Part shown: positions 1-64,000 of the stretch, piece after piece
Numbering within the stretch: the stretch's first letter is position 1
Layout of the letters: every line of letters begins with the position of its first letter
IMG/VR virus record: IMGVR_UViG_3300031851_000001
Length of the DNA stretch: 64,000 bases
Reading direction: 5' to 3' (one strand)
Source of the DNA: a virus
Lineage: Duplodnaviria; Caudoviricetes
Made by a program: the position numbers and the translations under genes
The notes under the pieces: generated by a model
Seen by the model: the letters and a program-made list of their open reading frames with translations, nothing else
Databases searched by the model: none
Told to the model about the DNA's origin: nothing

Positions 1-883
1 TCGAAACTCCACCGCCTGCACCATAGTCTACACTAAACTCTGTTATCATAGAACTTTTATATTTAATAAAGTGATCGCTATTAACACCGAGTAAATATAC
101 ATCAACAACGGAAGGATATTGTAAAAATGCTTTTGGTATCCCAGATAAGTTTGTTACTTCAGGTAATGATTTTCTCTTAATCATATTAACGATATTTTTA
201 ATTCTTTCAGAGTCAGCTGCACTGTTTGGAAACAAATCCCAAGAAAATTGGTGAGTTCTTAGATTAACGCCTTCGAATGAAAGAGTTTCACGAGGGTTAA
301 TTGTTTGGCCAGTTACTAAATCAATAGCTCTGCCAACACCGTTACCTGATAGGAGAGGACTGTTTCTTAATAAATATTGCGATGCAGATGCAACATCTTT
401 AACGTCTGTTCCAAGTACTTCTTTTGCCATACCTCTGGCAGCTTTCATTAAATCTCCGCCACCAATCCCACTAAGCCCAGCACCCATTGATTGTAACATT
501 TGCGGAATTTGCTCAGCGGTCATTGAACCTTTACCATCAATAAAGTCATTAACTTTACTAGCAATACTTTCAACAAACGGATCTCTCTCGTTGCCATTTA
601 TTCTTAGGCCTGTATTATCCAATAATGCTTTTGGGAATGGCAATTCAATAGTATCGACCCCTCTTAATCGAGCTCCTGATGCACGGTTATTGAACGCTTG
701 TTGGAACGGAGTTCTTCTTAAACCATTGTTATTTCCAACTTTAATATCCTCATACGTAAAGTCTTTAAAACTTAATAAACAACTATGTGCGTGCGGTTGT
801 TCGGGAAAACATTGATAACCTTGCGAAAATCTCTGTTCTTTTCTATTTCGGTATGTCTCAACGCGTCTCAGCAAATTTACCAT
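1..883 (-). CDS. gp48: Baseplate tail-tube cap protein, gp48-like (runs off window edge)
   Basis: Hand-translated from ATG at 883 (MVNLLRRVETYRNRKEQRFSQGYQCFPEQPHAH...). Divergent from gp4 and preceded by a late promoter, as in T4-like gene order. Confidence 0.6.
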   Translation of the reverse strand, partial: MVNLLRRVETYRNRKEQRFSQGYQCFPEQPHAHSCLLSFKDFTYEDIKVGNNNGLRRTPFQQAFNNRASGARLRGVDTIELPFPKALLDNTGLRINGNERDPFVESIASKVNDFIDGKGSMTAEQIPQMLQSMGAGLSGIGGGDLMKAARGMAKEVLGTDVKDVASASQYLLRNSPLLSGNGVGRAIDLVTGQTINPRETLSFEGVNLRTHQFSWDLFPNSAADSERIKNIVNMIKRKSLPEVTNLSGIPKAFLQYPSVVDVYLLGVNSDHFIKYKSSMITEFSVDYGAGGGVS

Positions 884-904
884 AGATTTTTCCTGTCGTT
901 TGAT

Positions 905-931
905 TATAAATAGTTTATTGTTCTATTTATA
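905..931. promoter_or_regulatory. Crossing pair of T4-type late promoters
   Basis: TATAAATA on + at 905-912 and on - at 924-931, between divergent gp48 and gp4. Confidence 0.75.
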
Positions 932-938
932 CTAAATT

Positions 939-1406
939 ATGAGGCACGAATTGGCATATAGCGGAAGGTTTCGACCAAAGAACCCAACTAAATACAAGGG
1001 TGACCCTACAAAGATTATTTATCGTTCCATGTGGGAATTTAAGTTTTTTCGTTATGTAGATGAACATCCTGATGTTGTATGGTGGCAAAGTGAAGAGGTA
1101 GTAATACCATATATGTCTCCTATTGACGGAAGAAGGCACAGGTATTTTCCTGATGTTATTGTTCATAGGAAAATAGCGAGTGGCGAACAGAAAACTTTGA
1201 TGATTGAAATTAAACCGGCTGCACAGACAAAGCCACCTGATAGAAGTAAAATGAAAACGAGTAAAGGTCGGGTATCCCGCAGATATCTAAACGAGGTAAA
1301 GACATATGGCGTCAACGAAGCGAAATGGAAAGCAGCTAGAAAATTCTGCGCTGACCGTGGTTGGGCATTTGAAATTTACACAGAACACGAACTGGGATTA
1401 AAGTAA
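939..1406 (+). CDS. gp4: Head completion nuclease gp4
   Basis: YSGRFRPKNPTKYKGD, YRSMWE, YFPD and IEIKP motifs typical of gp4 (TnsA-like). Confidence 0.92.
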   Translation: MRHELAYSGRFRPKNPTKYKGDPTKIIYRSMWEFKFFRYVDEHPDVVWWQSEEVVIPYMSPIDGRRHRYFPDVIVHRKIASGEQKTLMIEIKPAAQTKPPDRSKMKTSKGRVSRRYLNEVKTYGVNEAKWKAARKFCADRGWAFEIYTEHELGLK

Positions 1407-2011
1407 TGGTAGCAAAAGTATTCGATGATATTTTATTAAAAGGTGTTCGCAGCGGTCAGATACCAGCTCGGACAGACGCTGCCAGAGAATGGTATCGCCA
1501 GCAAGCCAAAGATACTACAAAGGCGAAGTCTCGTCCAGAAAAAATGATTAAAGAAATGGGTAAAGAACGCGCAAAAAGCAGATTTGAATTAGGCAATATG
1601 TATATGTTTAATTATTTAGCTAAGCATGCAGATACTTTACCATATTATGATAGATTTCCGCTCATATTTCCAATAAATAGAGCTAAAGGTGGCTTCATGG
1701 GAATTAATATGCATTACTTACCTCCTGTCTTAAGAGCTAAGTTAATGGATGCGCTTTATGATACTGCTAACAATAAATACTATGACGAAACAACTAAATT
1801 AAAATTAAGCTATCAGACTTTGGCAAGTGCGACTAAATTTAAAGAATTTAAACCATGTATAAAACATTACTTAACTGGTCAGCTAAGATCGCGATTAATA
1901 TATATCTCACCTTCAGAATGGGATGTAGCGTTATTTTTACCAACGGCACGCTTTGTAGGTGCCACACAAGCACAGGTCTTTAAAGACTCAAGAAAGATAA
2001 TCAGAGGATAA
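1406..2011 (+). CDS. gp2: DNA end protector protein gp2
   Basis: LPYYDRFPLIFP, GINMHYLPP, CIKHYL and EWDVALFLPTARF motifs. Confidence 0.92.
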   Translation: MVAKVFDDILLKGVRSGQIPARTDAAREWYRQQAKDTTKAKSRPEKMIKEMGKERAKSRFELGNMYMFNYLAKHADTLPYYDRFPLIFPINRAKGGFMGINMHYLPPVLRAKLMDALYDTANNKYYDETTKLKLSYQTLASATKFKEFKPCIKHYLTGQLRSRLIYISPSEWDVALFLPTARFVGATQAQVFKDSRKIIRG

Positions 2012-2012
2012 C

Positions 2013-2786
2013 ATGGCGTTTAGTATAAAAGATTTTAAATCGCAAATGGATCGCTTCGGCGGACCACAACGGCAGTCGTTATTTGAAGTTACTATTAATA
2101 ACTTTCCAGTTAATGTTTCTGCCATGGACACAAGGGATTTAACATTCTTTTGTAAAAACGTAGCAATCCCTGGGTTAAGTATGGCATTAACTTCATACGA
2201 AGCTGTTGGACAACAACGTAGAATGTATCCAACAATGATGAACCCAGAACCAGTACAAGCTATCTTTATGTTAGACTCAGACCATCAAGTATTAACATTT
2301 TTCCATTCATGGATGCAGCGAATAGTAAATTATTCTACTTCAGGTGGAAACTTTTCTGAGGTTGGTGGTGCGTTACCATTTGAAATTGGATATAAAAACG
2401 AATACGGATGCCGCTTAACAATTAAAGCATATTCAAATGATTTTTTAGAAACAGGCAAGTATTACGAAACAATATTAGATGGTGCATTCCCTGGGTTACT
2501 AGGAGATGTTGATTTGGCGTGGGAATCAAATGATAGTTACGGTACTTTACCAATAAGTTTCCAATATGATAGAATTGAATTTTCAGGCGAGCGCCAAGGA
2601 ATAACAACAGGAAGATTTAATAGAGGCAACGGCTTACTTGGTCTTATCGAGTCAGTTGGTGACTTTGGTCAGTTAATTGGACAAAACATTGTGCCAAGAT
2701 CAATACAAGATAGTGTAGACAAATTTACACGAATTACAAATAACTTTGACAATATATCAAACCGCGTTGGCGGTATTTTTAGATAA
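2013..2786 (+). CDS. gp54: Baseplate tail-tube initiator (gp54/gp19-like)
   Basis: Tail-tube fold signature (FEVTI, FFCKNVAIPG, FHSWMQRI, AFPGLLGDVDLAW) and position. Confidence 0.7.
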   Translation: MAFSIKDFKSQMDRFGGPQRQSLFEVTINNFPVNVSAMDTRDLTFFCKNVAIPGLSMALTSYEAVGQQRRMYPTMMNPEPVQAIFMLDSDHQVLTFFHSWMQRIVNYSTSGGNFSEVGGALPFEIGYKNEYGCRLTIKAYSNDFLETGKYYETILDGAFPGLLGDVDLAWESNDSYGTLPISFQYDRIEFSGERQGITTGRFNRGNGLLGLIESVGDFGQLIGQNIVPRSIQDSVDKFTRITNNFDNISNRVGGIFR

Positions 2787-2801
2787 TAGGAGAATTAGAT
2801 T

Positions 2802-3503
2802 ATGGGACTACCAAAAATTGATTTACCAATTTATGAGCTTGAATTGCCATCAACCGGTGAGACTATTAAGTACAGACCATTTACTGTAAAAGAAGAAAAG
2901 ATTTTATTAGTTGCACAAGAAGCCGATGATCCAATGCAAGAATTGTTGGCAGCTAAACAAGTTGTTAATAACTGTGTCGTTGACATAGATATTTCTAAGC
3001 TTGCGATGTTTGATTTAGAATTTATTATTTTGAATTTAAGATCTAAATCAGTCAACAACGAAACTAAATTTGGTTTAAAAGATCCTGACACGTTAGAAAC
3101 GGTTGAGCTTGTTATGGATTTAAACACAGTAAGTTTAGAAACATCAGAAGAACATTCAAATAAGGTTAAGATTAACGAAGAATTTAGTTTATTTTTAAAG
3201 TACCCTACTATTGATGAATACATTAAGATTAGGGACAGAGATCCAGAGGATCCTTTATTGAATTACTTTATTTTAACATCGTGTTTAGATAAAGTGGCAT
3301 CTGAAGATGAAGTTCATGAATTTAGAAACTACAGTACAAAAGAAATTGACGATTTCATGGAAAATATTTCTTCTGATATTGTTAAAGGAATACAAAGCTT
3401 TTTTGAAACAATGCCGAAGCTAAGGCATACTTTAAATTATACAAACAAAGACGGCGTAGACAAAACATTTGCAGTGGAGGGTATGAACTCTTTTTTTATC
3501 TAA
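2802..3503 (+). CDS. gp26: Baseplate hub subunit gp26
   Basis: LPKIDLPIYELELPSTGETIKYRPFTVKEEKILL, FFETMPKL, EGMNSFF. Confidence 0.9.
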   Translation: MGLPKIDLPIYELELPSTGETIKYRPFTVKEEKILLVAQEADDPMQELLAAKQVVNNCVVDIDISKLAMFDLEFIILNLRSKSVNNETKFGLKDPDTLETVELVMDLNTVSLETSEEHSNKVKINEEFSLFLKYPTIDEYIKIRDRDPEDPLLNYFILTSCLDKVASEDEVHEFRNYSTKEIDDFMENISSDIVKGIQSFFETMPKLRHTLNYTNKDGVDKTFAVEGMNSFFI

Positions 3504-3670
3504 TGCTGAGTCATACGACTTTAGCGGATTATTATCAAACGATATTCACTTTGGCTCAGCACCATAAATATTCCATAGATGAAATTGAAGGTATGGTACC
3601 ATATGAAAGAGATTTATATTTTGGCATGTTAGTTGATTATGTACAGAAACAAAACGAAAATAGGCAGTAA
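3503..3670 (+). CDS. gp51: Baseplate hub assembly protein gp51-like (55 aa, not in ORF track)
   Basis: MLSHTTLADYYQTIFTLAQHHKYSIDEIEGMVPYERDLYFGML. Its ATG overlaps the gp26 stop. Confidence 0.85.
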   Translation: MLSHTTLADYYQTIFTLAQHHKYSIDEIEGMVPYERDLYFGMLVDYVQKQNENRQ

Positions 3671-3676
3671 TTAAAA

Positions 3677-5728
3677 ATGGCAATTTCAGAAGATACCAAA
3701 GCAATCATTTCGCAGCTAGAAATGCAAGGCGAACTTATACGAAATACCGGTGCTAACTCTTTAAGAGAAGTCAATGTTAAACTTGATAAGTTTAGCGACG
3801 CATTTGTATCTATTGCAGCAAACATTTCAAGCAATAACCAAATGCTACAAAATTCTCAAAAGATGATGAGGGAACAAGCTGAATATGATCGCCAACAACG
3901 AGACTTCGATGATTTAAAAAGAGATAAAGAAGTTAAGGTAAAAGAAAAAAGCGATTTAGGAGTTAAAGAAGGCCTTAAAGATATTAAAGATAGTTTATCT
4001 GGTTTTAGTATGACAGGTTTACTTGGTGGTATCGGTAAAGCTATTGGTATTGGTTTAGGTGCGGCTGTTGCAGGTAATATATTAAAAGGATTTGTCGACG
4101 AAAAATATGACGGAGCCTTTACTAATTTTCAAAACAATCTTGCCAACTTAGACTTTGGATTAATTAACCAGTCTATAAAAGATATGCAATTAGCAACAGA
4201 AAAATTAGTTACACAAATGGAACAAATAAACGAAACAGTAAAAAAAATTACTGATAGCCTTTTATTTAAACTTGCAACAACTGTTGGCATTCTTACCACT
4301 ATTCAACAAACCTTTAAGCGCATTATTGGTCCGTACTTTGCAGATGTTTTTGATGCAAGGAGAGTAAAAAGAAGACAACAAATGGATATGTTTAGAAATG
4401 CTGATAAATTATCCATGGAAAACCTAGAAGAATTTAACAAAACTCGTAACAGACCTCCACTAGGCACAGATTTTATGCCAGAAAATTTAACTTCACCAGA
4501 ACTTGATGGAACCAGCAGCGGTGGAAAAGGTCTTATTGGTGGAAGTAATGCTATCGACACAAACAACCCAAACCGTATAATACCACCCAATGGGCCTAAT
4601 GCATTTAATGCACCAAACGATATTTATGAACCTGTTAGAGACCGTGGTGGTCGAGCGTTTGGTTCTTTTGGAGCTTCAGGTCAAGGTAATTTTATAACTA
4701 GAGGAAAAGGAAATCAAGCGTTAGTTGATTCTAGTATGGGACCAAATGGCGAACGCGGAGTTGGACGTTCGCCGGGTGCACAAGCTGGATTTAAAAAACC
4801 TAAAGGCGCATTTATGTCTCAAGCTGAATTAGATCTCGCGTTTAAAGAATTAGGACAATTAAAACTGTTTAAAGAAGTTGTAAAAGGGTTAGTATTTGTT
4901 GGTATTGCTTGGACCATATATGATTCAATAAATTTATATTATGCATGGAAAGCAACACCTGAAGGCCCTGCAGGAGACGAAGCCAGAAAAATGATACTTA
5001 TAAACGAGTTTGGCTCGTTGGTTACTGGCGCTGGTGGCGCTGCGGTTGGTGCTTTTATTGGAACTTTTGGTGGACCTTGGGGAATATTACTTTTTTCAGT
5101 TATTGGTGGAGTCGCGGGATCACTTGCAGGTCCAACTATAGTAGGAATGATTTATGACTGGGCTAATGAAAAACCATTAACCGAACAACAAGCAGAGCAA
5201 GCTATAGCAGCAATTGATGGAAAGATTGAAACACTTACAGCAAATATGAATAACGCTATGACATCTGGCAGCCCATTCGCTGGTGCAGCTGCTATGGGTG
5301 CTCAGGAAGGAATAAGAGCGTTAGTTGACGAAAGAAATGTTCTTTCAGCACGAGTAGCAAGTATTAGAAGAGCGAGAGGCCCAGCAGTTCGCGAAGGAAT
5401 GAATTACTTACAATCAGGAATGGAAGCAGCCGCATACGGTTCTGGTGGTAGACGTATGTTTGAAATATCACGCAGTGGAACTCCTCAACAAAAAGCAGTA
5501 TTACTTGATGCATTACTTGAAGTAGAATCTAGATACCAAAAAGGTATGACTGATATAGAAGCATTCCTTTCTCAAGGTGCTGCACCAACTATTATTAATG
5601 CTCCAACTAATGTTAATCCAGTTATTACCAATACACACGGTGGTAATAGTAAATCTGAAGTTAATGTTGTAGGCGGTGGTTTTGCTGGCGATACGTTTGT
5701 AAATGGTTTACCATACTTAGCTCAATAA
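3677..5728 (+). CDS. Tape-measure / gp29-like baseplate hub protein
   Basis: 683 aa, coiled-coil N-terminus, Gly/Ala-rich hydrophobic segments, position after gp26-gp51. Confidence 0.55.
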   Translation: MAISEDTKAIISQLEMQGELIRNTGANSLREVNVKLDKFSDAFVSIAANISSNNQMLQNSQKMMREQAEYDRQQRDFDDLKRDKEVKVKEKSDLGVKEGLKDIKDSLSGFSMTGLLGGIGKAIGIGLGAAVAGNILKGFVDEKYDGAFTNFQNNLANLDFGLINQSIKDMQLATEKLVTQMEQINETVKKITDSLLFKLATTVGILTTIQQTFKRIIGPYFADVFDARRVKRRQQMDMFRNADKLSMENLEEFNKTRNRPPLGTDFMPENLTSPELDGTSSGGKGLIGGSNAIDTNNPNRIIPPNGPNAFNAPNDIYEPVRDRGGRAFGSFGASGQGNFITRGKGNQALVDSSMGPNGERGVGRSPGAQAGFKKPKGAFMSQAELDLAFKELGQLKLFKEVVKGLVFVGIAWTIYDSINLYYAWKATPEGPAGDEARKMILINEFGSLVTGAGGAAVGAFIGTFGGPWGILLFSVIGGVAGSLAGPTIVGMIYDWANEKPLTEQQAEQAIAAIDGKIETLTANMNNAMTSGSPFAGAAAMGAQEGIRALVDERNVLSARVASIRRARGPAVREGMNYLQSGMEAAAYGSGGRRMFEISRSGTPQQKAVLLDALLEVESRYQKGMTDIEAFLSQGAAPTIINAPTNVNPVITNTHGGNSKSEVNVVGGGFAGDTFVNGLPYLAQ

Positions 5729-5752
5729 AAAAGGGAGCGTTTGCTCCCTTTC
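5726..5752. terminator. Bidirectional intrinsic terminator
   Basis: AAGGGAGC-gttt-GCTCCCTT stem flanked by A/T runs between convergent genes. Confidence 0.85.
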
Positions 5753-5753
5753 T

Positions 5754-5978
5754 CTAACCTCCGCCAATCCACGTTTTACTCGGATGATACCAATTCTTTT
5801 GGTTATGAATACGTCCAAGTAATTCATGCATTTCTCGCATTTCAGTACGAAGTTGGTCTGATGTTTCTCCTAAAGCAATTGCCATAGCCCTACGACCAAT
5901 TTTTGCTTGAAGGGCATGCTCAATAATTTCAATATCTCGTACGCCAAGTTTAAAGTTTTTGTTAGGTTTAACAGCCAT
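5754..5978 (-). CDS. Hypothetical protein
   Basis: 74-aa ORF abutting the upstream ORF. Confidence 0.7.
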   Translation of the reverse strand: MAVKPNKNFKLGVRDIEIIEHALQAKIGRRAMAIALGETSDQLRTEMREMHELLGRIHNQKNWYHPSKTWIGGG

Positions 5979-6146
5979 TTAAAATACTAATCCAAAACTG
6001 TAATCATATACAAAACGCAGGCTTGTGCCAACATAATATCCAAATGAGTTGGCAACGTCCATAACGTATCCTTCTTTATTTCCTAATGGCATAAAGATTG
6101 CTAACAAAAAACATGCTGATAAATATAATTTAATAAGGTTCCACAT
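5979..6146 (-). CDS. Small membrane protein (55 aa, not in track)
   Basis: MWNLIKLYLSACFLLAIFMPLGNKEGYVMDVANSFGYYVGTSLRFVYDYSFGLVF, tightly packed with neighbours. Confidence 0.6.
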   Translation of the reverse strand: MWNLIKLYLSACFLLAIFMPLGNKEGYVMDVANSFGYYVGTSLRFVYDYSFGLVF

Positions 6147-6148
6147 GT

Positions 6149-6289
6149 TTATAGTCCTAGAATTCCAAACAGGTTAAACCAACCCATCGATGTTCCAATA
6201 ATAATTGGTGTACCAACCATCATAAGAGCTATGATTAAAAATGCTGCTATAGCACCTTTAGTATCTCCAGCTTCGTTTGGGTTACTCAT
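6149..6289 (-). CDS. Small membrane protein (46 aa, not in track)
   Basis: MSNPNEAGDTKGAIAAFLIIALMMVGTPIIIGTSMGWFNLFGILGL. ATGA overlap with the upstream gene. Confidence 0.65.
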   Translation of the reverse strand: MSNPNEAGDTKGAIAAFLIIALMMVGTPIIIGTSMGWFNLFGILGL

Positions 6290-6498
6290 ACGTTCCACTC
6301 CAATTCATCTTCAATAGCGGCTTGTACCGCTTGGTAGTAATCTCTATTTTCATCATCCATTTGCGCAAAGTATAATCCTGCGCATGATAGTAAATAATGA
6401 ACATTGCTGTTTTCTTCAAGGTGTGCACGTGGATTACTTTCCATTAATTCTTGGAGCTGATCCATGTATCCTTTAACAGCAGCTTGTTGTTTATTCAT
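6286..6498 (-). CDS. Hypothetical protein (start likely 6498, MNKQQAA)
   Basis: Track ORF 6286..6594 overlaps the upstream gene. The internal ATG at 6498 gives normal packing. Confidence 0.6.
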   Translation of the reverse strand: MNKQQAAVKGYMDQLQELMESNPRAHLEENSNVHYLLSCAGLYFAQMDDENRDYYQAVQAAIEDELEWNV

Positions 6499-6787
6499 GT
6501 TCTCCGCCTTGTGCTCGACCGTTATATTGGCCAAATAGTTGTGGTGTACGCTTAGCAGCTTCAAATGTTGCGACAGTAATAAATACCGCGCCAAGTAGAA
6601 TTACGTGAAGTACCATACTAAAGATACCTGCCCACATACTGCCGACGATGATACCAAATACAATACACCACATCCATGCTAATACTTGCATTATCATATG
6701 ACGTACAGCCAAGTTTGTTATATTACTTAGTGGGTTATAATCGGAATCCATTACTACATTCCAACTGCTTACTACAAAATCTCTCAT
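6491..6787 (-). CDS. Membrane protein of unknown function
   Basis: Two hydrophobic helices, SD upstream. Confidence 0.7.
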   Translation of the reverse strand: MRDFVVSSWNVVMDSDYNPLSNITNLAVRHMIMQVLAWMWCIVFGIIVGSMWAGIFSMVLHVILLGAVFITVATFEAAKRTPQLFGQYNGRAQGGEHE

Positions 6788-6821
6788 ATTATTTTCCTAT
6801 TATGCGTTGTGTTATGTTTCT

Positions 6822-6850
6822 ATTATATACTATATTTATATGTATGTCAA
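6822..6850 (-). promoter_or_regulatory. sigma70-type promoter
   Basis: TTGACA-17nt-TATAAT on minus strand. Confidence 0.8.
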
Positions 6851-6852
6851 TA

Positions 6853-6878
6853 GAAAAATGGAGGGGCTTTCACCCTCC
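6853..6878 (-). terminator. Intrinsic terminator after hsp20
   Basis: GGAGGG-tgaaagc-CCCTCC followed by ATTTTTCT on minus strand. Confidence 0.75.
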
Positions 6879-6886
6879 TGCTTTTA

Positions 6887-7336
6887 CTAACCTTTAAGGA
6901 ATTCTTTTTCACCGCGGTTGATTTTAATCTTTTGCGGTTTCTTTTCCTCTGGGATAACATTTTCTAAATGCACTGTTAAAATACCTGCATTTAATTCAGC
7001 TCCATGGATTTCAATAGTATCCATTAATGTAAATTCTCTTTTGAAGCTTCGTGCTGAAATACCTTTATGAAGATAGTTTTTATCATCATCAGTATCTTTA
7101 TTACCAGCAATGGTTAGTACACCCAACTTACGTGAAATATCCAAATCATCATAATCAAAACCAGCAATCGCTAACTGAAGTTCGTAGCGATCATCGTCTA
7201 GTTTGACAACATTATAAGGTGGATATTTTGGGGATGTAGTTGGTAGTGTTGTTGATGTCATTCTATCTAACATTCGGTCAAAGCCGATAAAGAATGGATC
7301 ATTAAGCATATTCGCATTAAATGTGCGTGTGTTCAT
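6887..7336 (-). CDS. hsp20: Small heat-shock protein Hsp20/IbpA
   Basis: FFIGFDRML, YPPYNV, LAIAGF, YLHKGISARSF, GILTVHL: alpha-crystallin domain. Confidence 0.95.
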   Translation of the reverse strand: MNTRTFNANMLNDPFFIGFDRMLDRMTSTTLPTTSPKYPPYNVVKLDDDRYELQLAIAGFDYDDLDISRKLGVLTIAGNKDTDDDKNYLHKGISARSFKREFTLMDTIEIHGAELNAGILTVHLENVIPEEKKPQKIKINRGEKEFLKG

Positions 7337-7395
7337 TTTAGTTCTCCTTATTAAGCGAGTTTAATGTAAGGAACCCGTTATGGCATTCCTAATAC
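7334..7395 (-). promoter_or_regulatory. ROSE-like RNA thermometer in hsp20 5' UTR
   Basis: CUCGCUU-AAU-AAGGAG hairpin pairs UCGCU with the SD leaving a bulged G. An upstream AGGAA...UUCCU hairpin is also present. Confidence 0.6.
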
Positions 7396-7439
7396 TATAT
7401 ATAATACTTTTTATTTAAATGTCAATAGTTTTTTTAAAA

Positions 7440-7757
7440 TTAATCAACATATGGCTCAAATTCAGTACCACTTGCTACAAGGCAAGCAATATTTCCTGGG
7501 TAAAGAGCCAATAAAGACCACGTTCCCGTGTCTTGGTTTGTCGTGAATACCATTTTAGCAGGAACTATTTGGTCACTGATATGGCGTTGGATAACGTCGC
7601 CTTTAAAAAGCATCTCTTCGTCTTTTTGTCTGATAACATTAGCAACGATTGGAAATTCAGAGCAAGGTTGAGATGCCATAAAAGGCGCGTTAAAAGGCTG
7701 TTCTTGAGCTGCTATTGGACTTGCAAGCAGAGTTAGTGGTATTAGATATTTAAACAT
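7440..7757 (-). CDS. Secreted hypothetical protein
   Basis: Signal peptide MFKYLIPLTLLASPIAA, two Cys. Confidence 0.7.
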   Translation of the reverse strand: MFKYLIPLTLLASPIAAQEQPFNAPFMASQPCSEFPIVANVIRQKDEEMLFKGDVIQRHISDQIVPAKMVFTTNQDTGTWSLLALYPGNIACLVASGTEFEPYVD

Positions 7758-7765
7758 ATCATTTC

Positions 7766-8281
7766 CTATTCTCCAGTGCTTCCAAACCCTCCGTCTCTAT
7801 CAGTTTTTTGCTCTGGCGCTGTTTTGGTTTCTGTTAACTTAATTTTATTTACTTTTTCAACAATACATTGTGCTAGACGTTCACCGCTGGTAATTGATAC
7901 TAAACTATCTGTTTCGTTTAATAACATAATGTATGTTGGATCTATATAATCTGAGTCAATAATTCCAGTGCCATTTGCCAAGCTTAAACCTTTTTTCAAG
8001 GCAACACTTGATCTAATAAACATTTTCATTACATGTTTTTCTGGTATATCAAAAATTAAACCAGTTGGAATAAGTACACGAGTGTCAGGCGGTAATTGAA
8101 AACAATGCTCTTCTTTCCCTACTCCTTTTACTGCAATTTGTACTGCCTTATTCCAGTTATTATATGCCTGTAAACGATCGCCTCGTTTAAAACAAGCTTT
8201 TAAGTCAAATGCAGCTGATCCCTCTGTAGCGTATTCAGGTAATTCAGCATTTTCGTTCATTCTATAAATTTTCATTATCAC
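7766..8281 (-). CDS. dut: Trimeric dUTPase
   Basis: GSAAFDL, RSS, GIIDSDY, RLAQ and RDGGFGSTG motifs. Confidence 0.95.
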   Translation of the reverse strand: MIMKIYRMNENAELPEYATEGSAAFDLKACFKRGDRLQAYNNWNKAVQIAVKGVGKEEHCFQLPPDTRVLIPTGLIFDIPEKHVMKMFIRSSVALKKGLSLANGTGIIDSDYIDPTYIMLLNETDSLVSITSGERLAQCIVEKVNKIKLTETKTAPEQKTDRDGGFGSTGE

Positions 8282-8688
8282 TTCTTTCCAATGTTATATT
8301 TTGCTTCTAATGTCCAGTTTGATTTTTCTTTATGCGATATAATTTTAATTTGGTTTAATTGAGCAACAGGTTCTTTACTATTGTCAGGGTTGACTATAGC
8401 AACTAATTCCCATTCTTCTAATAAGTTAACAATAGTATTTCTACGAGCTTCGTCTTCTTCTGCAAACGTATCTTTTTTACCATCAAGAATAAACAATTCT
8501 TTAAAATGCAATATAGAATATCTACCTTGCTTGTGTAAAATATGACATGTTTGATAAAGCTTTTTCTCTTTACGAGACGAAATACCAATTCGTGTTAGAG
8601 TTTCTTTTACTTTAAGGAAACTATCAGGGGAAGGAAGAGTAACCTCGATTCCTACGCCTTTAAAAATATCTTCTGAGTTCATAACCAC
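8278..8688 (-). CDS. regA: Translational repressor RegA
   Basis: FLKVKETLTRIGI, LYQTCHILHKQGRYSILHFKELF. Confidence 0.95.
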   Translation of the reverse strand: MVMNSEDIFKGVGIEVTLPSPDSFLKVKETLTRIGISSRKEKKLYQTCHILHKQGRYSILHFKELFILDGKKDTFAEEDEARRNTIVNLLEEWELVAIVNPDNSKEPVAQLNQIKIISHKEKSNWTLEAKYNIGKK

Positions 8689-8765
8689 AGCACCTTTTTT
8701 TATTATTAATTATATGGTGTGGTCTCACACTGTGACCAACGAATATATTTATTGTTTTGAATATT

Positions 8766-9170
8766 TTACCTAGTAACACCGCCAGTCGTTAACCTCGCTC
8801 GAATGCTTTTCATATCCTCAGCAGAAAGTGCTTTAAGGTATAGTTTTGCTATTGTTCTGTTGCATTGATATACTTCTTGTATAGTATCGAGATCATCGCT
8901 CTTGGCTGCCTTTGGCCATTTGCTAAATCGTTTACGTTTTCTAAACGCACCACGATAATAATCAAATTGAGCTTTATGTGGTAAATGGGCACGCATATTC
9001 ATTTCGTTAGCATGTAGTATTGTATCCTCAAAGTTTACGAACCCGCGGTTAATAATATATGGCACATATAGATTTTCTGCCATTTCTGGATTTTCATGGT
9101 TACCAATTAGATCTTCCTTAGAGAAAGATGCGGCATTCATAAAATCAAAAGGTGTTATTTCTTTCGGCAA
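8766..9170 (-). CDS. gp62: Clamp loader small subunit gp62
   Basis: PFDFMNA, YVPYIINRG, ANEMN, RKRKRFSKW. Confidence 0.9.
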   Translation of the reverse strand: MPKEITPFDFMNAASFSKEDLIGNHENPEMAENLYVPYIINRGFVNFEDTILHANEMNMRAHLPHKAQFDYYRGAFRKRKRFSKWPKAAKSDDLDTIQEVYQCNRTIAKLYLKALSAEDMKSIRARLTTGGVTR

Positions 9171-9351
9171 TTGTTTCCTCCAAATCTTTTAACATATCAT
9201 CAAACTCTTCAGCACAGGTTTTACACATTTTAAAATTTAATGGTCCATCCGCAGTGTCGACGTCAACGCTGTATATTTCTTTCTTATTCATCAACGTCTG
9301 ACAGTGCCAACACTTATGCATTCCTACAAGTCTGTTAATCCACTCACTCAT
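9145..9351 (-). CDS. Zinc-ribbon hypothetical protein
   Basis: CxxC...CxxC. Confidence 0.7.
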   Translation of the reverse strand: MSEWINRLVGMHKCWHCQTLMNKKEIYSVDVDTADGPLNFKMCKTCAEEFDDMLKDLEETIAERNNTF

Positions 9352-10301
9352 TTATATTCAGCCTCAATCATTACTTCTGTAAGGAAAGCAACCATGTTAA
9401 CTTCGAGATCAGCAACAAAATTAGCCTTATACATATAGTCAGCCATCGTTACTACAAATCCGGGAAGTGAACGCATTTCAACTTTATCAGCTGCCATATC
9501 ATAGATCCGACGGAACATTTCATTCATATCCTGATCTGAGTTATTAGCAACCCATTTGCGCATGTTAGTAAAGTCTTTAGATTTCAATAAACGGAATACT
9601 TCATCAAGTGACTCTTGTTTTAGATTAACAAAGATACCTTCATCAATTCTACCTGAGGCAGCGTATGATTGTAACTCAGTTAGTACGCGACGGAAATCTG
9701 GAAAGTGTTTTTGGATTACCTTAGCCACTACAGCTTTATCGTAATCAATGTTTTCCATACCTAGGATTGTTTCAACTCTTTTCATAAACTGCATAGCTAG
9801 CTTAGGACGGTCGCTGGTTTCAATACTAAAATCAACTTCTGATAATCGAGATCGCAGAGGTTGAATGATACGGTTTTTAAAGTTACATGTGAATATAAAT
9901 CCACAGTTAGAGGAATATTCTTCAATAAAGTTACGTAAAGCTGGTTGGACATTTGCAGCGTTTAGGTAATCAGCTTCATCAAAGATAACATATTTACGAC
10001 CACCACTAAGGGATACAGCCGAGGCATATGTAGAAATATCATAACGAAGAGTATCAATGTTAACGTTCAATGAACCATTCTTTACAATATAATCACAACC
10101 CATTTCTTCAAGCATAGCTTTTGCGATGGTTGTTTTGCCTACACCGGGACCACCAGACAACAATAAGTTTGGTACACTATCATCAGTGACAAACTTTTTA
10201 AACATTGCTTTGGTTTTTTCAGGTAGGATAGTCTCGTCAATTTTCTGAGGACGATATCGTTCAACCCAGAGGACTTCGTTTGCTTTAGCATCAATAGACA
10301 T
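9348..10301 (-). CDS. gp44: Clamp loader large subunit gp44
   Basis: LWVERYRP, Walker A GGPGVGKT, DEAD, FPDFRR. Confidence 0.96.
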   Translation of the reverse strand: MSIDAKANEVLWVERYRPQKIDETILPEKTKAMFKKFVTDDSVPNLLLSGGPGVGKTTIAKAMLEEMGCDYIVKNGSLNVNIDTLRYDISTYASAVSLSGGRKYVIFDEADYLNAANVQPALRNFIEEYSSNCGFIFTCNFKNRIIQPLRSRLSEVDFSIETSDRPKLAMQFMKRVETILGMENIDYDKAVVAKVIQKHFPDFRRVLTELQSYAASGRIDEGIFVNLKQESLDEVFRLLKSKDFTNMRKWVANNSDQDMNEMFRRIYDMAADKVEMRSLPGFVVTMADYMYKANFVADLEVNMVAFLTEVMIEAEYK

Positions 10302-10362
10302 ATTGTCTCCATAATATAAAAATAAAGTGCAGGTTTATAACGAGAGCCTGCGTCGTTTACTA

Positions 10363-10620
10363 TTACTGAACTTTGTCAGCTAGTGGCGCATCTTCTGGTA
10401 CATTAGCAGGTGCTTCAACCGGCATATTACCTTGAGGTGCTTCACCTTGTGGTGCATTTTGTTGTAGGAACATTTCAAATTTATTTCGTAACATTCCGAT
10501 GCCTGCGAGTTCGTTACCCGCAATGCCACCACGACGACTGACTACGTCAATCATTTGAACTACTGTCGCAATGTCTTGCAACGATAGGTTGATTTGTTCT
10601 TGTTCTTGTTGTTCGCTCAT
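10363..10620 (-). CDS. Hypothetical protein
   Basis: 85-aa ORF between gp45 and gp44. Confidence 0.7.
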   Translation of the reverse strand: MSEQQEQEQINLSLQDIATVVQMIDVVSRRGGIAGNELAGIGMLRNKFEMFLQQNAPQGEAPQGNMPVEAPANVPEDAPLADKVQ

Positions 10621-10626
10621 GTTATA

Positions 10627-11289
10627 TTATCCTTTTTTATAAGTCGACTTAGTATCAATCGCTACATAATAAGTAGCGTCGGTTCCCTTAAACTCAGAGA
10701 TACCCTTTGCGCAAAGAGTAACATGGTAATCCTGAGCCAAGAGTTTAAGATTATCTGTTTTGATAATAACCTTAAATTCATCTGAGGTTGCGCCAATCTC
10801 TACGCCATAATCATCAGCACCTTGGTCAGCGCTGTCAATAGCTTTGAGATAAACTTTACCCTCACTACCAACGAATGCAATTTCTTTGAATTGAAGTACG
10901 CCGGCAGCTTTAATTACTGATTGCATATCATCCCAAGATACATCAACAACCACATCCTTCGTAGGAAGGTCAATCTCTTTTTCTGGGGCTGCGTGGATCA
11001 TTGAAATGTCGGCGAACGCGTATTTGGTGCGCTGTTTGCCTTCTGCAATTGTAAAGTATTTATCATGGAATTCTACGTCAGGATCTTTATAAAGACCTAG
11101 AATTGATAGAAAACGTGATAGATCATAGATACATGCCTGTGACGGAATGCTATCTGTAATCGTGGCTTTTGCCACAAGTGTTTTTTCTGGTGTAATAGTC
11201 TTTAGTACATTGCCTTCCTTCATAAGGATAGACTTGTTGATTGTGGAAAAACTCTTAAGAATAGTAAGAGTGCGTTCAGAAAATTTCAT
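10627..11289 (-). CDS. gp45: Sliding clamp gp45 (start 11289)
   Basis: MKFSERTLTILKSFSTINKSIL, IYDLSRFL. GGAG SD before ATG 11289. Confidence 0.93.
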   Translation of the reverse strand: MKFSERTLTILKSFSTINKSILMKEGNVLKTITPEKTLVAKATITDSIPSQACIYDLSRFLSILGLYKDPDVEFHDKYFTIAEGKQRTKYAFADISMIHAAPEKEIDLPTKDVVVDVSWDDMQSVIKAAGVLQFKEIAFVGSEGKVYLKAIDSADQGADDYGVEIGATSDEFKVIIKTDNLKLLAQDYHVTLCAKGISEFKGTDATYYVAIDTKSTYKKG

Positions 11290-11321
11290 TATGTAAGTGC
11301 TCCATTGTTTATATAATATTA

Positions 11322-11350
11322 ATAATATCACAACTATCGTTGTATGTCAA
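11322..11350 (-). promoter_or_regulatory. sigma70 promoter, TGTG-extended class
   Basis: TTGACA-tacaacgatagttgtga-TATTAT. Confidence 0.75.
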
Positions 11351-12211
11351 CTATTTTTTACCTTTGTATGTTTTTTGGTTTGAAGATTTATCCGCTGTTG
11401 CTGATAAACCCAGTGATCCAATTGCTCCCATGTTACCTTTAAAGATATACGAACCAATATGGTTGATTTGCATCCAAGGACACATCCATACCTTCATACC
11501 AGCTTCACGCGCTTTTTGACAAAAGAAGTAATCTTCACTCAAATAACGTTTGGTTCTGGGATCAATAATACAATCAAAGTAAGCCATAATTTCGTTAGAT
11601 CCGTCAAACTTTTCAGTTCTTGCATGATCTGGTTTATAACTATACTCTGGGTATGCTGCTTTGTATGTTTCAAATGTTTTTCGTGGAATACACATAAAGC
11701 CTGTACCACCTTCGCCAATTTCTAATGGCTGTGATAGTTGAAAGCTTGACATTTTATCAACTGGATTAAAAACATAATCAGCAGTGTATTGGTCTAATAG
11801 GAACGGGTTTTCATCGGCTTTACCTAGTTCAGCAGCTCGAGCAACCTTTTCCCATGCGATTGTTTTCTTAGGGTATGGACCTGTAACGATATTGTATTTT
11901 TCTGGATCTGATACTTGTACTGCAATCATACCAAAAATATCTCTTGGATCAAAAGCAATATCCGAATCAATAAACACTAAGTGAGTACAATCCGATCTCA
12001 TAAACTCATCGGCAACATAGTTACGTGCTCGTTGAATTAAACTTTCATTAAACAAATAGTAAAACTTTACAGTAATACCATTAGCTGCGCACATCATTGC
12101 AAGATCGGTACATGATTTAGTAAACGATCCACTGCAATTCCCTCCATACATTGGCGTCCCAATAAAGATTTTATATTGTTTTAGTTCGTCAACGCTGATT
12201 TCAATTTTCAT
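11351..12211 (-). CDS. GT-A fold (GT2-like) glycosyltransferase
   Basis: IGTPMYGG, RARN, FIDSD (DxD), LSEDYFFC, HIG. Confidence 0.75.
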   Translation of the reverse strand: MKIEISVDELKQYKIFIGTPMYGGNCSGSFTKSCTDLAMMCAANGITVKFYYLFNESLIQRARNYVADEFMRSDCTHLVFIDSDIAFDPRDIFGMIAVQVSDPEKYNIVTGPYPKKTIAWEKVARAAELGKADENPFLLDQYTADYVFNPVDKMSSFQLSQPLEIGEGGTGFMCIPRKTFETYKAAYPEYSYKPDHARTEKFDGSNEIMAYFDCIIDPRTKRYLSEDYFFCQKAREAGMKVWMCPWMQINHIGSYIFKGNMGAIGSLGLSATADKSSNQKTYKGKK

Positions 12212-12843
12212 ATTTCAATTTGCTCCAAATCGTTTTCTGCACGTGTAATGGCTTGAAGTCGCAGAATGTCTGCAGCCACGTCGTGTTTACTATCATGTGC
12301 TTTAAAATTATATTCCCATTTAGCAGTATTAGATACAGGAACAAAACCATTTATTTTAGGGAAATCAAACTTGGCATCAATAAATGTACGAGTATCACGT
12401 ACAGCCCAATACTTAAGGTAATCATTCATAAGTGAAGTCTTATTTGCGTATTGTGCTAATCTCTCTAGTATTACTGGATCAAAAGAATTAGATCTTGACC
12501 ACCATCGCTCAACCTTATTAGATGATCTTAAATAGTCAATTAACTTTTCCATAAATTGAACTGGTGTAAGATCGTTTTCTGATGGTTTTAGATTAACTCT
12601 TAATGCAGGTGGTTGGTCAAGCCACCATTGTAAATCACGATCGTTATATTTACATCCGTGGTTTTGTACTTGGTCTTTAATATTAAACTTAGCTTGTTGC
12701 ATGCCAAGTACCAACTCTTTAAAAGAATATGGATTTTCTGTAAATCGACTCCAATCAAAGGTCGTGTACGAGCAATCAATCGCTGGTACCTCGCGTGAGT
12801 TTTGACCAATGGTTTCGAAGTCAATAATAAAGTGTGTGCTCAT
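12208..12843 (-). CDS. dexA: DexA-like DEDDh 3'-5' exonuclease
   Basis: FIIDFETIG, WSRSNSFDPVIL, YWAVRDTRT, HDSKHDVAADIL. Confidence 0.85.
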   Translation of the reverse strand: MSTHFIIDFETIGQNSREVPAIDCSYTTFDWSRFTENPYSFKELVLGMQQAKFNIKDQVQNHGCKYNDRDLQWWLDQPPALRVNLKPSENDLTPVQFMEKLIDYLRSSNKVERWWSRSNSFDPVILERLAQYANKTSLMNDYLKYWAVRDTRTFIDAKFDFPKINGFVPVSNTAKWEYNFKAHDSKHDVAADILRLQAITRAENDLEQIEI

Positions 12844-14045
12844 TATATAAATGCCTCTAGTGTATCTGCTTTAGTAATATAGTCGGCCTTCTGACTATGA
12901 TTATACTGCATAATGTAGTCCGTGTCAACCATTTTTGCGTTACCTTCAATATATTTTTTCACTTCGCCTGCCATGTCTTTTGCAGTTTGAACTGGAACGT
13001 TTTGGCAAATATGGTTAGATGATTGCTTTGGATTAAGCAATTCAAAGTCTTGTGGCAATCCCATAATAGTCATAGCTTCTCTATATGTAATGAAACGATC
13101 TTCATCTGGGTGTGTTAACATTTTAGGATAATGTCCAACAAAAGCACCAATATAATCTTTAGGAATAGTTACACCACGTTTCATAATGTTACCACCTGAT
13201 TTTAGCTTTTCATATTTACGCATAGATTTTTCAGCTTCGTTATCATAGCCATGCTTAGCCATCCATTCAGAAACCTGTTTAAAGTTATATCCATTACGTT
13301 CAATATATGTAAATACACATAAACCAGATTTAGTAAACTGATTGTCAACTAATTCAGAATGTTCTTTGTGTGTTCTACCACCATGTATCTCTTCTAAAAC
13401 AAACTTATAGTAAGGATTATCTGATGGAGTCTTATTACTGATTGGTTCCATTTGAAAGTTTGATGTTACCTCACGTATTACTTCTTCAATAGGTTTGTGT
13501 GGTCTATTGAAATATCCAAGCAATGGTGTTTGTGTATCTTTCCAAAAGAAATAAAACGAACGCTCACGTACTTGTGGTGCGCCATGTAATAGAGATCTTG
13601 TTCTATATACAGACATGGTGTAACCGTTTTTCTTACCAATTTCTCTTAATTGGGCTCTAACGTTTGTACCAATTTTACCTGCAAATGCTGGAGCATTCTC
13701 ACCCCAGAACACTTTTGGTTTATATTCGCCTAAGATATATTCTGCAGTCTTTCCCATCCACTGGTTATTTGGATTATGATCGCCATAACCGTGAGACATC
13801 ATAGATAAACCAGCACACGGACAAACAGATGATACCACATCAGCTCTTTCATTTACAGGTGGTGCTTCGCCTTGGTCCAACAGATAATAATTAATTCTAT
13901 TATCATAATAATTTAAAATGTGGCTATCGTTTGCTTGAAAACCATCGTACGACATAAAGTGTAGTGGTTCAGTTCCAAATGCTTGTTGTGATCCAATAGT
14001 TTCGCCACCAATTAATGGAACAATAGATGCGTGTGTAATACTCAT
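12843..14045 (-). CDS. C5-cytosine methyltransferase homolog with atypical motif I
   Basis: Motif IV CPCAGLS, VI GENAP, VIII PQVRER, IX/X REAMTIMGLP and QNVPV. Motif I reads VPLIGG rather than FxGxGG. Confidence 0.75.
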   Translation of the reverse strand: MSITHASIVPLIGGETIGSQQAFGTEPLHFMSYDGFQANDSHILNYYDNRINYYLLDQGEAPPVNERADVVSSVCPCAGLSMMSHGYGDHNPNNQWMGKTAEYILGEYKPKVFWGENAPAFAGKIGTNVRAQLREIGKKNGYTMSVYRTRSLLHGAPQVRERSFYFFWKDTQTPLLGYFNRPHKPIEEVIREVTSNFQMEPISNKTPSDNPYYKFVLEEIHGGRTHKEHSELVDNQFTKSGLCVFTYIERNGYNFKQVSEWMAKHGYDNEAEKSMRKYEKLKSGGNIMKRGVTIPKDYIGAFVGHYPKMLTHPDEDRFITYREAMTIMGLPQDFELLNPKQSSNHICQNVPVQTAKDMAGEVKKYIEGNAKMVDTDYIMQYNHSQKADYITKADTLEAFI

Positions 14046-14062
14046 TATTTACCTTTCTGATA

Positions 14063-15316
14063 TTAGAAGAATGACTCTAAGCCAATCGTTGGCTTTTCTG
14101 GAATTGGAAATTCTTCTAAGTTTGGCGCAACATAATTTGGATTTATGCTGGTCATAATCTTATTATTGAGGAATGTACCGTCATAATATTCTGGTTTTAA
14201 AATTGTTTTTTGTAGTAGTTCTAACAAATGATTATATTTTGCTGGATCGTCCTTTAACATTTGAATACGCTCAGCTAATTGTTCTGGAGATTTAACTCTT
14301 AGAAAATCAGGAATATTTGTATGTCTTTGCTCGTCGTAAGTTGGATGTAAAAATGGAATTACACCAGCGTGGATCATTTCAATATATTTTGAAGTTACCC
14401 AACCTTTTTTAATTGGAATGATAAAAGTAAATTTAACATCTTGTAGTTTTTCTTGCAGCGCGTCAATTTTAAGCGATCCTTTAAACCGCGTATCACCTTC
14501 CATAATTTCTTCTGACCATTTGCCATAAATGTCAACATCCTCATTATGGTCGAGGATCCATTCTTTTAACAATTTATAACGCGATGGTTTGCCTTCGTTT
14601 AATACAATCATAAAGTCTGTATTACGATTTCTATTTATGTCCGTTCCATGTTCGTAATCTAAACAAAAAGCTGTTTCCATACCTGCATATACAGATTTAA
14701 CTGATATTGGTGTACGTGTTTGGTCTTCATACGAATTAATTTTATTTGAAATATATTCATAATCGTATTGACCAAGTGACATTGTTGGTGGATGCATCAT
14801 ATCTCTGGCTTGATTCATAACATACCGTGGATCATTTACAATTTCAACATAGTTTGGTCTACAATCATTTAACCACGATGTAATACCAGTCGTATAACCT
14901 TTTGTCATATCAAGTACTGTTGATATTTGAGTTGCGTCGTTTACTTTAACAATTCTATCGGGTATCGTAACAGAACCAACTTGACCAACCATTAGTACAG
15001 TATAATCAAGTTCAATATTATTATTTTTGAGATAGTTTTTTACATGGTCATAATAATCTTGGTTGTAATGCTCAGGTCCAATAGACCTTTTGTTCCAAAC
15101 ATCTACTACGTTGTTATATGGAAATAATTCGTATTGCTCTGCTTCATTTAAATAACCATAATCAGTACGTCCAATAATATGGAATGTAATATCTGGGTTA
15201 AGGTTTGCTAATGCGCGTAGCGTACAGCTTGCCTCGTTGTCGCCACCAATTGGCGAATATTTATTTCTCTGGAACTTTACCGATTTGCCAAGTTTTCCAA
15301 ATCCAATGTGTTTCAT
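14063..15316 (-). CDS. GT-B DNA glycosyltransferase, T4 beta-glucosyltransferase-like
   Basis: C-terminal domain (DIYGKW, FKG, VTSKYIEMIHAGVIPF, LRVKSPEQLAERIQML) parallels the T4 BGT C-domain as I recall it. Confidence 0.7.
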   Translation of the reverse strand: MKHIGFGKLGKSVKFQRNKYSPIGGDNEASCTLRALANLNPDITFHIIGRTDYGYLNEAEQYELFPYNNVVDVWNKRSIGPEHYNQDYYDHVKNYLKNNNIELDYTVLMVGQVGSVTIPDRIVKVNDATQISTVLDMTKGYTTGITSWLNDCRPNYVEIVNDPRYVMNQARDMMHPPTMSLGQYDYEYISNKINSYEDQTRTPISVKSVYAGMETAFCLDYEHGTDINRNRNTDFMIVLNEGKPSRYKLLKEWILDHNEDVDIYGKWSEEIMEGDTRFKGSLKIDALQEKLQDVKFTFIIPIKKGWVTSKYIEMIHAGVIPFLHPTYDEQRHTNIPDFLRVKSPEQLAERIQMLKDDPAKYNHLLELLQKTILKPEYYDGTFLNNKIMTSINPNYVAPNLEEFPIPEKPTIGLESFF

Positions 15317-15319
15317 AAT

Positions 15320-15679
15320 CTAATCCTTCATCAATTCTATAAACGTATAGGGAAGCATGGCCTTGTCATCAATATAGTAAACACCATATGGTTTACCGTA
15401 TTGTATTTCATCGTAAGGTACTTTATGCTCATTTAACCACGTTGTAGTAATATCACCAACATCCTCTATGACTTTATTTATGTCTCCACGATGAGTCAAC
15501 ATTCTTCGCGCAGTACTAATAACAATTTTATATTCAAGCTTTTTTGCTTTAGTAAGTGCTTCTATCATTTCAGGGATTGGCTGTGCTAATCCATATTTTC
15601 TATATGTATCCTTTTCGTCATGATTAGGAATACATATAGTATCGTCTAAATCAACGACTAATGTTTTTTGCGTAGTCAT
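15320..15679 (-). CDS. HAD phosphatase (EcbF/BcbF-like)
   Basis: VVDLDDTI (DxDxT), TAR, GKP, YIDDKA. Confidence 0.85.
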   Translation of the reverse strand: MTTQKTLVVDLDDTICIPNHDEKDTYRKYGLAQPIPEMIEALTKAKKLEYKIVISTARRMLTHRGDINKVIEDVGDITTTWLNEHKVPYDEIQYGKPYGVYYIDDKAMLPYTFIELMKD

Positions 15680-17120
15680 TTACGTAATCTTTCATTCTTT
15701 GTTGTCTGTCTGGACAATCATAGTGTAATTTAATGCAGGTAGCAATCAATAAAGCACCACCATCAATTATTTCATTATATACCGTCGGATAGTATTTGTC
15801 AACTAGTTTACTAAATGACCAGGAAACATAATCAGGATATTTGTTTCCTGTAACTAATTCAGAATAGCCATGATATAAGTCATGTGATAGTTTACACATA
15901 TCATATAAGTAATCACCACCGCAGCCAACATGGTCTCCGTACGAACCGCGAGGATCAAGCAATGTGATACTATCATTATATGGATTATATAGAATATTAC
16001 CAAAGTGTAAATCGCCATGCATTGCCGAAACAGGTTCAGCTTTATCAAGGCAGCGTTGTGCGACACCGTTATAAAAATCTTTAGAACATGTTAGACGTTC
16101 CGATGTTTTATTGACCCACATCTTTTCAGCATTATCATGGAAGTCAGCAGTAAATTCTAATGTGGCTTTACCATGGAAGTGAGTACGCATAGCCAGAATA
16201 ACTTTTTCAATTAAGTAATCAATAGTACTATTAGAAATCTCTTCGTGTGCAAACAAATCAGATAATAGAATTCCTGACTCGTATGACATTGACAATGCGT
16301 AATCGTCTTTAAGAATTTTAGGAACAAACATACTCTGAACTGGATTGAGAGTTTCAAACCAATTCTTTTCGTTCATAATTGTTCTTACAGCAAATGTATT
16401 GTTATGAGATGGTATTTTAGTAATGGCGTTGATGTCTGATCTATATTCAAACGAATTAAACTCACGTGCCTTAAATGTAAGGAACTCTGCACAAGTTTTA
16501 TGGTACGATGCGATATCGCCAATGTCATACCAACGATCAGTGTTTATATTATTAAAGGCACCATATAATTCAAGCGCATCGGATATTTCATAACCATCAG
16601 TATCATAAAAACAATCTGAAGCTTTTATCCCATCACTAAAACTATATAAACCGACAAGCGCGTCAGCATTTGGAACTGTGTTTTTTGGTTTATTAAAATA
16701 GTTGTTACCATCCCACATGCACCAAGCAAAGTGATCATCGACTTGTTTAGTTAATAGAAAATCAGAACCAAGTGGCAGCTCATCCTCAAGGATAATAGCA
16801 TCACCTAACCAAACAACAAGTGGCAATGATTTATCATCTAAGCTTTCAATACCAACTGATATAGCATCACGGGGACCATTAAGAGATCCCTGCTTTACGC
16901 ATTTAACTACATCGTATTTTTTAGCCCATTCTCTGATGTCATTATGTTTACCATCAACGACAACGATTTGGTTTATTCCTGTCGTATTATTATAAATGGA
17001 TTCAATAATATACTCGATAGTTGGTTTGCCGTGTACACGTACCATTGCCTTTGAACAGTTTGATGTTAACGGTTTAAGACGTGTGGCTTCACCTGCTGCC
17101 GGTATTACTATGTTTATCAT
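15651..17120 (-). CDS. Sugar nucleotidyltransferase fused to APH/choline-kinase-like domain
   Basis: IPAAGEATRL..K N-domain and HGDLHFGNIL / LLDPRG C-domain. Confidence 0.85.
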   Translation of the reverse strand: MINIVIPAAGEATRLKPLTSNCSKAMVRVHGKPTIEYIIESIYNNTTGINQIVVVDGKHNDIREWAKKYDVVKCVKQGSLNGPRDAISVGIESLDDKSLPLVVWLGDAIILEDELPLGSDFLLTKQVDDHFAWCMWDGNNYFNKPKNTVPNADALVGLYSFSDGIKASDCFYDTDGYEISDALELYGAFNNINTDRWYDIGDIASYHKTCAEFLTFKAREFNSFEYRSDINAITKIPSHNNTFAVRTIMNEKNWFETLNPVQSMFVPKILKDDYALSMSYESGILLSDLFAHEEISNSTIDYLIEKVILAMRTHFHGKATLEFTADFHDNAEKMWVNKTSERLTCSKDFYNGVAQRCLDKAEPVSAMHGDLHFGNILYNPYNDSITLLDPRGSYGDHVGCGGDYLYDMCKLSHDLYHGYSELVTGNKYPDYVSWSFSKLVDKYYPTVYNEIIDGGALLIATCIKLHYDCPDRQQRMKDYVNDYAKNISR

Positions 17121-17751
17121 AATTTAATTTCCATTCACTATATTCATCTTCTAACATTGCCCACTGGCAACGAGTGTATTTATGTTCCGCTGTCTTATCC
17201 CATATGATCCACATATAGGCAATCATACCACCAATTTGGTCTTTTTTATCAACAGGTTCTAATATGTTAGAATCAAATCTTACTCTGTCTGATAGATATA
17301 TTATATCACTAGGTGGGTTAGATGTAAACAGTTTATTTCGCTTCTTACCTTCAAGAAACGTTAAACGTAAAAACATTGCAGTGTAATCGTATTCGTCTGT
17401 CCATTTTTCTGCTAGTTTGCGTGGCAAATCTTTATGGTATGGAGGGTTAGTGATTACACCTTTAACGTCTTTATCTTTTGGTAACTCTAATGCGTCGTAT
17501 GGTGTATTTATGTTAGTGAGAGTATTAGGATATACGTTAAGGTCGTAGGATATAACATCGTGGCCATTACGTAAAAGCTCTGATGAAATATGCCCACGAC
17601 CAGCGCATGGCTCTATAACTTTATGCGGTACATTACCGTATTTACATAGAATATATGTTGCTAAGGGAGGAGTAGGATAAAAATCATTCACCGTTCTATT
17701 TGGATCATTCTTTTTAACGCCAACATATATGTCCGTTAAGTTATTCGCCAA
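17089..17751 (-). CDS. DNA amino-methyltransferase (N6-adenine type)
   Basis: DFYPTP, EPCAGRG (SAM motif), ITNPPY. Confidence 0.8.
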   Translation of the reverse strand: MANNLTDIYVGVKKNDPNRTVNDFYPTPPLATYILCKYGNVPHKVIEPCAGRGHISSELLRNGHDVISYDLNVYPNTLTNINTPYDALELPKDKDVKGVITNPPYHKDLPRKLAEKWTDEYDYTAMFLRLTFLEGKKRNKLFTSNPPSDIIYLSDRVRFDSNILEPVDKKDQIGGMIAYMWIIWDKTAEHKYTRCQWAMLEDEYSEWKLNYDKHSNTGSR

Positions 17752-18253
17752 GTGAAGTTACCCGTACATTTGCTTCTTTAAACATAGGTAAACTCTTTTC
17801 TTCCCATACCTTTTGCCAATCACCTTTAACACTTTTATCTGATGATATGACTACACGTTTAATACCCGCTTGAATAACAAGTTTGGTACAATCAGAACAT
17901 ATAGGTAATCCATATACGTATAAAGTAGAGTCTTTTAGTGATACACCGGCATATAACGCATTCATAAGTGCATTCATTTCAGCATGTACTACAAGACTAT
18001 GTTTGGTAGGACGATCGTTTAAACGATCTTCAGTATCTTCAATACCTTTTGGAAACCCATTATAGCCTGTAGCCAATATGCGTCTATCATCATTAACAGC
18101 AACACAACCAATTTTACTTGAAGGGTCTTTGCTCCAATCAGCGATCATAGTCGCTAATGACATAAAACGGTTATCCCATTTAAGGCGGTTTGTATCGTCT
18201 TCTTTCATTCGTCTTCCCATATAAGCATAATAGCTTTCCCTACTTGCACTCAT
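17741..18253 (-). CDS. cd: dCMP deaminase
   Basis: SKDPSSKIGCV, GYNGFP, HAEMNA, PICSDC. Confidence 0.92.
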   Translation of the reverse strand: MSASRESYYAYMGRRMKEDDTNRLKWDNRFMSLATMIADWSKDPSSKIGCVAVNDDRRILATGYNGFPKGIEDTEDRLNDRPTKHSLVVHAEMNALMNALYAGVSLKDSTLYVYGLPICSDCTKLVIQAGIKRVVISSDKSVKGDWQKVWEEKSLPMFKEANVRVTSLGE

Positions 18254-18948
18254 TGTTTTACCAAATCAAAGTGACGTTCATAGGTATGTAAGTTCATTAC
18301 CTGCCACGTAAGCATACCCTTTTGAATAGTAAAGTGCTTATTGCCGGGAAGTTTACATTGTTCATTCCATTGAGCAACAAACTTATCCATAAGATATTGT
18401 GCCCACGCATAATCATTCTTGTAGCCAAACACAACATCATTAGAACGCATTTGAGATACCATATGTAAGATACCATCACGAATATAGAATGTTTGTGCAT
18501 TAGTACAGATGAAATCAGACTTACCACCTTCGTCAAACTCAACCCAAATAGATGGACGATTATAAATCATTTGAGCACGACGGCTATCAGGGTTACTCCA
18601 TAGTTCATCAAAAGCATTTTGGAATTGGTTATGATATTTTTTAGAGAATACTAAATGGCCATAGTTGGAATTAATATTACCGTGCGGATCTGCTGAATAT
18701 TGCCATGCGGCAGGAGCAGGTTTGGATGGTCCATAGATATCATTAATGTTTGTTGATTGCGACTCATACCATGCCAACTCCGCATTAATATATTCTTGTA
18801 CAGGTTTACCAAAGATAGCAGGTTCATCAGCGACAAACGATGCACCAAGTAGCTCGATTGTTTTTGCACCAGTTTTATCTGTAGTAAATCGTTCAGCTTT
18901 TAGTTCGTCAATAAAATAATTACGAATGTCACTTACGCTATTCATCAT
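18250..18948 (-). CDS. gp42: dCMP hydroxymethyltransferase gp42
   Basis: DKTGAKTIELLGASFVADEP, INSNYG, DSRR, DFICT (catalytic Cys), RSNDVVFGYKND (Asp specifying dCMP). Start taken at the SD-preceded ATG. Confidence 0.9.
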   Translation of the reverse strand: MMNSVSDIRNYFIDELKAERFTTDKTGAKTIELLGASFVADEPAIFGKPVQEYINAELAWYESQSTNINDIYGPSKPAPAAWQYSADPHGNINSNYGHLVFSKKYHNQFQNAFDELWSNPDSRRAQMIYNRPSIWVEFDEGGKSDFICTNAQTFYIRDGILHMVSQMRSNDVVFGYKNDYAWAQYLMDKFVAQWNEQCKLPGNKHFTIQKGMLTWQVMNLHTYERHFDLVKQ

Positions 18949-19261
18949 CTTCTCCTTTAAATCTATCATCGGTATCAATTGGATCAGACTCAAGTGTTGT
19001 CATACAAAGGATCATCATTTGAGTTAATGCGTGTGATACGTGTGGTAAGCCAGACTCTGGGTCAATATCTTCACCAGAAATATACGCCAAAAGGTGACGT
19101 TGAATAGAAGAGTAATGACGAGATACTGGAAATTTATTTATGTCATGCCGCCAATTGTTTTCACCATACTTTTCAGCACCAAAACCAAATACCTTAGCAG
19201 CTTCAATGATAGCTTCTGGCGGAACTAAATGGATTTTTGGTTTGTCATTATCAAATTTCAT
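18938..19261 (-). CDS. dATP/dGTP diphosphohydrolase-like (DUF5664)
   Basis: KFDNDKPKIHLVP, GAEKYGENNW, RH, DPESGLPHVSHA. Confidence 0.85.
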   Translation of the reverse strand: MKFDNDKPKIHLVPPEAIIEAAKVFGFGAEKYGENNWRHDINKFPVSRHYSSIQRHLLAYISGEDIDPESGLPHVSHALTQMMILCMTTLESDPIDTDDRFKGEDDE

Positions 19262-19273
19262 ATACTTGTTTCC

Positions 19274-19900
19274 TTAAACATTGTGGTTATATATTGTGCG
19301 ATCATCACCGCGTGTATTGTAGAAATACTTTATACGTCGTACACCATCGTGGTCAGTTGTCCAGTTATTAGAGAACTTTTCTTGACATGGTCTGAGGTTT
19401 TGGCGTATCGTATCAAAAGGTACAACAGCGCGCCAACGAACGTCGTAAGTGTTTTCAGATAGTTTATTATAACAGCCAAAGATGATAATGTCAACACATT
19501 TTGGGTACAATCTGCGATTTCTTGCTAATTTATTTGCCATATAGTTTGGTATAGTCAACCATTTCTTTTCCATATGGTTTGGTAATGTTCCGGGATCTTG
19601 TGAGTTTTTAACCTCAGCTCTCCAACGGTTCCACTCAACATCCCAATTATGAGTTTCAGGTTTGGTGTAGTCAAATTCAGCAGGGTTCATAACAGCACCT
19701 TGACGTACTAAAGCAAACTCTAGTATAACGCCTGCATAAGTATGTGCTAAGACGGTTGAATGACTTCTTCCACGTCGACGGGTTGGACACTCAAACATTT
19801 CTTGTGCCATAGTTTGAATGTGAGAAACCTCACCCTCGTTTAACTCGAGGATAAGGGGTTCTGGGAGTTTTAGCGGGAGTTGTAAAGAAGACTCAGACAC
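19274..19900 (-). CDS. Hypothetical, possible PD-(D/E)xK nuclease
   Basis: E...WDV...AEVK spacing. Confidence 0.4.
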   Translation of the reverse strand: MSESSLQLPLKLPEPLILELNEGEVSHIQTMAQEMFECPTRRRGRSHSTVLAHTYAGVILEFALVRQGAVMNPAEFDYTKPETHNWDVEWNRWRAEVKNSQDPGTLPNHMEKKWLTIPNYMANKLARNRRLYPKCVDIIIFGCYNKLSENTYDVRWRAVVPFDTIRQNLRPCQEKFSNNWTTDHDGVRRIKYFYNTRGDDRTIYNHNV

Positions 19901-20132
19901 TGTTATAGTGCTTTTTCCAAGTTGAACCTATGGTACCATAACCGGAACCAGACATATAAACTTGCCACATAATACGTGATACCTCACGTGAACTATTGGC
20001 TTTATCTAAATCGTAGATAAGTCTATTGTGTACAACTTTTTTAGTTTTCTTTACATCAATAAGATTATTTGCAGCTTCTCGAGCTTCAGTCAATTCCATC
20101 TTATCTAATTTTTGAAGTATTTCTAAATCCAT
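19893..20132 (-). CDS. Hypothetical protein
   Basis: 79-aa packed ORF. Confidence 0.7.
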   Translation of the reverse strand: MDLEILQKLDKMELTEAREAANNLIDVKKTKKVVHNRLIYDLDKANSSREVSRIMWQVYMSGSGYGTIGSTWKKHYNSV

Positions 20133-20428
20133 TATCTATCCCATACATTGTTATAACGATTGCGCTCATATACATATACATCAGCATGTGTAGCATATGG
20201 TAAAGGCAAACCTTGGTTATACATACGACCATTATGTCCTCTTGGACCACGACCTTGAAGTTTTACATACTTTTTTGTTTCATCAGGATATGCAGTGTTA
20301 GCAAGTTTAACAACAGTTCTTAGACCGTCTACTGCAGCCTGATCTTCAGCAACTGGTTTACCATCAAGCATTTTTACGGTAAAACGGTATGCAGTTGAAT
20401 TGCGATTTTTTGTAGTATATGTAGTCAT
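20132..20428 (-). CDS. Hypothetical protein (early)
   Basis: 98 aa, SD, directly after an early promoter. Confidence 0.75.
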   Translation of the reverse strand: MTTYTTKNRNSTAYRFTVKMLDGKPVAEDQAAVDGLRTVVKLANTAYPDETKKYVKLQGRGPRGHNGRMYNQGLPLPYATHADVYVYERNRYNNVWDR

Positions 20429-20455
20429 GATATAGTTTCCTTATTTGTTGATTCT

Positions 20456-20490
20456 AATATAACTGATTCTATTGAGAATGTCAATAGTTA
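20456..20490 (-). promoter_or_regulatory. Early promoter, GANTC class (copy 1)
   Basis: TTGACA-ttctcaaTAGAATCAGT-TATATT. Confidence 0.9.
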
Positions 20491-20856
20491 ATTTAATATC
20501 ATATCAACTTTTTTCTTAAATACGATTTCAGCTTCATCCCATGAAGCGAATGAATTACTTGACAATCCATCTAATGTTTTTACATCTTTTACGAAGTTTG
20601 TTCCATTAGCATATACCATTTCGCCATACATATATGAGTTTTTATTAAAGCCTTCATCATCTTCGTATAATTCGTTTACACAAACATAACCGTTATGCTG
20701 ACAAATGAATTCGTCAAAGCTATTAAGACTTCTTATGTTATCTACATGATTGCCTACTTCGTCGCCAACTTTAGTACACATGGCAAGAGCGTCTTCTAAT
20801 CGAGATGCCATTCCAACCGTATTTGATGGAAAGGTATTTGATTTAATTGTAAACAT
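20488..20856 (-). CDS. Hypothetical protein (early)
   Basis: 122 aa, SD, after an early promoter. Confidence 0.75.
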   Translation of the reverse strand: MFTIKSNTFPSNTVGMASRLEDALAMCTKVGDEVGNHVDNIRSLNSFDEFICQHNGYVCVNELYEDDEGFNKNSYMYGEMVYANGTNFVKDVKTLDGLSSNSFASWDEAEIVFKKKVDMILN

Positions 20857-20883
20857 ACTATTTTCCTTTTGTTGTTATATACT

Positions 20884-20919
20884 ATTATAACTGATTCTAA
20901 AAGGAATGTCAATAGTTAA
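20884..20919 (-). promoter_or_regulatory. Early promoter, GANTC class (copy 2)
   Basis: TTGACA-ttcctttTAGAATCAGT-TATAAT. Confidence 0.9.
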
Positions 20920-21161
20920 TCGTAGCCGAGTCGAGCCACGCTTTTCATTTCTAATGTAAGGAGTTCTTGTACACGATTTTCATATGCTACTTCAAAACCT
21001 TCAAGTGCATATTGGGATCTTTCGTGGTTTCCCCATAGTCTTTTAAAATAACTATCATAAAGGTATTCAACAACTGAGTCTGGTTCTGACTTATCAATCA
21101 GTTGACCTTTCACCATCCAATTCAAACGGTTGGCTTCTTTACGTACTTCTGGTGAGCACAT
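20916..21161 (-). CDS. Hypothetical protein
   Basis: 81 aa with GGAGG SD. Confidence 0.75.
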   Translation of the reverse strand: MCSPEVRKEANRLNWMVKGQLIDKSEPDSVVEYLYDSYFKRLWGNHERSQYALEGFEVAYENRVQELLTLEMKSVARLGYD

Positions 21162-21234
21162 AGTGGGACCTCCTATATAAACAATGTAATATTATTTATG
21201 TTTTGGAGGTACCCACCAGCCGCTGTGTTAGCGG
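21159..21234 (-). promoter_or_regulatory. SD-sequestering leader with internal late-type promoter
   Basis: GUGGGUACCUCC (21216-21205) pairs with GGAGGUCCCAC (21173-21163). CATAAATA (21200-21193) lies in the loop. Confidence 0.55.
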
Positions 21235-21255
21235 TAACATTTAAATTTATTTTAA

Positions 21256-22221
21256 TTAAATTGGATTAATTACATAATGAATAAGTAATACCAACGCTAC
21301 TGAGGCGCCAAGACCAACCATCATTTTACCAAAGTCTTTAGCAACTAATGGAAATACTGATTTGGTTTTTCTTTTACCAAAGTATGTTGCCATAGCCAAC
21401 TCACGTCCTGCTAATAGCCCAACGAAAACCCATGTTGTACTCATAGGAATATCATTTAGTTCTTTAAAGAAATATAAACATAGCCAGTAAAACAAGTCAA
21501 TCAATGTCGCTGATCTTACATATCGAGTATTATGTTTCTCTAATACAATTTGTTGGATTTTACCACCACGTTCTCTAAACATAAAGAACAATCCACCAAC
21601 AAATACAAATGATATAAGTATCATTAAATCTACTGGTACTTGACGTGGTAAGAACACCGCAATGTTAGCAATGTCATGCGATAACCAAGTATACCATAAA
21701 CCACCAGTAGCAAGCCACTGAGCAATACGCCAAAACTTTTTATTGCCTTCACTTATAGGTGCCGTTTCATCATACCATCTACCAAAGTATTTGTGAATTA
21801 TAAACCATACTGCATAAGCAAACCCTGCAGCTACACCATAACCCATAATGGATTTCATTAGCATCTTTTCTAATACAAAGGTGCTAGCAAATACTGATAA
21901 GACTAAGAATGATGTTGAAACTGGTACACCTAATCGAGTCAATGCAACTAGAATTGCAGGTGCTGCAGCATGGTACCATTGTACTTCTTGCCACGGGATT
22001 TTATTCAAACGACCATAACTAATGTCACCGCCATTCATCATCCAACCATACCAAAGTGTGGCTAAAAGAACAGAGGACGCTGCTATCCATAATGTTTTAT
22101 AACTAAATCTCTCATTGTTTGATGCCATCCAAGTACCGAGAGTTTGTACTGAATCATTTGCTATAACTGCGTAAGCAGCAAGCAGGAATCCGATTAGACT
22201 CCACATTGTGAGTAGTTCCAT
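21256..22221 (-). CDS. PiT/PHO4-family inorganic phosphate (or sulfate) transporter
   Basis: Multi-TM with duplicated signatures ANDSVQTLG / SHDIAN and GVPVSTS / IPMSTT. Confidence 0.65.
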   Translation of the reverse strand: MELLTMWSLIGFLLAAYAVIANDSVQTLGTWMASNNERFSYKTLWIAASSVLLATLWYGWMMNGGDISYGRLNKIPWQEVQWYHAAAPAILVALTRLGVPVSTSFLVLSVFASTFVLEKMLMKSIMGYGVAAGFAYAVWFIIHKYFGRWYDETAPISEGNKKFWRIAQWLATGGLWYTWLSHDIANIAVFLPRQVPVDLMILISFVFVGGLFFMFRERGGKIQQIVLEKHNTRYVRSATLIDLFYWLCLYFFKELNDIPMSTTWVFVGLLAGRELAMATYFGKRKTKSVFPLVAKDFGKMMVGLGASVALVLLIHYVINPI

Positions 22222-22241
22222 AAATTTCTCCTTTATTGTTT

Positions 22242-22298
22242 GACGTTTTTACCACGTCGCTCACATTAAAAAAGGCAAGGTATTTACCACCTCACCTT
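22242..22298 (-). promoter_or_regulatory. Tandem hairpins with GGUAAAW loops, the first terminator-like
   Basis: AAGGUGAGGU-GGUAAAU-ACCUUGCCUU followed by a U-run, then GACGU-GGUAAAA-ACGUC, upstream of the transporter SD. Confidence 0.55.
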
Positions 22299-22305
22299 AA
22301 TCTAT

Positions 22306-22461
22306 TTATTCTTCACCTAACCAAATATTAATACTTAATAGGTTTTTATCTCTTTTACTTATTGCGTATTCTATATTGAGATCATGTAATGCTTTTCTTA
22401 ACGCTACTAATTTAGTAGGTTCTTTGGGTCTTACCCAGGTTTTTGATGGTTCATCATCCAT
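22306..22461 (-). CDS. Small hypothetical protein (51 aa, not in track)
   Basis: MDDEPSKTWVRPKEPTKLVALRKALHDLNIEYAISKRDKNLLSINIWLGEE. ATG overlaps the upstream stop. Confidence 0.6.
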   Translation of the reverse strand: MDDEPSKTWVRPKEPTKLVALRKALHDLNIEYAISKRDKNLLSINIWLGEE

Positions 22462-22871
22462 TATAGAGCTTTCTTTAAATCGCCGTGGTTACCTTCATGG
22501 CTTGGAGCAGTCCAACCCTCTGGTTTAATCAAGTCAGGTAATCCAAACGGATTTGGCCGACCTTCTTTAACACCAACATCTTTAGCAGCGTTTGCCTCGT
22601 AAACTTTATTCCAAGCCATATTTGCATCAACTCCAAATACATCAAGTGTACCAATAGCGAATACGCACATATCAATTAAACCATCAACAATTTCTTCAGG
22701 ATCTTTGGCTTCAATAGCATCCATCGTTTCCATGAGTTCTTCCTCACACATTGATAAACGAAACTTTAGGTATTTGTCCATCAAGTCTTTATTATCTTTA
22801 TTGGCTTCAAACCATTCTCTGACGCCAAACTTGTTGTGCATCATATACATATCGTTAGCAAAATCGCTCAT
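22461..22871 (-). CDS. MazG-like / PRA-PH NTP pyrophosphohydrolase
   Basis: EELMET, EIVDGLID, VYEANAAK, DLIKPEGWTAP. Confidence 0.85.
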   Translation of the reverse strand: MSDFANDMYMMHNKFGVREWFEANKDNKDLMDKYLKFRLSMCEEELMETMDAIEAKDPEEIVDGLIDMCVFAIGTLDVFGVDANMAWNKVYEANAAKDVGVKEGRPNPFGLPDLIKPEGWTAPSHEGNHGDLKKAL

Positions 22872-22896
22872 ATTATAATCCTTTGTTGTTTATTAG

Positions 22897-22925
22897 ATAG
22901 TACCACACTATCACATATATGTCAA
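22897..22925 (-). promoter_or_regulatory. sigma70 promoter, TGTG-extended class
   Basis: TTGACA-tatatgtgatagtgtgg-TACTAT. Confidence 0.75.
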
Positions 22926-23125
22926 TCAATATTTAAGTTAGATAAGTACATCATCTCATCTTTTAGTTTAAGCTTTTTAACCTTGGCAGCTTTGATAGAT
23001 TTGTCAGGTGCCTTTTCTGCTTCAAGCGCTTCAATCATTTTATGTTGGTTGGCATGTTCTTTAGTTACCAACTCAAGTCTGTACTTTATATCTTCTGCAG
23101 TTTTCATTATGTTCCCCTTATACAA
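22922..23125 (-). CDS. DUF465/YdcH-like small coiled-coil protein
   Basis: H..L...I...E...LKxxKLKLKDE pattern. Confidence 0.65.
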
Positions 23126-25661
23126 AGAAGCTGTCTACGGTGTTTACTTTTTCAGCGGACCAACCGACAGCATCGAGGATCGCCTCTAACGGAGTTAGGA
23201 ATACTTTTTCAAATTGCTTTTCATAGTCAATGTATTTAGCCAATTCCATTTCAGGTGGTAGTACACCCGGAAACGATATGATGTTTTCTTTGATTGGATT
23301 TGGCGTCTTAAGGTATACGAACTTGATTTTGTCGCCACCATTAATTTCGTTATAACGTTTTTGCAGCTTGGCTTGTTTCATATAATGATTATATAGAATA
23401 GCACCACGTACGTGCATAGGACAACCTTTTTTGTATAGGGATCCACTTTCACGATACTTGTCGATGTTATCAGTACCAGAGTTTTTAGCAATATCCTCTG
23501 CGCCAAGATTAAAGAATTTAGATTTAAAATCTGCAATGAATTGTTGAGTTGCTTCTTCACCTTCGTTCATAATAATTTTAAACGATTTCTTTAACTCTTC
23601 ACGACATACTTCTGGCGTTGATGAACGAACTGATTCCAAACCAGTTACTGATACCTTAGGCTCGTCATAGTGAACACCTTCAGAGTTAAGCGTATTCATA
23701 ATGTAACGTTTCTTGGCAATGAACACAGACTTATCAGTAATCTTTTCTCGTTTCATTCCCATCGCTTGGCGATAAGCACCCATCTTTTTAGCAAGCTCTT
23801 CGTAACCAGCTTCAAGTACTGGCTCAATTTTCATTTGGCAAACTTTATCAAGGAACTCCTCGCCTTTCTTACGGTCAACATCGACAGTACCAAAAGCGTT
23901 TTCAACGATAGGAGCCATATCAACATAGATAGAGTCAGTATCAATATAAACAATATAATCTTTATCGGTTTTCAATATTTTATTGAGATAATCGTTTACT
24001 GATTTCTGAGCATATCGGATTGATAATTGACCAGATGTAGTAATCGCTTCAGCCATATCGTTAATATAGTATAGGAAGTAAATGTTTGCCATAGCGCCAT
24101 ACAATGAGTTCATACTAATTTTGATAGCCATCTGAGCATTATGTAATTGGTTTGCTTCACGTTTCAAACGTTTGATTTCGCTTGGATCAGTTGCATCCTC
24201 AAGTTGTTGCTCGACCTTTAACATATTCTTTTTAATCACGGTACGATTACCATAGTATTCATCAATGATAGATGGAATAATACCTTTAAACTCGTTGGTA
24301 AAGCATGCACCATTTGCTGCTACTGACATTTTCTTATGCTCAGATTGATACGTACCTTTCAATACCATATCTTGGTTTACGAAATCTCGTTCATCAGATA
24401 GGTACGTTTCTGGCGACATATTATATTGTAGCATAAGGTGTGGATACAGAGAGTTCAAATCAAAAGATACAATCCAAGGATGCATACCAACTTTTGGATC
24501 TTTAACATAACCGCCGACAAGTTCGCCAGCACGTTGCCCAGGACCGCCTTTGATTGGTGGTACACGACCATCAAGTATTAGTTTACGATATAAAGTTGTT
24601 TCCCATATACCAACCGTACCAAATGCATCATTATAGTTCACACCGCCGCCATAAGCAACAGTCATAACCAACTGAAGCAGCGAGGTTTCATCCTCAAATC
24701 TTTGAATAAGCCACGTATCTTTAAGGTTATAGTCGAGATATAGTTGAGGGTTTTGTTCGTACAAAGCATTAAGGTTACCATACTCAGAGTAATCTAATTT
24801 CTTTTCACCAAGTACAACATATGCGATGTGGTCAAGTTTCCACGACTCTTGTGGTCCATACTTATAACCAAACTTTTTGAAGCAGTCCATATAATCAACA
24901 ACCGCCATACCACCAATCTGATATGTGTTTTGCATCTTACCAAAGAACTCGCGACCAGTTTGTCGAATATTACGCCAAGGAGATAAATCTTTAATCCAAT
25001 CTTCACCAAACATATTTTTCATACGTGTAATAATATATTGAATGTCAAAATACTCTACGTTCCAACCTGTAACAATATCAGGATAGTCATTAATCCATAA
25101 CTCTTTAAAGCGTTTGAGCAAAGCTTGCTCTGTATCAAACTTCATAAAGTGAATGTTATCTGGATCAATGTCAAGTAAAGTTTTACTTTTATCATAATCT
25201 TTACGACCAAGCAAATGGTAGTCTGAAGACTTTGAAGATTTATAAGCGATAGATGTAATTTCTTTATCAGCAAAGTCAACATCAGGATAACCATCCGCAA
25301 TGTCAACCTCGATGTCAAATGATACGATATTGATTTTAGATGGATCAAAGTTGATGTTGTTTGGATATTCTTGTTGAATAAACTGAGCTACATAATTTGA
25401 ACTACCTGCGATAGTCATGCCATGTACGTCTTTGTAACGTTCAATAAATTCTTTGGCTTCTCTCATGCCATCTTGTTTCATTGGCATCAAAGGTATGTCA
25501 CCTTGGAGCGAACGAAAATTGGATGGGGCTCCATCTTTGGTGTTACAATATAACGTAGGCTCAAATTGAACCTTCTTAGAAAACCGTTTACCATTGGCGT
25601 CATAACCACGCCACAGAATGTTTTGGCCGAAGCGTTCGACCGATGTATAAAATTTAGACAT
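23118..25661 (-). CDS. gp43: Family B DNA polymerase gp43
   Basis: SFDIEV exonuclease motif, [29 protein letters not shown]. Uninterrupted. Confidence 0.97.
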
Positions 25662-25688
25662 GTGTATCCTTAAACATAATATAAAATA

Positions 25689-25717
25689 ATACTAACACAG
25701 TTTGTTAGCAATGTCAA
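25689..25717 (-). promoter_or_regulatory. sigma70 promoter of gp43, TGTG class
   Basis: TTGACA-ttgctaacaaactgtgt-TAGTAT. Confidence 0.75.
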
Positions 25718-25944
25718 TCTTTTTCTTTCCAAGAATCCATTTCAGTAATAATTTCATCGCCATCCTTGTCATTAGCAATACCCAGCGCCATTGCTTGTAT
25801 ATCGTCAATAAGATTTTGGCAGGCAGCCTTGTCATATTGTTTATAAGAGATTTCAGAAAACTCGTTACGAACTCTATGTAACAAGATTGCTTTATCTTTC
25901 ATTACGCTTATTCTTTTGATTAAATCTTCTATACTATGGCGCAT
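25714..25944 (-). CDS. Hypothetical protein
   Basis: 76-aa packed ORF. Confidence 0.7.
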   Translation of the reverse strand: MRHSIEDLIKRISVMKDKAILLHRVRNEFSEISYKQYDKAACQNLIDDIQAMALGIANDKDGDEIITEMDSWKEKD

Positions 25945-25953
25945 CTGCTACTC

Positions 25954-27666
25954 CTACGCTGTTATTTCGCTAAAGTTCTTTACCTTTTTAAAGCGAATAT
26001 GATTATCAAATTTATCACCAAACTGGTGACCACGGTGTGAGATAACAAAGATGTTATCATCTGCGTTAAGATTATGTAACGTATCAATCAAACTTTCAAT
26101 GCCAACACCATCAAGTGCTCCATCTAACGTTTCGTCAAGCAATAATAAATTAGTTGATACTGAGTTACGAAGTTTGGCAACTGAACGCCAAGCCAACATA
26201 ATCGCTAAGGTAATTCTAAGCTTTTCGCCTTCTGAAAACGAAGCATAAGAAAAAGCATCACGGAAACGAGATTTGATTACTTCATTAAAGTTTTCATCTA
26301 ATTGAAAGTCAACGAACAACTCAAACGATCCAAGGTACTTATTAATTAATTTATTCATTATTGGAATATATTGTCTGATAATACGAGTTTTAATACCACC
26401 ATCACGTAACATAGCTTGAACAACAGTAAGTACTTCTCTATCATCAAACAGGTCTTGCTGTTCAACTTCTGTACTCTTAAGTCTATCACTAATCTCTTGC
26501 AGCTTTGTAGTATCAACAGCTTCAACTTGTTCTTCAGCAGATACCAATTCATTCTTATATGATACTAACGCATTCTTTGCCACCTTAATAGTAGCACGTT
26601 GGTCGCCAATACTAAGATTAATATCTCTCATTTGATCTTCAAGTACTGATATAGCCTCTAAACGATCTTCGTAAGCCTTTGCCTTTTCGGCTAGTTGTTT
26701 TAAACCAGTTTCCAATTCAGCAAGCTTAGTATCCTTTTCACTTATAATACCGGCTTTAAATTCGTGTTCAATGCCTTGCTTACATGTTGGACAATCATCA
26801 TGGTCTTGATAAAAAGATAACTCTTGTTGATGCGAACGTACTTGGCTTTCAATATCTCGTCGTAATGACTTAGCCTTTTCAGACTTTGTTTTCATTTCAG
26901 GTTTATCTTTAACATCATCTAAAACTGTTTGTAAAACATCTTCTTGTCCACTTATTACTTGTTTAGCATCTTCAATTTCTTTGATGTGGACAGCCATCTT
27001 TTCACGGATTTTTTCAACCTCGTCTTCGCGTATTTTACGAATAGAGGCGTTATGTTCTTTAGCAGAGCTTAACTTTGATTCCATTAAATCCATCTGATAA
27101 CTGTTTTCAGTAATTGATTCTTTATTACCAGATACACGATCCTTAAGCAACGTATTCATAGTACTAAATACTTGAATATCTAATAGATCCTCGATGATTT
27201 CTCTACGTGAGTGAGCAGGTAATTCCATAAACGGAACATATGTTGCGCTACCAAGAATAACAATCTGGTTAAAAGATTTATAATTTAGATTAAGAATGTT
27301 TTGCTCAAGATAAGCTTGATAATCTTTTGAGGCAGCATCTTGGTTTATCATTACGTTATCTTTCCAAATTTCAAATATATTTGGTTTGATACCACGACGT
27401 ATTAGATAATTAACAGTACCAACAGAAAACGTAATCTCAACTTGAGCCTCACGTGCGTTGATAGTATTAATCAATTGGTTTTTATTGACTTTGCGAAATG
27501 CTCTACCATATAAAGCAAAAACAATAGCATCAAGTAATGTAGACTTTCCGCTGCCGTTTGTGCCACTGATAAGAGTAGTTCGGTCTTGATCTAAACGTAC
27601 TTCAGACCAAGCGTTACCTGATGATAGCAGGTTTTTATATTTTATTGTCTTAAATGTTATTTTCAT
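25954..27666 (-). CDS. gp46: Recombination endonuclease subunit gp46 (Rad50-like)
   Basis: GTNGSGKST, CPTC hook, SFSEGEK, LLLLDE. Confidence 0.96.
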   Translation of the reverse strand: MKITFKTIKYKNLLSSGNAWSEVRLDQDRTTLISGTNGSGKSTLLDAIVFALYGRAFRKVNKNQLINTINAREAQVEITFSVGTVNYLIRRGIKPNIFEIWKDNVMINQDAASKDYQAYLEQNILNLNYKSFNQIVILGSATYVPFMELPAHSRREIIEDLLDIQVFSTMNTLLKDRVSGNKESITENSYQMDLMESKLSSAKEHNASIRKIREDEVEKIREKMAVHIKEIEDAKQVISGQEDVLQTVLDDVKDKPEMKTKSEKAKSLRRDIESQVRSHQQELSFYQDHDDCPTCKQGIEHEFKAGIISEKDTKLAELETGLKQLAEKAKAYEDRLEAISVLEDQMRDINLSIGDQRATIKVAKNALVSYKNELVSAEEQVEAVDTTKLQEISDRLKSTEVEQQDLFDDREVLTVVQAMLRDGGIKTRIIRQYIPIMNKLINKYLGSFELFVDFQLDENFNEVIKSRFRDAFSYASFSEGEKLRITLAIMLAWRSVAKLRNSVSTNLLLLDETLDGALDGVGIESLIDTLHNLNADDNIFVISHRGHQFGDKFDNHIRFKKVKNFSEITA

Positions 27667-28727
27667 TAAATGCTCTGCGCTTCCAAATATAGTTCATCAA
27701 TCAATTCTTTAATCTTTTGCTTATTAGATTTCGTATCAATAGATTCAATATAATCATGTAAAATATCTTTAGTATCTTTTGTTTCATCAAGTATTTCATC
27801 AACACCAGCATCACCTAAGTTAAGTGAGTCTTCTATCGACTTAACGTCGCTTGCGCCAGCATCAGTAAGTTTATTTAAAAACAAATCATATATGTATGGA
27901 TTAGTTCTATTCTTAACAATAACCTTAATGTACGAGTCTTTAATATTAGTCAAATCTAAATGAGCAATATCTTCAATAGTCATATCAGCATCATCATAGT
28001 CAATTTTATGGTAAATACAGAAAGGATTTAAAATCCATTCCAACTCACGCGTTTCAGTATCTAAAATGCGGAAGCCACGTTTACCTTGATAATCAGACCA
28101 TGTCATTTCATATGGAGCACCAAGATAGTTAATGTTACCATATTCAGATGGATGGTGGAAATGACCAGAATAAACTTGTTCATAACTACCAAACAATTCT
28201 TTAGTTAGACCATGATCACAAATCGCACCCTTCAGCATTTCAAAACCAATAATATCAAAGTGACCCATACATATATGAGCACTTGATTTACGTATGGCGT
28301 CTAAACATACTTCAGAATTTGTTTTCGTAATCCATGGTACCATTATAACATTAGTTGACCCAAATGTCAACTCAACAGGTTCTTCACGATATATGTTGAA
28401 GTTTGTATACTCTTGGAGTAACAAGTTCATTGAGTTAACTTCATTTGTGTTTGTATAATATACGGAGTGATTACCTACAACTGCATGGTATTCAATGTCA
28501 CGCTTTTGTAGTTCATCAAAGAAAAACTTTTTAGCCCTATCAAGTGTAACATAATTGATGTACTTACGACGGTCAAAGGTATCGCCTAGATCCAATACTG
28601 TTTTAATGTTATGTTCATCTAAATGTGGAAAGAACACTTCATTAAAAAACTTTTCTTGATGATCCAGAAATACCTTAGAATCGCCACGCACACCGAGATG
28701 CATGTCTGTAATTATAGCAACCTTCAC
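27666..28727 (-). CDS. gp47: Recombination endonuclease subunit gp47 (Mre11-like)
   Basis: DMHLG, GDTFD, GNH, SGHFH. Confidence 0.96.
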   Translation of the reverse strand: MKVAIITDMHLGVRGDSKVFLDHQEKFFNEVFFPHLDEHNIKTVLDLGDTFDRRKYINYVTLDRAKKFFFDELQKRDIEYHAVVGNHSVYYTNTNEVNSMNLLLQEYTNFNIYREEPVELTFGSTNVIMVPWITKTNSEVCLDAIRKSSAHICMGHFDIIGFEMLKGAICDHGLTKELFGSYEQVYSGHFHHPSEYGNINYLGAPYEMTWSDYQGKRGFRILDTETRELEWILNPFCIYHKIDYDDADMTIEDIAHLDLTNIKDSYIKVIVKNRTNPYIYDLFLNKLTDAGASDVKSIEDSLNLGDAGVDEILDETKDTKDILHDYIESIDTKSNKQKIKELIDELYLEAQSI

Positions 28728-29281
28728 TCTTTAGATTCCTCTTCATTAGCCGCTGCTTCGATTGATTCTTTCTTTTTCGCTTTATCTTTTGCAATCTTAT
28801 CTTCGTAATCTTGAACAAACGAATTCATATAATCAACATTGGTATTAAGATTTAAATTTACTTCATCACCAGAATATGTACCGCCTGATGCAACCATAAC
28901 TTGTGACGATTTAAAACGAATATACATTTGCTTTTTCTCTTTTTGAATACGTCTTAAGAATGCGTACCAAATAATTTGAGTAAAGTATGCAAATGGATTA
29001 GAAGACTTTTCAGAATTAAAGTTACCCATATATAATAGACAATTTTCAATACCATCTGAAATCATATCATCTTTATATGAATATCCACTAAAGTTTGGTT
29101 TTGTCGCAAGTCTTGTTGCGATTTGATAGATGCACTTACCGATATAGTCTGGACACCTTGGTTTTTCGTCACCGGCATCTTCTGCTTCGGTACACGCTTT
29201 TTTATATGCAATTAATGCTTCTAAAAAGTCTGCATTGTTAACATAGTTTCTTTTAGCTCTTTTTGCCATATGGTCAGCCAA
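28724..29281 (-). CDS. gp55: Late-transcription sigma factor gp55
   Basis: YVNNADFL, NFSGYSY..DMISDGIENC, NPFAYFTQI. Confidence 0.96.
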   Translation of the reverse strand: MADHMAKRAKRNYVNNADFLEALIAYKKACTEAEDAGDEKPRCPDYIGKCIYQIATRLATKPNFSGYSYKDDMISDGIENCLLYMGNFNSEKSSNPFAYFTQIIWYAFLRRIQKEKKQMYIRFKSSQVMVASGGTYSGDEVNLNLNTNVDYMNSFVQDYEDKIAKDKAKKKESIEAAANEEESKE

Positions 29282-29477
29282 CCTCCTTATTAATTAATGT
29301 AACTTGTGTTCCATAAGCCCAGTGACCATTATCAAAGTCAAATACACACCAGTCTTTTAAATCGTCTGAAATAGATAACACATCTTCACCATACTTACCA
29401 CCATCTTTTGTAATTTCCATCGATGTAATTCTAGCAAGACCATGCCGAGAATAAGCCAAGTCACCTACTTTAATCAT
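29274..29477 (-). CDS. Hypothetical protein
   Basis: 67 aa, SD, promoter upstream. Confidence 0.7.
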   Translation of the reverse strand: MIKVGDLAYSRHGLARITSMEITKDGGKYGEDVLSISDDLKDWCVFDFDNGHWAYGTQVTLINKEVG

Positions 29478-29504
29478 TCTATTATTCCTATCTGATTCTA
29501 TATA

Positions 29505-29533
29505 ATAATAACATAGTAATCGCGTGGTGTCAA
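29505..29533 (-). promoter_or_regulatory. sigma70 promoter for the gp55-47-46 block
   Basis: TTGACA-17nt-TATTAT, with a TGATTCT site just downstream (29493-29499). Confidence 0.75.
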
Positions 29534-29567
29534 CTAAAACTTTTTTCAGTACTACTACATTTTTCTA

Positions 29568-29596
29568 TTGACATCACTATTTAGGTATGGTATAAT
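29568..29596 (+). promoter_or_regulatory. Consensus sigma70 promoter firing antisense into uvsW
   Basis: TTGACA-tcactatttaggtatgg-TATAAT, no plus-strand gene downstream. Confidence 0.6.
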
Positions 29597-29619
29597 AGAC
29601 TTATGTCTTATAAACAATA

Positions 29620-31113
29620 TTATATGTTCACCGTATAAATCTTTACATTAAACTGCTCGGACCCATATATTTCAATCCGTTTCCTAAAATGTTGTAAAGT
29701 ATAATTCTGGTAGGCACCAACACTCAAATCATCAGCAATATCGTAAAGCGTAGCTTTATCGGCATCGTTGCCCTTTCTTAGGGCACGGCCGATTGATTGG
29801 AGTACTTTCACTTCCGATTTAGATCCAGATGCGAATATAACATTATCAAGTTTCTTTAAATTAATTCCAGTTGAGAATGTACCAAACGACGCAAGGATAT
29901 CATGTTGTTTAATAGGATCGTTCTCAATCATATGGCGAATTCTTTCACGTTCTGTGCCTTTTGTTGCACCATAAATGAAATGTAATTCTCTACCTTCTGT
30001 TCTTAACATTGGCTCTAATATTTTACCATGTTTTTCAACTAAGTCAAATAGAACCAAATTGTTTTGATCTTTGAGTGACCACAATAGATTTCGTATGAAT
30101 ATATTTCGCTTCTCGTGGTTCGTTATGTATTCTCTTTCAGCAGGATACTTTTGACTTGTATTTTGTACTTTACTTATTGCCTTTTTAAACGCTTTTCTAT
30201 TTTCAACGCTATGAGACAATACAATTGCTTTTATATTAAAGTCAGCAATAGTACCGTCATCCATAAGATCTTTAGTAGATACATGCTTACGAACAGAACC
30301 AAAGCAGCCTTCAAGGACCAGTCTATGCGTTTTGCTCTCTTCCGATTTTAACGTACCGGTAAATCCATGTCGATAATAACATTCGTCAAGCCCTCCCATA
30401 ATTTTTTGTAATGATTTCGCTTGGAATAAATGTGCTTCATCTCCAAGTACTACTTTAAATTGACTAAACCAATCTTTCCTTAATTTAATAAGAGACTGCC
30501 AAGTCGATATAACAATAGGTGCATCTGTGTTTTTATCAATACCACCTTGGATTTTATATATGTGAGATGGATCACAACCATAATCAATAAAATCGCCAGC
30601 CATCTGATGTACTAATGATATCGTTGGAACAATAATCAAAGTACGATGTTCAAACGCTCTATAATAATGCTGCTGAATTAAATAAATGATAAGTGATTTA
30701 CCAGATGATGTTGGTGATAAAGATAAAGAACGACTATCACGTATGGCATCAACGATATATTGATTCTGATAATCACGAGGCTCAAACTTACAGTTTACTT
30801 CCTTAGCAATCTCATATCCATAATCGTCAGGAACTTTTTCGCCTTCCATCAAATGTGCAGGAGCATTTAACTCATATCCACGATCTTCACAAAACTTCCG
30901 CAGCTTACTAAATAACCCTACATAAAGTACAGGTTTGAGTGGTTGGAAAATACGAATCCATCCGTCCCAAATTCTATTCTTATATGAAGGGTTAAACTGG
31001 AATCCGGCGGGTTGAAATTTGAAGTAAGCTTCTAATTCAAACTTAACGCTTGACTCTGTATTGATTTTCAAATACACTGCGTTGATTTGCTCAACGTTAA
31101 TCACATCAGACAT
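29620..31113 (-). CDS. uvsW: UvsW DNA helicase
   Basis: PRDYQ, SPTSSGKS, GDEAH, GFTGT, QSIGR. Confidence 0.95.
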   Translation of the reverse strand: MSDVINVEQINAVYLKINTESSVKFELEAYFKFQPAGFQFNPSYKNRIWDGWIRIFQPLKPVLYVGLFSKLRKFCEDRGYELNAPAHLMEGEKVPDDYGYEIAKEVNCKFEPRDYQNQYIVDAIRDSRSLSLSPTSSGKSLIIYLIQQHYYRAFEHRTLIIVPTISLVHQMAGDFIDYGCDPSHIYKIQGGIDKNTDAPIVISTWQSLIKLRKDWFSQFKVVLGDEAHLFQAKSLQKIMGGLDECYYRHGFTGTLKSEESKTHRLVLEGCFGSVRKHVSTKDLMDDGTIADFNIKAIVLSHSVENRKAFKKAISKVQNTSQKYPAEREYITNHEKRNIFIRNLLWSLKDQNNLVLFDLVEKHGKILEPMLRTEGRELHFIYGATKGTERERIRHMIENDPIKQHDILASFGTFSTGINLKKLDNVIFASGSKSEVKVLQSIGRALRKGNDADKATLYDIADDLSVGAYQNYTLQHFRKRIEIYGSEQFNVKIYTVNI

Positions 31114-31149
31114 AATATAACCTTACACTTTAATCAGTTTTCTTAATAC

Positions 31150-31157
31150 TATTTATA
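31150..31157 (-). promoter_or_regulatory. Late promoter of uvsW
   Basis: TATAAATA on minus strand. Confidence 0.7.
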
Positions 31158-31241
31158 TAGTCTATCCGGTCCTCGATTTCTTTACGTTTGTCGAGTAGAA
31201 TAACTGGTTTATAAACTGGTGTGATAGGCTTAATAAGAATC

Positions 31242-31679
31242 TTAGTAATCTCCGGCTTGGAACTTCATCACTGCTATAATATTATTAATAATGAAGTTAC
31301 GACTATGAATTGTTTTAACAATATCTTCAAGGTAATTTGCCCTGCAGCTATGATAATCAATTTTTAAACTTAATTTGATAATATCAGGATCAGCTTGGAT
31401 ATACTTATCCATATCTTGACGTATGACTTTTTTCTGAAAAGGTTTCCATCCAAACTCACGTAAATCTTCTTCAGCCATAGATCCGTCAATCCATTCTCGT
31501 TTGTTCATTTCAAGTATTTTATAATCATACCTAAGCTTCTTAACTTTAAGCGCTTCTTTATAGTACATGTTATAGTATTTAGAATGGAGCTGCGGAATCT
31601 TTTTTGCTTCTTGTGCCAATTGAGTTTCATCAATTTTGGCATCACCAGCCCAGATTTCACTAATGTCTTCAGTACTCAT
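31242..31679 (-). CDS. uvsY: UvsY recombination mediator
   Basis: DAKIDETQL, IPQLHSKY, YIQADPDI, KFQAG. Confidence 0.92.
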   Translation of the reverse strand: MSTEDISEIWAGDAKIDETQLAQEAKKIPQLHSKYYNMYYKEALKVKKLRYDYKILEMNKREWIDGSMAEEDLREFGWKPFQKKVIRQDMDKYIQADPDIIKLSLKIDYHSCRANYLEDIVKTIHSRNFIINNIIAVMKFQAGDY

Positions 31680-31708
31680 GTTAACCTCTCATAATGTATA
31701 TAGTTATA

Positions 31709-31737
31709 ATTCTATCACAGTTTTGTTAGAATGTCAA
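31709..31737 (-). promoter_or_regulatory. sigma70 promoter of uvsY, TGTG class
   Basis: TTGACA-ttctaacaaaactgtga-TAGAAT. Confidence 0.78.
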
Positions 31738-32222
31738 CCAATTTTTGTATGAGTAAACCTGTCGTATCTGAATACCATCGACGCTTCTGGGTATACGATA
31801 TCCTGTTGTGTTACGTCTAAAGTAATCTGACTTAACGATACTGGAAAGCAGTTTAAAAACGTAAATGATATGTTAGGATTTTTGTGGCTATTTAATATAG
31901 TGATAGAAATATCAGAAACAATTCCATCGTCTGTTTTACCTAATTTAGCAAACTGAGCAAGTTCTACTGGAGACGTAATAGATTCTATCCAATCTAAACA
32001 TTCAAAATAATTTGCCATGTTTTCGTCTACGATAAAGCTTAGATCTAATTCTTGGTACAATAACTTATCAGGAGTATTATATAAAGTACTTAGAGGGTTT
32101 GGCGTTTCCGCTGCACCAGCACTTACACCCGGAACTTGCATCCTTTGAGTAAAGAATTCTACGTTAGGTAATCGTTTGACATTGACTGTAAAACCAATAG
32201 GAGATAAAAAATTAGTGTTCAT
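31734..32222 (-). CDS. gp3: Tail completion / sheath stabilizer gp3
   Basis: NFLSPIGF, LPNVEFF, FIVDENMANY, SDISITIL, CFPVSLS. Confidence 0.9.
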   Translation of the reverse strand: MNTNFLSPIGFTVNVKRLPNVEFFTQRMQVPGVSAGAAETPNPLSTLYNTPDKLLYQELDLSFIVDENMANYFECLDWIESITSPVELAQFAKLGKTDDGIVSDISITILNSHKNPNISFTFLNCFPVSLSQITLDVTQQDIVYPEASMVFRYDRFTHTKIG

Positions 32223-32331
32223 TGGATCATTTTCCTGTTTACATTTGTTTAGAACTGTGGTAGTATTTATCTAAATAGGGTTTACTGATTCTAAATAAAT
32301 AGTATTCCCAGCAATAACAAAGGAAGATTGC

Positions 32332-32379
32332 ATGGATGATCCTTGCGATGATAGCACACACTGGATAGGTTATATATAA
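32332..32379 (+). CDS. Putative 15-aa micro-ORF
   Basis: MDDPCDDSTHWIGYI with AAGGAAG SD-like sequence, upstream of topoisomerase. Confidence 0.3.
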   Translation: MDDPCDDSTHWIGYI

Positions 32380-32404
32380 TATAGCGAAATAATGGAGCTT
32401 TTGA

Positions 32405-34228
32405 ATGAGTAATGACTTTAGAATTTTAACAGCACGTCAACACGTTAGAGAACGTATTGGTATGTACCTTGGTTCAAGTTCTCAAGAATCGGTTGAACGT
32501 TTTGTGAAAGGCGAATGGAAAACATCAAAGTATGTACCTGCGCTTTCTAAAATGATTGACGAAATACTTGATAACTCGATTGACGAGGCAATTCGTACTA
32601 ACTTTAAACATGCGAATAAAATTGATGTATCTATTAATATGGATATGGTAACCGTTACTGATAACGGTCGTGGTATTCCACAAGATGAGATATACGACGA
32701 AACCAGTAAGGAACAAATCCTTCGACCAGTGGCTGCTTGGACTCGAGTAAATGCCGGTACATCGTTTGATGATGAACGTGTAACAATCGGTACTAACGGT
32801 GTCGGTTCAGCTGCTACCAACTTTCTTTCATCAAAGTTTACTGGTAAAACGTGGTCAAAAGGTAATCAGATTATGGTTACTTGTAAAAATGGCGGCGAAG
32901 ATGTTAAAGTTACTACACGAGATAAGAATGGTTCTGGTACTGAAGTATCGTTCGTTGCAGACTTCGATTGTTTTGAAACTGATTGTCTTGCCAACTTGGA
33001 TACTATTGAATTACTCGAAGATCGTTTAATGAGTCTACAAATGGCTTTTCCTGAAATCAAGTTCTCTTTCAATAAGAAAAAGATTTCAGTATCCGATATG
33101 AAAAAGTATTCAGCATTGTTTAATCCAAATGTTGTAATTGAAAAGTCTGAAAACGTTTCATTCTTCTTTACTACATCAGAGGATGGTTTCCGAACTAACT
33201 CTTTTATTAATGGTGTGAATACTCGAATGGGTGGTACATATGTTGATTTCGTAGTGAATGGTATTGTTGACGAATTGGTAACAATGGTCAAACGTAAATA
33301 TAAAGTTGAAGTCGCAAAGAATACTATTAAAGGTGGATTAACCTTTGTACTATTCGCTCGTAATTTCGTTAATCCAAAGTTTGACTCACAAACTAAAGAA
33401 CGTCTAACAAATCCAATGACTAACGTTCGTGAGCACTTTCAAGGTGCTGATTGTAAAGACTTCCAATTCTATGCTCGTAAGATTATTAATAATCCAGATA
33501 TTATTGATCCAATCATTGAGGCTCAGTTGGCTAAAAAGATAGCAGCCGACAAACGAGCAGCCACGATGGCTCAGAAAAAACTTCAACGAGTTAAGGTTGC
33601 TAAACATATCTCAGCAAATCGAAACGATGCTACATTAAAAATCGTTGAAGGTGACTCAGCGATGGGCTTCTTGTTAAAAGTAAGAGATGCCGATAAAGTT
33701 GGTGCTTACCCTCTCCGAGGTGTGATTATGAATACGTGGGATATGAAACCTGCTGATGTACTTAAAAACAAAGAGTTGTCAGAATTGGTTAATGTTCTTG
33801 GATTAAATATCAATGATCCAAATAGTGTTGATGATATGACATATGAGAATATTGCTACACTAACTGATGCTGACCACGATGGTATTGGTCATATTAGTCC
33901 GCTGCTTATTGCTTTCTTCTATAAGTTTTGGCCACGTTTGTTAACTGAAAAACATGTAAAGATTACTCGTACACCAATTATGATTTCATCTAAAGGTGAT
34001 AAAGTCGAGTGGTTTTATAACTATGAAACAGCATCTAAGTTTAAGACTGACAATCAAGCAGGTTGGAAACATCGTTACATTAAAGGTCTCGGATCACTTA
34101 CCGAAGAAGAATATGACGTGATTATTAATAAACCACAATATGATACTGTAACAGTTGATGATGCTTCCATATTCCAAATGATGTTTGGGAAAGATAGTTC
34201 TTTACGCAAAGAATATATGTTTGCATAA
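32405..34228 (+). CDS. gp39: DNA topoisomerase II large subunit (gp39+gp60 fused)
   Basis: EILDNSID, DNGRGIP, GTNGVG, EGDSA, PLRG, DADHDG, YIKGLG. Confidence 0.96.
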   Translation: MSNDFRILTARQHVRERIGMYLGSSSQESVERFVKGEWKTSKYVPALSKMIDEILDNSIDEAIRTNFKHANKIDVSINMDMVTVTDNGRGIPQDEIYDETSKEQILRPVAAWTRVNAGTSFDDERVTIGTNGVGSAATNFLSSKFTGKTWSKGNQIMVTCKNGGEDVKVTTRDKNGSGTEVSFVADFDCFETDCLANLDTIELLEDRLMSLQMAFPEIKFSFNKKKISVSDMKKYSALFNPNVVIEKSENVSFFFTTSEDGFRTNSFINGVNTRMGGTYVDFVVNGIVDELVTMVKRKYKVEVAKNTIKGGLTFVLFARNFVNPKFDSQTKERLTNPMTNVREHFQGADCKDFQFYARKIINNPDIIDPIIEAQLAKKIAADKRAATMAQKKLQRVKVAKHISANRNDATLKIVEGDSAMGFLLKVRDADKVGAYPLRGVIMNTWDMKPADVLKNKELSELVNVLGLNINDPNSVDDMTYENIATLTDADHDGIGHISPLLIAFFYKFWPRLLTEKHVKITRTPIMISSKGDKVEWFYNYETASKFKTDNQAGWKHRYIKGLGSLTEEEYDVIINKPQYDTVTVDDASIFQMMFGKDSSLRKEYMFA

Positions 34229-34234
34229 TGTTTA

Positions 34235-34263
34235 TTGACATTACGTTAAAAGTGTGATAGAAT
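34235..34263 (+). promoter_or_regulatory. sigma70 promoter of gp52, TGTG class
   Basis: TTGACA-ttacgttaaaagtgtga-TAGAAT. Confidence 0.78.
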
Positions 34264-34291
34264 ACTATAGAATCAAAAAGGACAATACTTT

Positions 34292-35641
34292 ATGAGTATA
34301 TTAGAATTTACTAAGGATGACGTTAATACTAATGATTATCCAATCAGCCACGTAGCTAAAAACGAATGGCTTTCATTTGCCATGTACACGGTTGAATCAC
34401 GTGCCATTCCAAATATGATTGATGGTTTAAAACCAGTTCAACGTTTTTATCTTTATAGTTCTCTATTGAATTCCAAAAGAGATTTTAAAAAGGTATCAGC
34501 AGTTGCTGGTATCATTTCAGATTATGGATATAACCACGGTGAAGCATCGGCTGCAGGTGCCGGTCAACTTATGGCAGCTACATGGAACAACAATGTTTGT
34601 TTGGTTGAAGGTAGAGGTTCTTTTGGTACTCGATTAGTACAGGAACCCGGAGCTGCACGTTATGTTTATACTCGAGTTCATAATAACTTTGAAAAATACG
34701 TTAAAGATATGGATCTATCACCAGTACACGATGATCCTGAGCATGAGCCTCCTTCATACTATCTACCAGTAATCCCTCTAGTATTGGCTAACGGAACTAA
34801 GGGTATTGCTACTGGATTTGCTACCAACATCCTTCCACGGTCCCCTAATGATCTCTCTCGTGCAGTTCGTGAATATTTGCTGAACGGTAATATAGCGAAC
34901 AGGCTTCCAGTGTCATTCCCTGAATTTGGTGGTTCTGTCACGTATGATATTGAAAACAAACGCTTTATTGTGAATGGCACCTTTGTACGTAACAGTAAGA
35001 CAGTACTAACCATTACTGAAGTACCATATGGGTATGATCGTGAGTCATACGTTAAAGTATTGAATAGATTGGAAGATGACAACGATATCGTCTCTTATGA
35101 GGACAAATGCGATAAGCAAGGTTTTAAGTTTGAAATCAAGTTAAAACTGGCTTCAGCAAATGCTTGGACAGATGAACGTATTATTCGTAAGTTTAAACTG
35201 ACTAAACCGTTATCTGAAAACCTTACGGTAATTGATGAGAATGGTAGACTACGTGAGTACGAAGATGAACGTGATTTAATTAAAGACTTTTGTGAATTCC
35301 GTATTGGTGTATTACAAAAGAGAATTGAATTGCGATTGGTTGAAGCTGCCGAGGAAATTCGTTGGTTAAAAATTAAAATGCAGTTTATTCAAGCTGTTCT
35401 TGATGATAAGATTAAGTTTAAAAACCAAAAGAAAAAAGCTGTTGGCGTACAAATCCTAGCTAACACTGAAGCAACTGATGCCGATGTAGACCGGCTGCTT
35501 CGTATTAACATTATGAGTTTGACTGACGAGATGGTCAAAGAACTTGCTAAAGAAATCGCAAAGGCTGAAAAGGATGTTCGTTACTGGACAAATACAACGC
35601 CAAAGAAACAGTTTATTTTAGATTTAGAAGGAATTGAGTAA
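34292..35641 (+). CDS. gp52: DNA topoisomerase II medium subunit gp52
   Basis: RAIPNMIDGLKPVQR, YNHGE, AARY (catalytic Tyr), GIATGF. Confidence 0.96.
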   Translation: MSILEFTKDDVNTNDYPISHVAKNEWLSFAMYTVESRAIPNMIDGLKPVQRFYLYSSLLNSKRDFKKVSAVAGIISDYGYNHGEASAAGAGQLMAATWNNNVCLVEGRGSFGTRLVQEPGAARYVYTRVHNNFEKYVKDMDLSPVHDDPEHEPPSYYLPVIPLVLANGTKGIATGFATNILPRSPNDLSRAVREYLLNGNIANRLPVSFPEFGGSVTYDIENKRFIVNGTFVRNSKTVLTITEVPYGYDRESYVKVLNRLEDDNDIVSYEDKCDKQGFKFEIKLKLASANAWTDERIIRKFKLTKPLSENLTVIDENGRLREYEDERDLIKDFCEFRIGVLQKRIELRLVEAAEEIRWLKIKMQFIQAVLDDKIKFKNQKKKAVGVQILANTEATDADVDRLLRINIMSLTDEMVKELAKEIAKAEKDVRYWTNTTPKKQFILDLEGIE

Positions 35642-35825
35642 TATGTTTAATATGTTTAAAAAACCACTTGCCGAAGAACCCATGGAAATGGATATGGACT
35701 TTGTAACTGGTTTAACACAAAACCCAGTTCAACCTGAGTTAACATTAGAAGAATCATTTGACCTTGTCTTAGACAGATTAGATTCTATTGAGTCAAAACT
35801 TGACATACTGATTGAAAAGAACTAA
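35634..35825 (+). CDS. Hypothetical coiled-coil protein
   Basis: 63 aa, overlaps the gp52 end. Confidence 0.65.
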   Translation: MSNMFNMFKKPLAEEPMEMDMDFVTGLTQNPVQPELTLEESFDLVLDRLDSIESKLDILIEKN

Positions 35826-36244
35826 TGTATTACTCAACCTACGGTAAACCAAAAAAAGTATCAAATCCTTTAATGGATAAGATGGTAGTATTTGCAGCCG
35901 ACTTTTTAGAGATTGATGAAACAATTGAGATTGACTTTGAGGACGACTTTGACGAAGAGTGTGGTTACTGTAATTACAATGAGGAAGGTATTACCATAGG
36001 TATTAAACCAACATTAAGTAGAACTGAAATATGTAAAACTCTATTCCACGAAATGGTACATGCCAAACAATATATTAAAGGCGAACTTATTTCTGGCGTA
36101 GGAAAGAAACCGTCGCGTTGGTTTGGTAAACCAATTAAAGGAGATAACTATTGGGATTTACCGTGGGAACGTGAAGCATATGAAACTGAAGCTGCCATGT
36201 GGGCAATTTTTTCAACTGAAATACTAAAGAAAAGACTTAGATGA
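35825..36244 (+). CDS. HEXXH zinc metallopeptidase-like protein (paralog 1)
   Basis: TLFHEMVHAKQY ... PWEREAY. Confidence 0.75.
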   Translation: MYYSTYGKPKKVSNPLMDKMVVFAADFLEIDETIEIDFEDDFDEECGYCNYNEEGITIGIKPTLSRTEICKTLFHEMVHAKQYIKGELISGVGKKPSRWFGKPIKGDNYWDLPWEREAYETEAAMWAIFSTEILKKRLR

Positions 36245-36624
36245 TTATTGACGTATACATTTCTGAAGACTCTGCTCTAAATGATCTTGCAGCTCGGTTC
36301 GTTAAATGGATATGCAAAGAGTATGGAATATTACCAAGAAAAGTTTCTGTTGAGGCACATGATTTAGTTGGAAACAATGGTATGTGCTTTGACGAGCCTG
36401 ATGGTAAGTTTACTATATTAGTAAAAGACAATAGAGATCTTGGTCATATGTTTACAACGATTGCTCACGAAATGATCCATGTCAAACAATATATGACTCA
36501 AAACCTTGGACGTTTACTAGACGAAAACGTTGATATGCCATATGCAGATCGTTGGTGGGAAGAAGAAGCTTTTTCAAATGCAATTCCGTTAGTGACAAGA
36601 TTTACTAATTTAATTGCACTTTAA
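36241..36624 (+). CDS. HEXXH zinc metallopeptidase-like protein (paralog 2)
   Basis: TIAHEMIHVKQY ... WWEEEAF. Confidence 0.75.
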   Translation: MIIDVYISEDSALNDLAARFVKWICKEYGILPRKVSVEAHDLVGNNGMCFDEPDGKFTILVKDNRDLGHMFTTIAHEMIHVKQYMTQNLGRLLDENVDMPYADRWWEEEAFSNAIPLVTRFTNLIAL

Positions 36625-36656
36625 CTATTGACATTTGATATAGAATCAGTTATATT
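36622..36656 (+). promoter_or_regulatory. Early promoter, GANTC class (copy 3)
   Basis: TTGACA-tttgataTAGAATCAGT-TATATT, second GAATC at 36658. Confidence 0.9.
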
Positions 36657-36682
36657 AGAATCAACAAATAAAGGAATTACAC

Positions 36683-36847
36683 ATGTTTTTTGCAACGATA
36701 ATTATAGGGTCAACTCTTGGAATGTTAATTGGAGCACAATTCATTAGTGATACTAAAACTCCTGAAGGAGAACTTGGTATGCTTGCTTGGGCCCTAGTTG
36801 GTGTTATCGCAGGTTGTTTAGGTGCAGCTTTTTTAGGATTTGTGTAA
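36683..36847 (+). CDS. Small 2-TM protein (54 aa, not in track)
   Basis: MFFATIIIGSTLGMLIGAQFISDTKTPEGELGMLAWALVGVIAGCLGAAFLGFV, AAGGA SD. Confidence 0.7.
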   Translation: MFFATIIIGSTLGMLIGAQFISDTKTPEGELGMLAWALVGVIAGCLGAAFLGFV

Positions 36848-36849
36848 AT

Positions 36850-36884
36850 TAACTGTTGACATTCTTTATAGAATCAGTTATATT
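36850..36884 (+). promoter_or_regulatory. Early promoter, GANTC class (copy 4)
   Basis: TTGACA-ttctttaTAGAATCAGT-TATATT. Confidence 0.9.
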
Positions 36885-36915
36885 AATTAAATAAACAAAC
36901 AGAAAGAGAATCAAT

Positions 36916-37146
36916 ATGGCTTCAATTAATCTAACATTCTTCGAGCAAACTGCAAGACAAAGACGTATCGCTGCATTTGGTCGTAAGATGATGAGTTTTT
37001 CGGAAGATGGATTGAATATGAATGTACCTTTAGAAATTCTAAATGCTTTCTCACGTATCGGTGAGGAAATGGCTGAAACAGGCTCAATGAAAAATCTACT
37101 ACCTGTAGATATTCAAGTTATTAAGTATGCACGGAAGGTTTTATAA
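36916..37146 (+). CDS. Hypothetical protein (early)
   Basis: 76 aa after a promoter. Confidence 0.75.
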   Translation: MASINLTFFEQTARQRRIAAFGRKMMSFSEDGLNMNVPLEILNAFSRIGEEMAETGSMKNLLPVDIQVIKYARKVL

Positions 37147-37382
37147 TGAATATTGATTACTCACCATCTTTTGAAGATATGCTAATCTCTGATATTAGAG
37201 ACTGGGGTATAGATAACATTGAGGATAGCTTCTCTATGTCGTTAACTGATTTAACAGATAAATATTGGGATAACAAAACTTCCGTTTGGGAAGGTAATGA
37301 ACTTGACCTTATTTTAGAAGCTGAAGGGTCAGAACCAATCGTTGATTTAGAAACTACATATGGAGAACAACCTTATGAATAA
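37146..37382 (+). CDS. Acidic hypothetical protein
   Basis: 78 aa, very D/E-rich. Confidence 0.7.
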   Translation: MNIDYSPSFEDMLISDIRDWGIDNIEDSFSMSLTDLTDKYWDNKTSVWEGNELDLILEAEGSEPIVDLETTYGEQPYE

Positions 37383-37866
37383 TAGTTTAAAGAATACTAG
37401 TGCGGCAATTGCTTCACTAGTTCTAGTGACCGCACTGGCGGCGCCTACCATATCTATGGCTGAACAACCAAGCAAAGTGCGAGTTGTTGATTACAATAAG
37501 ACCATAGTAACATCAGTACCAAGTACACAAGAGGTCTGTGAAAACGTTAAAGTACCTATCTACTCATCTGTGACTACACAAGGTGATGCAGGTGGTGGCG
37601 CCTTACTCGGTATGATCCTCGGAGGTATCCTTGGCAAAGGGGTAACCGGAGATGATGGAGGGGCAGCCGCCGGTGCGGTCTTAGGAGGAGTTATTGGCGC
37701 GAATGAAGGTCAAACTCGAACAGAGCAACGCATTGTTGGATATGAAACCGAACGTCAATGTGGAACGCGCACTACATATGTTAACAAAGAACGCGAAGTA
37801 TATAGTCATTCTATTATTCACTTCCGATCTGGTGGACAAGAATACGCTCTAAGGTTTCAACGTTAA
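37360..37866 (+). CDS. Glycine-zipper 2TM secreted/membrane protein (YcfJ-like)
   Basis: Signal peptide, GALLGMILGGILGKG / GAVLGGVIGA. Confidence 0.8.
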   Translation: MENNLMNNSLKNTSAAIASLVLVTALAAPTISMAEQPSKVRVVDYNKTIVTSVPSTQEVCENVKVPIYSSVTTQGDAGGGALLGMILGGILGKGVTGDDGGAAAGAVLGGVIGANEGQTRTEQRIVGYETERQCGTRTTYVNKEREVYSHSIIHFRSGGQEYALRFQR

Positions 37867-37961
37867 TGGAAATATTAATCTATAACATTATCTTTTGGAC
37901 AATATATATTACAGTAGGATCAATTCCTTACATGATAATACAAAAGGAAATAGACAAATAA

Positions 37962-38129
37962 ATGCCATACATATTACTTCGCAACAAGAGTGTGGTTCAG
38001 CATATTATAATGGTTGGACCAACAAACGATAACTTTAGAGAGTCAAAAGTAGTTGACTTAAAGTTTGAAACATTAGAGGCAGCCAATGAGGTTGCTGAAG
38101 TTTTGAAAGCTAAAGTAAAAGCAGCATAG
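37962..38129 (+). CDS. Small hypothetical protein (55 aa, not in track)
   Basis: MPYILLRNKSVVQHIIMVGPTNDNFRESKVVDLKFETLEAANEVAEVLKAKVKAA. Confidence 0.55.
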   Translation: MPYILLRNKSVVQHIIMVGPTNDNFRESKVVDLKFETLEAANEVAEVLKAKVKAA

Positions 38130-38206
38130 GTTCCTTAGCTCAGCCGGATTAGAGCAAGTGCCTTCTAAGCACTAGGTCGTAGGTTCGAGTCCTACAGGAA
38201 TCACCA
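38129..38206 (+). tRNA. tRNA-Arg(TCT)
   Basis: Cloverleaf, anticodon arm AGTGC-CTTCTAA-GCACT, GGTTCGAGTCC, encoded CCA. Confidence 0.95.
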
Positions 38207-38215
38207 AATCAATAA

Positions 38216-38290
38216 TGGAACGTAGCATAATGGTAATGCATCGCTTTTTGGTAGCGCAGAGTATAGGTTCGAGTCCTATCGTTCCAGCCA
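38216..38290 (+). tRNA. tRNA-Gln(TTG)
   Basis: U1-A72 acceptor TGGAACG/CGTTCCA, loop TTTTGGT, CCA end. Confidence 0.9.
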
Positions 38291-38306
38291 AATAATAGGA
38301 AACAAA

Positions 38307-38489
38307 ATGTGGGTATTAGTCTTTATATATTTTTATGACTCAACACCATACGTAGAAACATATGACGTATATACTTCAATGACTGAATGCTTTAGAGGTA
38401 GAGAAGCATTGGCTGATGAAGTTGGAAAAGGCGCTGGGTATTTTAAACCCGGACAACAAGCAGTTTGCATAAACCTTCAGTCTACATAG
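38307..38489 (+). CDS. Hypothetical protein
   Basis: 60 aa between tRNAs, SD present. Confidence 0.65.
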   Translation: MWVLVFIYFYDSTPYVETYDVYTSMTECFRGREALADEVGKGAGYFKPGQQAVCINLQST

Positions 38490-38498
38490 AGACTGTTA

Positions 38499-38575
38499 GC
38501 CCGCGTGATGGAATTGGTATACATATTTGACTTAAAATCAAAGTTTTGCCGGTTCGAGTCCGGCCGCGGGTACCA
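38499..38575 (+). tRNA. tRNA-Leu(TAA), short variable loop
   Basis: GCCCGCG/CGCGGGT-ACCA, anticodon arm TTTGA-CTTAAAA-TCAAA. Confidence 0.9.
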
Positions 38576-39086
38576 ATACAGGAGAACGACGAATGCCAAT
38601 TAAATTTGATACTGGGTACTGTTTAATAGAAACGGCGTCGTCTTGATTCCCTCCGAGCACGGAATAATGTGGTTGGCCATTCACAATCTTGGTACTTACA
38701 TAGAATCCGACATGCCCTTGCCACCCACTATTCCCACGTGTAAAAATGACTACATCGCCTTGCTGAGGTTTATTAACTGGGTTTCCCCACTCTAAAAACG
38801 AACGAGCCATTAACGGATATTGGCTTACTTCAGAAGAAGTAGGGTGTCCGTTTTGCTCTAAAATCATATTGACAAACGCTGCACACCACTCAGTTGTTAC
38901 AGGATCTACACCAAGTAATTGGTAAATAATATTACGATCTTTTACTTCTTCGAGTTTATGGTATGCAAAGGCTTTGTGAGTTAATGTATGTTTAGTAGGG
39001 ATGTGTACGTGTTGTATAGGAACATTCTCACCTACACATCCTGACAAAAATAATAGTGTCGTAATTATAATAAATACATTTTTCAT
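38538..39086 (-). CDS. NlpC/P60 (TIGR02594-like) peptidoglycan hydrolase, predicted lipoprotein
   Basis: Lipobox LSGC, WCAAFVN, GHVGFY, LGGNQ. Confidence 0.85.
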   Translation of the reverse strand: MKNVFIIITTLLFLSGCVGENVPIQHVHIPTKHTLTHKAFAYHKLEEVKDRNIIYQLLGVDPVTTEWCAAFVNMILEQNGHPTSSEVSQYPLMARSFLEWGNPVNKPQQGDVVIFTRGNSGWQGHVGFYVSTKIVNGQPHYSVLGGNQDDAVSIKQYPVSNLIGIRRSPVLVPAAGLEPAKL

Positions 39087-39101
39087 ACAAGGTTATTTAT
39101 A
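39069..39101. promoter_or_regulatory. Crossing late-type promoters
   Basis: AATAAATA on + (39069-39076) and TATAAATA on - (39094-39101). Confidence 0.55.
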
Positions 39102-39956
39102 ATGAAAGTTTTAGTTACAGGCGCAACGGGTTATATCGGATCACATGTTTGTTACAAACTGAAACAAAATGGACACTATGTTGAAGGCTGGGATATTAAT
39201 TTCCATGGTGAGTATAACGACGTATCTTTTATTGACTTGTTTGAAAAGGTAGACATTACAAACATAATGTATAATGAACAAAAGTTTGATGCCGTTGTTC
39301 ATCTTGCTGGTAGAAGTATAGTACCACAAAGTCTTAAAGAGCCATCTGAATATTATAGAGTAAATGCAATGGGTACTGACCATTTACTTAAAAAAGTTAA
39401 AACACCAAACTTTATATTCGCCAGTACTAGCTCGGCATTTGAAATGGCATCGCCATATGCTCGTAGCAAAGTAGCAGCTGAGGATATAATTAAGGAGAAA
39501 GCCAATGGGCACACTATTTTTCGCTTTTATAATGTTTCTGGCACTAATGGGACATTACGGCAGCTCGGTGTTCCAAGTCATCTTATTCGCGTGGCTAGTT
39601 TGGTTGCTCACGGACAATTACCCGATATTAAAATCTTTGGCACAGACTACCCTACTCGTGATGGGACTTGCATACGTGATTATATACATGTTAGTGATCT
39701 TTGTAGCGCTATCGTAAAAGCAGTAGAAACCGGTCCAACAAATACACCATATGAATGCCTTGGTTCTGCGCAAGGGTATTCGGTATTAGATGTAATTGAT
39801 TCAATGGAAAGAGTTACTGGTAAAAAACTTAAAAAGGTTTTAACAGATAGAAGAGCAGGTGATGCAACTTCATGTATTGTTGATAATTTATCGGAATTGT
39901 GTGAGCTTACTAAAACACTTGATGATATGTGCCTAGACCAATATAATCTAGCTTAG
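39102..39956 (+). CDS. galE: UDP-glucose 4-epimerase (extended SDR)
   Basis: VTGATGYIGSH, HLAG, YARSK (YxxxK), RDYIHV. Confidence 0.9.
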   Translation: MKVLVTGATGYIGSHVCYKLKQNGHYVEGWDINFHGEYNDVSFIDLFEKVDITNIMYNEQKFDAVVHLAGRSIVPQSLKEPSEYYRVNAMGTDHLLKKVKTPNFIFASTSSAFEMASPYARSKVAAEDIIKEKANGHTIFRFYNVSGTNGTLRQLGVPSHLIRVASLVAHGQLPDIKIFGTDYPTRDGTCIRDYIHVSDLCSAIVKAVETGPTNTPYECLGSAQGYSVLDVIDSMERVTGKKLKKVLTDRRAGDATSCIVDNLSELCELTKTLDDMCLDQYNLA

Positions 39957-39985
39957 TGTACGACTCCCAATGGGAGCCATACTTT

Positions 39986-40270
39986 TTAAACAGCGAAGCT
40001 TTCGCCACAACCACATGATGCAGTTGCGTTAGGGTTTACCACCTTCAAATAAGATCCGCCAAGTTCCTCGATGTAATCAACTGTACATCCAAAAACAAAC
40101 ATTTCTGCCATTGGGTCAAGCCATAAGTTATCAACGGTCGCTTCCTTATCGGTAACTCCCCACTCATACTGAAATCCAGAACAGCCACCACCTTTTACAT
40201 TAAGTGATACATTTGGCTTACCGACTTTCTTTAAATAGTCTTTTGCTCTATCAGTGACATTTAAAATCAT
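39986..40270 (-). CDS. iscA: IscA/HesB Fe-S cluster carrier
   Basis: VKGGGCSGFQY, NPNATASCGCGESF. Confidence 0.92.
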   Translation of the reverse strand: MILNVTDRAKDYLKKVGKPNVSLNVKGGGCSGFQYEWGVTDKEATVDNLWLDPMAEMFVFGCTVDYIEELGGSYLKVVNPNATASCGCGESFAV

Positions 40271-40425
40271 TCAGATTTCCACATAGTCCAAGCACCCCAA
40301 GCAATCGCAACGCCTGCTGCAATTTTAGCCAATGGTGCCATAAATAAAATCATAAGACCAAGCGCAATACACACTCCGCCGTCCCATGTGGTTCTTTCTT
40401 TTAGTCTGTTTTTAATCCAGCTCAT
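40267..40425 (-). CDS. Small 2-TM protein, holin-like (52 aa, not in track)
   Basis: MSWIKNRLKERTTWDGGVCIALGLMILFMAPLAKIAAGVAIAWGAWTMWKSE. Confidence 0.65.
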   Translation of the reverse strand: MSWIKNRLKERTTWDGGVCIALGLMILFMAPLAKIAAGVAIAWGAWTMWKSE

Positions 40426-40739
40426 TTTTTTGTTCCCTTCTGTCTAATAATCTTAGTATTAGATTTGGTTTCTAAGTGTTTTAGACGCATTTCCATATCG
40501 TCAATCTTTTGAGTGATTTTTGGATACTTTTTACGCCAAGCATTTTCCGGCTGCTCTAACCATGTCCAACCCCAACGTTCAACCAAGAAATCCATTCCTC
40601 TATCAAATCGAGCGTATAACCATAAAGCCATTCGCGTGGTGCTGAACCATGTCGAAAACGCGAGTCCAATAATAGACCCGCCTATCGCAGTATAGATCCA
40701 TAAACGATCTCCTGCCATATTAGATAACATTTCCCACAT
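40422..40739 (-). CDS. Membrane-anchored hypothetical protein
   Basis: N-terminal TM, Trp-rich, C-terminal coiled coil. Confidence 0.75.
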   Translation of the reverse strand: MWEMLSNMAGDRLWIYTAIGGSIIGLAFSTWFSTTRMALWLYARFDRGMDFLVERWGWTWLEQPENAWRKKYPKITQKIDDMEMRLKHLETKSNTKIIRQKGTKK

Positions 40740-41470
40740 TATTCATTTCCCTTTGTATATTTACAATAATGGTTCATACCATGATCGTATGCTCCATCAA
40801 AAGGCATTCCTTTTTTCAGTGCCCTCCAACGACCTCTCCATTGGTCTTTAACTCGTTGCCATTTGGAAGCTTTTCTAATTTTTCCGTAGTAATTGATATA
40901 ACGCGGAGCGGTAGTATGTCTATACCCGAGGAATGCGAACGGTACTTTTGGTACGATATCATTATTGTTGACATGCCGATAGTGAGGAATATGATTAAAG
41001 CTTTTAACAAATTTTCGTGTTCCTGCTCTTGGAGATCCATATGTATATAACGCATCACATACGTCAGGCAGTCGGCTCGCTGCAATAGTAGCCATTGCTC
41101 CACCAAGTGAATGCCCAGTTATATAAAACATCTTTCCTTCTAATTTCATTTTTGCCATGGCTGTTCTAATTTCATCCCAGATTTTTTCAATTTCTGTTTG
41201 GAAACCATTATGAACATATCCATAGCCATTTGCTGCTTTATCTGGTAAAGCATTTAAGTCTGCTTTAATATCAGAAAACTCAGAAGGCTCAGTACCTCGG
41301 AAACATAATACTATTTCGCTTTTATTTGAAACGATATGAACTTGAGCTCCATCGTTTTCAATAAATTTGTGCGAAGTGTAACCAACTTTTTTATATGCAG
41401 CCTTGGCTTCTTTTCCATCCATATATGCTATTTGTGCGCATTGCGCCATTAATGAACATTTATTTTCCAT
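40739..41470 (-). CDS. Class 3 lipase / alpha-beta hydrolase
   Basis: FRGT, VHNGF, TGHSLGG (GxSxG), DIVPKVP, H. Confidence 0.9.
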   Translation of the reverse strand: MENKCSLMAQCAQIAYMDGKEAKAAYKKVGYTSHKFIENDGAQVHIVSNKSEIVLCFRGTEPSEFSDIKADLNALPDKAANGYGYVHNGFQTEIEKIWDEIRTAMAKMKLEGKMFYITGHSLGGAMATIAASRLPDVCDALYTYGSPRAGTRKFVKSFNHIPHYRHVNNNDIVPKVPFAFLGYRHTTAPRYINYYGKIRKASKWQRVKDQWRGRWRALKKGMPFDGAYDHGMNHYCKYTKGNE

Positions 41471-41663
41471 TTTGTCTATCCTTTAGAATGTCTTGCATTG
41501 TTTTAGTTGCAGTGTTTATAAACAGACGAGGTGCAATTGCATGTATTAATAATATAGGAACTAATCCTTGTAATTTAATAGCAGCTTTTACCGCGCCTTT
41601 TGCATGTTCTAAACCAGTTTCACCAACATCTTCTAGATGAGCTTTACATTTTTTACTAAACAT
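41460..41663 (-). CDS. DUF6356-like small protein
   Basis: HLEDVGETGLEH ... LLIHAIAP.LF..TA. Confidence 0.6.
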   Translation of the reverse strand: MFSKKCKAHLEDVGETGLEHAKGAVKAAIKLQGLVPILLIHAIAPRLFINTATKTMQDILKDRQNGK

Positions 41664-41824
41664 TAATCTACCTTATCGTTATTGTAATGAGTTGGGTTTA
41701 AGCGCTCATCCATAATAGGTCCAACGTTTTCCCAGTAATTTTTACTCTTCATTACAGTTTCTTGGTATACATGGCAGACAATAGCTCCCATTACAACTCC
41801 TAGTACTAATAAAAACCATTTCAT
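41663..41824 (-). CDS. Small membrane-anchored protein (53 aa, not in track)
   Basis: MKWFLLVLGVVMGAIVCHVYQETVMKSKNYWENVGPIMDERLNPTHYNNDKVD. Confidence 0.6.
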   Translation of the reverse strand: MKWFLLVLGVVMGAIVCHVYQETVMKSKNYWENVGPIMDERLNPTHYNNDKVD

Positions 41825-41973
41825 TTTAAGTATCCATCCCATGATCGTGCGTCTGTTTCTGTTTCTTTACATTTACATTTAGTACAAACATCGTTGTGGC
41901 ATTCATCACAATCTGGTCTATAACAATGACATTTATGTCCGCACGTTTGACATGTTCTTGATGGTCCTTGCAT
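41821..41973 (-). CDS. Metallothionein-like Cys/His-rich peptide (50 aa, not in track)
   Basis: MQGPSRTCQTCGHKCHCYRPDCDECHNDVCTKCKCKETETDARSWDGYLK: 9 Cys, 3 His, GGAG SD, ATGA overlap downstream. Confidence 0.7.
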   Translation of the reverse strand: MQGPSRTCQTCGHKCHCYRPDCDECHNDVCTKCKCKETETDARSWDGYLK

Positions 41974-41982
41974 ATGTTTCTC

Positions 41983-42678
41983 CTAGTTTGCTAACGGGTT
42001 GTCTAATGCTCTCTGTAATTTATTCATTAATGTTGTTTCGAGTTCAGTCATTTCTCTTTTGATTGATGATCTTAAAGCTTCGTTATCGCGTTCAACCTTA
42101 CCTTCCAAATCAGTCATACGACTGTCGTTGGAATCTCTAAGGTTGTTTGCTTTATTGTCGTATTGGTTTTGTAATGCATCACGTTTATTATCAAAACGTT
42201 CTTCAGCATTTTGAATTATTTGTCTTACGTCTGCTTCTAAATCTCGTACTAATTTTTCAACTCTTCTAACTTGCGCGTCCAAATTATTCATTTGGTCTCG
42301 AGTATCAACTTTGCCTTCTCTATTTCGTTTTTCAGCATCATCAATTTGTTTTTGAATTGCAGTTAACTGAATAGTAATTTCTTTATTAACATTTGCTAGT
42401 GATGCTTCTATTTCTTGATTTCTTGTTTCAATAACATCAACATCAATATTTCGCACAATCTCTTTCATGCCCATGTAATCATCATACACTTGGAAAGCGC
42501 CGTATAGTCCACCTAAAATAGAACTGATTAAAGCGAACAACATACCGATCGTTGTGGGAGTCATAGTAATACCTAAGAATTTCATCTTGGTATTTTTTAA
42601 ATTCTCTACCTCAGCTTCAAAATTCTCAATGCCTTCGCCTAAGTCTTTGTCGGCCATGTTGCTCTCCTTAGTTTTCAA
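41983..42678 (-). CDS. Single-TM protein with long coiled coil
   Basis: TM near the N-terminus then heptad repeats. Confidence 0.75.
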   Translation of the reverse strand: MKTKESNMADKDLGEGIENFEAEVENLKNTKMKFLGITMTPTTIGMLFALISSILGGLYGAFQVYDDYMGMKEIVRNIDVDVIETRNQEIEASLANVNKEITIQLTAIQKQIDDAEKRNREGKVDTRDQMNNLDAQVRRVEKLVRDLEADVRQIIQNAEERFDNKRDALQNQYDNKANNLRDSNDSRMTDLEGKVERDNEALRSSIKREMTELETTLMNKLQRALDNPLAN

Positions 42679-43081
42679 ATCCAGAATTGCCGGACTCGTT
42701 TAATTTTCTTAGTTGTTCTAATTCTTGTTGTAGTTTTAAAACTTCTAATCTCTTTTTACGCAATTCTAATTGATATAATGAATTGCAATTAATTCTTTCT
42801 TTTGGTTTATCAAGTGGTATAGTAATTCGTGCATATACACCAACATCTTTTGTATCAGTTCCGCTGCCACTAAAGGGGCTTGAATAATTATCAATAACTC
42901 CAGTAACGCCAAACTCAAAATTCGTTGCACCACCAATAGAGTTTTTACAATCTAAATCTCCAGTACTAATACTATCTTGACCATACGTGGCACCCATCCC
43001 TGGGAGCGATAATCCTATAGAACTACTATCAGCATTCGCCATGCATGGCATCAACAATATACATGTTATAATACGTTTCAT
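42668..43081 (-). CDS. Secreted protein, 2 Cys, C-terminal coiled coil
   Basis: Signal peptide ending ANA, beta-rich core. Confidence 0.75.
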   Translation of the reverse strand: MKRIITCILLMPCMANADSSSIGLSLPGMGATYGQDSISTGDLDCKNSIGGATNFEFGVTGVIDNYSSPFSGSGTDTKDVGVYARITIPLDKPKERINCNSLYQLELRKKRLEVLKLQQELEQLRKLNESGNSGFEN

Positions 43082-43479
43082 TATTCACCAACCTTTTTCA
43101 CTCTAGAACAAATTCTTGAACTTACCGCAGTACGTATCGTATTGTCTTTTTTAAGTTTAGACTGAGAACAAATATATGTTACTATTTTTGCGTCTTGGTC
43201 TCTTATAAAAATATCAAACGAAACAGTACTTAAATAAGGTATCTTCCAAACTTTATATTGCGAAACAAATGGAATAGGTTTCCAATCTTCAGTGAATACA
43301 CCTATTTCATAATATTCAACGTCTGCTCTTTTATTAAACATAGTCATGGTAGTCTTCTGCAGCCCGTCTATATAGGAACCACTAATCTTAGGATAAGTTG
43401 GAACCATTTCGTGAGACGAGGCTGCAGCGGATATTGTAATCAAAACTATACTTATAACGAATATCAATCTTTTTTTCAT
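43081..43479 (-). CDS. Secreted protein, possible PapD-like pilus chaperone domain
   Basis: Signal peptide. The TMTMFN...YYEIGVF..W.PIPF......IP..STVSFDIFIR pattern resembles chaperone domain 1. Confidence 0.45.
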   Translation of the reverse strand: MKKRLIFVISIVLITISAAASSHEMVPTYPKISGSYIDGLQKTTMTMFNKRADVEYYEIGVFTEDWKPIPFVSQYKVWKIPYLSTVSFDIFIRDQDAKIVTYICSQSKLKKDNTIRTAVSSRICSRVKKVGE

Positions 43480-43576
43480 AATCTTTTCCACCTTTATTTA
43501 AGAGCTCCAGTTATGGACACCCAGGCCATCTTCTACAACTTGCACCAGATGAACTTGAACTACTGCTCCCACCATT

Positions 43577-44092
43577 TCATTGAGCGATACACTCCGCTAC
43601 AACGATAGCCGTATAATTACCACCAGCGAAGGCTTTGTTACCACCCATAACTGCTGATGATGAAGTCTTAAACCAAGTTGATCCTGTCGCTGTTAGATCG
43701 TAGCGATCCATCATTCCAATTTCAACCTTGTTAGTTTCATAAGCACTCATACCTGTAGAGTCTGACACTGTTTGCACAACTGTATCACCAGTCCATGTTA
43801 CAACATCAGGTAAACTTGGTGCTGATGAAAAACTGCTTGGCGCAGTGATTTGGGCATAGTACGCATCAGCCAATGAAACATCAAAACGAATTACTGCTAA
43901 TTCACCACCGTCTGATGGTGTTGTAGTAAGAGTATACGCATTAGGGTTACCATATGTACCTGCAGTATCTGTTTGAATAACACAACGTGATTGTACTGTT
44001 CCGTTAATAGGCGTGTCGTTAGCTAAGACCATTGTTGAGGAAATTGTCATAGCTGCTATCGCACCTAATCCAAAAATCTTTTTACTTAACAT
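43577..44092 (-). CDS. Secreted beta-rich protein, Csu/CS1 pilin-like
   Basis: Signal peptide, INGTVQSRCVI N-terminal strand and AGGNYTAIVVAEC C-terminal strand. Confidence 0.5.
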   Translation of the reverse strand: MLSKKIFGLGAIAAMTISSTMVLANDTPINGTVQSRCVIQTDTAGTYGNPNAYTLTTTPSDGGELAVIRFDVSLADAYYAQITAPSSFSSAPSLPDVVTWTGDTVVQTVSDSTGMSAYETNKVEIGMMDRYDLTATGSTWFKTSSSAVMGGNKAFAGGNYTAIVVAECIAQ

Positions 44093-44106
44093 TTTTTGTC
44101 TCCTAA

Positions 44107-45024
44107 TTAATTGTTTAAATTATATTGCATACCAACCATTTGTTGGTGTAATAATTGCTGTGCGAGACCAACCCGTGCGCCGCTATTTGCATCAGGCATT
44201 TTACCATCGGGTATATTAATAACTTCGTTATATGTACCACCCGGTATAGTTACGTTAAGATAAGATCTATTCAATGCAGCTTGCGCAATGTCATTCATTA
44301 TACTAATTCGTTGATTTTCAGCAAAGTAAGTTGCGGTTTCTCCCGCAGCCATTGCATCTTCCAATCTCATTTTTGATCTCTTATCCTCTTTCATCTCAGC
44401 TTCTTTTCTACTATCAGCATCCTCTAAATCATCAGCGTCTTCTTGGACCTCTGCTTGATCGTTGAGTTCAACATCTCCATCTTTTGTCACGTCGTATATA
44501 TCGTCTAAATCATATTCTATTATTTCAGGAACTGGCTTTTTATATCCTGGGCAGTTTGGATCATATTGCGGATCATAACACGGTGTAACTTTATATGTAT
44601 AAACAACACTTGCGCCTTCAACCTTACCTTCTCCAACTACTTCAATACTTCCCATTCCCCATAGTTCTCTTGGTATATTACCTACAGGAACAGCTTTACT
44701 AATTTCCATACCGGATATAGAACCCGGCTTCCAATCATCTCTTTCTCTAAATATATATCCATTTCCATCTATTCTTTCATTCTGAACATAAACGGTTACC
44801 CATTCGCCAGTTTCTTTTTGTATCGTATAGCGGTATATTACGTTTTGTATATCAATCCCAGGAACCCCTTGTGGCAAAAGGTCAGGCATAGACCATTGTA
44901 AAGCTTGGTCTGCTACTGCATTTCCAGTATAACCATAATATGGCGCAATGCTCTTAGTCTCCTCAGAGGAAGAGTAAGAAGGCCAGAATGCCAGCGCCAA
45001 CAGCAGGAGCAACTTTTTCTGCAT
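44107..45024 (-). CDS. Secreted hypothetical protein
   Basis: Signal peptide, CYDPQYDPNCPGY, acidic coiled coil. Confidence 0.75.
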   Translation of the reverse strand: MQKKLLLLLALAFWPSYSSSEETKSIAPYYGYTGNAVADQALQWSMPDLLPQGVPGIDIQNVIYRYTIQKETGEWVTVYVQNERIDGNGYIFRERDDWKPGSISGMEISKAVPVGNIPRELWGMGSIEVVGEGKVEGASVVYTYKVTPCYDPQYDPNCPGYKKPVPEIIEYDLDDIYDVTKDGDVELNDQAEVQEDADDLEDADSRKEAEMKEDKRSKMRLEDAMAAGETATYFAENQRISIMNDIAQAALNRSYLNVTIPGGTYNEVINIPDGKMPDANSGARVGLAQQLLHQQMVGMQYNLNN

Positions 45025-45550
45025 CTATAGGTCCCATTAATTTAAGTTCTTTTTTAGTTTCTGCTACGTGAGTTTCCCAACCAAGTTTGGCAGCCTCACC
45101 AATTTGTCCATCGTACGGGCAGGGTGTTCCGGCTTGCATCATTGCGTCAAAAACACCAGTATCCTGACACATCACGGATACCGCTGCCACCTTCATTCCC
45201 ATATCATATAATGTTTTTGCATTCTTTAATCTCTGACAATTTTCTTCAGTGAATGTACCACCACCAGAAATACCTAGGATCTGCGTTTGAACCGCAGCTG
45301 ATACGCCGATAGTACATAAGTCCGTATTATTGCCTGCTGAAAATTGTGGGGAGATTGCTGTAGGAGGTGGTTGGTTAATTGTAGTTTCCATCGTACCAGT
45401 AGAATTGATATTACTGTCAGTACCTGATTTTGTACATACGTAACCTGTTGGACATTCAACATCTTCTGCTGAAGCTATCGTTCCCATAGTAATGAAAATC
45501 GCGATCAAACATATTGCGTATAACCATACCATTGCTTTTTTAACAAACAT
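44963..45550 (-). CDS. Secreted Cys-rich protein with C-terminal hydrophobic anchor
   Basis: Signal peptide, 6 Cys in the mature part, C-terminal VGAGILAFLLFL. Confidence 0.75.
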   Translation of the reverse strand: MFVKKAMVWLYAICLIAIFITMGTIASAEDVECPTGYVCTKSGTDSNINSTGTMETTINQPPPTAISPQFSAGNNTDLCTIGVSAAVQTQILGISGGGTFTEENCQRLKNAKTLYDMGMKVAAVSVMCQDTGVFDAMMQAGTPCPYDGQIGEAAKLGWETHVAETKKELKLMGPIDAEKVAPAVGAGILAFLLFL

Positions 45551-45616
45551 AATCTTTCTCCAAATTAATACATGCGATTAAGGCACAACCGCGCAGCCAA
45601 ATTTTGCTATTCCTTT

Positions 45617-45628
45617 TATTTATAAATA
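45617..45628. promoter_or_regulatory. Palindromic bidirectional late promoter
   Basis: TATTTATAAATA reads TATAAATA on both strands. Confidence 0.75.
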
Positions 45629-45681
45629 TTAGCGTATTCAACAGAGAATTTAAATGAAATCGAATTGGGAGTGTAACAATT

Positions 45682-46164
45682 ATGTACGAGTATAGAGCAA
45701 ACATTAATAGAGTAGTCGACGGCGACACAGTAGACTGTGATATTGAATTGGGCTTCGGCGTGGTTTTAGCTGATGAAAGAGTGCGAATTATGGGTATTGA
45801 TACACCAGAATCGAGAACATCAGATAAAGTCGAAAAGGTTTTTGGTCTAGCAGCCAAAGAACAGTTAAAGAAATTATTAGGTAAACAATGTATTCTTAAA
45901 ACACAAATTGCGCGTAATGGTGAGGATATGAAAGGTAAATTTGGACGTATCCTTGGCGATTTTATTGCTGAAGATGGTAGAATGATTACCGATATCATGG
46001 CAGAAACTGGACACTGCGTTCCTTATATGGGTGGATCTAAAGAAGATACACAAGCAGGACACGAGGCGAATAGAAAACGTTTATTGAGCGAAGGTGTTGT
46101 ATCAAAAGAAGCATACGACAAAGCAGTAAAAATTATGGAAAAGAAGGCGAAAAAGAATGGATAA
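45682..46164 (+). CDS. SNase-like (thermonuclease) nuclease
   Basis: RVVDGDT, VRIMGIDTPE, KFGRILG. Confidence 0.88.
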   Translation: MYEYRANINRVVDGDTVDCDIELGFGVVLADERVRIMGIDTPESRTSDKVEKVFGLAAKEQLKKLLGKQCILKTQIARNGEDMKGKFGRILGDFIAEDGRMITDIMAETGHCVPYMGGSKEDTQAGHEANRKRLLSEGVVSKEAYDKAVKIMEKKAKKNG

Positions 46165-46474
46165 CTTTACGTTAGCAGAATTACAAGAAATGGTTGACAA
46201 CTTAAGTACTGGTACTATTTTAGCGTCAGCAGTTTACGTACATATGAATGCATCAGGCGAAGGCGTATACGATGCAACAGATACTGACGGCGACAATGGA
46301 CACGTTTATATAACCGATCGCGGGGCTTCTGGATTTACAATTAATATAAATTCATTAATTACTGCGGAAGACGTTGTACATACATACCCTACATATGGTG
46401 AAAACGAAGAAGGTGAAATGATTGTAACTGGTGAATCTGGTAAAAACCAAGTTGCTGAAGACGAATATAATTAA
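46157..46474 (+). CDS. Acidic hypothetical protein
   Basis: 105-aa ORF. Confidence 0.65.
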   Translation: MDNFTLAELQEMVDNLSTGTILASAVYVHMNASGEGVYDATDTDGDNGHVYITDRGASGFTININSLITAEDVVHTYPTYGENEEGEMIVTGESGKNQVAEDEYN

Positions 46475-46493
46475 AATAAACTTAAATTAACTA

Positions 46494-46522
46494 TTGACAT
46501 TCCTGTTCTAATATGGTAAATT
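46494..46522 (+). promoter_or_regulatory. sigma70 promoter
   Basis: TTGACA-17nt-TAAATT, with GAATC at 46525 just downstream. Confidence 0.7.
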
Positions 46523-46548
46523 AGAATCAACAAATAAAGGAATATGTT

Positions 46549-46920
46549 ATGAAAAAGTTTAAACTATATCAAATCCAAATGACAAACGAAATCGTTGATG
46601 CGGTTAATGCTGGTAAAACAGTACCTGCATATTCAGCAAAGATGAAAATGTCAATGGATTTAAGAGGAACTAACATCGGTAACTTAGCCGGTGATGCTTT
46701 TGCTGAAGAGTATTACACACATGTTTCAACTATTACTGCTGAAGACTTTAACCAAGTTTTTGAAATTGGTAACATTGGTCCAGAGTCAAACATCGAAAGA
46801 TTTTCACGTATGGCATCCGTATCAATAGGTGATATAATTGTTGACGACGAAGGTACAATGGTTGTTGTTGCTCCAACAGGTTTTGTAGCTTTTGCGTATT
46901 TTCCAAAATTAGCAGCCTAA
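46549..46920 (+). CDS. Hypothetical protein (early, YodL-like pattern)
   Basis: FKLYQI ... VFEIGN ... SVSIGDIIV. Confidence 0.6.
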   Translation: MKKFKLYQIQMTNEIVDAVNAGKTVPAYSAKMKMSMDLRGTNIGNLAGDAFAEEYYTHVSTITAEDFNQVFEIGNIGPESNIERFSRMASVSIGDIIVDDEGTMVVVAPTGFVAFAYFPKLAA

Positions 46921-46922
46921 TT

Positions 46923-46957
46923 TAACTATTGACATTCTCTTTAGAATCAGTTATATT
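46923..46957 (+). promoter_or_regulatory. Early promoter, GANTC class (copy 5)
   Basis: TTGACA-ttctcttTAGAATCAGT-TATATT. Confidence 0.9.
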
Positions 46958-46984
46958 AGAATTAAATAAACAAAGGAAAATACT

Positions 46985-47224
46985 ATGACAACTTACAATA
47001 TCGAGCTTGACATATCTCACGAACCAACTAACGAAGAGGTTCAGCAATTCGCAAAAGATCACGGGTGTTCGGCAACTCTATTACAAGCTAATGGTCCTGC
47101 TGGTGGTAATCCACTTTACCTATTTCAATCTGATAATTTTGACCATCTTGATGAATTGGCTTCTCAAGTCTTGGGAGTAAATACAGACATTGAATTTATC
47201 AAAACTTCAATATATCAAAATTAA
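46985..47224 (+). CDS. Hypothetical protein (early)
   Basis: 79 aa, AAGGA SD. Confidence 0.75.
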   Translation: MTTYNIELDISHEPTNEEVQQFAKDHGCSATLLQANGPAGGNPLYLFQSDNFDHLDELASQVLGVNTDIEFIKTSIYQN

Positions 47225-47256
47225 CTATTGACATTCTCCTTAGAATCAGTTATATT
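47222..47256 (+). promoter_or_regulatory. Early promoter, GANTC class (copy 6)
   Basis: TTGACA-ttctcctTAGAATCAGT-TATATT. Confidence 0.9.
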
Positions 47257-47287
47257 GATTATATAAACAAATGGAAAGAGAATCAAA

Positions 47288-47446
47288 ATGCGTATCGTAA
47301 TTAAAGACATTATGAAAGTTTGTAAATGCTCAGACAAAGTTGCACTTAACATTGAAGAGCAAATGGAAATTGAAGGTTTTGATTTTTCTCAGGCAACTAA
47401 AAAAGAATTTCGCATTGCTGCTAAATTCGCTATGATGGAAATATAA
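47288..47446 (+). CDS. Small hypothetical protein (52 aa, not in track)
   Basis: MRIVIKDIMKVCKCSDKVALNIEEQMEIEGFDFSQATKKEFRIAAKFAMMEI. Confidence 0.7.
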   Translation: MRIVIKDIMKVCKCSDKVALNIEEQMEIEGFDFSQATKKEFRIAAKFAMMEI

Positions 47447-47464
47447 ATAAAGGAACTCTATATT

Positions 47465-47791
47465 ATGAAAACAGTAATTAAAGCAAGTGACGTTGGAAGC
47501 ACACTAACACATAAGCCAAACAATCGTGCAAAGGCAGTGTTTAAAACACTAGACCAAGGTCAGTATGCTATTGAAGCAAAAAATATTTTGATGGAAAATG
47601 TTAAAACTGGCGAAGTATGGGAACTTGGCTCTTCCACACCAGTATACTCGAAAGAGTTAATTGAATATCAAATGTTAATGCCAAAGGATCGTCTATTAGA
47701 AACATTTCCTGGGATTGTAGGAAAGTTTTTTGAAAGCCGAGGAACGTGGTCCGACAAAGACGAGTGGAACGTAAAGTACACTCGAGCATAA
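47465..47791 (+). CDS. Hypothetical protein
   Basis: 108 aa, SD. Confidence 0.7.
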   Translation: MKTVIKASDVGSTLTHKPNNRAKAVFKTLDQGQYAIEAKNILMENVKTGEVWELGSSTPVYSKELIEYQMLMPKDRLLETFPGIVGKFFESRGTWSDKDEWNVKYTRA

Positions 47792-47796
47792 TTCAG

Positions 47797-47963
47797 AGGC
47801 GGGTATTAGAGAGTAAAGACTAATATCGGCCAATGAAAAGCCTAACAGCCAATGTACAAGGTTTTGTTAGGTGGGTATAATCGCCGGTACCGAAGGAAAC
47901 CCGGACGTTTGCTACTAACGAGATTGTAGATAAGGGGAGAGGCACTGCAGAAAGTCTCTCCCA
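47797..47963 (+). ncRNA. Candidate structured ncRNA A
   Basis: GC-rich gene-free tract with stems GGCG/CGCC, GGTATTAG/CTAATATC, CCTAACA/TGTTAGG, CCGG/CCGG, CTAC/GTAG, GGGAGAG/CTCTCCC. Confidence 0.6.
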
Positions 47964-47967
47964 CGAA

Positions 47968-48061
47968 AACTATATTAACCTGCGTCTTGCAAATGAGGGA
48001 ACCGGACCTAAACTTTGCCAGACAATATCGTCAAAGAACCAAGGCGCAGATTAATATAGTT
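47968..48061 (+). ncRNA. Candidate structured ncRNA B
   Basis: About 20-bp closing stem AACTATATTAA-c-CTGCGTCTT / AAGGCGCAG-a-TTAATATAGTT with inner CTTTG/CAAAG and GAC/GTC. Confidence 0.6.
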
Positions 48062-48064
48062 TAA

Positions 48065-48141
48065 CAGGGTGTAGCTCAGTATGGTAGAGTGTCGCACTTG
48101 GAATGCGAAGGTCGTTGGTTCAAGTCCAGCTACCCTGACCA
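48065..48141 (+). tRNA. tRNA-Pro(TGG)
   Basis: CAGGGTG/TACCCTG-ACCA, anticodon arm TCGCA-CTTGGAA-TGCGA. Confidence 0.95.
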
Positions 48142-48205
48142 ATTGGCAGGATCAGCCTAGGAGAGGTGTAACACACAGCCTAAAGATCACATAGAAGACC
48201 CGAGT

Positions 48206-48241
48206 AATAGGGAGGTTATTAATTTAGCCTCCCTATTTTTG
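48206..48241. terminator. Bidirectional intrinsic terminator
   Basis: AATAGGGAGGTTA/TAGCCTCCCTATT stem plus T run. Confidence 0.85.
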
Positions 48242-48243
48242 TT

Positions 48244-48585
48244 TTATTTTTTGCCTACTGCATCAGCAGCAAAGAATGCTGAAACCAATACCGCAATTGA
48301 TGCAAAGTATGTTGGTGCAATATCAGCAACTAATCCAGCCGCTGTGTCTAAGTTTAACCAAGAAGTTAAAATGATTGCTAATGGATATACTAATAATCCA
48401 ATAAGTGAAAACCAAGCCATTTTACGGATAGCGTCACGCTGAGCGTCTTTATCCTCTAATGCTTTGCGTTTGAATTCTAAATGCATTGCCATTTCTTCAG
48501 CTGAGATATGACCGTCTCCGTTCACGTCAATAGCTGCCGCTGCTTCTGCATCGATAGTTGTCTTGTCTGCCATGTTATTCTCCAT
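48244..48585 (-). CDS. EF-hand + 2-TM protein (holin-like)
   Basis: Canonical loop DVNGDGHISAEE followed by two hydrophobic helices. Confidence 0.7.
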   Translation of the reverse strand: MENNMADKTTIDAEAAAAIDVNGDGHISAEEMAMHLEFKRKALEDKDAQRDAIRKMAWFSLIGLLVYPLAIILTSWLNLDTAAGLVADIAPTYFASIAVLVSAFFAADAVGKK

Positions 48586-48622
48586 TAAATTTATATGCGC
48601 ATTACAAAGACTTCAATACTTT

Positions 48623-48637
48623 TATTTATTATAAATA
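48623..48637. promoter_or_regulatory. Late promoters, divergent
   Basis: TATAAATA + at 48630-48637, AATAAATA - at 48623-48630. Confidence 0.65.
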
Positions 48638-48668
48638 ACTGTAATGCCTAGTCAATTTAGCAAAGGAG

Positions 48669-48857
48669 ATGAACATGGCCATTAAAGTATCGACGACAAC
48701 TGTCATAGATAACGCATTACAAATGCAAAACATCGCAACGATGGATACAGTTACCCAAACCACAATTATTGATTTCATTAAAGCTGTTGACCACAAACTT
48801 ATTATACGTGACTCAGCTGGTAATGAAACTTTTAGAATTTACGGCTTGCCAGCGTAA
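48669..48857 (+). CDS. Hypothetical virion-associated protein
   Basis: 62 aa, late promoter. Confidence 0.65.
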   Translation: MNMAIKVSTTTVIDNALQMQNIATMDTVTQTTIIDFIKAVDHKLIIRDSAGNETFRIYGLPA

Positions 48858-49858
48858 TGGCAGGTTGGATATTACAAGGTGATTTAACGGGAGCTGGCGT
48901 TGGCCTTGATATGCCAAACCCAGCCTTTGACCCGTATGAAGGTCAGGTATTACGAAGAATTGCTTATTTGTATTCTTTAAATACCACCGTTAATTTATCG
49001 GTAGTTAATTCTGGTGGAAATTTAGGTACGATAGGTTCTGACACAAGAATGCAGGCTGGTGCAAGTACATCTACAACTGCAGCTCAAGGTGGCTTTGCTA
49101 CCTCAGGCAATACACCTGACATATCCACCGTCGCAGGCGGTACATACGCTCGTATTAGCCAATCAGTAAGCGGTTCTCCTCCTGCATTACCTACTGATAC
49201 AGACTTGCATAGGTTTCCATTGCTTATGACTCCAACTGCTGGCGATCTTCAGTCTATGGACTTGGCTGATTGCTACGAATTCTTTATTGCACCAGCAATG
49301 GCAATTATTCAAAACGGAACAGTAGATGCCAACTCGGGTGGCATGTATCATATATCTTCATCAAGCAGTGTTTCCGGTTCAACACTAATATCATCAACAC
49401 CGGTATTCATTGATACTAGAGCAAATGCTGCCGCGTACACTGCGGGAGGCATTGGTGAAACTCAGGACCAACCTACGACTGTTAGTAATTATTATTTACA
49501 TAAAGTTACTCCGGCAGCCAACACGCCTAGCTTTATGCCAGTATATTGGAGTTACGCAAATAGCGATATAAGAGAAATGTCTTTATCTATGTTTGACGAT
49601 ATATTTGGACCAATGATACAAAACGCTGCAGTGAACGGAACAGGCATAGCGGGTTTTGATTCAGTTTTAAGATATAACTTAAATGGATCTGGTAATACTA
49701 TGGGTTCAGTAATGGCTGATACAAGATTAAGTGGTTCATCAGCTTCTGGTTATACACAAAGATTTGTAAGTACGTCTGATTATCGAACACAAGAGTTTCC
49801 TAATGGTACTCCCACAACAATCAACTCTTATACATTAAAAGCAACATTAACTAACTAA
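48857..49858 (+). CDS. Putative tail-fibre/virion structural protein
   Basis: S/T/G/A-rich, three internal DTR repeats, late operon. Confidence 0.5.
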   Translation: MAGWILQGDLTGAGVGLDMPNPAFDPYEGQVLRRIAYLYSLNTTVNLSVVNSGGNLGTIGSDTRMQAGASTSTTAAQGGFATSGNTPDISTVAGGTYARISQSVSGSPPALPTDTDLHRFPLLMTPTAGDLQSMDLADCYEFFIAPAMAIIQNGTVDANSGGMYHISSSSSVSGSTLISSTPVFIDTRANAAAYTAGGIGETQDQPTTVSNYYLHKVTPAANTPSFMPVYWSYANSDIREMSLSMFDDIFGPMIQNAAVNGTGIAGFDSVLRYNLNGSGNTMGSVMADTRLSGSSASGYTQRFVSTSDYRTQEFPNGTPTTINSYTLKATLTN

Positions 49859-49869
49859 GGATTTATATT

Positions 49870-50448
49870 ATGGCAGAATTTAGTGGCGCGGTTGACGCGG
49901 CGTATTACATGGATGAAAACTACAGCTTAATTGAAGTTGTATATACAAATCCTAATAACGAAAAAGTTAATTACATGGTTGAAGTAGGAGACAATGCAGA
50001 TTATAATGCGTTAGTTTCAGAAGGTTGGGATCCAGAAAAGCTTGTTGAAACTACTTCAGAATTTAAAAGAGAAAGCGCTCGTGAATTTGGTGAATTAGTT
50101 AATGCGCAAGCGCAAGCCTTGGCAGAGGAAATGCTAGGAATGCGTTTCCTTATGGAACGTAAAGAAATTCTCGAAAAGCAAACAGCTGAGCTAGACCAAC
50201 AGACACAAGAAAAAGAAAATCAACTATTAAGCCTTGACCAAGATGTTAAAGTAAAAACAAACAAAGTTGACCACGCAGTGTATGACTTTATTCGCGACAA
50301 TAACGAAAGCAAAGAAGAACTCTTTAAGTTTAAACTTTGGGCATTAGAACAAGACGTGGTTAAAAAATCTGACAAATCAATTAAGTCTTCTATACGTAAG
50401 TCAACTCGTATTACATCAGCAATGGCGATTTACAACGATCTCTTATAA
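49870..50448 (+). CDS. Coiled-coil protein, possible fibre chaperone
   Basis: Follows the fibre-like gene. Confidence 0.5.
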   Translation: MAEFSGAVDAAYYMDENYSLIEVVYTNPNNEKVNYMVEVGDNADYNALVSEGWDPEKLVETTSEFKRESAREFGELVNAQAQALAEEMLGMRFLMERKEILEKQTAELDQQTQEKENQLLSLDQDVKVKTNKVDHAVYDFIRDNNESKEELFKFKLWALEQDVVKKSDKSIKSSIRKSTRITSAMAIYNDLL

Positions 50449-51165
50449 AAAACTTGTAGGTCTATTGGTTTGAAAAGGATTAAGACACGCTATGATAAAG
50501 TCTACTTCCTTTTTGCTCAATCCTGTTTCTAAAAGTTTTGTCGTAAATTTTGGTACTATATTTTTGTAAGTTGTTTGATAATTTTTCTTGGCTAACTCTG
50601 AATTTTTCTCATCATTTAAATATGGTACACTACCTATCATGCAAGTATATATTACACAGGCATACGCAAAGTAATCATCTGTATAGTGTACGTTAGCTAG
50701 TAAACTTTCATATGGTCTACTAAAATGTCTACCTGATCCTAACAAAGGTGTGAGAATTACATCAAAACGCACTGAAGCATCAAAATCAAAATACCTAAAC
50801 TGGCCTTCGTTATAAGCTATGTTTTTAAGAGTATAGTCTAATAAAATATAATTACTGCTATGAACAATATCAAATAATTCTTTAGTGTATTTTGTGAATT
50901 TTCTTATAAGTTCTTTAGTTGGTGTGATATGAACACAGTCGAGTGGTTCACCTTCAACCCATTCTTTTATAAGTCTGCCATTGTTATAATCTATTATTTC
51001 TGGCAAAGACTCGTGGTTTATATGTAGGAGTGCTTCGTATTCATAATACGCTTGGTCTTTGTAACAGTAAGTTACATTATCTTTTTTAACGCGATATACG
51101 TTGCGCGTTGATTTTGGTTTAACACGCAAATGCTCGTCGAACATGACTTCATAGCCTGTTAACAT
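50443..51165 (-). CDS. Ser/Thr protein kinase-like
   Basis: CYK (VAIK-like Lys), E helix, LLDYTLKNI catalytic loop, DFD, D-x-F/Y-A. Confidence 0.75.
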   Translation of the reverse strand: MLTGYEVMFDEHLRVKPKSTRNVYRVKKDNVTYCYKDQAYYEYEALLHINHESLPEIIDYNNGRLIKEWVEGEPLDCVHITPTKELIRKFTKYTKELFDIVHSSNYILLDYTLKNIAYNEGQFRYFDFDASVRFDVILTPLLGSGRHFSRPYESLLANVHYTDDYFAYACVIYTCMIGSVPYLNDEKNSELAKKNYQTTYKNIVPKFTTKLLETGLSKKEVDFIIACLNPFQTNRPTSFL

Positions 51166-51177
51166 TTTTTAATATCC

Positions 51178-51199
51178 TATAAATACATCTATATTTATA
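51178..51199. promoter_or_regulatory. Crossing late promoters
   Basis: TATAAATA + 51178-51185 and - 51192-51199. Confidence 0.75.
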
Positions 51200-51207
51200 A
51201 TGAAAGT

Positions 51208-52401
51208 ATGACAATGAAATGTATAGTTCCGGAAACCGGGATTACAATTAATCCTATTGGCGAAATGGTTATATGTTGTGCAGGTGACAACGTAGCGCTT
51301 TCGCATATCAAAGATGTGGATAACCTTACCGAGTTTTTTAATGGCGAAGTGTATGATAAACTTCGTTCTGACTTCAAAGAAAAGTCGTTTCCAAAACAAT
51401 GTAACGTATGTTGGAGACATTGGGATGCAGGTCGTATTGCTAGGTTTGACTCATACAACCGATTTAGCTTTCCTACATATGAAGAAGATTTAGCGTCTGA
51501 CGTTATTCCTATTAGATTTCTTGAGATCACAACAAGTAACATATGCAATCAAATGTGTGTCTCTTGTTCTGGTAAGTATTCTTCTAAGTGGTCGCCATAT
51601 GAAAAAATGGCGGTTGAGTCTGGTCTAACATGGCGCAACGAAAACCACAAGTTCCATACCAAAATGTATAAAATGACTAAGGCTGATGTTGATAAGGTAT
51701 TGGATATAGTTCCACACCTGCAGCATTTAACTATTAAGGGTGGTGAACCTTTTGCTGATCCTAATAACATAAAGATACTAAAAAAGTTAGCCGAAACTAA
51801 TCCCGGCTGCAGGGTAGAGATATGCACAAACATGCAACTCGTAACTAACACAGTTATTGAAATATTGCATCAGATAAACGAAGTACATATTCAAGCAAGC
51901 ATTGACGGCATACATGAAATGTATGATTGGATACGTGGAGGTAACTTTAAGAAGACAGTAAACAACATTAAGAGATACCACGAACACTCTGGACGTAAGG
52001 TAGTTATTGTATCAACAGTATCTGTATATAATTGGATGCACCTTCCAGAACTTATCGACTATTGGAAAACTATTGAGGGCGTGGATAGAATTAGCATGGC
52101 TAACCTTGTTACATTCCCTAAATATTGTAGTCCATGTTACCTAGACGAACACCACATAGAAGAAGGCAGAAACAAACTATTTGATTACTTAAAAGATTGG
52201 GATAAAAAGTCAGACACTTATTATACGACAGACAACCTACATTTATCAGGCATGAATAATGTATTGAGTGTGGTACAAGGTGATGATGATATTAAACTAA
52301 TACAAAAACGAATGATACAATGGATCGACTTTTGTTTAGTCGCTCGTGAAAACAATGAAGATATATATGAGTTAGCACCATACTTAGAGGATTACAGATG
52401 A
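51208..52401 (+). CDS. Radical SAM protein with N-terminal SPASM/twitch-like Cys motif
   Basis: CNQMCVSC, IKGGEP, N-terminal C..CC...CxxC. Confidence 0.88.
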   Translation: MTMKCIVPETGITINPIGEMVICCAGDNVALSHIKDVDNLTEFFNGEVYDKLRSDFKEKSFPKQCNVCWRHWDAGRIARFDSYNRFSFPTYEEDLASDVIPIRFLEITTSNICNQMCVSCSGKYSSKWSPYEKMAVESGLTWRNENHKFHTKMYKMTKADVDKVLDIVPHLQHLTIKGGEPFADPNNIKILKKLAETNPGCRVEICTNMQLVTNTVIEILHQINEVHIQASIDGIHEMYDWIRGGNFKKTVNNIKRYHEHSGRKVVIVSTVSVYNWMHLPELIDYWKTIEGVDRISMANLVTFPKYCSPCYLDEHHIEEGRNKLFDYLKDWDKKSDTYYTTDNLHLSGMNNVLSVVQGDDDIKLIQKRMIQWIDFCLVARENNEDIYELAPYLEDYR

Positions 52402-53468
52402 GTTGGGATTTTTTTCAATCCAATAGAACAATACCATCTCAACATAAGATGGTTTCTTGTTATGCTCCATTTAATCATATGCGAATCCGTAGAAACGGAG
52501 AAATGCACCCATGCTGTTTTTCAACACAAAAAACACGTTGGAAAAAAGATGAAGTTAGCCTAAAAGATTATTGGTTTGGAGAGTTAAACCAATCATATCA
52601 AGAAGCATTATTAGAAAATACTCTACACGACGGTTGCCAAAAAGTATGCGGTGCTAGAATAAATTCTAAAATAAAGCCGCCTATCAATGAATACGATCAT
52701 AATGTTGGTGACGATAGACTTAAACACGCATTATCATTATCTTATCCTAGAATTTTTGAGTTCGAAATATCAAATCTTTGCAACATGGCTTGTCCAATGT
52801 GTATGGGTGAGTTAAGTTCAAAGCATATGTTAGGACGCGATAAAAACTTAAAAGTTTATGACCCAAACACATTTGACGATGATGAAAATTTACAATCGTT
52901 ACTAGAAGAATTTAAAGAATTTGTTCCACACCTTGATGAAATAAGATTTGTTGGTGGAGAACCTTTTTCGCACAAAGCGTTATATAAACTATGTAGTATG
53001 ATTGCTAAAATTAATCCTAGTATGCGTATTCAAGTGTGTACTAATGGAAGTGTGTTTAATAAAAAAGTTCTTAAAATATGTAATGAAAATAATTTAAAGT
53101 TAACCATATCTGTTGATACAGTTGTTCCAAAAGAATATAGCCAGATTAGAATTGGTGGTAATTATGAAGAGACTTATAATAATGTGAAGAGATTTGGCGA
53201 ACGTTGCAAAGTTACAGTAAACGCGACTCTTATGTCTATAAACGCATTGAATATAGACAAGTTATTTGAATATGCTATGGAAAATGAATATGGTGTTTTC
53301 ATAAACACTTATGATAGATCAGGCAGAAGTCATACTGAAGATTGGAGCATAAGTACAATGAAAATGGTTGACAGGCAAGCTTCAGTTGACAGGCTTACTG
53401 CTTTATTGGGTGATGAAAATTATAAGAGACACTATGAAGAAATTAGAAAGATTATTAATTTGTTATGA
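52398..53468 (+). CDS. Radical SAM protein with N-terminal SPASM/twitch-like Cys motif (paralog)
   Basis: CNMACPMC, FVGGEP, CYAP...PCC...CQKVC. Confidence 0.88.
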   Translation: MSWDFFQSNRTIPSQHKMVSCYAPFNHMRIRRNGEMHPCCFSTQKTRWKKDEVSLKDYWFGELNQSYQEALLENTLHDGCQKVCGARINSKIKPPINEYDHNVGDDRLKHALSLSYPRIFEFEISNLCNMACPMCMGELSSKHMLGRDKNLKVYDPNTFDDDENLQSLLEEFKEFVPHLDEIRFVGGEPFSHKALYKLCSMIAKINPSMRIQVCTNGSVFNKKVLKICNENNLKLTISVDTVVPKEYSQIRIGGNYEETYNNVKRFGERCKVTVNATLMSINALNIDKLFEYAMENEYGVFINTYDRSGRSHTEDWSISTMKMVDRQASVDRLTALLGDENYKRHYEEIRKIINLL

Positions 53469-54073
53469 AACCAGATAATATAATATTCGTAAAGCATGGT
53501 GATAAGTATACTGCCGAACATGTCAATAGATTAAGAGATCAGCTTAGAGAATATTACCCTAAGGCTCAATACCTGTGTTATACAGAAGATCCGTCTGGCG
53601 TTGAAATCGAAAAAATTCCATGTTTTAAAAAACCAACACTCAGATTTTGGTGGAATAAACTTGCAATGTTTAGTGCAGACTTTCCTGTAGAAGGTAAGTG
53701 TTTATTTTTTGATTTAGATATGGATATTAAAGAAGATCCATCGACATTTTTAAAATGGGACGGATTAACAATACTTAAAGATTATTGGAAAGACGATTTG
53801 TACATGGCCGCGCATGCTTATGATGTTCACATAAATAGTTCTGTGATCACGTGGACTGCTGGAGAACAGACGCACATATGGGATCACTTCTTATCTAACA
53901 AAGATTACTTCATGCGTAAGTATAAAGGTATAGATAGATTTTTAGTCCACGAAGGATTAGAGTTTAATACCTTTGAGCATGGTTTAGTAAACAGTGTCGC
54001 TAATGAATTTAGGAATGCACCAATTGATATGTATAATGGAATGAAATATGAGCTACCTAGAAACAATCTATAA
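53465..54073 (+). CDS. GT-A glycosyltransferase
   Basis: KHGDKY, WWNKL, FFDLDMD, NSSV. Confidence 0.8.
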   Translation: MKPDNIIFVKHGDKYTAEHVNRLRDQLREYYPKAQYLCYTEDPSGVEIEKIPCFKKPTLRFWWNKLAMFSADFPVEGKCLFFDLDMDIKEDPSTFLKWDGLTILKDYWKDDLYMAAHAYDVHINSSVITWTAGEQTHIWDHFLSNKDYFMRKYKGIDRFLVHEGLEFNTFEHGLVNSVANEFRNAPIDMYNGMKYELPRNNL

Positions 54074-54713
54074 AAATGCATTAAACGAATGTGAAAATAT
54101 TTACAGAGAATCACAGTACAATAAAGACGTAGATTTATATAGAAGCTACGACATTATGAACTCTGTCAACGAAACACAGTTGAAAAGCAAGCAATGGCTT
54201 GTTGACACCCTAGTACCTTTTCTTACAGACAAACAATTTAGATGGTGTCCACTGCAAGATATTATTATTCTTGGCGGGTGGTATGGCATGAATGGAATGT
54301 TGCTTCGCCAAAAGATCGACAACGATATTAATATATGGAACGTTGATACAGACCCACTATGTTTAAAATATTCATATGCACTACAGGCTGGCAACGATGA
54401 TTACAAAAACAATCATTCAATTACTGATGATGCTTTAGACTATTTTTTTACTAGGTCCGATGCATATCAACTTATTATTAATACAAGCTGTGAGCATATG
54501 GAACCAGATGATATACGTTTAATCCTTGGTGCTAAGACACGAGAAACTGTGATTTGTTTTCAAAGCAATAATTACCATTCTATCCAAAGTCATATCAATA
54601 CACACAATAGCCTAGATGAGTTTGTTGAGTCGCTAGACTTAGCTGGTGTTTTGTGGAAGGGTGAAATGCAAGTTAATGAGGAATGCACACGTTATATGGT
54701 GATAGGCGTATGA
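54048..54713 (+). CDS. Class I SAM-dependent methyltransferase-like
   Basis: IILGGWYG, NVDTD, INTSCEH, QSNNY. Confidence 0.75.
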   Translation: MSYLETIYKNALNECENIYRESQYNKDVDLYRSYDIMNSVNETQLKSKQWLVDTLVPFLTDKQFRWCPLQDIIILGGWYGMNGMLLRQKIDNDINIWNVDTDPLCLKYSYALQAGNDDYKNNHSITDDALDYFFTRSDAYQLIINTSCEHMEPDDIRLILGAKTRETVICFQSNNYHSIQSHINTHNSLDEFVESLDLAGVLWKGEMQVNEECTRYMVIGV

Positions 54714-56425
54714 AGAGAGTTATTTTCACAACATATGACGATATAAAAAAAGAGAACGACCAGTGGGGAATGAATTATTACGCTACTGAGTCTATTAATG
54801 AATATTTTGATAGGTTAATCTCAAACAAAGAAGAGTATGCCAACAGTCTAATCAATGTTGAGTTTAAGTTTTATCACAATACGATGAAAGACTTTAATGT
54901 TGACACTGAACTAGAGTTTACAAAGGCTAATATATACAAACACCATATTATGGCAGAGTTAGCTGAAGAGTTTGACGAAGTTATGTATGTAGATATGGAT
55001 GTTGTTTTCAATACGGAAAAGAACGTGTTTGATGAATTGGATTTGAGTAAAGGCATTCACATCCAAGTACAGACACACGAAGTTACAAGCAAGGACATTG
55101 AAGGTGTTATGTTTGAAAATATCGGAAACCGTTCTCCTACATTGAAATACCACATCACAAAAGATTTATTAAATGGTAAAGATAACCACGTAATGAATAC
55201 TGGTATTATGATCGCCAAGTCTGAGCATATCAAGAAAATTAAATACATTGAAAGACTTCCTAGCATCATAAAAAGAATACAAGATATGCGAGTTTCTGGA
55301 GTAAGCAATGATGAATACAAATTTCTTAGAATGTATTACTACCCAAACAACGAAAGCATTTTTTCGTATATCATGGAAAGTACAGACATTCCTTATGAGA
55401 TTATGGATGAGAGATGGCACAAGATCATCAAAGATACCCCGCAACCATTGGATTGGGATAACATTGAGATTGCGCATTTCATAGGTAAAAAGTTTAGCAC
55501 GTTCTTCCAAGATAAGACAAAGTTAATATATTCTATTTACATTGAAATACCCGATGAACACTTAGATAATCCAAGAGGACCTAAAGACGATCCTGTAAAC
55601 AAAAGCAAGCGAACTAAAGAAAGGCTGGCTGCATATAAAGATAAGCTGTACGACAACCATCTTGAATATGCACATGCTCAAAAGGCAACTTATATTCACT
55701 TTGGCAGAGATGATAGATACGAAAAGTTTCGTGCTAGGTTTCCCGATTTGTCAGAATATGATATAATCAATTTATATAAGGTATATCTTTTAGATTACAT
55801 GACGCACTATTATGATTTAGTATTGTACGTGGACTTTGATGTTTGGTTTGATAAATTCGAAGTTAACACCTTTGATTGGTTAATGGGTGAGCATCTGCTT
55901 TGTTGTGATGCAGCTAACGCTGAAAATTCTGGCGTAAAACTTTGGGATGCATTATATCTTAAAAACTATGATAAAGACTTTAGGTCACCAGAAGCCAAGT
56001 ATTGGAACTGCCATGCAATGTTATCTGAAGAAGATGTTGAGCCTGACAATTATGTTTTCAATACAGGTATTATGATGGCAAGTAAAAAGGTTATGGAACA
56101 GTTAGATTACTTTTCTGATATAGATGAAACCCTTGCTATGATGAAAGAACTAAAGGAAGACTCCATATATCCACCACAAGTGCAAGAATCATTTGGGTAC
56201 GACAATGAAACAATCATGGCGTACAAAGTTAAAATGAATAATGTGTTTGTGCAAAGATTATCTCAGACGTGGCATCTTAAACATATGAGCGAAAAAATTC
56301 AAGCGTTTGATAAAAATACAAATGAATATGAAATTAGTAAACAAAAACTAAAAGCAGAAATGGCTGAACACAATACAGTAATGGTTCACATGATTTCTAA
56401 GAACTTTGGATTACTGGTCGAGTAA
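54683..56425 (+). CDS. Tandem two-domain GT-A glycosyltransferase
   Basis: Duplicated YVDMDV/YVDFDV, NTGIM and Y.NE motifs. Confidence 0.8.
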   Translation: MHTLYGDRRMKRVIFTTYDDIKKENDQWGMNYYATESINEYFDRLISNKEEYANSLINVEFKFYHNTMKDFNVDTELEFTKANIYKHHIMAELAEEFDEVMYVDMDVVFNTEKNVFDELDLSKGIHIQVQTHEVTSKDIEGVMFENIGNRSPTLKYHITKDLLNGKDNHVMNTGIMIAKSEHIKKIKYIERLPSIIKRIQDMRVSGVSNDEYKFLRMYYYPNNESIFSYIMESTDIPYEIMDERWHKIIKDTPQPLDWDNIEIAHFIGKKFSTFFQDKTKLIYSIYIEIPDEHLDNPRGPKDDPVNKSKRTKERLAAYKDKLYDNHLEYAHAQKATYIHFGRDDRYEKFRARFPDLSEYDIINLYKVYLLDYMTHYYDLVLYVDFDVWFDKFEVNTFDWLMGEHLLCCDAANAENSGVKLWDALYLKNYDKDFRSPEAKYWNCHAMLSEEDVEPDNYVFNTGIMMASKKVMEQLDYFSDIDETLAMMKELKEDSIYPPQVQESFGYDNETIMAYKVKMNNVFVQRLSQTWHLKHMSEKIQAFDKNTNEYEISKQKLKAEMAEHNTVMVHMISKNFGLLVE

Positions 56426-57269
56426 GTGGACTCCAAGGAGTATAATGTCCTTTTATACTATTCTTATAACTATCATCCTGCTTCATAAGATGTAATGTTA
56501 AACCAATCTTAGAACCCTCAAATTCGGTTGGCGCATGCAGCACTGATGTATCTTGTACGATTGCATGGCAATGTTCCCACGGAAATATATTTTCAATACT
56601 TAACCCATCGTATACAGATAAAGGAATATGTTTAGGCATGATTTCTTTCAACTTATGTACGTCTCTATTACCAACATCAATATTATCCACTCCATAATAT
56701 GAGTAGTTCATATGCTTAATCACGTTATGGTAATTTGCAAAGGAAGCTATTTCCCTTCCCTTCATAAACATAGTTGCATGTCCACGATACCTTTGATGGA
56801 ACGTTACATAAGTGCCGGGACCATTAATTTCTAGTGGTATAATAATATCTTTGTATGGTCTGTAACCATCTAAGTGCGTAACGGCGTCGGTATGTAAACC
56901 ATATGGCTTTACAGCTTTAAACATTTGATCGCCAACACTCATAGGATCATCGCCAGCTATATCCGAATAGAATATTGTATCCTCACCAAACTCTTCATAT
57001 ATTTTTGGTCTGATAATATCTGATATTTCTTTGATAAGCATTGGATATACTATTCTATAAATATGTTCGTTAATTATTTCGCCATTTGTATTAAAGTGGT
57101 AATCCCATGCACATAGTAATTGTTCTCTTTCCGTGTCTGTTATGAAATCATGAATTACATAGGAAGGCTCGTTTTGATCTTTGAACATCTTAACGTTTGG
57201 GTTATGTATAATGTCCATAGTTCTGAGTTCATCATCAGAAAAAGGTCTATCAGTTCTGTATATATTCAT
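56397..57269 (-). CDS. 2OG-Fe(II) oxygenase-like
   Basis: LHTD...LHAP. Confidence 0.65.
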   Translation of the reverse strand: MNIYRTDRPFSDDELRTMDIIHNPNVKMFKDQNEPSYVIHDFITDTEREQLLCAWDYHFNTNGEIINEHIYRIVYPMLIKEISDIIRPKIYEEFGEDTIFYSDIAGDDPMSVGDQMFKAVKPYGLHTDAVTHLDGYRPYKDIIIPLEINGPGTYVTFHQRYRGHATMFMKGREIASFANYHNVIKHMNYSYYGVDNIDVGNRDVHKLKEIMPKHIPLSVYDGLSIENIFPWEHCHAIVQDTSVLHAPTEFEGSKIGLTLHLMKQDDSYKNSIKGHYTPWSPLTRPVIQSS

Positions 57270-57729
57270 TAGGTATTGCCTCTATTACTTCTTGCCAAGT
57301 TTCTCTCATTACAAATTTCATCTGCAGCCTTTCATACGGTACTGGGTCAACCCAATGTCTTATATCGCCATTGTTAATTGCCATTGCTTCGTAAGGTACG
57401 TTGCCTACACCTTCAATACCTATAACTGGCGTTTGATCCATTAAGTTTATTTGTATAGATGTAACATGATCTTCATCATAGTGTATAGGTATGTCGTTAT
57501 TAGTTTCTAACCAATAAAACCTTGGTCTATTATCAAACTGTTGAATATTCAAAGCCTCTGCTACTTCATTTATATTAGGGTCCTCACCTTGTTGCGGATA
57601 AGTCTGCCACCATTTATCTACTTGGTCAAACTGTTTCCACTGATACCAGCGTCCGGTATTTCGCCATGCCTCTGCTACTTCTCTAAAGCGCGGTTTATCT
57701 ATTTTAAAGTTAAGATGTAGTAAATTCAT
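57250..57729 (-). CDS. 2OG-Fe(II) oxygenase-like
   Basis: IHYD...RHWV..ER. Confidence 0.7.
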   Translation of the reverse strand: MNLLHLNFKIDKPRFREVAEAWRNTGRWYQWKQFDQVDKWWQTYPQQGEDPNINEVAEALNIQQFDNRPRFYWLETNNDIPIHYDEDHVTSIQINLMDQTPVIGIEGVGNVPYEAMAINNGDIRHWVDPVPYERLQMKFVMRETWQEVIEAIPNEYIQN

Positions 57730-58153
57730 ATTCAGATAATTCGTTAAAAATTTCTATTGCTTCATTAATTGGTTCTTGGAATGATATATTGATACTATAC
57801 CTAGTATGTTCGTTATTAAATACAGCATGCCTAGATTGAGTATTCAACAACATTACACCACTAAACGTTTCATCCTCAAAAGAGCAGGGTGCATAATGGC
57901 CAGATAGCGGATAGCTTAGTGCAGCGTTTCGTTTACCATCAACATGCCAATCCATAACGTCGTGTGGTTCTAACTTTATGAGTGCAACATTACGATTTGC
58001 AAATTTTAATCCTGTTTGATAATAATACATTCCCATACGATTACCTGATACTGTGGATTGATATGGTGTCCACTCTTTAACACTTTCAGCCATGTTTAAA
58101 AAATCGTTGTGACGCTCTTCCGATAAAAACCGTGGCAATTCATAATAATTCAT
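57710..58153 (-). CDS. 2OG-Fe(II) oxygenase-like
   Basis: WHVD...RHAVFN..TR. Confidence 0.7.
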   Translation of the reverse strand: MNYYELPRFLSEERHNDFLNMAESVKEWTPYQSTVSGNRMGMYYYQTGLKFANRNVALIKLEPHDVMDWHVDGKRNAALSYPLSGHYAPCSFEDETFSGVMLLNTQSRHAVFNNEHTRYSINISFQEPINEAIEIFNELSEYEFTTS

Positions 58154-58869
58154 TTGTAAAATCCTTTAAATATTCTAAATATTTCTTGGTGACCTTTTGC
58201 ATTAGGGTGTCTATCTTGTTTGCTAATCATACAATCCCCTTGCATTAATTCTTCAAAACAACAACCGCCATATTGCCAGTGAAAAGGCCAACCAAACATA
58301 TTGCCTTTTCTCTTGTGTATCATATTAAAGTAATTAGAGTCTAACATATCATATACATCTTTGTTTTCAACAAGTGGATATATCATTTGAAACACAATAA
58401 GTTCTATATTTTTGTGTGAACATAAATCCATTAATACATATAATTGAAATAGAGTTTCTTCTACAAGGCATTTTTTAGTATTATCATCAAATGGAATAAT
58501 ATTAAAATAATCGTCGTGTCTATTTGTCCATTTTTGATGTTTGGCTTTTTGTTCTTCAGACACGTCATTATCCCATACAACATTTTTGTTTGTGTTTGGA
58601 TTAAAACGATTGTCACCGGGAGTAGAAAATCTATACCACTGAGATAAGGCTATAATACATCTAGTAGTATTACATGTATATATTTGTTTTATTGCTCTCT
58701 TTATTATTTCTACATTACCGAGAGCATCTCCATAAACGTTAACAACGTCCCAGTCATAATAATCTTGTAATAACTCATCCCACTTTGGATATGATGTGTC
58801 GTAGCTGGGGTGGATCCTTGGAAAATAATTTCTGTTAGACCAACTGCAGCCAGACAGTATTGTTTTCAT
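58150..58869 (-). CDS. SGNH/GDSL hydrolase or acyltransferase-like
   Basis: SGCSWS, GN, DRHPN..GH. Confidence 0.7.
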   Translation of the reverse strand: MKTILSGCSWSNRNYFPRIHPSYDTSYPKWDELLQDYYDWDVVNVYGDALGNVEIIKRAIKQIYTCNTTRCIIALSQWYRFSTPGDNRFNPNTNKNVVWDNDVSEEQKAKHQKWTNRHDDYFNIIPFDDNTKKCLVEETLFQLYVLMDLCSHKNIELIVFQMIYPLVENKDVYDMLDSNYFNMIHKRKGNMFGWPFHWQYGGCCFEELMQGDCMISKQDRHPNAKGHQEIFRIFKGFYK

Positions 58870-59360
58870 AACATAGTGCCGACGATATGAGTTCGAGATG
58901 ATGTAGAAGCATTAACAAATGTGTGAATGTTTGTTGTGTCTACCTCATAAACACTGCCATCTGCCGGCAGCCTAAAGATTTCATCGTTCATAACAAAGAA
59001 GTTATTATCGTTGGTTTCAATTGGTATATGTATTCTTTTAGTAAAGTCTTTGTGATAAGTATAACATGTTTTACCATTCAATATCATAACCCTACTATAT
59101 GCCAGATTGTATTTTCCTAACAAAGAGTTGATATATGGCAATGCAAAATGAAACTCAACCAAGTCTTTGGCTGTTACTTTCGTTTGTCTTTCCCAAGCGT
59201 TAGTTTGGTTTGTTGCAGGTACTATATGTTTAAATACACTATCTTCAACACGTTCACCTTGAAGTGCGTAAGTCGTTTCATGGTGAATAAGAGATAACTC
59301 ACTCTTAATTTTTTCGAGATCAACTGTATCAATTACTCTATAATAAGATTGTCTATCCAT
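58866..59360 (-). CDS. Asp/Asn beta-hydroxylase-like 2OG-Fe(II) oxygenase
   Basis: YHKD, RIHIPI, HTFVN...RTHIV. Confidence 0.8.
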   Translation of the reverse strand: MDRQSYYRVIDTVDLEKIKSELSLIHHETTYALQGERVEDSVFKHIVPATNQTNAWERQTKVTAKDLVEFHFALPYINSLLGKYNLAYSRVMILNGKTCYTYHKDFTKRIHIPIETNDNNFFVMNDEIFRLPADGSVYEVDTTNIHTFVNASTSSRTHIVGTML

Positions 59361-59797
59361 GCTTGTTCGCTCACTGTAAAATCATTTGGATGGTTAATTG
59401 TTATAGCGGTTTGTGTACCCGTAATTCCAGAAACGGAATTTTTAACGTGCGAGTCAATAAGATACCATTCTCCTGCTACCGCTGTAATAGAAGACGTAAC
59501 ATTATCGTCAGCATCGTGAGCATGTAATATTGTGCCTACAGGATCAATAATATATAATATTCTCCAACGCGACTCCGTTGTAAAAATTCTACTATTTTTA
59601 GTCGAGTCTGACTCCTGATAACGAGTGTGTGAGTTATTTAAAATCTCTTCTAATATTTGTTCGTCTACTAAAGTTGATGTTGCGTCTGCAAGAGTCCAAG
59701 CAGTGTAATTGATAATTGAACTATCGTATTCAATTTCTAGTGCGTTGTGGATTGGCGAAGGCATTGTCAACTGTGGTAAGTTTAGTTTTTTAATCAT
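59333..59797 (-). CDS. Degenerate 2OG-Fe(II)/cupin protein
   Basis: HAHD, GEWYLIDSH..NSV. Confidence 0.5.
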   Translation of the reverse strand: MIKKLNLPQLTMPSPIHNALEIEYDSSIINYTAWTLADATSTLVDEQILEEILNNSHTRYQESDSTKNSRIFTTESRWRILYIIDPVGTILHAHDADDNVTSSITAVAGEWYLIDSHVKNSVSGITGTQTAITINHPNDFTVSEQAWIDNLIIE

Positions 59798-60321
59798 TTT
59801 AGTTCTCCGAATGGAATGTCGTGTATCCCCATATGAAAGACGATACGTTCCTTTGTTGGCGATTTTACACCATGTGGTTTTTTTGTATTAAGTACAGTCA
59901 TAGTGTCATATACTATGGAGTCTCTTGTATTCCCATCATCAACATATAATTCGCCAGTATTTTCAGTTACAGGTATCAGTACTGAGCAATGGCTCTTAAC
60001 ATCAACATGAACTGGCAACTCTCCACCTTCTAATACTCTAAAAAAGTTGCAGCGGAATTCTTGTGGTCTTATTTCAAATGTATTCCATATTTTTTTAATC
60101 AACCTAAGAAGTGGTCTATTAAAATTGTGTATCTCTTGGACAAAGAACTTATTCATTTCTTTACCACCTGTTGCATCACTAACATATTCTGAATATAGTT
60201 TATTACTATCAGTCCATTCGCCAGTTATATAATTTTCCCAAAAAATTGGGTCAACCTTATAATCAGTTTTTATAAACGAATCATTTATCCATGTTTTATC
60301 CATGTAAATCTTCCTGACCAT
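59794..60321 (-). CDS. 2OG-Fe(II) oxygenase-like
   Basis: VHVD...PHGV...ERIVF. Confidence 0.75.
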   Translation of the reverse strand: MVRKIYMDKTWINDSFIKTDYKVDPIFWENYITGEWTDSNKLYSEYVSDATGGKEMNKFFVQEIHNFNRPLLRLIKKIWNTFEIRPQEFRCNFFRVLEGGELPVHVDVKSHCSVLIPVTENTGELYVDDGNTRDSIVYDTMTVLNTKKPHGVKSPTKERIVFHMGIHDIPFGELK

Positions 60322-61099
60322 TAACTGATATAATAATATGTGACCGTGTAGTCGTACCTTTGTTCCAAGCCGAATGCCTCATGCCTTGATTTAAAAACCA
60401 TAGTGATCCCGGTTCCATAGTCTGATTTATTTTGCTCCCATCTTTATCTATACAATAAAATCCACAATCATCATTTGTTGTAATCGGAATATGAAACCGA
60501 ATAGAATAATCGGTATTGTAGTCGATATGCTCGGCAACGTAAGCACCCGGCTCCATAATAGCAATTCTTGCTCGTGTAACTTCGCCTTTAAATGTTTTAA
60601 GTATTTCTTCTAGGTAAGTACCCTTTACCCAGTCTTTCATTAAGTTATAGTGTCTTTCGTCAAGTCTGCTTTTAGGTATTTTCTTTTCATAGATCCGATC
60701 TTCTTCATCTGGGTTATATTTAGTCAAAGCAATTTGTTTATATGGCGATCCATTAACTTCAAATTTGCCCTTGCCATCTTCTACAATATAATCTTCAAAT
60801 GGCTTTACATAGTTTCTAAAATCCCAAGCCATACGCTTGCCGCCTAAACCATTACGGAACTCAGACTCTTTTACATCGTTATCTTGTAAGAATTGATAAG
60901 CATCTTCAATCGTATCAAATTTTAAACCAAAAGCTTTTTGTAACTTTGCAGTTTTTCCACCAACCAAATCTCCATAGCCATCTTTTTCTTTTAGATCGTC
61001 ATTTTCTGGTGGCATATTACGAACAACTTCAATGATTTTGTTTACATCAAAATGTGCGTCAAGTTTTTGAAACGGTGGCAGCTCATATCTGGTTTTCAT
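60296..61099 (-). CDS. Asp/Asn beta-hydroxylase-like 2OG-Fe(II) oxygenase
   Basis: EHID, RFHIPI, RHSAWNKG..RSHII. Confidence 0.8.
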   Translation of the reverse strand: MKTRYELPPFQKLDAHFDVNKIIEVVRNMPPENDDLKEKDGYGDLVGGKTAKLQKAFGLKFDTIEDAYQFLQDNDVKESEFRNGLGGKRMAWDFRNYVKPFEDYIVEDGKGKFEVNGSPYKQIALTKYNPDEEDRIYEKKIPKSRLDERHYNLMKDWVKGTYLEEILKTFKGEVTRARIAIMEPGAYVAEHIDYNTDYSIRFHIPITTNDDCGFYCIDKDGSKINQTMEPGSLWFLNQGMRHSAWNKGTTTRSHIIISVNGQEDLHG

Positions 61100-61623
61100 A
61101 ATTTTGTATATCCTTTATATTGTAAACATCCATGACCGTCACAAACCGGTACTTTTTTGTCATGCATATTCCATATTGTATCTGTTGCCATTGCCACTTT
61201 ATTTATAAACTCTCGCAGCATTCTGGGGTTCTTTTCTCTACTTATAAATGCTGAGGTATATCCGAGTTCTTTTGCAAACTTCAATTGGTCTTTGACGGTA
61301 GATATAATATGGCTTCTTGCTAATTCTCTACCGATACGACGCAATTCTTGGTTTTCCCAATAACGATTTAATATTCTAACCTCACCCTTTTCATAATATT
61401 CAGGTCTATGCCATATAGAACTAAATCCTACTATGTCGTCACCATTTTGTAATATAGAAACACAATCAAACTGAAACCAGTCTAAACCATCATAATTAAC
61501 GTGGTCATAAACTGTTTCTGATAATTGCTTTATAATGTCTGGCCTATCCTCTGGAAAAAAGCTAGTGACACTACATTCTGAGTTCAGCAATGTCATTCCA
61601 AAACTCTTTCTTTTTCTTACCAT
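61096..61623 (-). CDS. Hypothetical, possible GNAT-fold protein
   Basis: IVGFSSI, RILNRYW, AKELGY..AFISR. Confidence 0.45.
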   Translation of the reverse strand: MVRKRKSFGMTLLNSECSVTSFFPEDRPDIIKQLSETVYDHVNYDGLDWFQFDCVSILQNGDDIVGFSSIWHRPEYYEKGEVRILNRYWENQELRRIGRELARSHIISTVKDQLKFAKELGYTSAFISREKNPRMLREFINKVAMATDTIWNMHDKKVPVCDGHGCLQYKGYTKL

Positions 61624-62173
61624 GAATTAATAAATGTAATCTGTCTTCGTCAGAATTATTTTCAACCATATGTGGGTAGTGAATGTTTAAAACAAACGAT
61701 GAACCGGGATGATATGGTATTTCCTCGCCGTCCATAACAAACTTACTTCCCTTTGGATATGTAATAGATATATTAAGAGGATCCAGCCAGTTATGTTCTG
61801 GCACATCGATATGTTCAGCAATATAACCACCAGATTTTATAACAAGATATCTGACATCATCTATTCGAGCATATGGTAATGAATTAACAAAATCCATAGT
61901 TGCAGGACATTGCTTTCCAATTTCAGTAATATCCTTTTTAACTTTACGTCCATATTCCCAATGACTATTTGTATTATCAGAAGCAGTGCCGTATAATGTC
62001 ATAGCAAACCAATCCTTATGACCATCCTCTGGTCTATGGATAACTAATGAGTCTTTGACTAATTTATATTCTTTTTCTATATCAGAGCAAGGAACATTAA
62101 AGTTCATCTTTACCCAATGTGCGTCGCTACTTCTTTGCATGATGATCACTGTGGTTTCCTTCAAGTGGAGCAA
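61571..62173 (-). CDS. Asp/Asn beta-hydroxylase-like 2OG-Fe(II) oxygenase
   Basis: EHID, PHMVEN...RLHLLIH. Confidence 0.8.
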   Translation of the reverse strand: MLHLKETTVIIMQRSSDAHWVKMNFNVPCSDIEKEYKLVKDSLVIHRPEDGHKDWFAMTLYGTASDNTNSHWEYGRKVKKDITEIGKQCPATMDFVNSLPYARIDDVRYLVIKSGGYIAEHIDVPEHNWLDPLNISITYPKGSKFVMDGEEIPYHPGSSFVLNIHYPHMVENNSDEDRLHLLIHGKKKKEFWNDIAELRM

Positions 62174-62693
62174 AAAGATTTATCCACCATTTATTAGCAG
62201 CGCCGTCGTCGTCATGGGCTACCAAATTAAGTAATCCGTAAAACATAAATGATGTTGGTAATAATAACAATAAATGCGCAAGAAATATTGGATTTATATA
62301 AAATGCTACAATATAAGTTATAACGAAAACATATAATTTGTTCTTGTGGAAAAACATAACTCTTGGATTATTATAAAGGTCCTTTACAAACTTTCTTGGT
62401 ATATGCTTTACTTTATAAGCCGAAAACAATACTTCATACCATTTTTTATATTTTGGACTATGTGGGTCTAACTCAGTATCAGCATATGCGTGATGCATAC
62501 GATGAACGCCTGCCCAACTTAATGGCGAACATGCGCTAGCCATAGTACCTAAGTAAATTATTATTGTTTCTAATATTGGGTGCAGTTTTATTTGCTTATG
62601 TGATATGCATCTATGATACCCTATCGTCAACCCGACAGCAGCTACTACCCAATAAAATATATAAAAGTGGACTAAAAACATAATTATCCTCAA
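62127..62693 (-). CDS. Membrane acyl (delta-9-like) fatty acid desaturase
   Basis: His boxes GYHRCISH, HRMHH, HSDHH; DLDPHSP-like ELDPHSP. Confidence 0.85.
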   Translation of the reverse strand: MRIIMFLVHFYIFYWVVAAVGLTIGYHRCISHKQIKLHPILETIIIYLGTMASACSPLSWAGVHRMHHAYADTELDPHSPKYKKWYEVLFSAYKVKHIPRKFVKDLYNNPRVMFFHKNKLYVFVITYIVAFYINPIFLAHLLLLLPTSFMFYGLLNLVAHDDDGAANKWWINLFAPLEGNHSDHHAKK

Positions 62694-62708
62694 AAACCTT
62701 CATGTAGT

Positions 62709-62716
62709 TATTTATA
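62709..62716 (-). promoter_or_regulatory. Late promoter of desaturase/oxygenase operon
   Basis: TATAAATA on minus strand. Confidence 0.7.
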
Positions 62717-62720
62717 TCTA

Positions 62721-62861
62721 TTGACATTGTTTGAAAACCGTATATAATAGATTTATCTACTAAACAATAATAATAGTTGTTATAATGGCTGTAACAAAAT
62801 AGTAACAGTATTTTTATTAAAATGGAAATCTATTGACATTTTAGCTCTACTGTATTATATA
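62721..62861 (+). promoter_or_regulatory. Tandem sigma70 promoters for tmRNA/porin
   Basis: TTGACA at 62721 and 62833, each followed by a TATAAT-like -10. Confidence 0.65.
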
Positions 62862-62865
62862 TAAC

Positions 62866-63150
62866 TAGTGAACGTTGAAATGACGTGAATACGGATCGGA
62901 CCTCGGGGCAGTACCGAGCATCTCCACCAAATTTACTCTGTAGGGTAAAAACTGATAATTTACTTTGTAGAGTAAATTTGATGGGGATGAACAAGGATCG
63001 ACGGACGGAATAGCTTAATGGAGTTCATCGGGTGATCGCGTATAGATCAATTAAACTAAATGCAAATGAAAATTTCGCACCATCTGGATTTGCTCTAGCA
63101 GCATAATCACAGGGGGGTTGTCCACTTACCTAGCAACAGAAAAGTGGTAC
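62866..63150 (+). ncRNA. ssrA: Circularly permuted (two-piece) tmRNA
   Basis: Acceptor piece ends CTCGG-GGCAGTA-CCGAG-CATCTCC-ACCA (62929). Coding piece starts GGGGATG (62983) with G3-U70. Tag 63062-63106 reads ANENFAPSGFALAA*. Confidence 0.93.
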
Positions 63151-63181
63151 TTAATAAAACTATTACAAGGAAAAAGGTAAC

Positions 63182-63970
63182 ATGGGTAAATTCTTATTAA
63201 CAACGGCACTAACTTTGGTAGCCGGTGCAGCGATTGCACAGGAAGTAACCGAAGCACCAGTAGGATTAACTGGTAAAATTGAAACAGTAATTGCTGAAGG
63301 TGCTGGTGGAGATTGGGGTGCAACGTCATCTTTTGATCTTGGCGTATCTGCAGGATCTGGCTTAGCATCAGGTTCTATGTCTTTCGTCGTTGACTCAAAT
63401 AACGATTTGGCTTTAGACGAATATTCAATCGGTACATCAATCGGTGGAACTGAATTGTCATTTGGAGACCAAGGCAATATTTGGATTGACACAGAAAACG
63501 GTTCTTCTATTGAAGAAGCAAAGATTGCTGATGAAAGCATTCAAGCAACTATCGCAGGTGTATCAGTAGCAGCCGGCTTAAACATGGATGATTTAACTGA
63601 CATTCAAAACGTACAAGCTGGTTACGGTATTCCATTAGGAATTGCTAACATCAACGCAGTAGGTGACTATAACCTAAACAGTGAATCATGGATTGTAGCA
63701 GGTCGCGCAGACACAGACGGTATGTTGGAAAATGTACGTATCGGTGGTGCAGTATCATACGGTTCAATTTCAGAAAAACTTGGCTTTGAAGCTGACGCTA
63801 CAGTAGGACCATTAACTGGTTATATTGGCGGTGACCAAGATGATCTAATGAAAGATGCAGGCGTTAATGGTGAAGTTGCTGTTGCAGGTATCGATGTAGA
63901 AACTAAATTGAACTATAACTTTGACAGTGAAGAATTAACACCATCAGTTGGTTTAAGTTTCAACTTCTAA
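63182..63970 (+). CDS. Outer-membrane porin-like beta-barrel
   Basis: Signal peptide (AAIA), alternating amphipathic strands, C-terminal VGLSFNF. Confidence 0.8.
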   Translation: MGKFLLTTALTLVAGAAIAQEVTEAPVGLTGKIETVIAEGAGGDWGATSSFDLGVSAGSGLASGSMSFVVDSNNDLALDEYSIGTSIGGTELSFGDQGNIWIDTENGSSIEEAKIADESIQATIAGVSVAAGLNMDDLTDIQNVQAGYGIPLGIANINAVGDYNLNSESWIVAGRADTDGMLENVRIGGAVSYGSISEKLGFEADATVGPLTGYIGGDQDDLMKDAGVNGEVAVAGIDVETKLNYNFDSEELTPSVGLSFNF

Positions 63971-64000
63971 GTTTATAAAAAATCAATACTTTAGAGGGGC

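What the first reader, a model, noticed from the sequence alone, without database searches (positions are those of the whole stretch)
11351..19261. Cytosine hypermodification cluster with its own NDP-sugar pathway (sugar unknown)
Seen: one co-oriented block holds a gp42 dCMP hydroxymethylase (Asp in RSNDVVFGYKND), a BGT-like GT-B, a HAD phosphatase, a nucleotidyltransferase-kinase fusion, a GT-A enzyme, dCMP deaminase, DexA and two MTases. Established: T4 glucosylates hmC using host UDP-glucose and needs no sugar genes, whereas RB69-type phages that arabinosylate carry NTP-transferase/phosphatase genes. Inference: this phage makes a non-glucose donor and may add a second sugar via the GT-A, giving a possibly new base. 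No sugar isomerase is visible in the window; GalE (39102) may feed the pathway.
Basis: partly seen in the sequence, partly recalled or inferred. Interest (0 to 1): 0.8.

Follow-up and report, generated by a model that had tools for sequence, protein, structure and literature searches.

The report
Phage sugar-hydroxymethylcytosine DNA modification cluster
An abundant, uncultured marine T4-like phage carries genes to swap cytosine for hydroxymethylcytosine and then attach a sugar that the phage activates itself. Both tricks are known separately, but I found no description of this combination in the papers I could search, and the chemical product is unknown.

Summary

- **Hydroxymethylase.** The thymidylate-synthase homolog is a T4 gp42-type dCMP hydroxymethylase (E 1e-60, about 50% identity). 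It keeps Asp at ThyA positions 169 and 177, so it is not the RB69-type 5-hydroxycytosine synthase, which has Asn at 169.
- **Sugar activation.** A nucleotidyltransferase-kinase fusion and a small HAD phosphatase are distant homologs of the RB69/HY126 AfhE/AfhF pair.
- **Transferase.** The 417-aa protein folds as a GT-B whose best structural match is T4 beta-glucosyltransferase.
- **Conservation.** The module recurs in 80 viral contigs. It also occurs in Pseudoalteromonas phage XG4 and Enterococcus phages 9183 and Planchet.
- **Missing genes.** No arabinose-5-phosphate isomerase is present in the window, in near-complete relatives or in those cultured phages, so the sugar is unknown.
- **GT-A.** It is a true GT-A, but it sits next to gp45 even in phages with no hydroxymethyl-base pathway, so a second-sugar role is weak.
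- **GalE.** The link to this pathway is not supported.
- **C5-methyltransferase.** A conserved, catalytically intact C5-methyltransferase remains unexplained.

This is a new variant of a known kind. The scan saw the same combination earlier in an Enterococcus phage.

The parts
18938..19261 (-). MazG/MazZ-like nucleoside-triphosphate pyrophosphohydrolase (107 aa). Candidate dCTPase that supplies dCMP; this role is inferred.
   Evidence: PF18909 E 1.5e-28 and phrog_801. Overlaps the start of the hydroxymethylase gene. It is the most conserved gene of the block in relatives, at 83-92% identity.
18250..18993 (-). dCMP hydroxymethylase of the T4 gp42 type (5hmdCMP synthase)
   Evidence: PDB 1b49 E 1.1e-60 and about 50% identity to T4-like gp42 genes. 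Asp at ThyA positions 169 and 177, Asp at position 143, and the catalytic Cys are all present. Only 25% identical to RB69 gp48, which has Asn169. All 34 clade homologs read RSND....ND.
17741..18253 (-). dCMP deaminase
   Evidence: PF00383 E 4.9e-22 and phrog_174 E 2.3e-48. Present in 25 of 26 related loci.
17089..17751 (-). Amino-methyltransferase (NPPY motif; probably N6-adenine)
   Evidence: phrog_799 E 1.3e-37. Motifs EPCAGRG and TNPPY are visible in the translation.
15651..17120 (-). Bifunctional sugar(-phosphate) kinase and sugar-1-phosphate nucleotidyltransferase with AfhE-like architecture
   Evidence: PF00483 E 1.5e-11 and weak APH, ABC1 and fructosamine-kinase hits. N-terminal match to LicC 1jyk, E 4e-8. 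The kinase motif HGDLHFGN...DPRG aligns with RB69 gp52 and the N-terminus aligns with RB69 gp53. 237 environmental homologs.
15320..15679 (-). Small HAD phosphatase (AfhF, RB69 gp51 and GmhB-like role)
   Evidence: 1xpj E 3.5e-18 and 9iqw E 0.056. TIGR01689 capsule biosynthesis phosphatase E 7.6e-24, below its cut-off. 31% identical to RB69 gp51. phrog_1238.
14063..15316 (-). GT-B glycosyltransferase, structurally closest to T4 beta-glucosyltransferase. Predicted DNA hmC glycosyltransferase.
   Evidence: AlphaFold2 model with pLDDT 89.7 and pTM 0.90. T4 BGT is the top hit in Foldseek (E 2.7e-9) and in VIA-align (Z 21.8, rmsd 3.5, 306 residues; next best Z 18.9). A weak profile alignment puts invariant R246, K310 and E313 opposite BGT residues 195, 269 and 272. 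433 uncharacterised homologs.
12843..14045 (-). C5-cytosine methyltransferase family protein with intact catalytic motifs. Role unexplained.
   Evidence: PF00145 E 7.4e-17. The PC Cys, EN and QxRxR motifs are invariant in 21 orthologs. Follows the GT-B in 51 of 51 loci, yet is only about 35% identical between lineages.
12208..12843 (-). DexA-type 3'-5' exonuclease
   Evidence: PF16473 E 8.4e-13 and phrog_255. 30-36% identical to annotated dexA (exonuclease A) genes of T4-like phages.
11351..12211 (-). GT-A glycosyltransferase with a DxD motif. Acceptor unknown; membership of the DNA pathway is doubtful.
   Evidence: AlphaFold2 model with pLDDT 84.5. Top matches are STIV A197 (Z 16.7) and Mimivirus R699, and viral GT-A proteins in BFVD. 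D82 and D84 are invariant. Homologs of 44-55% identity lie next to gp45 in DLP6, Cr30, phiM12 and phage OC.
22461..22871 (-). Second MazG-like pyrophosphohydrolase outside the reported interval. Possible nucleotide-pool enzyme.
   Evidence: PF01503 E 9e-9 and phrog_671. No detectable similarity to T4 gp56.
39102..39956 (+). GalE-type UDP-hexose 4-epimerase homolog. Not shown to belong to the system.
   Evidence: E. coli GalE E 2.4e-38. TIGR01179 E 5.4e-61, below its cut-off. A close homolog is found in only one of four near-complete relatives and none in XG4.

Best explanation
The block is a pre-replicative cytosine-replacement pathway joined to post-replicative glycosylation that uses a sugar donor the phage makes itself.

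**Nucleotide steps.** These follow by analogy with T4.
1. A MazG-type pyrophosphohydrolase, and possibly the dUTPase-family enzyme at 7766-8281, turn dCTP into dCMP.
2. The gp42-type enzyme converts dCMP to 5-hydroxymethyl-dCMP. The dCMP deaminase diverts part of the dCMP towards dTTP synthesis.
3. After phosphorylation by a kinase I did not find, the phage polymerase incorporates hmdCTP.

**Donor steps.** These follow by analogy with HY126 AfhE/AfhF and with the HldE/GmhB ADP-heptose pathway.
1. The kinase domain of the 489-aa fusion phosphorylates C1 of a host sugar phosphate.
2. The HAD phosphatase removes the distal phosphate.
3. The N-terminal nucleotidyltransferase makes the NDP-sugar.

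**Transfer step.** This is inferred from the fold and from gene linkage. The BGT-like GT-B flips out hmC in duplex DNA and glycosylates its hydroxyl group.

**What is shown and what is not.** Gene identities, signature residues, folds and linkage are shown. Every chemical step is inferred.

**The sugar.** It is not determined. My rough odds are 45% a pentose (D-arabinofuranose from host arabinose-5-phosphate, or ribose), 35% a hexose (including plain glucose), and 20% something else.
For: - **Synthase type.** Homology to T4 gp42 and the Asp169, Asp177 and Asp143 signature. The paper that defines Asn169 as the mark of 5-hydroxycytosine synthases is PMC13326640.
- **Donor enzymes.** The nucleotidyltransferase-kinase and HAD proteins have catalytic motifs, and they match RB69 gp52:53 and gp51. 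They also hit the same PDB entries (1jyk, 1xpj) that were reported as top hits for the RB69 and DLP3 enzymes.
- **Transferase.** T4 BGT is the best structural match of the GT-B. T4 AGT and the HY126 DNA glycosyltransferase also rank high.
- **Linkage.** In related loci the hydroxymethylase is present in 26 of 26, and an activation module in 51 of 51.
- **Recurrence.** The same hydroxymethylase, HAD, nucleotidyltransferase-kinase and GT-B set recurs in two distant lineages: Pseudoalteromonas phage XG4 and Enterococcus Denvervirus phages. Both have Asp169.
- **Non-orthologous replacement.** Fifteen loci carry a HAD-kinase fusion plus a PF01467 nucleotidyltransferase instead. The same three activities are kept.
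- **Same pair in a post-replicative route.** Phage DLP6 places the activation pair beside a TET/JBP enzyme and a TET-associated glycosyltransferase.
- **Location.** The block lies among early DNA-metabolism genes (gp43, gp44, gp45, gp46/47) and behind consensus sigma-70-type promoters.
- **Occurrence.** The DNA is present in at least 14 seawater metagenome runs and in 6 seawater RNA runs.
Against: - No enzymology or nucleoside analysis exists for this clade.
- The GT-B has no significant sequence similarity to BGT (hhalign probability 6%). Its acceptor is inferred only.
- No dNMP kinase was found. No sugar-phosphate isomerase was found either.
- Only 64 kb of a longer genome could be read.
- A C5-methyltransferase with intact catalytic motifs is conserved in every locus. 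That is hard to reconcile with complete replacement of C.
- The nucleotidyltransferase-kinase is only about 25% identical to the RB69 enzyme, so its substrate may differ.
Confidence: 0.65

Rival explanations
1. Same pathway, but the product is ordinary glucosyl-hmC. The trio converts glucose-6-phosphate to glucose-1-phosphate through the 1,6-bisphosphate and then to an NDP-glucose, which makes the phage independent of host UDP-glucose supply. The base would then not be new.
For: The best structural match of the GT-B is a glucosyltransferase. The nucleotidyltransferase domain scores with glucose-1-phosphate uridylyl- and thymidylyltransferase models, though far below their cut-offs. A GalE-type UDP-hexose epimerase lies in the window. 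No pentose-specific isomerase is encoded.
Against: The HAD belongs to the same small-phosphatase subfamily as the AfhF/gp51 enzymes of the arabinose pathway. The characterised phage systems with this trio make a pentose donor (PMC13326640, PMC12838424). The GalE homolog is not conserved with the module.
Confidence: 0.18
2. The GT-A at 11351-12211 adds a second sugar to the glycosylated base, giving a disaccharide-modified cytosine.
For: It is a true GT-A fold with an invariant DxD motif. It is present in 49 of 51 related loci. In DLP6 and Cr30 its homolog co-occurs with a TET/JBP dioxygenase. RB69, DLP3 and RL38J1 use several glycosyltransferases in series.
Against: Homologs of 44-49% identity occupy the same gp46-X-gp45 position in phiM12 and Ochrobactrum phage OC. 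Neither phage has a hydroxymethylase-type synthase or a TET/JBP enzyme. More distant homologs lie among tail-fibre and glycan genes in a cyanophage and a pelagiphage. There is no detectable relation to the TET-associated glycosyltransferase family.
Confidence: 0.2
3. The sugar-activation genes and the GT-B serve a non-DNA acceptor, such as a host envelope glycan or a phage protein. The hydroxymethylase then gives plain hmC DNA.
For: GT-B enzymes of similar fold glycosylate many kinds of acceptor. The HAD matches a capsule-biosynthesis phosphatase model. The acceptor has not been tested.
Against: The GT-B is strictly linked to the hydroxymethylase in three distant phage lineages. The best fold matches include three DNA glycosyltransferases. 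The genes lie in the early DNA-metabolism block.
Confidence: 0.08
4. The synthase makes 5-hydroxy-dCMP as in RB69, so the system is an ordinary member of the arabinosyl-5-hydroxycytosine family.
For: The donor-activation genes are homologous to those of that family.
Against: Position 169 is Asp in the window and in all 34 clade homologs. Every tested 5-hydroxycytosine synthase has Asn there. Identity is about 50% to T4 gp42 against 25% to RB69 gp48. No arabinose-5-phosphate isomerase is present.
Confidence: 0.05

Closest known systems
Phage T4 hmC pathway (gp56, gp42, cd, gp1, alpha- and beta-glucosyltransferases)
   Same: A gp42-type dCMP hydroxymethylase with the same active-site signature, a dCMP deaminase, a DexA exonuclease and an amino-methyltransferase. 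The GT-B has T4 BGT as its best structural match. The setting is the T4-like replication module.
   Different: T4 takes UDP-glucose from the host and encodes no donor pathway. The GT-B here has no sequence similarity to BGT. The pyrophosphohydrolases show no similarity to gp56. No gp1-type kinase was found. T4 has no C5-methyltransferase.
Arabinosyl-5-hydroxycytosine systems of RB69, DLP3 and HY126 (Afh proteins; Lee et al. NAR 2026, PMC13326640)
   Same: A bifunctional nucleotidyltransferase-kinase (AfhE, gp52:53), a small HAD phosphatase (AfhF, gp51) and GT-B DNA glycosyltransferases, all clustered with a thymidylate-synthase homolog.
   Different: Those synthases carry Asn169 and make 5-hydroxy-dCMP; here position 169 is Asp, the hmC type. 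Those phages encode an arabinose-5-phosphate isomerase and a nucleotide kinase in the cluster; here neither is present. Identity to the Afh-type enzymes is only 25-31%.
Enterococcus Denvervirus phages 9183 and Planchet, and Pseudoalteromonas phage vB_Psh_XG4
   Same: The same set and order of genes: an Asp169-type synthase, HAD, nucleotidyltransferase-kinase, and a homolog of this GT-B (31% and 45% identity). XG4 also carries the C5-methyltransferase homolog.
   Different: I found no nucleoside analysis of these phages in the papers I could search. Related enterococcal phages VPE25 and VFW have modified cytosines of undefined structure (PMC4999554). The Enterococcus phages lack the C5-methyltransferase and have a dUTPase and a nucleotide kinase in the operon.
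Shewanella phage Thanatos cytosine-pentose modification (PMC12838424)
   Same: A marine T4-like phage with a thymidylate-synthase homolog next to a 561-aa nucleotidyltransferase-phosphotransferase fusion. A pentose is attached to cytosine.
   Different: The Thanatos synthase is among the Asn169 enzymes that produced 5-hydroxy-dC. Its UDP-xylose pyrophosphorylase TH1_063 was not compared here.
ADP-heptose pathway (HldE kinase/adenylyltransferase plus GmhB phosphatase)
   Same: The same chemical logic: a sugar phosphate goes to a 1,omega-bisphosphate, then to a sugar-1-phosphate, then to an NDP-sugar. The variant subclade even uses a PF01467 nucleotidyltransferase, the fold of the HldE transferase domain.
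   Different: The kinase here is APH-like rather than of the PfkB family. No GmhA-type isomerase is present. The end use is in a phage DNA-modification setting.
Methyltransferase, TET and glycosyltransferase post-replicative systems (PMC8256090; bioRxiv 10.1101/2023.12.21.572611)
   Same: A C5-methyltransferase sits next to a DNA-type glycosyltransferase. That preprint's survey notes GT-B enzymes near thymidylate-synthase homologs, clamps, methyltransferases, epimerases and APH phosphotransferases in viral contigs.
   Different: No TET/JBP dioxygenase occurs in four near-complete relatives. Here hmC is predicted to be made before replication.

Membership tests
T4-type dCMP hydroxymethylase (5hmdCMP synthase) | Full-length homology to T4 gp42 | tested here: met
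   E 1.1e-60 to PDB 1b49 over residues 19-245. 49-50% identity to gp42 genes of T4-like phages.
T4-type dCMP hydroxymethylase (5hmdCMP synthase) | Asp at the position of E. coli ThyA Asn177 (cytosine specificity), an acidic residue at Leu143, and the catalytic Cys | tested here: met
   The RSNDVVFGYKND and SDFICTN motifs align with T4 RSNDVVFGFRND and SDFMCTN. The rule comes from PMC13326640.
T4-type dCMP hydroxymethylase (5hmdCMP synthase) | The product is 5-hydroxymethyl-dCMP | not testable with these tools
   Needs expression and LC-MS.
5-hydroxy-dCMP synthase (RB69 gp48 type) | Asn at the position of ThyA Asp169 | tested here: not met
   Asp in the window and in all 34 clade homologs; RB69 gp48 reads RSQN.
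T4 beta-glucosyltransferase family | GT-B fold most similar to BGT | tested here: met
   Top hit in Foldseek and in VIA-align (Z 21.8), on a model with pLDDT 89.7.
T4 beta-glucosyltransferase family | Detectable sequence homology to BGT | tested here: not met
   BLASTP E 6.7. hhalign probability 6%, although invariant R246, K310 and E313 fall opposite BGT residues 195, 269 and 272. No Pfam, NCBIfam or PHROG family was assigned.
T4 beta-glucosyltransferase family | Transfers a sugar to hmC in duplex DNA | not testable with these tools
   Inferred from linkage to the hydroxymethylase only.
Afh-type NDP-arabinose pathway (HY126, RB69, DLP3) | Bifunctional nucleotidyltransferase-kinase plus a small HAD phosphatase | tested here: met
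   Domain order, catalytic motifs and weak homology to RB69 gp53, gp52 and gp51.
Afh-type NDP-arabinose pathway (HY126, RB69, DLP3) | Phage-encoded arabinose-5-phosphate isomerase (SIS domain) | tested here: not met
   No tblastn hit with RB69 gp55 in the window or in 80 loci. No PF01380 hit in four near-complete relatives, XG4, 9183 or DLP6.
Afh-type NDP-arabinose pathway (HY126, RB69, DLP3) | The donor is UDP-D-arabinofuranose | not testable with these tools
   Substrate specificity cannot be read from 25-31% identity.
GT-A glycosyltransferases | GT-A (Rossmann-like) fold with a DxD metal-binding motif | tested here: met
   Model pLDDT 84.5. Z 16.7 to STIV A197 and many GT-A hits. D82-x-D84 is invariant.
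C5-cytosine DNA methyltransferases | Catalytic PC Cys, ENV-type Glu and QxRxR motifs | tested here: met
   PF00145 E 7.4e-17. C77, E116, N117, Q158, R160 and R162 are invariant in 21 orthologs.
C5-cytosine DNA methyltransferases | SAM-dependent methylation of cytosine in DNA | not testable with these tools
   Motif I reads (V/I)PLIGG rather than FxGxGG. SAM binding was not assessed.

The most novel reading that the evidence does not exclude
This widespread marine T4-like clade, along with XG4 and the enterococcal Denvervirus phages, makes a hypermodified base not yet described. That base would be 5-hydroxymethylcytosine carrying a phage-activated non-glucose sugar such as D-arabinofuranose or ribose. 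The donor module is swapped within the clade, which would give different sugars in sister phages. The always-linked C5-methyltransferase-like enzyme would perform a second, non-canonical step on this DNA.
Probability: 0.35. Interest if true: 0.75.

Novelty: new variant of a known kind. Interest (0 to 1): 0.6.

Why it matters
DNA hypermodifications determine which restriction, CRISPR and type IV defence systems a phage escapes or triggers. New sugar-modified bases have also become tools for epigenetic sequencing.

Two routes are known. T4 makes hmC and uses host UDP-glucose. RB69-type phages make 5-hydroxycytosine and their own UDP-arabinose. This cluster joins the hmC route to a self-made donor, which would widen the chemical space of glycosylated hmC.

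The module is conserved in 80 viral contigs retrieved here. It occurs in many seawater metagenomes and in seawater RNA libraries, so a sizeable part of marine myovirus DNA may carry the base.

Three cultured phages carry the same module (XG4, 9183 and Planchet), so the prediction can be tested directly.

Tried and rejected
- **Megablast against 50,697 phage records.** No match for the block, so there is no close cultured relative. The DNA polymerase is at most 43.5% identical to those of cyanomyoviruses.
- **Whole genome.** It is not held. The isomerase and kinase searches had to use relatives instead.
- **Tree of thymidylate-synthase homologs.** The deep nodes were unresolved, and my two outgroup rows were the wrong ORFs picked by length. 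I do not use the topology. Only the branch lengths are informative: T4 gp42 0.38, RB69 gp48 3.39.
- **hhalign of the GT-A family against the DLP6 TET-associated glycosyltransferase.** No relation was found.
- **Thymidylate-kinase family search in relatives.** No convincing hit. A T4 gp1-type dNMP kinase was not searched for.
- **TET/JBP route to hmC in this clade.** Rejected, with no hit in four near-complete relatives.
- **The GalE homolog as a conserved pathway member.** Rejected on distribution.
- **A choline or alcohol-phosphate donor.** I considered this because the nucleotidyltransferase domain's best PDB hit is LicC. It is unlikely, because a HAD phosphatase step implies a bisphosphate sugar intermediate and AfhE has the same best hit.
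- **ORF 19274-19900.** It has no homolog in any related locus and contains a consensus promoter. It may not be a gene.

Full report
**What the window is**

The window comes from an uncultured T4-like phage. Around the finding lie the clamp loader gp44, the sliding clamp gp45, a family-B DNA polymerase, gp46/47-type nuclease subunits, UvsW, UvsY, the late sigma factor and a type II topoisomerase.

No cultured phage resembles it at the DNA level. Its polymerase is at most 43.5% identical to those of cyanomyoviruses. The whole genome is not held.

The stretch 14063-17120 is found near-identically in at least 14 seawater metagenome runs and 6 seawater RNA runs. It is therefore a real and common marine virus. 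Its genes appear in RNA libraries, although contigs cannot prove transcription.

**The observation**

Ten co-oriented, abutting or overlapping minus-strand ORFs fill 11351-19261.

The thymidylate-synthase homolog matches T4 dCMP hydroxymethylase at E 1.1e-60. The active-site stretch is almost letter for letter the same, and identity to gp42 of T4-like phages is about 50%.

The other assignments are as follows:
- The dCMP deaminase, the C5-methyltransferase family protein and the NTP_transferase domain pass the Pfam cut-offs.
- The 220-aa methyltransferase has an NPPY motif.
- The 211-aa protein is 30-36% identical to annotated dexA genes.
- The 119-aa protein has the HAD DxDxT motif and matches PDB 1xpj at E 3.5e-18.
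- The 489-aa protein joins a sugar-1-phosphate nucleotidyltransferase domain to an APH-type kinase carrying the HGDxxxxN and DPRG motifs.

**Which base is made**

Lee et al. (NAR 2026, PMC13326640) showed that RB69, DLP3 and many others attach arabinose to 5-hydroxycytosine, not to hmC. The base is made by thymidylate-synthase homologs that carry Asn at the position of E. coli ThyA Asp169. All nine further Asn169 homologs they tested made 5-hydroxy-dC.

The window's enzyme keeps Asp at 169. It also has Asp at 177 and at 143, exactly as T4 gp42 does. It is only 25% identical to RB69 gp48, which reads RSQN. All 34 homologs in related contigs read RSND....ND.

The enzyme therefore passes the test for the hmC type and fails the test for the 5-hydroxycytosine type. 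The product itself was not measured.

**The donor pathway**

In HY126, as summarised in PMC13326640, the steps are:
1. AfhE phosphorylates arabinose-5-phosphate at C1.
2. AfhF removes the 5-phosphate.
3. AfhE then makes UDP-arabinofuranose.

The window's fusion protein and HAD are distant homologs of the RB69 counterparts. The HAD is 31% identical to gp51. The fusion is about 25% identical to gp53 and about 34% identical to gp52 over the kinase motif.

They also hit the same PDB entries that were reported as top matches for the RB69 and DLP3 enzymes. These are LicC 1jyk for the nucleotidyltransferase and 1xpj for the phosphatase. The HAD also scores with the capsule-phosphatase model TIGR01689, below its cut-off.

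The logic is that of ADP-heptose synthesis by HldE and GmhB. A phosphatase step implies that the input is a sugar already phosphorylated at its distal carbon.

The pathway lacks the arabinose-5-phosphate isomerase of RB69. RB69 gp55 finds nothing in the window or in 80 related loci. The SIS family finds nothing in four relatives that are 91-100% complete. It also finds nothing in the full genomes of XG4, 9183 and DLP6.

The input must therefore come from the host, and its identity cannot be read from sequence. Arabinose-5-phosphate from host Kdo synthesis is possible in a Gram-negative host. From general knowledge, enterococcal hosts of the homologous module lack that metabolite, so ribose-5-phosphate or a hexose phosphate is as plausible.

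**The transferase**

The 417-aa protein has no assigned family. It has no sequence similarity to BGT.

An AlphaFold2 model built from 37 homologs is confident, with pLDDT 89.7 and pTM 0.90. T4 beta-glucosyltransferase is its best match by two methods:
- Foldseek gives E 2.7e-9.
- An exhaustive VIA-align search gives Z 21.8, rmsd 3.5 Å over 306 residues, about 3 Z units above the next fold.

T4 alpha-glucosyltransferase (Z 17.5) and the HY126 DNA glycosyltransferase (Z 16.5) also rank high.

A weak profile alignment puts the invariant R246, K310 and E313 opposite BGT residues 195, 269 and 272. From memory these BGT residues contact UDP. This is suggestive only.

'BGT-like GT-B' is therefore correct at the level of fold, not of family membership.

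**Linkage**

The GT-B has 433 uncharacterised homologs. Eighty viral contigs encoding homologs at 50-100% identity were fetched. In those loci:
- All 26 loci with at least 6 kb upstream carry the hydroxymethylase, and 25 carry the deaminase.
- All 51 loci with at least 2.2 kb upstream carry an activation module.
- All 51 loci with at least 3.5 kb downstream carry the C5-methyltransferase homolog.
- 49 of those 51 carry the exonuclease and the GT-A.

In 15 loci the fusion and the HAD are replaced. In their place are a HAD-kinase fusion and a PF01467 cytidylyltransferase-like protein. The same three activities are kept, but with a non-homologous transferase. This argues that the module's job is donor synthesis and that the donor varies within the clade.

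The same gene set recurs in Pseudoalteromonas phage XG4 and in Enterococcus phages 9183 and Planchet. It comprises an Asp169 synthase, HAD, fusion protein and a homolog of this GT-B.

Stenotrophomonas phage DLP6 has no synthase homolog. It places the fusion and the HAD beside a TET/JBP domain and a TET-associated glycosyltransferase. There the same donor pair serves a post-replicative route.

**The GT-A**

The 286-aa protein is a true GT-A:
- The model has pLDDT 84.5.
- It scores Z 16.7 to the STIV A197 glycosyltransferase.
- It matches viral GT-A proteins in BFVD.
- D82-x-D84 is invariant.

Its distribution does not follow hydroxymethyl bases. Homologs of 44-55% identity lie between gp46 and gp45 in DLP6, Cr30, phiM12 and Ochrobactrum phage OC.
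- DLP6 and Cr30 have a TET/JBP enzyme.
- phiM12 has only a canonical-scoring thymidylate synthase, and OC has neither enzyme.

A second-sugar role is therefore possible but weakly supported.

**GalE**

The 284-aa protein at 39102-39956 is a GalE-type epimerase. A close homolog occurs in only one of four near-complete relatives and not in XG4. I do not count it as part of the system.

**An unexplained element**

The C5-methyltransferase homolog always follows the GT-B. Its catalytic Cys and its EN and QxRxR motifs are invariant. Yet orthologs are only about 35% identical where neighbouring genes are about 60% identical. No TET/JBP enzyme is found in relatives.

If all cytosines became hmC, its target carbon would be blocked. 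Replacement may be incomplete, or the enzyme may act on other DNA, or its chemistry may differ. None of these was tested.

**Verdict**

The most likely mechanism is hmC replacement followed by glycosylation with a phage-activated sugar of unknown identity (confidence 0.65).

It is a new variant of a known kind: the hmC branch of the thymidylate-synthase family coupled to an Afh/HldE-type donor pathway. A survey preprint notes such neighbourhoods in bulk. I found no characterisation of them.

An earlier follow-up in this scan reached the same reading for the Enterococcus phage operon.

Noticed in passing
L072:8354-9976 (also L028:8484-9973): In 15 of 51 related loci the nucleotidyltransferase-kinase and HAD are replaced. 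In their place are a 344-aa HAD plus APH-like kinase fusion and a 144-aa PF01467 cytidylyltransferase-like protein. This is a non-orthologous swap of the donor module within one phage clade.
   Followed up: partly
L005:6236-12598 (Stenotrophomonas phage DLP6): A cluster of a TET-associated glycosyltransferase (PF20691), a nucleotidyltransferase-kinase, a Tet_JBP domain inside an ORF annotated as SNF2, a HAD, and the GT-A homolog next to gp45. The genome has no thymidylate-synthase homolog and no PF00145 methyltransferase. This looks like a base J-like or hmU-type post-replicative glycosylation system.
   Followed up: partly
window 12843-14045: The C5-methyltransferase homolog has invariant catalytic motifs and is always adjacent to the GT-B. 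It evolves much faster than its neighbours, in a phage predicted to have no free C5 on its cytosines.
   Followed up: partly
window 18938-19261: The 107-aa MazZ-like pyrophosphohydrolase is the most conserved protein of the block (83-92% identity where neighbours are about 60%). It overlaps the hydroxymethylase start, which suggests tight functional coupling.
   Followed up: no
window 19274-19900: This 208-aa ORF has no homolog in any related locus and no family hit. It contains a perfect TTGACA-17-TATAAT site at 19494-19466. It may be an untranslated promoter region rather than a gene.
   Followed up: no
window 50443-53468 and 60296-61099: A protein-kinase domain gene, two radical SAM/SPASM genes and an Asp/Asn beta-hydroxylase family gene. 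They fit the peptide-modification island noted elsewhere in this genome by the scan.
   Followed up: no
window 939-1406, 6887-7336, 7766-8281, 40739-41470: A TnsA-like endonuclease, an Hsp20 small heat-shock protein, a trimeric dUTPase-family enzyme next to regA, and a class-3 lipase.
   Followed up: no
L004:4238-5344 (Pseudoalteromonas phage XG4): XG4 has an extra 368-aa ORF with weak GT47 and GT1-like hits between the GT-B homolog and the C5-methyltransferase homolog. It is a candidate second DNA glycosyltransferase.
   Followed up: no

What the first reader, a model, noticed from the sequence alone, without database searches (positions are those of the whole stretch)
12843..14045. C5-methyltransferase paradox: intact catalytic motifs, broken SAM motif, in an hmC phage
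Seen: motifs PC, EN, QxRxR and IX/X are kept, but motif I reads VPLIGG rather than FxGxGG, and the gene directly follows the DNA glycosyltransferase. Established: if gp42 replaces C with hmC the C5 position is blocked, and SAM-free C5-MTases can dehydroxymethylate hmC or condense it with thiols in vitro. Inference: a repurposed enzyme doing new chemistry on hmC, for example adding a non-methyl group or site-specifically removing the modification, perhaps around the GANTC promoter sites.
Basis: inference. Interest (0 to 1): 0.72.

Follow-up and report, generated by a model that had tools for sequence, protein, structure and literature searches.

The report
Odd cytosine-methylase relative in hmC phages
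A phage gene that looks like a DNA cytosine methylase keeps every catalytic residue but has a differently built cofactor pocket, and it always travels with the genes that make sugar-coated hydroxymethylcytosine DNA, so it is a working enzyme of that pathway whose chemistry is still unknown.

Summary
The ORF at 12843-14045 lies on the minus strand and encodes 400 aa with a full C5-cytosine-methyltransferase fold (Z 19 to M.HhaI). PC, ENA, QxRxR, RE and QNVP are intact. Motif I reads VPLIGG.

This motif is not decay. It is the signature of a large viral clade (248 clusters at 50% identity). P-L-x-G-G is about 98% conserved. The motif-I Phe is never aromatic, the first Gly is Leu, and the ribose-binding Glu of motif II is Ser or Thr. 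dN/dS is 0.03-0.19.

In 32 of 32 related contigs with enough flank, the gene lies 1.3-6.2 kb downstream of a gp42-type dCMP hydroxymethylase. It directly follows a hypervariable DNA-glycosylation island.

Members at only 29-49% identity, in other phage backbones, sit beside DNA glycosyltransferases, 5-hydroxymethyl DNA-kinase homologues and dCMP-specific thymidylate-synthase homologues. All seven MTL-linked thymidylate-synthase homologues examined carry the cytosine-specifying Asp.

I conclude it is an active accessory enzyme of hmC pathways. It most likely does non-canonical C5 chemistry (about 0.4). An ordinary SAM-dependent 5mC writer with an odd pocket remains a close rival (about 0.35). 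No chemistry was shown.

First readers of this scan noted the same motif on other genomes.

The parts
12843..14045 (-). MTL: a C5-cytosine-methyltransferase-fold protein of 400 aa. Catalytic motifs IV, VI, VIII, IX and X are intact. The motif I equivalent is the non-canonical but conserved VPLIGG.
   Evidence: Translation. PF00145 at 7e-17, profile positions 61-324 only. AF2 model with pLDDT 78, aligned 1-369 to M.HhaI 10-325 at Z 19.1. Family conservation. dN/dS 0.03-0.19.
14063..15316 (-). GT-B glycosyltransferase resembling T4 beta-glucosyltransferase (417 aa), 17 nt upstream of MTL.
   Evidence: AF2 model with pLDDT 88. The top Foldseek hits are T4 BGT entries 1qkj, 1nzd and 1c3j at E 1e-9 to 1e-10. 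Pfam gives only weak GT10/GT1 hits. The same family sits just upstream of MTL, one short ORF between, in two distant lineages, L084 and L087.
15320..15679 (-). Small HAD-type phosphatase (119 aa), a likely step in sugar-nucleotide synthesis.
   Evidence: phrog_1238 at 7e-22 and HAD_PNKP at 6e-4. It has the same type of role as RB69p051 and DLP3_081 in PMC13326640.
15651..17120 (-). Nucleotidyltransferase plus kinase-like fusion (489 aa), a likely NDP-sugar synthesis enzyme.
   Evidence: NTP_transferase at 1.5e-11, with weak ABC1 and fructosamine-kinase hits in the C-terminal half. The architecture matches RB69p052:53 and DLP3_082. The family recurs next to MTL in L084, L087 and L093.
17089..17751 (-). 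220-aa protein of phrog_799, annotated 'DNA methyltransferase'. Its role is unknown and it is not a constant partner of MTL.
   Evidence: phrog_799 at 1e-37. No Pfam or PDB sequence match. Present in only 12 related loci.
17741..18253 (-). dCMP deaminase.
   Evidence: dCMP_cyt_deam_1 at 5e-22.
18250..18993 (-). gp42-type dCMP hydroxymethylase, a thymidylate-synthase homologue.
   Evidence: E 1e-60 to T4 dCMP hydroxymethylase 1B5E. The stretch RSNDVVFGYKNDYAW keeps Asp at the ThyA D169 position and has Asp at the N177 position. The diagnostic residues are taken from PMC13326640.
18938..19261 (-). Small all-alpha NTP pyrophosphohydrolase (107 aa), a candidate dCTPase.
   Evidence: phrog_801 at 4e-32. 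It is conserved next to gp42 in relatives.
12208..12843 (-). DexA-like 3'-5' exonuclease, translationally coupled to MTL through a TAATG overlap.
   Evidence: Rv2179c-like at 8e-13 and phrog_255 at 5e-28. Junction sequence. It follows MTL in 54 of 62 loci.
11351..12211 (-). Conserved 286-aa protein of unknown function (phrog_1574), between the exonuclease and gp45.
   Evidence: phrog_1574 at 6e-60. Present in 62 of 62 loci with enough downstream flank. No PDB match.

Best explanation
MTL is a catalytically competent, DNA-directed enzyme of the C5-cytosine-methyltransferase fold. It has become a dedicated accessory of phage 5-hydroxymethylcytosine (hmC) pathways.

Proposed mechanism:
1. It flips a cytosine-type base out of duplex DNA.
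2. Cys77 attacks C6, Glu116 protonates N3, and Arg160 and Arg162 hold the base. These steps are inferred from invariant residues and the fold.
3. The place where canonical enzymes hold S-adenosylmethionine is rebuilt. I therefore think the group handled at C5 is the hydroxymethyl group, not a methyl group from SAM.

Two readings fit this. The enzyme may activate the 5-CH2-OX of hmC, or of its phosphorylated or glycosylated form, through an exocyclic-methylene intermediate for exchange or removal. Alternatively, it may install a hydroxymethyl group after replication on cytosines that escaped replacement. I cannot rank these two.

Shown here: the fold, the residue conservation, purifying selection and the gene associations. 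Inferred: the substrate, the cofactor and the reaction.
For: Fold and catalytic residues:
- The full C5-MTase fold includes the N-terminal cofactor subdomain (Z 19.1, 292 residues aligned to M.HhaI).
- C77, E116, R160 and R162 are invariant. N117, Q158, Q348 and N349 are at least 95% conserved across 130 representatives that share only 30-56% identity with the window protein.
- dN/dS is 0.03-0.19.

Remodelled SAM contacts, family-wide:
- The HhaI F18 position is I, V, Q, M or C and never aromatic.
- G20 is Leu in 127 of 130.
- E40 is Ser or Thr in 124 of 130 and acidic in only 1 of 130.
- New near-invariant residues appear: P10, L11, F36, N39 and D/E40.
- The family profile aligns to solved C5-MTases only from about residue 40-60 onward. 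The Pfam match likewise omits profile positions 1-60.

Gene association:
- 32 of 32 close relatives with at least 7 kb of upstream flank have a gp42-like gene 1.3-6.2 kb upstream of MTL.
- MTL directly follows a hypervariable DNA-glycosylation island, often with an ATGA overlap. Island contents include T4 AGT (1e-71), a GT4-like enzyme, UDP-galactopyranose mutase, a cytidylyltransferase, and an epimerase with UDP-glucose dehydrogenase.
- Members at 29-49% identity in other backbones sit beside BGT-like GT plus NTP-transferase, AGT/TAGT, GT25, or HMUDK_hel kinase homologues. All of these are enzyme types that act on the 5-CH2OH group in DNA.
- All seven MTL-linked thymidylate-synthase homologues examined have Asp at the N177 position and keep D169, so they are dCMP-specific.
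- In phage XG4, a T4 gp56 dCTPase homologue (41% identity) lies just downstream of MTL. In the window, a small NTP pyrophosphohydrolase overlaps gp42. Unmodified C should therefore be scarce in these genomes.

Established knowledge (from memory, Liutkeviciute et al. 2009 and 2011): SAM-free C5-MTases add aldehydes to C, remove the hydroxymethyl group from hmC and exchange its OH for thiols in vitro.
Against: - No assay and no cofactor docking was possible. Class I methyltransferases tolerate much variation in their SAM motifs.
- Several SAM-pocket features survive: the GG of motif I, an aromatic residue at the HhaI W41 position (123 of 130), an acidic residue at the D60 position (102 of 130) and the motif X Asn (124 of 130).
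- Fusion to a TET/JBP-like piece and to a CXXC finger is what one would expect of a true 5mC writer.
- T4 makes glucosyl-hmC without any such enzyme, so MTL is not needed for the basic pathway.
- No donor or nucleophile for the proposed chemistry is identified.
- The close relatives are not independent samples. The independent lineages number about eight to twelve.
Confidence: 0.4

Rival explanations
1. MTL is an ordinary SAM-dependent C5-methyltransferase that binds SAM in an unusual way. It writes 5mC, possibly at specific sites, on cytosines that remain unmodified in phage DNA or on host DNA.
For: - The fold is complete and all methyl-transfer catalytic motifs are intact.
- The motif X Asn, the GG of motif I, the aromatic residue at the W41 position and a mostly acidic D60 position are retained.
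- There is a large, variable, TRD-like insert, as in sequence-specific enzymes.
- Fusions to CXXC and to a TET/JBP-like N-terminal half resemble the known phage C5-MT -> TET -> GT pathways (PMC8256090).
- No T4-gp56, dUTPase_2, MazG or dUTPase family member was detected in the near-complete relatives G001 and G002, or in S-TIM5. Replacement of C may therefore be incomplete there.
Against: - The three most diagnostic SAM contacts are lost in essentially every member: the first Gly of motif I, the acidic residue at the end of strand 2 and the motif I Phe. Meanwhile new residues are fixed.
- A specialised clade of plain 5mC writers has no obvious reason to be tied, in several unrelated phage backbones, to dCMP-specific TS homologues and to enzymes that tailor the 5-CH2OH group.
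- XG4 has a gp56 dCTPase next to MTL.
- Small divergent NTP pyrophosphohydrolases flank gp42 in the window and its relatives. The apparent lack of a dCTPase is therefore probably a detection failure.
Confidence: 0.35
2. MTL is an anti-host weapon that acts on unmodified cytosine, which occurs only in host DNA. Without a methyl donor, the covalent 5,6-dihydrocytosine intermediate leads to deamination to uracil or to a persistent protein-DNA adduct. This marks host DNA for breakdown and nucleotide recycling, while the phage's C5-substituted DNA is immune.
For: - The enzyme would be self-toxic unless the phage's own cytosines are substituted. This explains the strict link to dCMP-specific TS homologues whatever the sugar.
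- It is translationally coupled to a DexA-like exonuclease in 54 of 62 loci. From established knowledge of T4, DexA degrades host-DNA fragments.
- From memory (Shen, Rideout and Jones 1992): C5-MTases deprived of SAM deaminate their target cytosine.
Against: - Synteny inside the T4-type replication gene block is weak functional evidence.
- Distant members are adjacent to glycosyltransferases or HMUDK-like kinases rather than nucleases.
- The deamination side reaction of known enzymes is slow.
- No uracil-DNA-related genes were noted nearby.
Confidence: 0.13
3. MTL is a non-catalytic DNA-binding or base-flipping protein, a pseudo-enzyme that serves as a reader or scaffold for the glycosyltransferases.
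For: The cofactor motifs are non-canonical. The gene is often translationally coupled to the upstream glycosyltransferase.
Against: - The nucleophile Cys, the Glu of motif VI and both Arg of motif VIII are invariant over 130 representatives at 30-56% identity to the window protein. This is hard to explain without catalysis.
- The partner glycosyltransferase changes family from phage to phage, which argues against a specific complex.
Confidence: 0.04

Closest known systems
Bacterial and eukaryotic DNA cytosine-5 methyltransferases (M.HhaI, M.HaeIII, DNMT1; Pfam PF00145)
   Same: The fold is the same over 1-369 (Z 18-19). The PC nucleophile, the motif VI Glu, QxRxR of motif VIII, RE of motif IX and the motif X Asn are shared. 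A large insert sits at the TRD position.
   Different: - Motif I FxGxG reads (I/V)PL(I/V)GG.
- The motif II Glu is Ser or Thr.
- PCQ is PCA, ENV is ENAP, and GN is QN.
- The insert at the TRD position is all-helical in the model.
- Profile matches omit the first 40-60 residues.
- The genomic context is hmC biosynthesis and glycosylation, not restriction-modification.
CmoX, the DNA cytosine C5-carboxymethyltransferase of Synechococcus phage S-B43 (PDB 8YF3; PMC12783734)
   Same: It is the top Foldseek match. It is also a phage C5-MTase-fold enzyme that transfers something other than methyl and feeds a hypermodification pathway. It is the precedent for cofactor switching in this fold.
   Different: CmoX keeps the canonical adenine and ribose contacts (F25, E47, F48, D69). 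It is defined by SPPC and by Arg350 replacing the motif X Asn. MTL has lost the canonical contacts and keeps the Asn (N349). No CmoA partner was seen among the cluster genes scanned.
Phage C5-MTs of the MT -> TET/5mYOX -> glycosyltransferase clusters (PMC8256090; bioRxiv 2023.12.21.572611)
   Same: These are C5-MTase-fold genes clustered with DNA glycosyltransferases, including TAGT-type enzymes, in viral metagenomes. Some clades (III and IV) showed no detectable methylase activity in E. coli.
   Different: Those systems make hmC after replication from 5mC and carry a dioxygenase. MTL travels with the pre-replicative route (a dCMP-specific TS homologue, a dCMP deaminase and an NTP pyrophosphohydrolase). 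No TET was found in any fetched phage locus. Their reported sequence differences lie in motifs IX, X and the TRD, not in motif I.
aGPT-Pplase step of thymidine hypermodification, downstream of the 5-HMUDK kinase (PMC8989533). This is a functional analogy only.
   Same: In two PolA-type phage contigs, MTL lies next to or near an HMUDK_hel kinase homologue. That is the position in which hmU pathways carry the enzyme that displaces the phosphorylated hydroxymethyl group.
   Different: There is no sequence or fold relationship. The analogy rests on gene neighbourhood alone. The base would be cytosine, since the adjacent TS homologue has Asp at the N177 position.

Membership tests
DNA cytosine-5 methyltransferase (PF00145, M.HhaI type) | Two-domain C5-MTase fold with a Rossmann-like catalytic domain | tested here: met
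   The AF2 model (pLDDT 78) aligns over 1-369 to M.HhaI 10-325 at Z 19.1, rmsd 3.7, 292 residues. It also aligns to HaeIII, DNMT1 and CmoX.
DNA cytosine-5 methyltransferase (PF00145, M.HhaI type) | Motif IV Pro-Cys nucleophile | tested here: met
   P76-C77. The Cys is present in 129 of 130 family representatives.
DNA cytosine-5 methyltransferase (PF00145, M.HhaI type) | Motif VI Glu-Asn and motif VIII Q-x-R-x-R | tested here: met
   E116 is present in 130 of 130 and N117 in 128 of 130. Q158 is in 128 of 130, and R160 and R162 are each in 130 of 130.
DNA cytosine-5 methyltransferase (PF00145, M.HhaI type) | Motif I F-x-G-x-G, the SAM-binding loop | tested here: not met
   The loop reads V9-P-L-I-G-G14. 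Across the family, position 9 is I, V, Q, M or C and never aromatic, and position 11 is Leu in 127 of 130. Registration to HhaI F18-G23 comes from the structural alignment offset and from secondary structure.
DNA cytosine-5 methyltransferase (PF00145, M.HhaI type) | Motif II acidic residue at the end of strand 2, which binds the SAM ribose hydroxyls | tested here: not met
   The equivalent position 32 is Ser (114) or Thr (10) of 130 and acidic in only 1 of 130. The next-but-one position, 34, is variable. The role of this residue is taken from the CmoX and HhaI structures.
DNA cytosine-5 methyltransferase (PF00145, M.HhaI type) | Motif X Asn and motif III Asp, which contact the SAM methionine and adenine | tested here: inconclusive
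   N349 is kept in 124 of 130, but in a QNVP context rather than GN. Position 57 is D or E in 102 of 130. The motif X segment has pLDDT below 50 in the model.
DNA cytosine-5 methyltransferase (PF00145, M.HhaI type) | SAM binding and methyl transfer to C5 of cytosine | not testable with these tools
   This needs a binding assay and LC-MS of the product.
CmoX DNA cytosine C5-carboxymethyltransferase | Arg replacing the motif X Asn (R350), the SPPC motif and a CmoA partner | tested here: not met
   MTL has N349 and SVCPC. The signature is taken from PMC12783734. No CmoA-like hit appeared among the ten cluster genes scanned. The rest of the window was not screened for CmoA.
gp42-type dCMP hydroxymethylase (context gene 18250-18993) | TS fold, with Asp at ThyA N177 (cytosine specificity) and Asp retained at D169 | tested here: met
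   E 1e-60 to 1B5E. The stretch RSNDVVFGYKND is present.
5-hydroxy-dCMP synthase (RB69 gp48 / DLP3 gp80 type; context gene) | D169N substitution relative to E. coli ThyA | tested here: not met
   The window protein and all the MTL-linked TS homologues examined keep Asp at this position. The criterion is from PMC13326640.
T4 beta-glucosyltransferase-like DNA GT-B (context gene 14063-15316) | GT-B fold closest to the T4 DNA glucosyltransferases | tested here: met
   The model has pLDDT 88. Foldseek ranks 1-3, 5 and 7 are T4 BGT entries, and AGT 1xv5 is also listed. Activity on DNA was not tested.

The most novel reading that the evidence does not exclude
MTL would be the first natural enzyme of the C5-methyltransferase fold that has given up SAM-dependent methylation and works on the hydroxymethyl group of cytosine in DNA. 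It would either use hmC, or phospho- or glycosyl-hmC, as a substrate for group exchange or removal through a Cys-C6 adduct and an exocyclic methylene. Or it would write hmC directly onto leftover cytosines. This would define a new class of DNA-modifying enzyme, and probably one or more unknown cytosine hypermodifications in abundant marine phages.
Probability: 0.4. Interest if true: 0.85.

Novelty: new variant of a known kind. Interest (0 to 1): 0.68.

Why it matters
The clade is large: more than 2,000 sequences, 248 clusters at 50% identity, and at least 516 IMG/VR loci. It is essentially viral and abundant in marine T4-like phages. In public records it is annotated simply as 'site-specific DNA-cytosine methylase'.

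If it really handles hydroxymethyl rather than methyl chemistry, three things follow. It would show that nature uses a side reaction of C5-methyltransferases so far known only in vitro. It would point to unknown cytosine modifications in ocean viruses. And it would offer a new enzyme for hmC-specific labelling or sequencing.

If it proves to be a plain 5mC writer, it still revises the rules for recognising SAM-binding sites in this fold. It would also show that phages with pre-replicative hmC keep a second, post-replicative cytosine-marking system.

Two cultivated phages carry homologues, cyanophage S-TIM5 and Pseudoalteromonas phage vB_Psh_XG4, so the question can be tested directly.

Tried and rejected
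- **Pseudogene or decaying methylase: rejected.** The ORF is intact, dN/dS is 0.03-0.19, and the odd motif itself is about 98% conserved.
- **CmoX-type carboxymethyltransferase: rejected** on the Arg350 signature.
- **TS homologue as a 5-hydroxy-dCMP synthase (RB69 type): rejected.** D169 is kept.
- **No close phage genome.** Megablast of the gene against 50,697 phage records found nothing. tblastn found only the S-TIM5 group and XG4, at 29-32% identity.
- **Search for a dCTPase.** T4 gp56, PF08761, PF03819 and PF00692 gave nothing in the near-complete relatives G001 and G002 or in S-TIM5. I first read this as possible incomplete C replacement. I then found small divergent NTP pyrophosphohydrolases beside gp42, so the absence is probably a sensitivity problem. 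It remains unresolved.
- **DNMT6 or other eukaryotic DNMT families.** Papers were read but no sequence test was possible, so no link is claimed.
- **TET next to MTL in phages.** tblastn with the TET-like part of P0246 found no hit in any fetched locus. The rest of that TET domain was not found downstream on its contig, so this fusion is weak evidence.
- **Whole-contig search for TS homologues in the P0203, P0191, P0241, P0134 and P0151 lineages.** The records are not held, and IMG/VR held no close relatives of P0203 or P0191.
- **Literature.** Nine full-text searches found no paper describing this clade. Iyer et al. 2013 (NAR) is not held.
Full report
**What is there.** The coordinates hold one intact ORF on the minus strand (12843-14045, 400 aa). 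It has an AAAGG ribosome-binding site. Its stop overlaps the start of the next gene in TAATG. Pfam calls it DNA_methylase (PF00145, E 7e-17), but the match covers only profile positions 61-324, so the motif I-III part of the profile is not matched. Read directly, the protein has V9-P-L-I-G-G14, P76-C77, E116-N117-A118, Q158-x-R160-x-R162, R322-E323 and Q348-N349-V350-P351. An AlphaFold2 model (mean pLDDT 78) superposes over residues 1-369 on M.HhaI residues 10-325 (Z 19.1, 292 residues, rmsd 3.7). It superposes equally well on HaeIII, DNMT1 and the phage carboxymethyltransferase CmoX.

**The odd motif is a family signature, not damage.** An exhaustive profile-free search found 761 cluster representatives with E up to 0.001. 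Of these, 248 are below 1e-30, and they match from about residue 3 to 390. A word-indexed search found 2,190 homologues, mostly from marine metagenomes, on contigs up to 221 kb. I aligned 130 full-length representatives that share only 30-56% identity with the window protein. C77, E116, R160 and R162 are invariant. N117, Q158, Q348 and N349 are at least 95% conserved.

The motif I equivalent is just as conserved: P10 127/130, L11 127/130, G13 128/130 and G14 126/130. The secondary structure of the model and the alignment offset to HhaI register V9-G14 on HhaI F18-G23, S32 on E40, Y33 on W41 and D57 on D60. On that registration:
- The motif I Phe is never aromatic in the family (I62, V51, Q9, M5, C1).
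- The first Gly is Leu.
- The ribose-binding Glu is Ser or Thr in 124 of 130 and acidic in only 1 of 130.
- The W41-equivalent aromatic is kept in 123 of 130.
- The D60-equivalent position is acidic in 102 of 130.
- New near-invariant residues appear: F36, N39 and D/E40.

A profile of the family aligns to solved C5-methyltransferases only from about residue 40-60 onward. Between the window gene and relatives at 72-98% protein identity, dN/dS is 0.03-0.19. The protein is thus a selected, almost certainly catalytic enzyme whose cofactor half has been systematically rebuilt.

**Neighbourhood in the window.** On the same strand, reading in the direction of transcription, the genes are:
- A small all-alpha NTP pyrophosphohydrolase (18938-19261, phrog_801 at 4e-32).
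- A thymidylate-synthase homologue (18250-18993). It matches T4 dCMP hydroxymethylase at E 1e-60 and carries RSNDVVFGYKNDYAW. This means Asp at the E. coli ThyA N177 position (cytosine specificity) and Asp retained at D169. By the D169N criterion of PMC13326640 it is not a 5-hydroxy-dCMP synthase of the RB69 type.
- dCMP deaminase.
- A phrog_799 protein.
- A nucleotidyltransferase-kinase fusion and a HAD phosphatase, of the kind that builds the nucleotide sugar in RB69 and DLP3.
- A 417-aa protein whose model (pLDDT 88) is closest to T4 beta-glucosyltransferase.
- MTL, 17 nt further on.
- A DexA-like exonuclease, a phrog_1574 protein, the gp45 clamp and the gp44 clamp loader.

The phage is a T4-like virus with no close cultured relative.

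**Conservation of the neighbourhood.** IMG/VR holds at least 516 loci that encode a relative. I fetched the best 80. All 32 with at least 7 kb of upstream flank have a gp42-like gene 1.3-6.2 kb upstream of MTL. All 62 with at least 3 kb of downstream flank have phrog_1574 and gp45, and 54 have the exonuclease.

Between dCMP deaminase and MTL lies a hypervariable island. Its last gene often overlaps the MTL start by ATGA. Depending on the phage, the island holds:
- T4-type alpha-glucosyltransferase (PF11440, 1e-71);
- a GT4-like enzyme;
- UDP-galactopyranose mutase with an unknown 365-aa protein;
- a cytidylyltransferase with a HAD-domain protein and an AGT-like protein;
- an epimerase with a UDP-glucose dehydrogenase;
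- or the window's own set.

MTL is the constant element next to a changing sugar toolkit.

**Independent lineages.** The close relatives are not independent samples, so I looked at family members with 29-49% identity.

| Member or phage | Identity | Neighbourhood |
|---|---|---|
| P0224 | 30% | TS homologue, dCMP deaminase, NTP-transferase/kinase, a BGT-like GT of the window's family, MTL |
| P0241 | 33% | dUTPase/DCD, NTP-transferase/kinase, the same GT family, MTL |
| P0134 | 42% | AGT-like, TAGT-like, NTP-transferase, MTL |
| P0129 | 49% | PRA-PH-like pyrophosphohydrolase, TS homologue, dCMP deaminase, TAGT, MTL |
| P0179 | 36% | MTL followed by a GT25 |
| P0247 | 33% | a GT1-like fragment overlapping MTL |
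| P0170 | 36% | PolA-type phage: dUTPase_2, an inositol-1-phosphate-synthase-like protein, an HMUDK_hel kinase homologue overlapping MTL, then a Tmk-like kinase, a TS homologue and dCMP deaminase |
| P0151 | 38% | again HMUDK_hel and the inositol-phosphate-synthase-like protein |
| P0203 | 34% | only replication genes close by; a GT1-type glycosyltransferase about 5 kb upstream; no TS homologue within 10 kb |
| P0191 | 32% | only replication and nucleotide-metabolism genes within 10 kb |

All seven MTL-linked TS homologues that I could examine have Asp at the N177 position and keep D169. They are those of the window, L084, L090, S-TIM5, XG4 and the IMG/VR genomes G001-G003. This includes the S-TIM5 gene annotated 'thymidylate synthase' (ARSNDMATGVPLD). 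In XG4, a T4 gp56 dCTPase homologue (41% identity) sits immediately downstream of MTL. It extends to several unrelated phage backbones.

**What it probably does.** The invariant Cys, Glu and Arg residues and the fold argue for the usual first steps: base flipping and Cys attack on C6. These steps are inferred. Three facts argue against plain SAM-dependent methylation:
- The three most diagnostic SAM contacts are lost family-wide.
- The gene is strictly tied to enzymes that pre-make 5-substituted dCMP.
- It sits next to enzymes whose substrate is the 5-CH2OH group in DNA, namely DNA glycosyltransferases and HMUDK-like kinases.

It is established from in vitro work that SAM-free C5-methyltransferases add aldehydes to cytosine, remove the hydroxymethyl group of hmC and exchange its hydroxyl for thiols. 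I cite this from memory. I therefore favour hydroxymethyl-group chemistry at C5, at about 0.4. This means either exchange or removal on hmC or its phosphorylated or glycosylated form, or post-replicative installation of hmC on leftover cytosines. I cannot rank those two options.

**The strongest rival.** An ordinary methylase with an unorthodox SAM pocket stands at about 0.35. The GG pair, the W41-type aromatic, most D60-type acids and the motif X Asn all survive. The insert at the TRD position is large and variable, as in sequence-specific enzymes. Long forms also exist that are fused to a CXXC finger (P0197) or to a zinc finger plus the N-terminal half of a TET/JBP domain with an H-x-D motif (P0246; Pfam E 6e-5, below the gathering score). 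Those fusions lie on short contigs that look eukaryotic or giant-viral. They fit either order of reactions, so they do not decide the matter.

**Other rivals.** A third reading, at about 0.13, is an anti-host enzyme that attacks unmodified cytosine by deamination or adduct formation. It would be safe for the phage only because its own cytosines are substituted. This also explains the co-occurrence with TS homologues and the coupling to the DexA-like exonuclease. It fits the glycosyltransferase and kinase neighbourhoods of distant members less well. A pure pseudo-enzyme is unlikely, given the invariant catalytic residues.

**Comparison with what is known.** MTL belongs to the C5-methyltransferase superfamily by fold and catalytic motifs. 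It fails two defining cofactor motifs, so I do not file it as a standard member. It is not a CmoX, because it keeps the Asn where CmoX has the diagnostic Arg350. Even so, CmoX is the precedent that phages re-tool this fold for other groups. It differs from the phage C5-MTs of the MT-TET-GT clusters. Those accompany a dioxygenase and the post-replicative route, and their reported differences lie in motifs IX, X and the TRD. A metagenome survey of DNA glycosyltransferase neighbourhoods lists 'methyltransferases' among the neighbours but does not single out this clade. None of nine full-text searches found a description of it. Public annotation is 'site-specific DNA-cytosine methylase' or 'hypothetical protein'.

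**Verdict.** The feature is real, conserved and unexplained. It is a new variant of a known enzyme kind with a robust and unusual genomic association. First-stage readers of this scan made the same observation on at least five other genomes and on this one. Those notes were untested and did not enter my scoring.

Noticed in passing
window 14063-17751 and the same slot in L003-L082: The stretch between dCMP deaminase and MTL is a hypervariable DNA-glycosylation island. In different relatives it holds T4 AGT, a GT4-like enzyme, UDP-galactopyranose mutase, a cytidylyltransferase, an epimerase with UDP-glucose dehydrogenase, or a BGT-like GT with a HAD phosphatase and an NTP-transferase/kinase. 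This implies many different sugars on hmC within one phage group.
   Followed up: partly
window 18938-19261 (-) and 22461-22871 (-): Two small all-alpha NTP pyrophosphohydrolase-like ORFs (phrog_801 at 4e-32; phrog_671 at 1.5e-21). The first overlaps the gp42 start and is a candidate dCTPase. Searches with T4 gp56, dUTPase_2, MazG and dUTPase found nothing in the near-complete relatives G001 and G002 or in S-TIM5.
   Followed up: partly
L090:4248-12062 and L106:3633-10984: Two non-T4 phage contigs (L090 encodes a family-A DNA polymerase) carry an HMUDK_hel kinase homologue, an inositol-1-phosphate-synthase-like protein and MTL. L090 also has a SAM methyltransferase, a Tmk-like kinase, an Asp177 TS homologue and dCMP deaminase. 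This looks like an undescribed cytosine hypermodification cluster.
   Followed up: partly
proteins P0197 and P0246; loci L103 and L104: Family members are fused to a C-terminal CXXC zinc finger, or to an N-terminal C2H2 finger plus the first half of a TET/JBP dioxygenase domain (HQHFD). They lie on short Tara/JGI contigs of 47% GC. The nearest Atlas clusters are giant-virus methylases, at a score of only 0.82. The rest of the TET domain was not found downstream.
   Followed up: partly
L001:4775-5611 (cyanophage S-TIM5 gp076): The gene annotated 'thymidylate synthase' has Asp where ThyA has the uracil-specifying Asn177 (ARSNDMATGVPLD). It is therefore probably a dCMP methylase or hydroxymethylase, and S-TIM5 DNA may carry a modified cytosine.
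   Followed up: partly
window 11351-12211 (-): A 286-aa protein of phrog_1574 (unknown function; weak GT21 hit) is present in 62 of 62 related loci between the DexA-like exonuclease and gp45. It has no PDB sequence match.
   Followed up: no
window 17089-17751 (-): A 220-aa protein of phrog_799 ('DNA methyltransferase', 1e-37) has no Pfam or PDB match. It is present in only about 12 of the related loci.
   Followed up: no
whole window: GANTC is under-represented: 123 sites against 188 +/- 14 in dinucleotide-preserving shuffles, and all 100 shuffles had more.
   Followed up: no
window 51208-52401 (+), 939-1406 (+), 39102-39956 (+), 40739-41470 (-): Other genes of note are a radical SAM/SPASM protein, a TnsA-like endonuclease, an NAD-dependent sugar epimerase/dehydratase that may feed the sugar pathway, and a class 3 lipase.
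   Followed up: no

Follow-up and report, generated by a model that had tools for sequence, protein, structure and literature searches.

Methylation-sensitive promoters such as Mu mom, P1 cre and IS10 pIN, which carry Dam GATC sites, illustrate how a short palindromic methylation site in or beside a promoter can couple transcription to the methylation of incoming or newly replicated DNA. These examples involve GATC and host Dam, occur in enterobacteria, and comprise one or few promoters each. The middle promoters of phage T4 use a short sequence called the MotA box, which replaces the -35 element at about -30 and requires both MotA and AsiA. Early promoters of T4-like phages can also reside on PeSL cassettes (Arbiol 2010, PMC2839356; Comeau 2014, PMC4122927). 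In Caulobacter, sigma70 promoters are controlled through GcrA and CcrM (Haakonsen 2015, PMC4647560; Fioravanti 2013, PMC3667746), and the sites of the GcrA regulon are ‘narrowly centered around -20’ and ‘+2 to +30’ (PMC4647560). A published scan of phage genomes for the GcrA motif detected no genome along which the sites were unevenly clustered (PMC9437464).

Here we describe a GAATC box embedded in early promoters of an uncultured marine T4-like phage, represented by a stretch of 64,000 nucleotides (hereafter the window). The box promoters form a distinct class of sigma70-type early-promoter cassettes that is found throughout the clade, and these cassettes precede small ORFan genes in plastic regions of the phage genome.

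Anatomy of the box promoters

A pattern search of the window for TTGACA-N9-GAATC yields exactly six matches without a mismatch; when up to one mismatch was allowed, shuffled sequences gave a mean of 1.83 matches, and 0 of 100 shuffles reached six. On alignment, TTAACT-TTGACATT, TAGAATCAGT and TATAWT are invariant among the six promoters and the spacer is 17 nucleotides, such that the cassette layout is TTAACYA-TTGACATT-N5-TAGAATCAGT-TATAWT. The earlier note on this DNA had described six promoters of common architecture, with GAATC starting exactly 15 nucleotides after the first T of TTGACA and TGATTCT on the opposite strand, and the alignment and exact matches bear this out, with the spacing true in 6/6. 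Transcription start sites are predicted positions.

20456..20491, minus strand: box promoter 1 (pattern match 20465-20484), with TTAACTA, TTGACA at 20484-20479, GAATC at -20..-16 (GATTC on the plus strand, 20465-20469) and TATATT; drives a 98-aa ORFan (20428-20132), then genes beyond
20884..20919, minus strand: box promoter 2 (match 20893-20912), with TATAAT as its -10; drives a 122-aa ORFan (20856-20488)
36621..36656, plus strand: box promoter 3 (match 36628-36647); drives a 54-aa ORF (36683-36847)
36849..36884, plus strand: box promoter 4 (match 36856-36875), with upstream TTAACTG; drives ORFs from 36916 to 37866, then three tRNA genes
46922..46957, plus strand: box promoter 5 (match 46929-46948); drives a 79-aa ORF (46985-47224)
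47221..47256, plus strand: box promoter 6 (match 47228-47247); drives ORFs 47288-47446 and 47465-47791

The ORFs downstream of promoters 1 and 2 have no Pfam or PHROG match and are thus classed as ORFans. All six promoters carry consensus -35 and -10 elements, including a perfect TTGACA, and therefore an activator is not obviously needed.

The same pentamer recurs elsewhere in these cassettes, and near the predicted start sites of promoters that lack the spacer box:

46487..46529, plus strand: sister cassette without the spacer box (the seventh cassette, 46494), with TTAACTA-TTGACATT and the same leader as the box class; AGAATCA immediately follows the -10 (GAATC 46524-46528)
20450..20454, minus strand: second AGAATCA copy of promoter 1, at about -6..-1; promoter 3 has the same arrangement at 36658-36662
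36908..36912, plus strand: leader GAATC adjoining the Shine-Dalgarno of promoter 4's first gene; the promoter 6 equivalent is at 47280-47284
29494..29533, minus strand: sigma70 promoter of the non-box type; its -10 is extended and TAGAATCA lies at the predicted start site
34235..34274, plus strand: sigma70 promoter, also lacking the box; TAGAATCA again falls at its predicted start site

The extra GANTC sites that had previously been listed are all present, one of which, given as 46525, actually starts at 46524.

Conservation and distribution of the box

When 588 unique strong promoters are scored for mismatches to TAGAATCAGT at the fixed offset, the counts are bimodal: 78 promoters are exact and 27 carry one mismatch, with a background peak at 6-8 mismatches. 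The five positions adjoining the box (N5, offsets 8-12) vary freely and GAATC is conserved at 96-100%, which indicates that the box is under selection rather than recently copied. The conserved core consists of GAATC plus a G at -14 (99% conserved). Where GANTC permits any central base, 137 of 138 box copies have A, and read along the GAKTC strand the 138 box-like copies include none with G or C in the middle. Box promoters lack the TG extended -10 entirely (0%), have G at -14 in 100% and TATATT in 78%, whereas TG is present in 41% of non-box promoters and their -10 hexamers are varied.

The extra element can be described as a hexamer, GAATCA (opposite strand TGATTC), which is fixed at -20..-15 in the box class. 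However, AGAATCA recurs at offsets 29 and 33-35, the inverted form TGATTCT occurs at offset 28, and the hexamer lies near the start site in 13 of 115 non-box promoters versus 0.39 expected (P about 3e-16). That the hexamer varies in position and orientation favors a separate reader over a fixed contact with the polymerase.

Among complete or near-complete relatives, G1, G2 and G3 carry 11, 13 and 10 box promoters, respectively, which constitute about a quarter of their strong sigma70-type promoters. IMG/VR has more than 100 stretches with exact copies of the box, at 70-95% identity to the window. A more distant group retains GAATCRGT-TATATT with different flanks; outside this phage lineage and its distant relatives, the box was not found. 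Two further genomes, G4 and G5, have neither box promoters nor depletion of GAWTC.

The cassettes coincide with mosaic junctions. Relative L040 changes from 99% to 82% identity at 20861, in the promoter 2 region; L004 carries an additional cassette plus ORF inserted at 36677, at promoter 3; and L010 lacks 47272-47790, a deletion that begins in the leader of promoter 6. The regions driven by the cassettes are represented in contigs from RNA libraries, which include little of the adjoining minus-strand operon at about 40.8-44.8 kb.

Genome-wide statistics of GANTC

The earlier note had called for a count of GANTC in promoters versus coding DNA, and the motif proves to be enriched in the former and depleted in the latter. 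Over the whole window GANTC is under-represented (123 observed versus 188 expected), and its density is 4.98 per kb in intergenic DNA versus 1.72 per kb in coding DNA. The depletion is confined to part of the motif: in coding DNA of the clade, GAATC/GATTC is reduced about 2-fold (O/E 0.29-0.67) and GACTC/GAGTC is at or above expectation (O/E 1.07-1.68). Thus the constraint is on GAWTC and not on CcrM's GANTC, and GAGTC/GACTC is enriched exactly in the frame where GAA to GAG and GAT to GAC are synonymous escapes. Together with the nearly invariant central A of the box, this contradicts the supposition that the recognized unit is GANTC with any central base. The roughly 2-fold avoidance of GAWTC elsewhere in the genome suggests that a 5-bp reader of the methylase or nuclease type is part of the system, and the palindromes CATG, GGCC and CCGG show similar moderate depletion.

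For 151 promoters of four genomes, promoter-proximal sites are enriched 3.5-fold (8.6 per kb versus 2.5 per kb genome-wide), an enrichment that is absent in G4 and G5, both of which lack the box. Forty sites fall in the bin around -20 and the remainder extend from about -6 to +25. The central base is W in 99% of promoter sites, and YGAKTCK is fitted by 78% of promoter-proximal sites versus 32% genome-wide and about 25% expected by chance; promoter-proximal heptamers include TGATTCT (68), TGATTCC (14) and TGATTCG (3), and most of the sites that fit YGAKTCK read TGATTCT.

Phage genes related to DNA modification and host

17089..17751, minus strand: P0001, an N6-adenine-type methyltransferase (phrog_799)
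62813..63151, plus strand: permuted alpha-type tmRNA

P0001 exists as had been proposed and carries the ITNPPY motif, in the gamma-like order FYPTPP, EPCAGRG (motif I), ITNPPY (motif IV). It gave no match in Pfam (E up to 0.01), NCBIfam or PDB. A CcrM-like enzyme is ruled out, because motif I precedes motif IV and there is no PF01555 match. G1-G3 encode homologues with 67-72% identity; G4 and G5 encode none. In the distant contig G433, which carries the box and is 56% complete, no P0001 homologue is seen and the depletion of GAWTC is weak (0.70 and 0.89). No gene for GcrA (PF07750) or a CcrM-type enzyme (PF01555) was found in five relatives, four of which are rated 100% complete and one 91%. 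Genes resembling those for dCMP hydroxymethylase and a C5-MTase are also present, together with a deaminase gene, and the phage DNA probably carries modified cytosine. The chief hint at an alphaproteobacterial host, present or past, is the tmRNA, for which a sample of 401 alphaproteobacterial genomes offered no close bacterial relative.

Possible roles of the box

The box is most likely a putative cofactor site within PeSL-like recombining promoter cassettes. To the specific proposal that a sequence-specific trans-acting factor docks on it, the site not being defined by GANTC methylation, we assign a probability of roughly 0.4. Each cassette runs from upstream TTAACYA through TTGACATT, a free N5 and GAATCAGT-TATATT to a leader that contains a Shine-Dalgarno. 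The factor would cooperate with sigma70 RNA polymerase on first-wave promoters and could either boost these promoters at injection or shut them off later, and the cassettes also serve as homology patches for gene swapping, like PeSL elements. Cassette anatomy, selection on the box, its spread across the clade, the enrichment near promoters and the mosaic junctions are shown by the data; the reading of the box by a protein, the identity of this protein and the direction of its effect are what we infer here. No candidate binding protein was identified. A search of five relatives for MotA and AsiA homologues (PF09158, PF09010), conducted without a positive control, returned no match. Three features run counter to this proposal. 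The core spans only 5-7 bp and is pseudo-palindromic, features commoner among methylase or restriction-type sites than among transcription-factor sites; the avoidance of GAWTC elsewhere in the genome suggests a 5-bp reader of the methylase or nuclease type; and the bottom-strand heptamer, TGATTCT here and TGATTCG in the distant group, agrees with the GcrA optimum as published.

The earlier note had favored a switch in which host CcrM methylates the GANTC of the box and GcrA reads this mark at -20 and near or after the start, activating first-wave promoters in an inherited, possibly cell-cycle-linked manner. This version seems unlikely. We consider doubtful the related claim that methyl-adenine at GAATC, laid previously by host CcrM or by the phage methyltransferase at -20 of a quarter of early promoters, gates the first wave when read by a GcrA-type sigma70 cofactor; were it true, early transcription would hinge on an inherited epigenetic state or on the host cell-cycle state. 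What holds up is that the site positions match those of the Caulobacter GcrA regulon (PMC4647560), that YGAKTCK is favored near promoters and the distant group's heptamer is the published optimum, that overall GANTC depletion with intergenic enrichment is also found in CcrM-bearing Alphaproteobacteria (PMC3973325), and that the tmRNA is of the alpha type. Moreover, CcrM is reported for SAR11, and a sample of 401 alphaproteobacterial genomes includes 258 in which a GcrA score passes the Pfam cut-off (a tally that includes one unpublished genome, G047, on which no claim depends by itself), several of the GcrA-bearing genomes being small (1.2-1.4 Mb) with 28-33% GC in 20-kb pieces around gcrA. 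However, the GAWTC-only constraint with its synonymous-escape signature, the central W of promoter sites, the lack of gcrA or ccrM-type genes in five relatives and a methyltransferase that is not CcrM-like all speak against it, as do promoters that already match consensus at -35 and -10. The probable modified cytosine could hinder CcrM, and the phage Melnitz, with an alpha-type tmRNA, infects OM43 (PMC9004378). Furthermore, TTGACA-N9-GANTC is absent from five AT-rich GcrA-bearing genomes, and 120 kb from six such genomes shows neither intergenic GANTC enrichment nor a preference for TGATTCK.

A mark could also be placed without CcrM, if a GAWTC-specific P0001 or host enzyme modifies the box in progeny and thereby tunes the polymerase or a reader in the next infection. 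The exact GAWTC constraint would be accounted for, two-fold depletion with promoter enrichment is a described signature of a regulatory orphan methylase, and P0001 homologues are present in the window and G1-G3 and missing from the two genomes that lack both box and depletion. This last comparison sets one clade against two outgroup genomes and hence is not independent evidence. Since CATG, GGCC and CCGG are similarly depleted, ordinary restriction avoidance explains GAWTC equally well; in addition, no database match indicates the target of P0001, and G433 has the box with no P0001 homologue, which leaves self-marking quite improbable. Somewhat less so, though still improbable, is that no separate reader exists and the box acts as spacer DNA favorable to the host polymerase through twist or through contacts with sigma region 3 or the beta-prime zipper, kept by descent and gene conversion, with GANTC incidental and GAWTC depletion reflecting unrelated restriction avoidance. 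Here, the 16-nucleotide block from -22 to -7 is conserved together with the -35 block, G at -14 is the base that matters most in an extended -10, the box was found in one lineage and its distant relatives only, and the cassettes recombine, PeSL elements being similarly conserved promoter cassettes in other T4-like phages (PMC4122927). Yet the freely varying N5 argues against homogenization, the class distribution is bimodal and not graded, the distant group keeps GAATC although its flanks differ, and the hexamer is enriched near starts in both orientations, even in non-box promoters. A cofactor site within recombining cassettes thus remains our preferred explanation.

Comparison with known systems

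The box resembles the MotA box of T4 middle promoters in being a short conserved element of a sigma70 promoter; in T4, this element is read by a cofactor and defines a temporal class, as the box may do here. Unlike the T4 promoters, those of this phage have a perfect -35, place the box at -20 and are accompanied by no MotA or AsiA match, a search that lacked a positive control. Mu mom, P1 cre and IS10 pIN differ in that a whole class of promoters carries GAATC, a putative methylation site, in the phage.

The GcrA/CcrM promoters of Caulobacter (PMC4647560, PMC3667746) are closer in site placement, as both systems have a GANTC heptamer fitting YGAKTCK near -20 as well as around or downstream of the start, and both show the motif under-represented in coding DNA and over-represented close to promoters. 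In contrast to Caulobacter, the central base in the phage is W (A in 137/138) and the constraint is GAWTC, the -35 and -10 elements are consensus, and no gcrA or ccrM-type gene is found in five phage relatives.

Like the PeSL cassettes of T4-like phages (PMC2839356, PMC4122927), the box promoters are sigma70 early promoters that are close to consensus and occur repeatedly, preceded by AT-rich DNA and followed by a leader and a Shine-Dalgarno; both kinds stand before ORFans in plastic regions, at junctions of insertion, deletion and replacement. Unlike PeSLs, the four plus-strand box promoters have no terminator-like hairpin beside them (scan of 36000-48000), and a PeSL-like hairpin upstream of the promoter occurs only in the distant group (L294). 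PeSLs have not been described with a fixed spacer box, whereas the cassettes of this phage possess one.

Six promoters of the window carry GAATC at a fixed spacer position

A pattern search for TTGACA-N9-GAATC with zero mismatches returned exactly six promoters in the window, a number reached in none of 100 shuffles with one mismatch permitted. The six are given here by the start and strand of the -35 element, followed by a seventh cassette.

20484, minus strand, box promoter (exact pattern match)
20912, minus strand, box promoter (exact pattern match)
36628, plus strand, box promoter (exact pattern match)
36856, plus strand, box promoter (exact pattern match)
46929, plus strand, box promoter (exact pattern match)
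47228, plus strand, box promoter (exact pattern match)
46494, plus strand, seventh cassette, with the upstream half and leader of the six and the spacer box absent

Alignment of the six box promoters reveals three invariant blocks, namely TTAACT(A/G) immediately 5′ of the -35 element, TTGACATT, and TAGAATCAGT followed by TATAWT. The spacer measures 17 nt, and 5 free bases separate the -35 block from the box. An earlier note on this DNA had described six promoters with GAATC at a fixed position, and this description is borne out by the exact search, the shuffles and the alignment. The extra GANTC sites that it named are all present, with 46525 corrected to a start at 46524. The ORFs behind the six promoters (52-122 aa) have no counterpart among Pfam or PHROG families.

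The conserved block directly 5′ of the -35 element was noted at these positions.

20485-20491, TTAAC(T/C)A element
36621-36627, TTAAC(T/C)A element
46922-46928, TTAAC(T/C)A element
47221-47227, TTAAC(T/C)A element

When the first T of TTGACA is included, this element reads TTAACTAT or TTAACCAT, which resembles the CtrA half-site of Caulobacter, TTAACCAT. A full TTAA-N7-TTAA site was not seen in the two copies inspected by eye.

The box promoters form a clade-wide class with a conserved core

The exact 32-nt promoter motif is present in 61 IMG/VR stretches and a looser pattern in at least 105, and the motif-bearing contigs share only 70-95% identity with the window. Three complete or near-complete relatives were read in their entirety: G1 (221 kb; L155-166), G2 (201 kb; L144-154) and G3 (183 kb; L183-192). 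They hold 11, 13 and 10 box-promoter copies, respectively, which constitute about one quarter of the strong promoters (TTGACA-N17-TAnnnT) in each genome. The GAATC-box promoters noticed earlier are thereby confirmed and extended to a clade.

Mismatches to the box are distributed bimodally among 588 unique strong promoters, with 78 exact copies, 27 copies carrying one mismatch, and a background that peaks at 6-8. Across 138 box-like copies, the G, A, A, T and C of the box are conserved in 96, 100, 99, 97 and 96%, respectively, and G at position -14 in 99%; the TA flank and the final T reach only 77-87%. The core under selection is GAATC plus the G at -14. Offsets 8-12 (the N5 segment) vary freely in the same 138 copies, and the similarity of the boxes therefore reflects selection rather than recent copying. 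None of the box promoters carries a TG extended -10, all have G at -14, and 78% have TATATT; among non-box promoters, 41% carry a TG extended -10 and the -10 hexamers are varied. The TAGAAT embedded in the box was also considered as a decoy or second -10 element and rejected, since the key A at offset 14 is kept in only 77% of copies, with C a frequent substitute, and since neither this TAGAAT nor the TAGAAT behind the real -10 has a correctly spaced -35.

A more distant group, represented by the 100-kb contig G433 (L341-345; copies at 59152 and 60499), retains TTGACA-N9-GAATC(A/G)GT-TATATT, with CC replacing TA before the core and with upstream sequence that differs from that of the window clade. 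In other promoters of G433, TGATTCG or TGATTCT lies at different spacer or leader positions. Box promoters in unrelated phages would have suggested a host factor, but only two single matches (L311 and L319) were found there, and these are compatible with chance.

The box hexamer recurs at other promoter positions

The window, G1, G2 and G3 together have 151 unique strong promoters. AGAATCA lies at offset 14 in 36 of these, directly behind the -10 element (offset 29) in 7, and at offsets 33-35, where transcription is predicted to start, in 7; the inverted form, TGATTCT, lies at offset 28 in 6. Near the predicted start, AGAATCA is found in 13 of 115 non-box promoters versus 0.39 expected (P about 3e-16). 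GANTC density is 8.6 per kb in promoters (-35 to +35) versus 2.5 per kb genome-wide, GAWTC accounts for 99% versus 54% of these sites, and 78% versus 32% of them fit YGAKTCK. Promoter GANTC sites of G433 follow a like pattern, but with TGATTCG, and no promoter enrichment of GANTC is seen in G4 or G5, two genomes that lack box promoters. The resulting layout is one sharp peak near -20, with the other sites scattered broadly around the predicted start and beyond it. That the hexamer occurs at multiple positions and in both orientations speaks for a separate reader rather than a fixed contact with polymerase.

Selection acts on GAWTC

Judged by composition, GANTC falls short of expectation overall (observed/expected, O/E, 0.58) and exceeds it between genes (1.63). 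Counting against a Markov background, as suggested earlier, likewise finds the motif depleted overall (O/E 0.73). Overall depletion with intergenic excess is, superficially, the pattern of Alphaproteobacteria that carry CcrM (PMC3973325). Coding O/E values computed per motif against synonymous-codon shuffles divide the GANTC sites.

Table. Coding O/E of the four GANTC sequences.
Window: GAATC 0.44, GATTC 0.29, GACTC 1.35, GAGTC 1.53
G1: GAATC 0.63, GATTC 0.41, GACTC 1.31, GAGTC 1.22
G2: GAATC 0.57, GATTC 0.54, GACTC 1.48, GAGTC 1.57
G3: GAATC 0.65, GATTC 0.67, GACTC 1.07, GAGTC 1.68

A Markov model reproduces this split, with GAATC and GATTC low and GACTC and GAGTC not. The excess of GAGTC and GACTC falls in the reading frame that makes GAA-to-GAG and GAT-to-GAC silent, and from these codon patterns the two changes look like escapes from GAWTC, with GASTC being 'safe'. 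Whatever agent shapes the box-clade genomes therefore recognizes GAWTC, not GANTC.

G4 (L167-174) and G5 (L175-182) are 30%-GC, 140-kb myoviruses in which the generic upstream half of the promoter is all that is shared, and neither is depleted of GAWTC. Both avoid GATC, GGCC, CCGG, GCAGC and GAGTC almost totally (0-1 sites versus about 30 expected), which is classical restriction avoidance of a kind absent from the box clade. CATG, GGCC and CCGG are likewise moderately depleted in the box clade, and so its GAWTC avoidance may be plain restriction avoidance.

In gene interiors of the window and G1-G3, the exact box heptamer AGAATCA/TGATTCT occurs about as often as expected (92 versus 99.5), a context-specific exemption from the depletion; the remaining fifteen NGAWTCN classes, when pooled, have an O/E of 0.48.

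The phage, hints of its host and its encoded factors

The window represents a portion of the genome of an uncultured marine T4-like phage. Its gp43 polymerase shares only 43% identity with cyanomyophage gp43, the large subunit of topoisomerase II is about 50% identical to those of KVP40-like vibriophages, and megablast and blastn find no DNA-level match to the window among GenBank phages. At least 17 studies have marine metagenomes or RNA libraries that contain sequence of the lineage, and the question of how its promoter classes are separated therefore concerns a common marine virus. Several features are encoded in the window.

62813-63151, plus strand, permuted alpha-type tmRNA (RF01849, 104.5 bits; tag ANENFAPSGFALAA)
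39102-39956, plus strand, NAD-dependent epimerase
50443-51165, minus strand, protein-kinase-domain gene
6887-7336, minus strand, Hsp20 gene
17089-17751, minus strand, P0001, NPPY-motif methyltransferase ORF of N6-adenine type

The alpha-type tmRNA hints at an alphaproteobacterial host; phage Melnitz has an alpha-type tmRNA, yet infects OM43 (PMC9004378). When the tmRNA is compared with 401 sampled alphaproteobacterial genomes (including one unpublished genome, G047, on which no conclusion depends), only 30-50 nt of the tRNA-like part match. For the epimerase, the bacterial homologues found reach 37% identity at most, so that none is a close source. GcrA exceeds the Pfam cut-off in 258 of the 401 genomes, several of which are 1.2-1.4 Mb in size, with 20-kb pieces around gcrA of 28-33% GC. 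SAR11 has been reported to possess CcrM. Mimicry of host promoters was rejected, since TTGACA-N9-GANTC is absent from five AT-rich GcrA-bearing genomes, and 120 kb of six GcrA-bearing genomes exhibit neither intergenic GANTC enrichment nor a preference for TGATTCK.

Neither a GcrA domain (PF07750) nor a CcrM-type one (PF01555) was found in five relatives with complete or near-complete genomes. One phage that lacks box promoters encodes a 371-aa ORF (L143, G005:14521-14667) whose N terminus weakly resembles the GcrA family, short of the cut-off (E 3.3e-4). Control of the MotA/AsiA type was set aside, as a search of five relatives, run without a positive control, found no homologues.

The NPPY protein claimed at 17089-17751 does contain an ITNPPY motif. 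Its motif order (FYPTPP, motif I, ITNPPY) is, judged by sequence, gamma-like and unlike that of beta-class CcrM. P0001 falls in phrog_799, its metagenomic homologues, which number in the hundreds, are unannotated, and it has no Pfam, NCBIfam or PDB match from which a specificity could be read. Homologues are present in the window and G1-G3 and absent from G4 and G5, a distribution that parallels the box and GAWTC depletion as a single clade contrast. The window also encodes a dCMP-hydroxymethylase-like gene, a dCMP deaminase and a C5-MTase-like gene, and the phage DNA is therefore likely to contain modified cytosine.

Cassettes coincide with recombination joints

One related stretch (L040) is 99% identical to the window up to 20861 and 82% identical past it, and lacks the 321-aa gene of window 21256-22221. 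Another (L004) has an additional cassette and ORF at 36677, and a third (L010) lacks 47272-47790, a deletion that begins inside the cassette leader. RNA-library contigs join cassettes 46513 to 47218 and 46544 to 46924, skipping the intervening ORFs, and have loose ends at cassette borders. Such joints reflect either deletions present in natural variants or misjoining of the repeats during assembly, and the loose ends could stem from the latter.

Possible readings and relation to known systems

We tentatively favor a reading, with a probability of about 0.42, in which the cassettes would form a discrete class of first-wave sigma70 promoters that also mediate gene shuffling, with GAATCA at -20 as the site where a trans-acting cofactor would act. 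The earlier note had instead proposed that CcrM and GcrA gate these promoters. Site position, heptamer context and the alpha-type tmRNA provide real support for that proposal, but GANTC fails as the unit under selection, GAWTC taking its place, and gating of this kind seems unlikely. A purely polymerase-intrinsic role for the spacer is unlikely, given that the hexamer occurs at multiple positions and in both orientations. Alternatively, the phage's own methyltransferase might lay a GAWTC-specific mark, as would fit the manner in which P0001 tracks the box and GAWTC depletion across one clade contrast; however, avoidance of GAWTC may be restriction avoidance, and we regard such a mark as unlikely too.

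We know of no mechanism that separates prereplicative promoter classes in T4-like phages without MotA/AsiA, such as cyanophages, pelagimyophages and this clade. A discrete box under strong selection, present in about 25% of sigma70 promoters, offers a concrete handle on this problem. Should methylation play a part, the box promoters would be the first such class in phages to be tied to an epigenetic reader of the GcrA kind; otherwise, the box points to an unknown promoter cofactor. Under either reading, the cassettes mark places of early-gene swapping in the clade.

In their behavior as recombination joints, the window cassettes are like PeSL elements (PMC4122927). However, PeSL elements have a stem-loop, and strict membership was rejected because no upstream hairpin lies beside the window copies scanned; in the more distant group, a clear hairpin does precede the L294 copy (about 5016, minus strand), which is true PeSL anatomy. 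The peak at -20, with its spread at and after the start, resembles the layout described for the Caulobacter GcrA regulon (PMC4647560).
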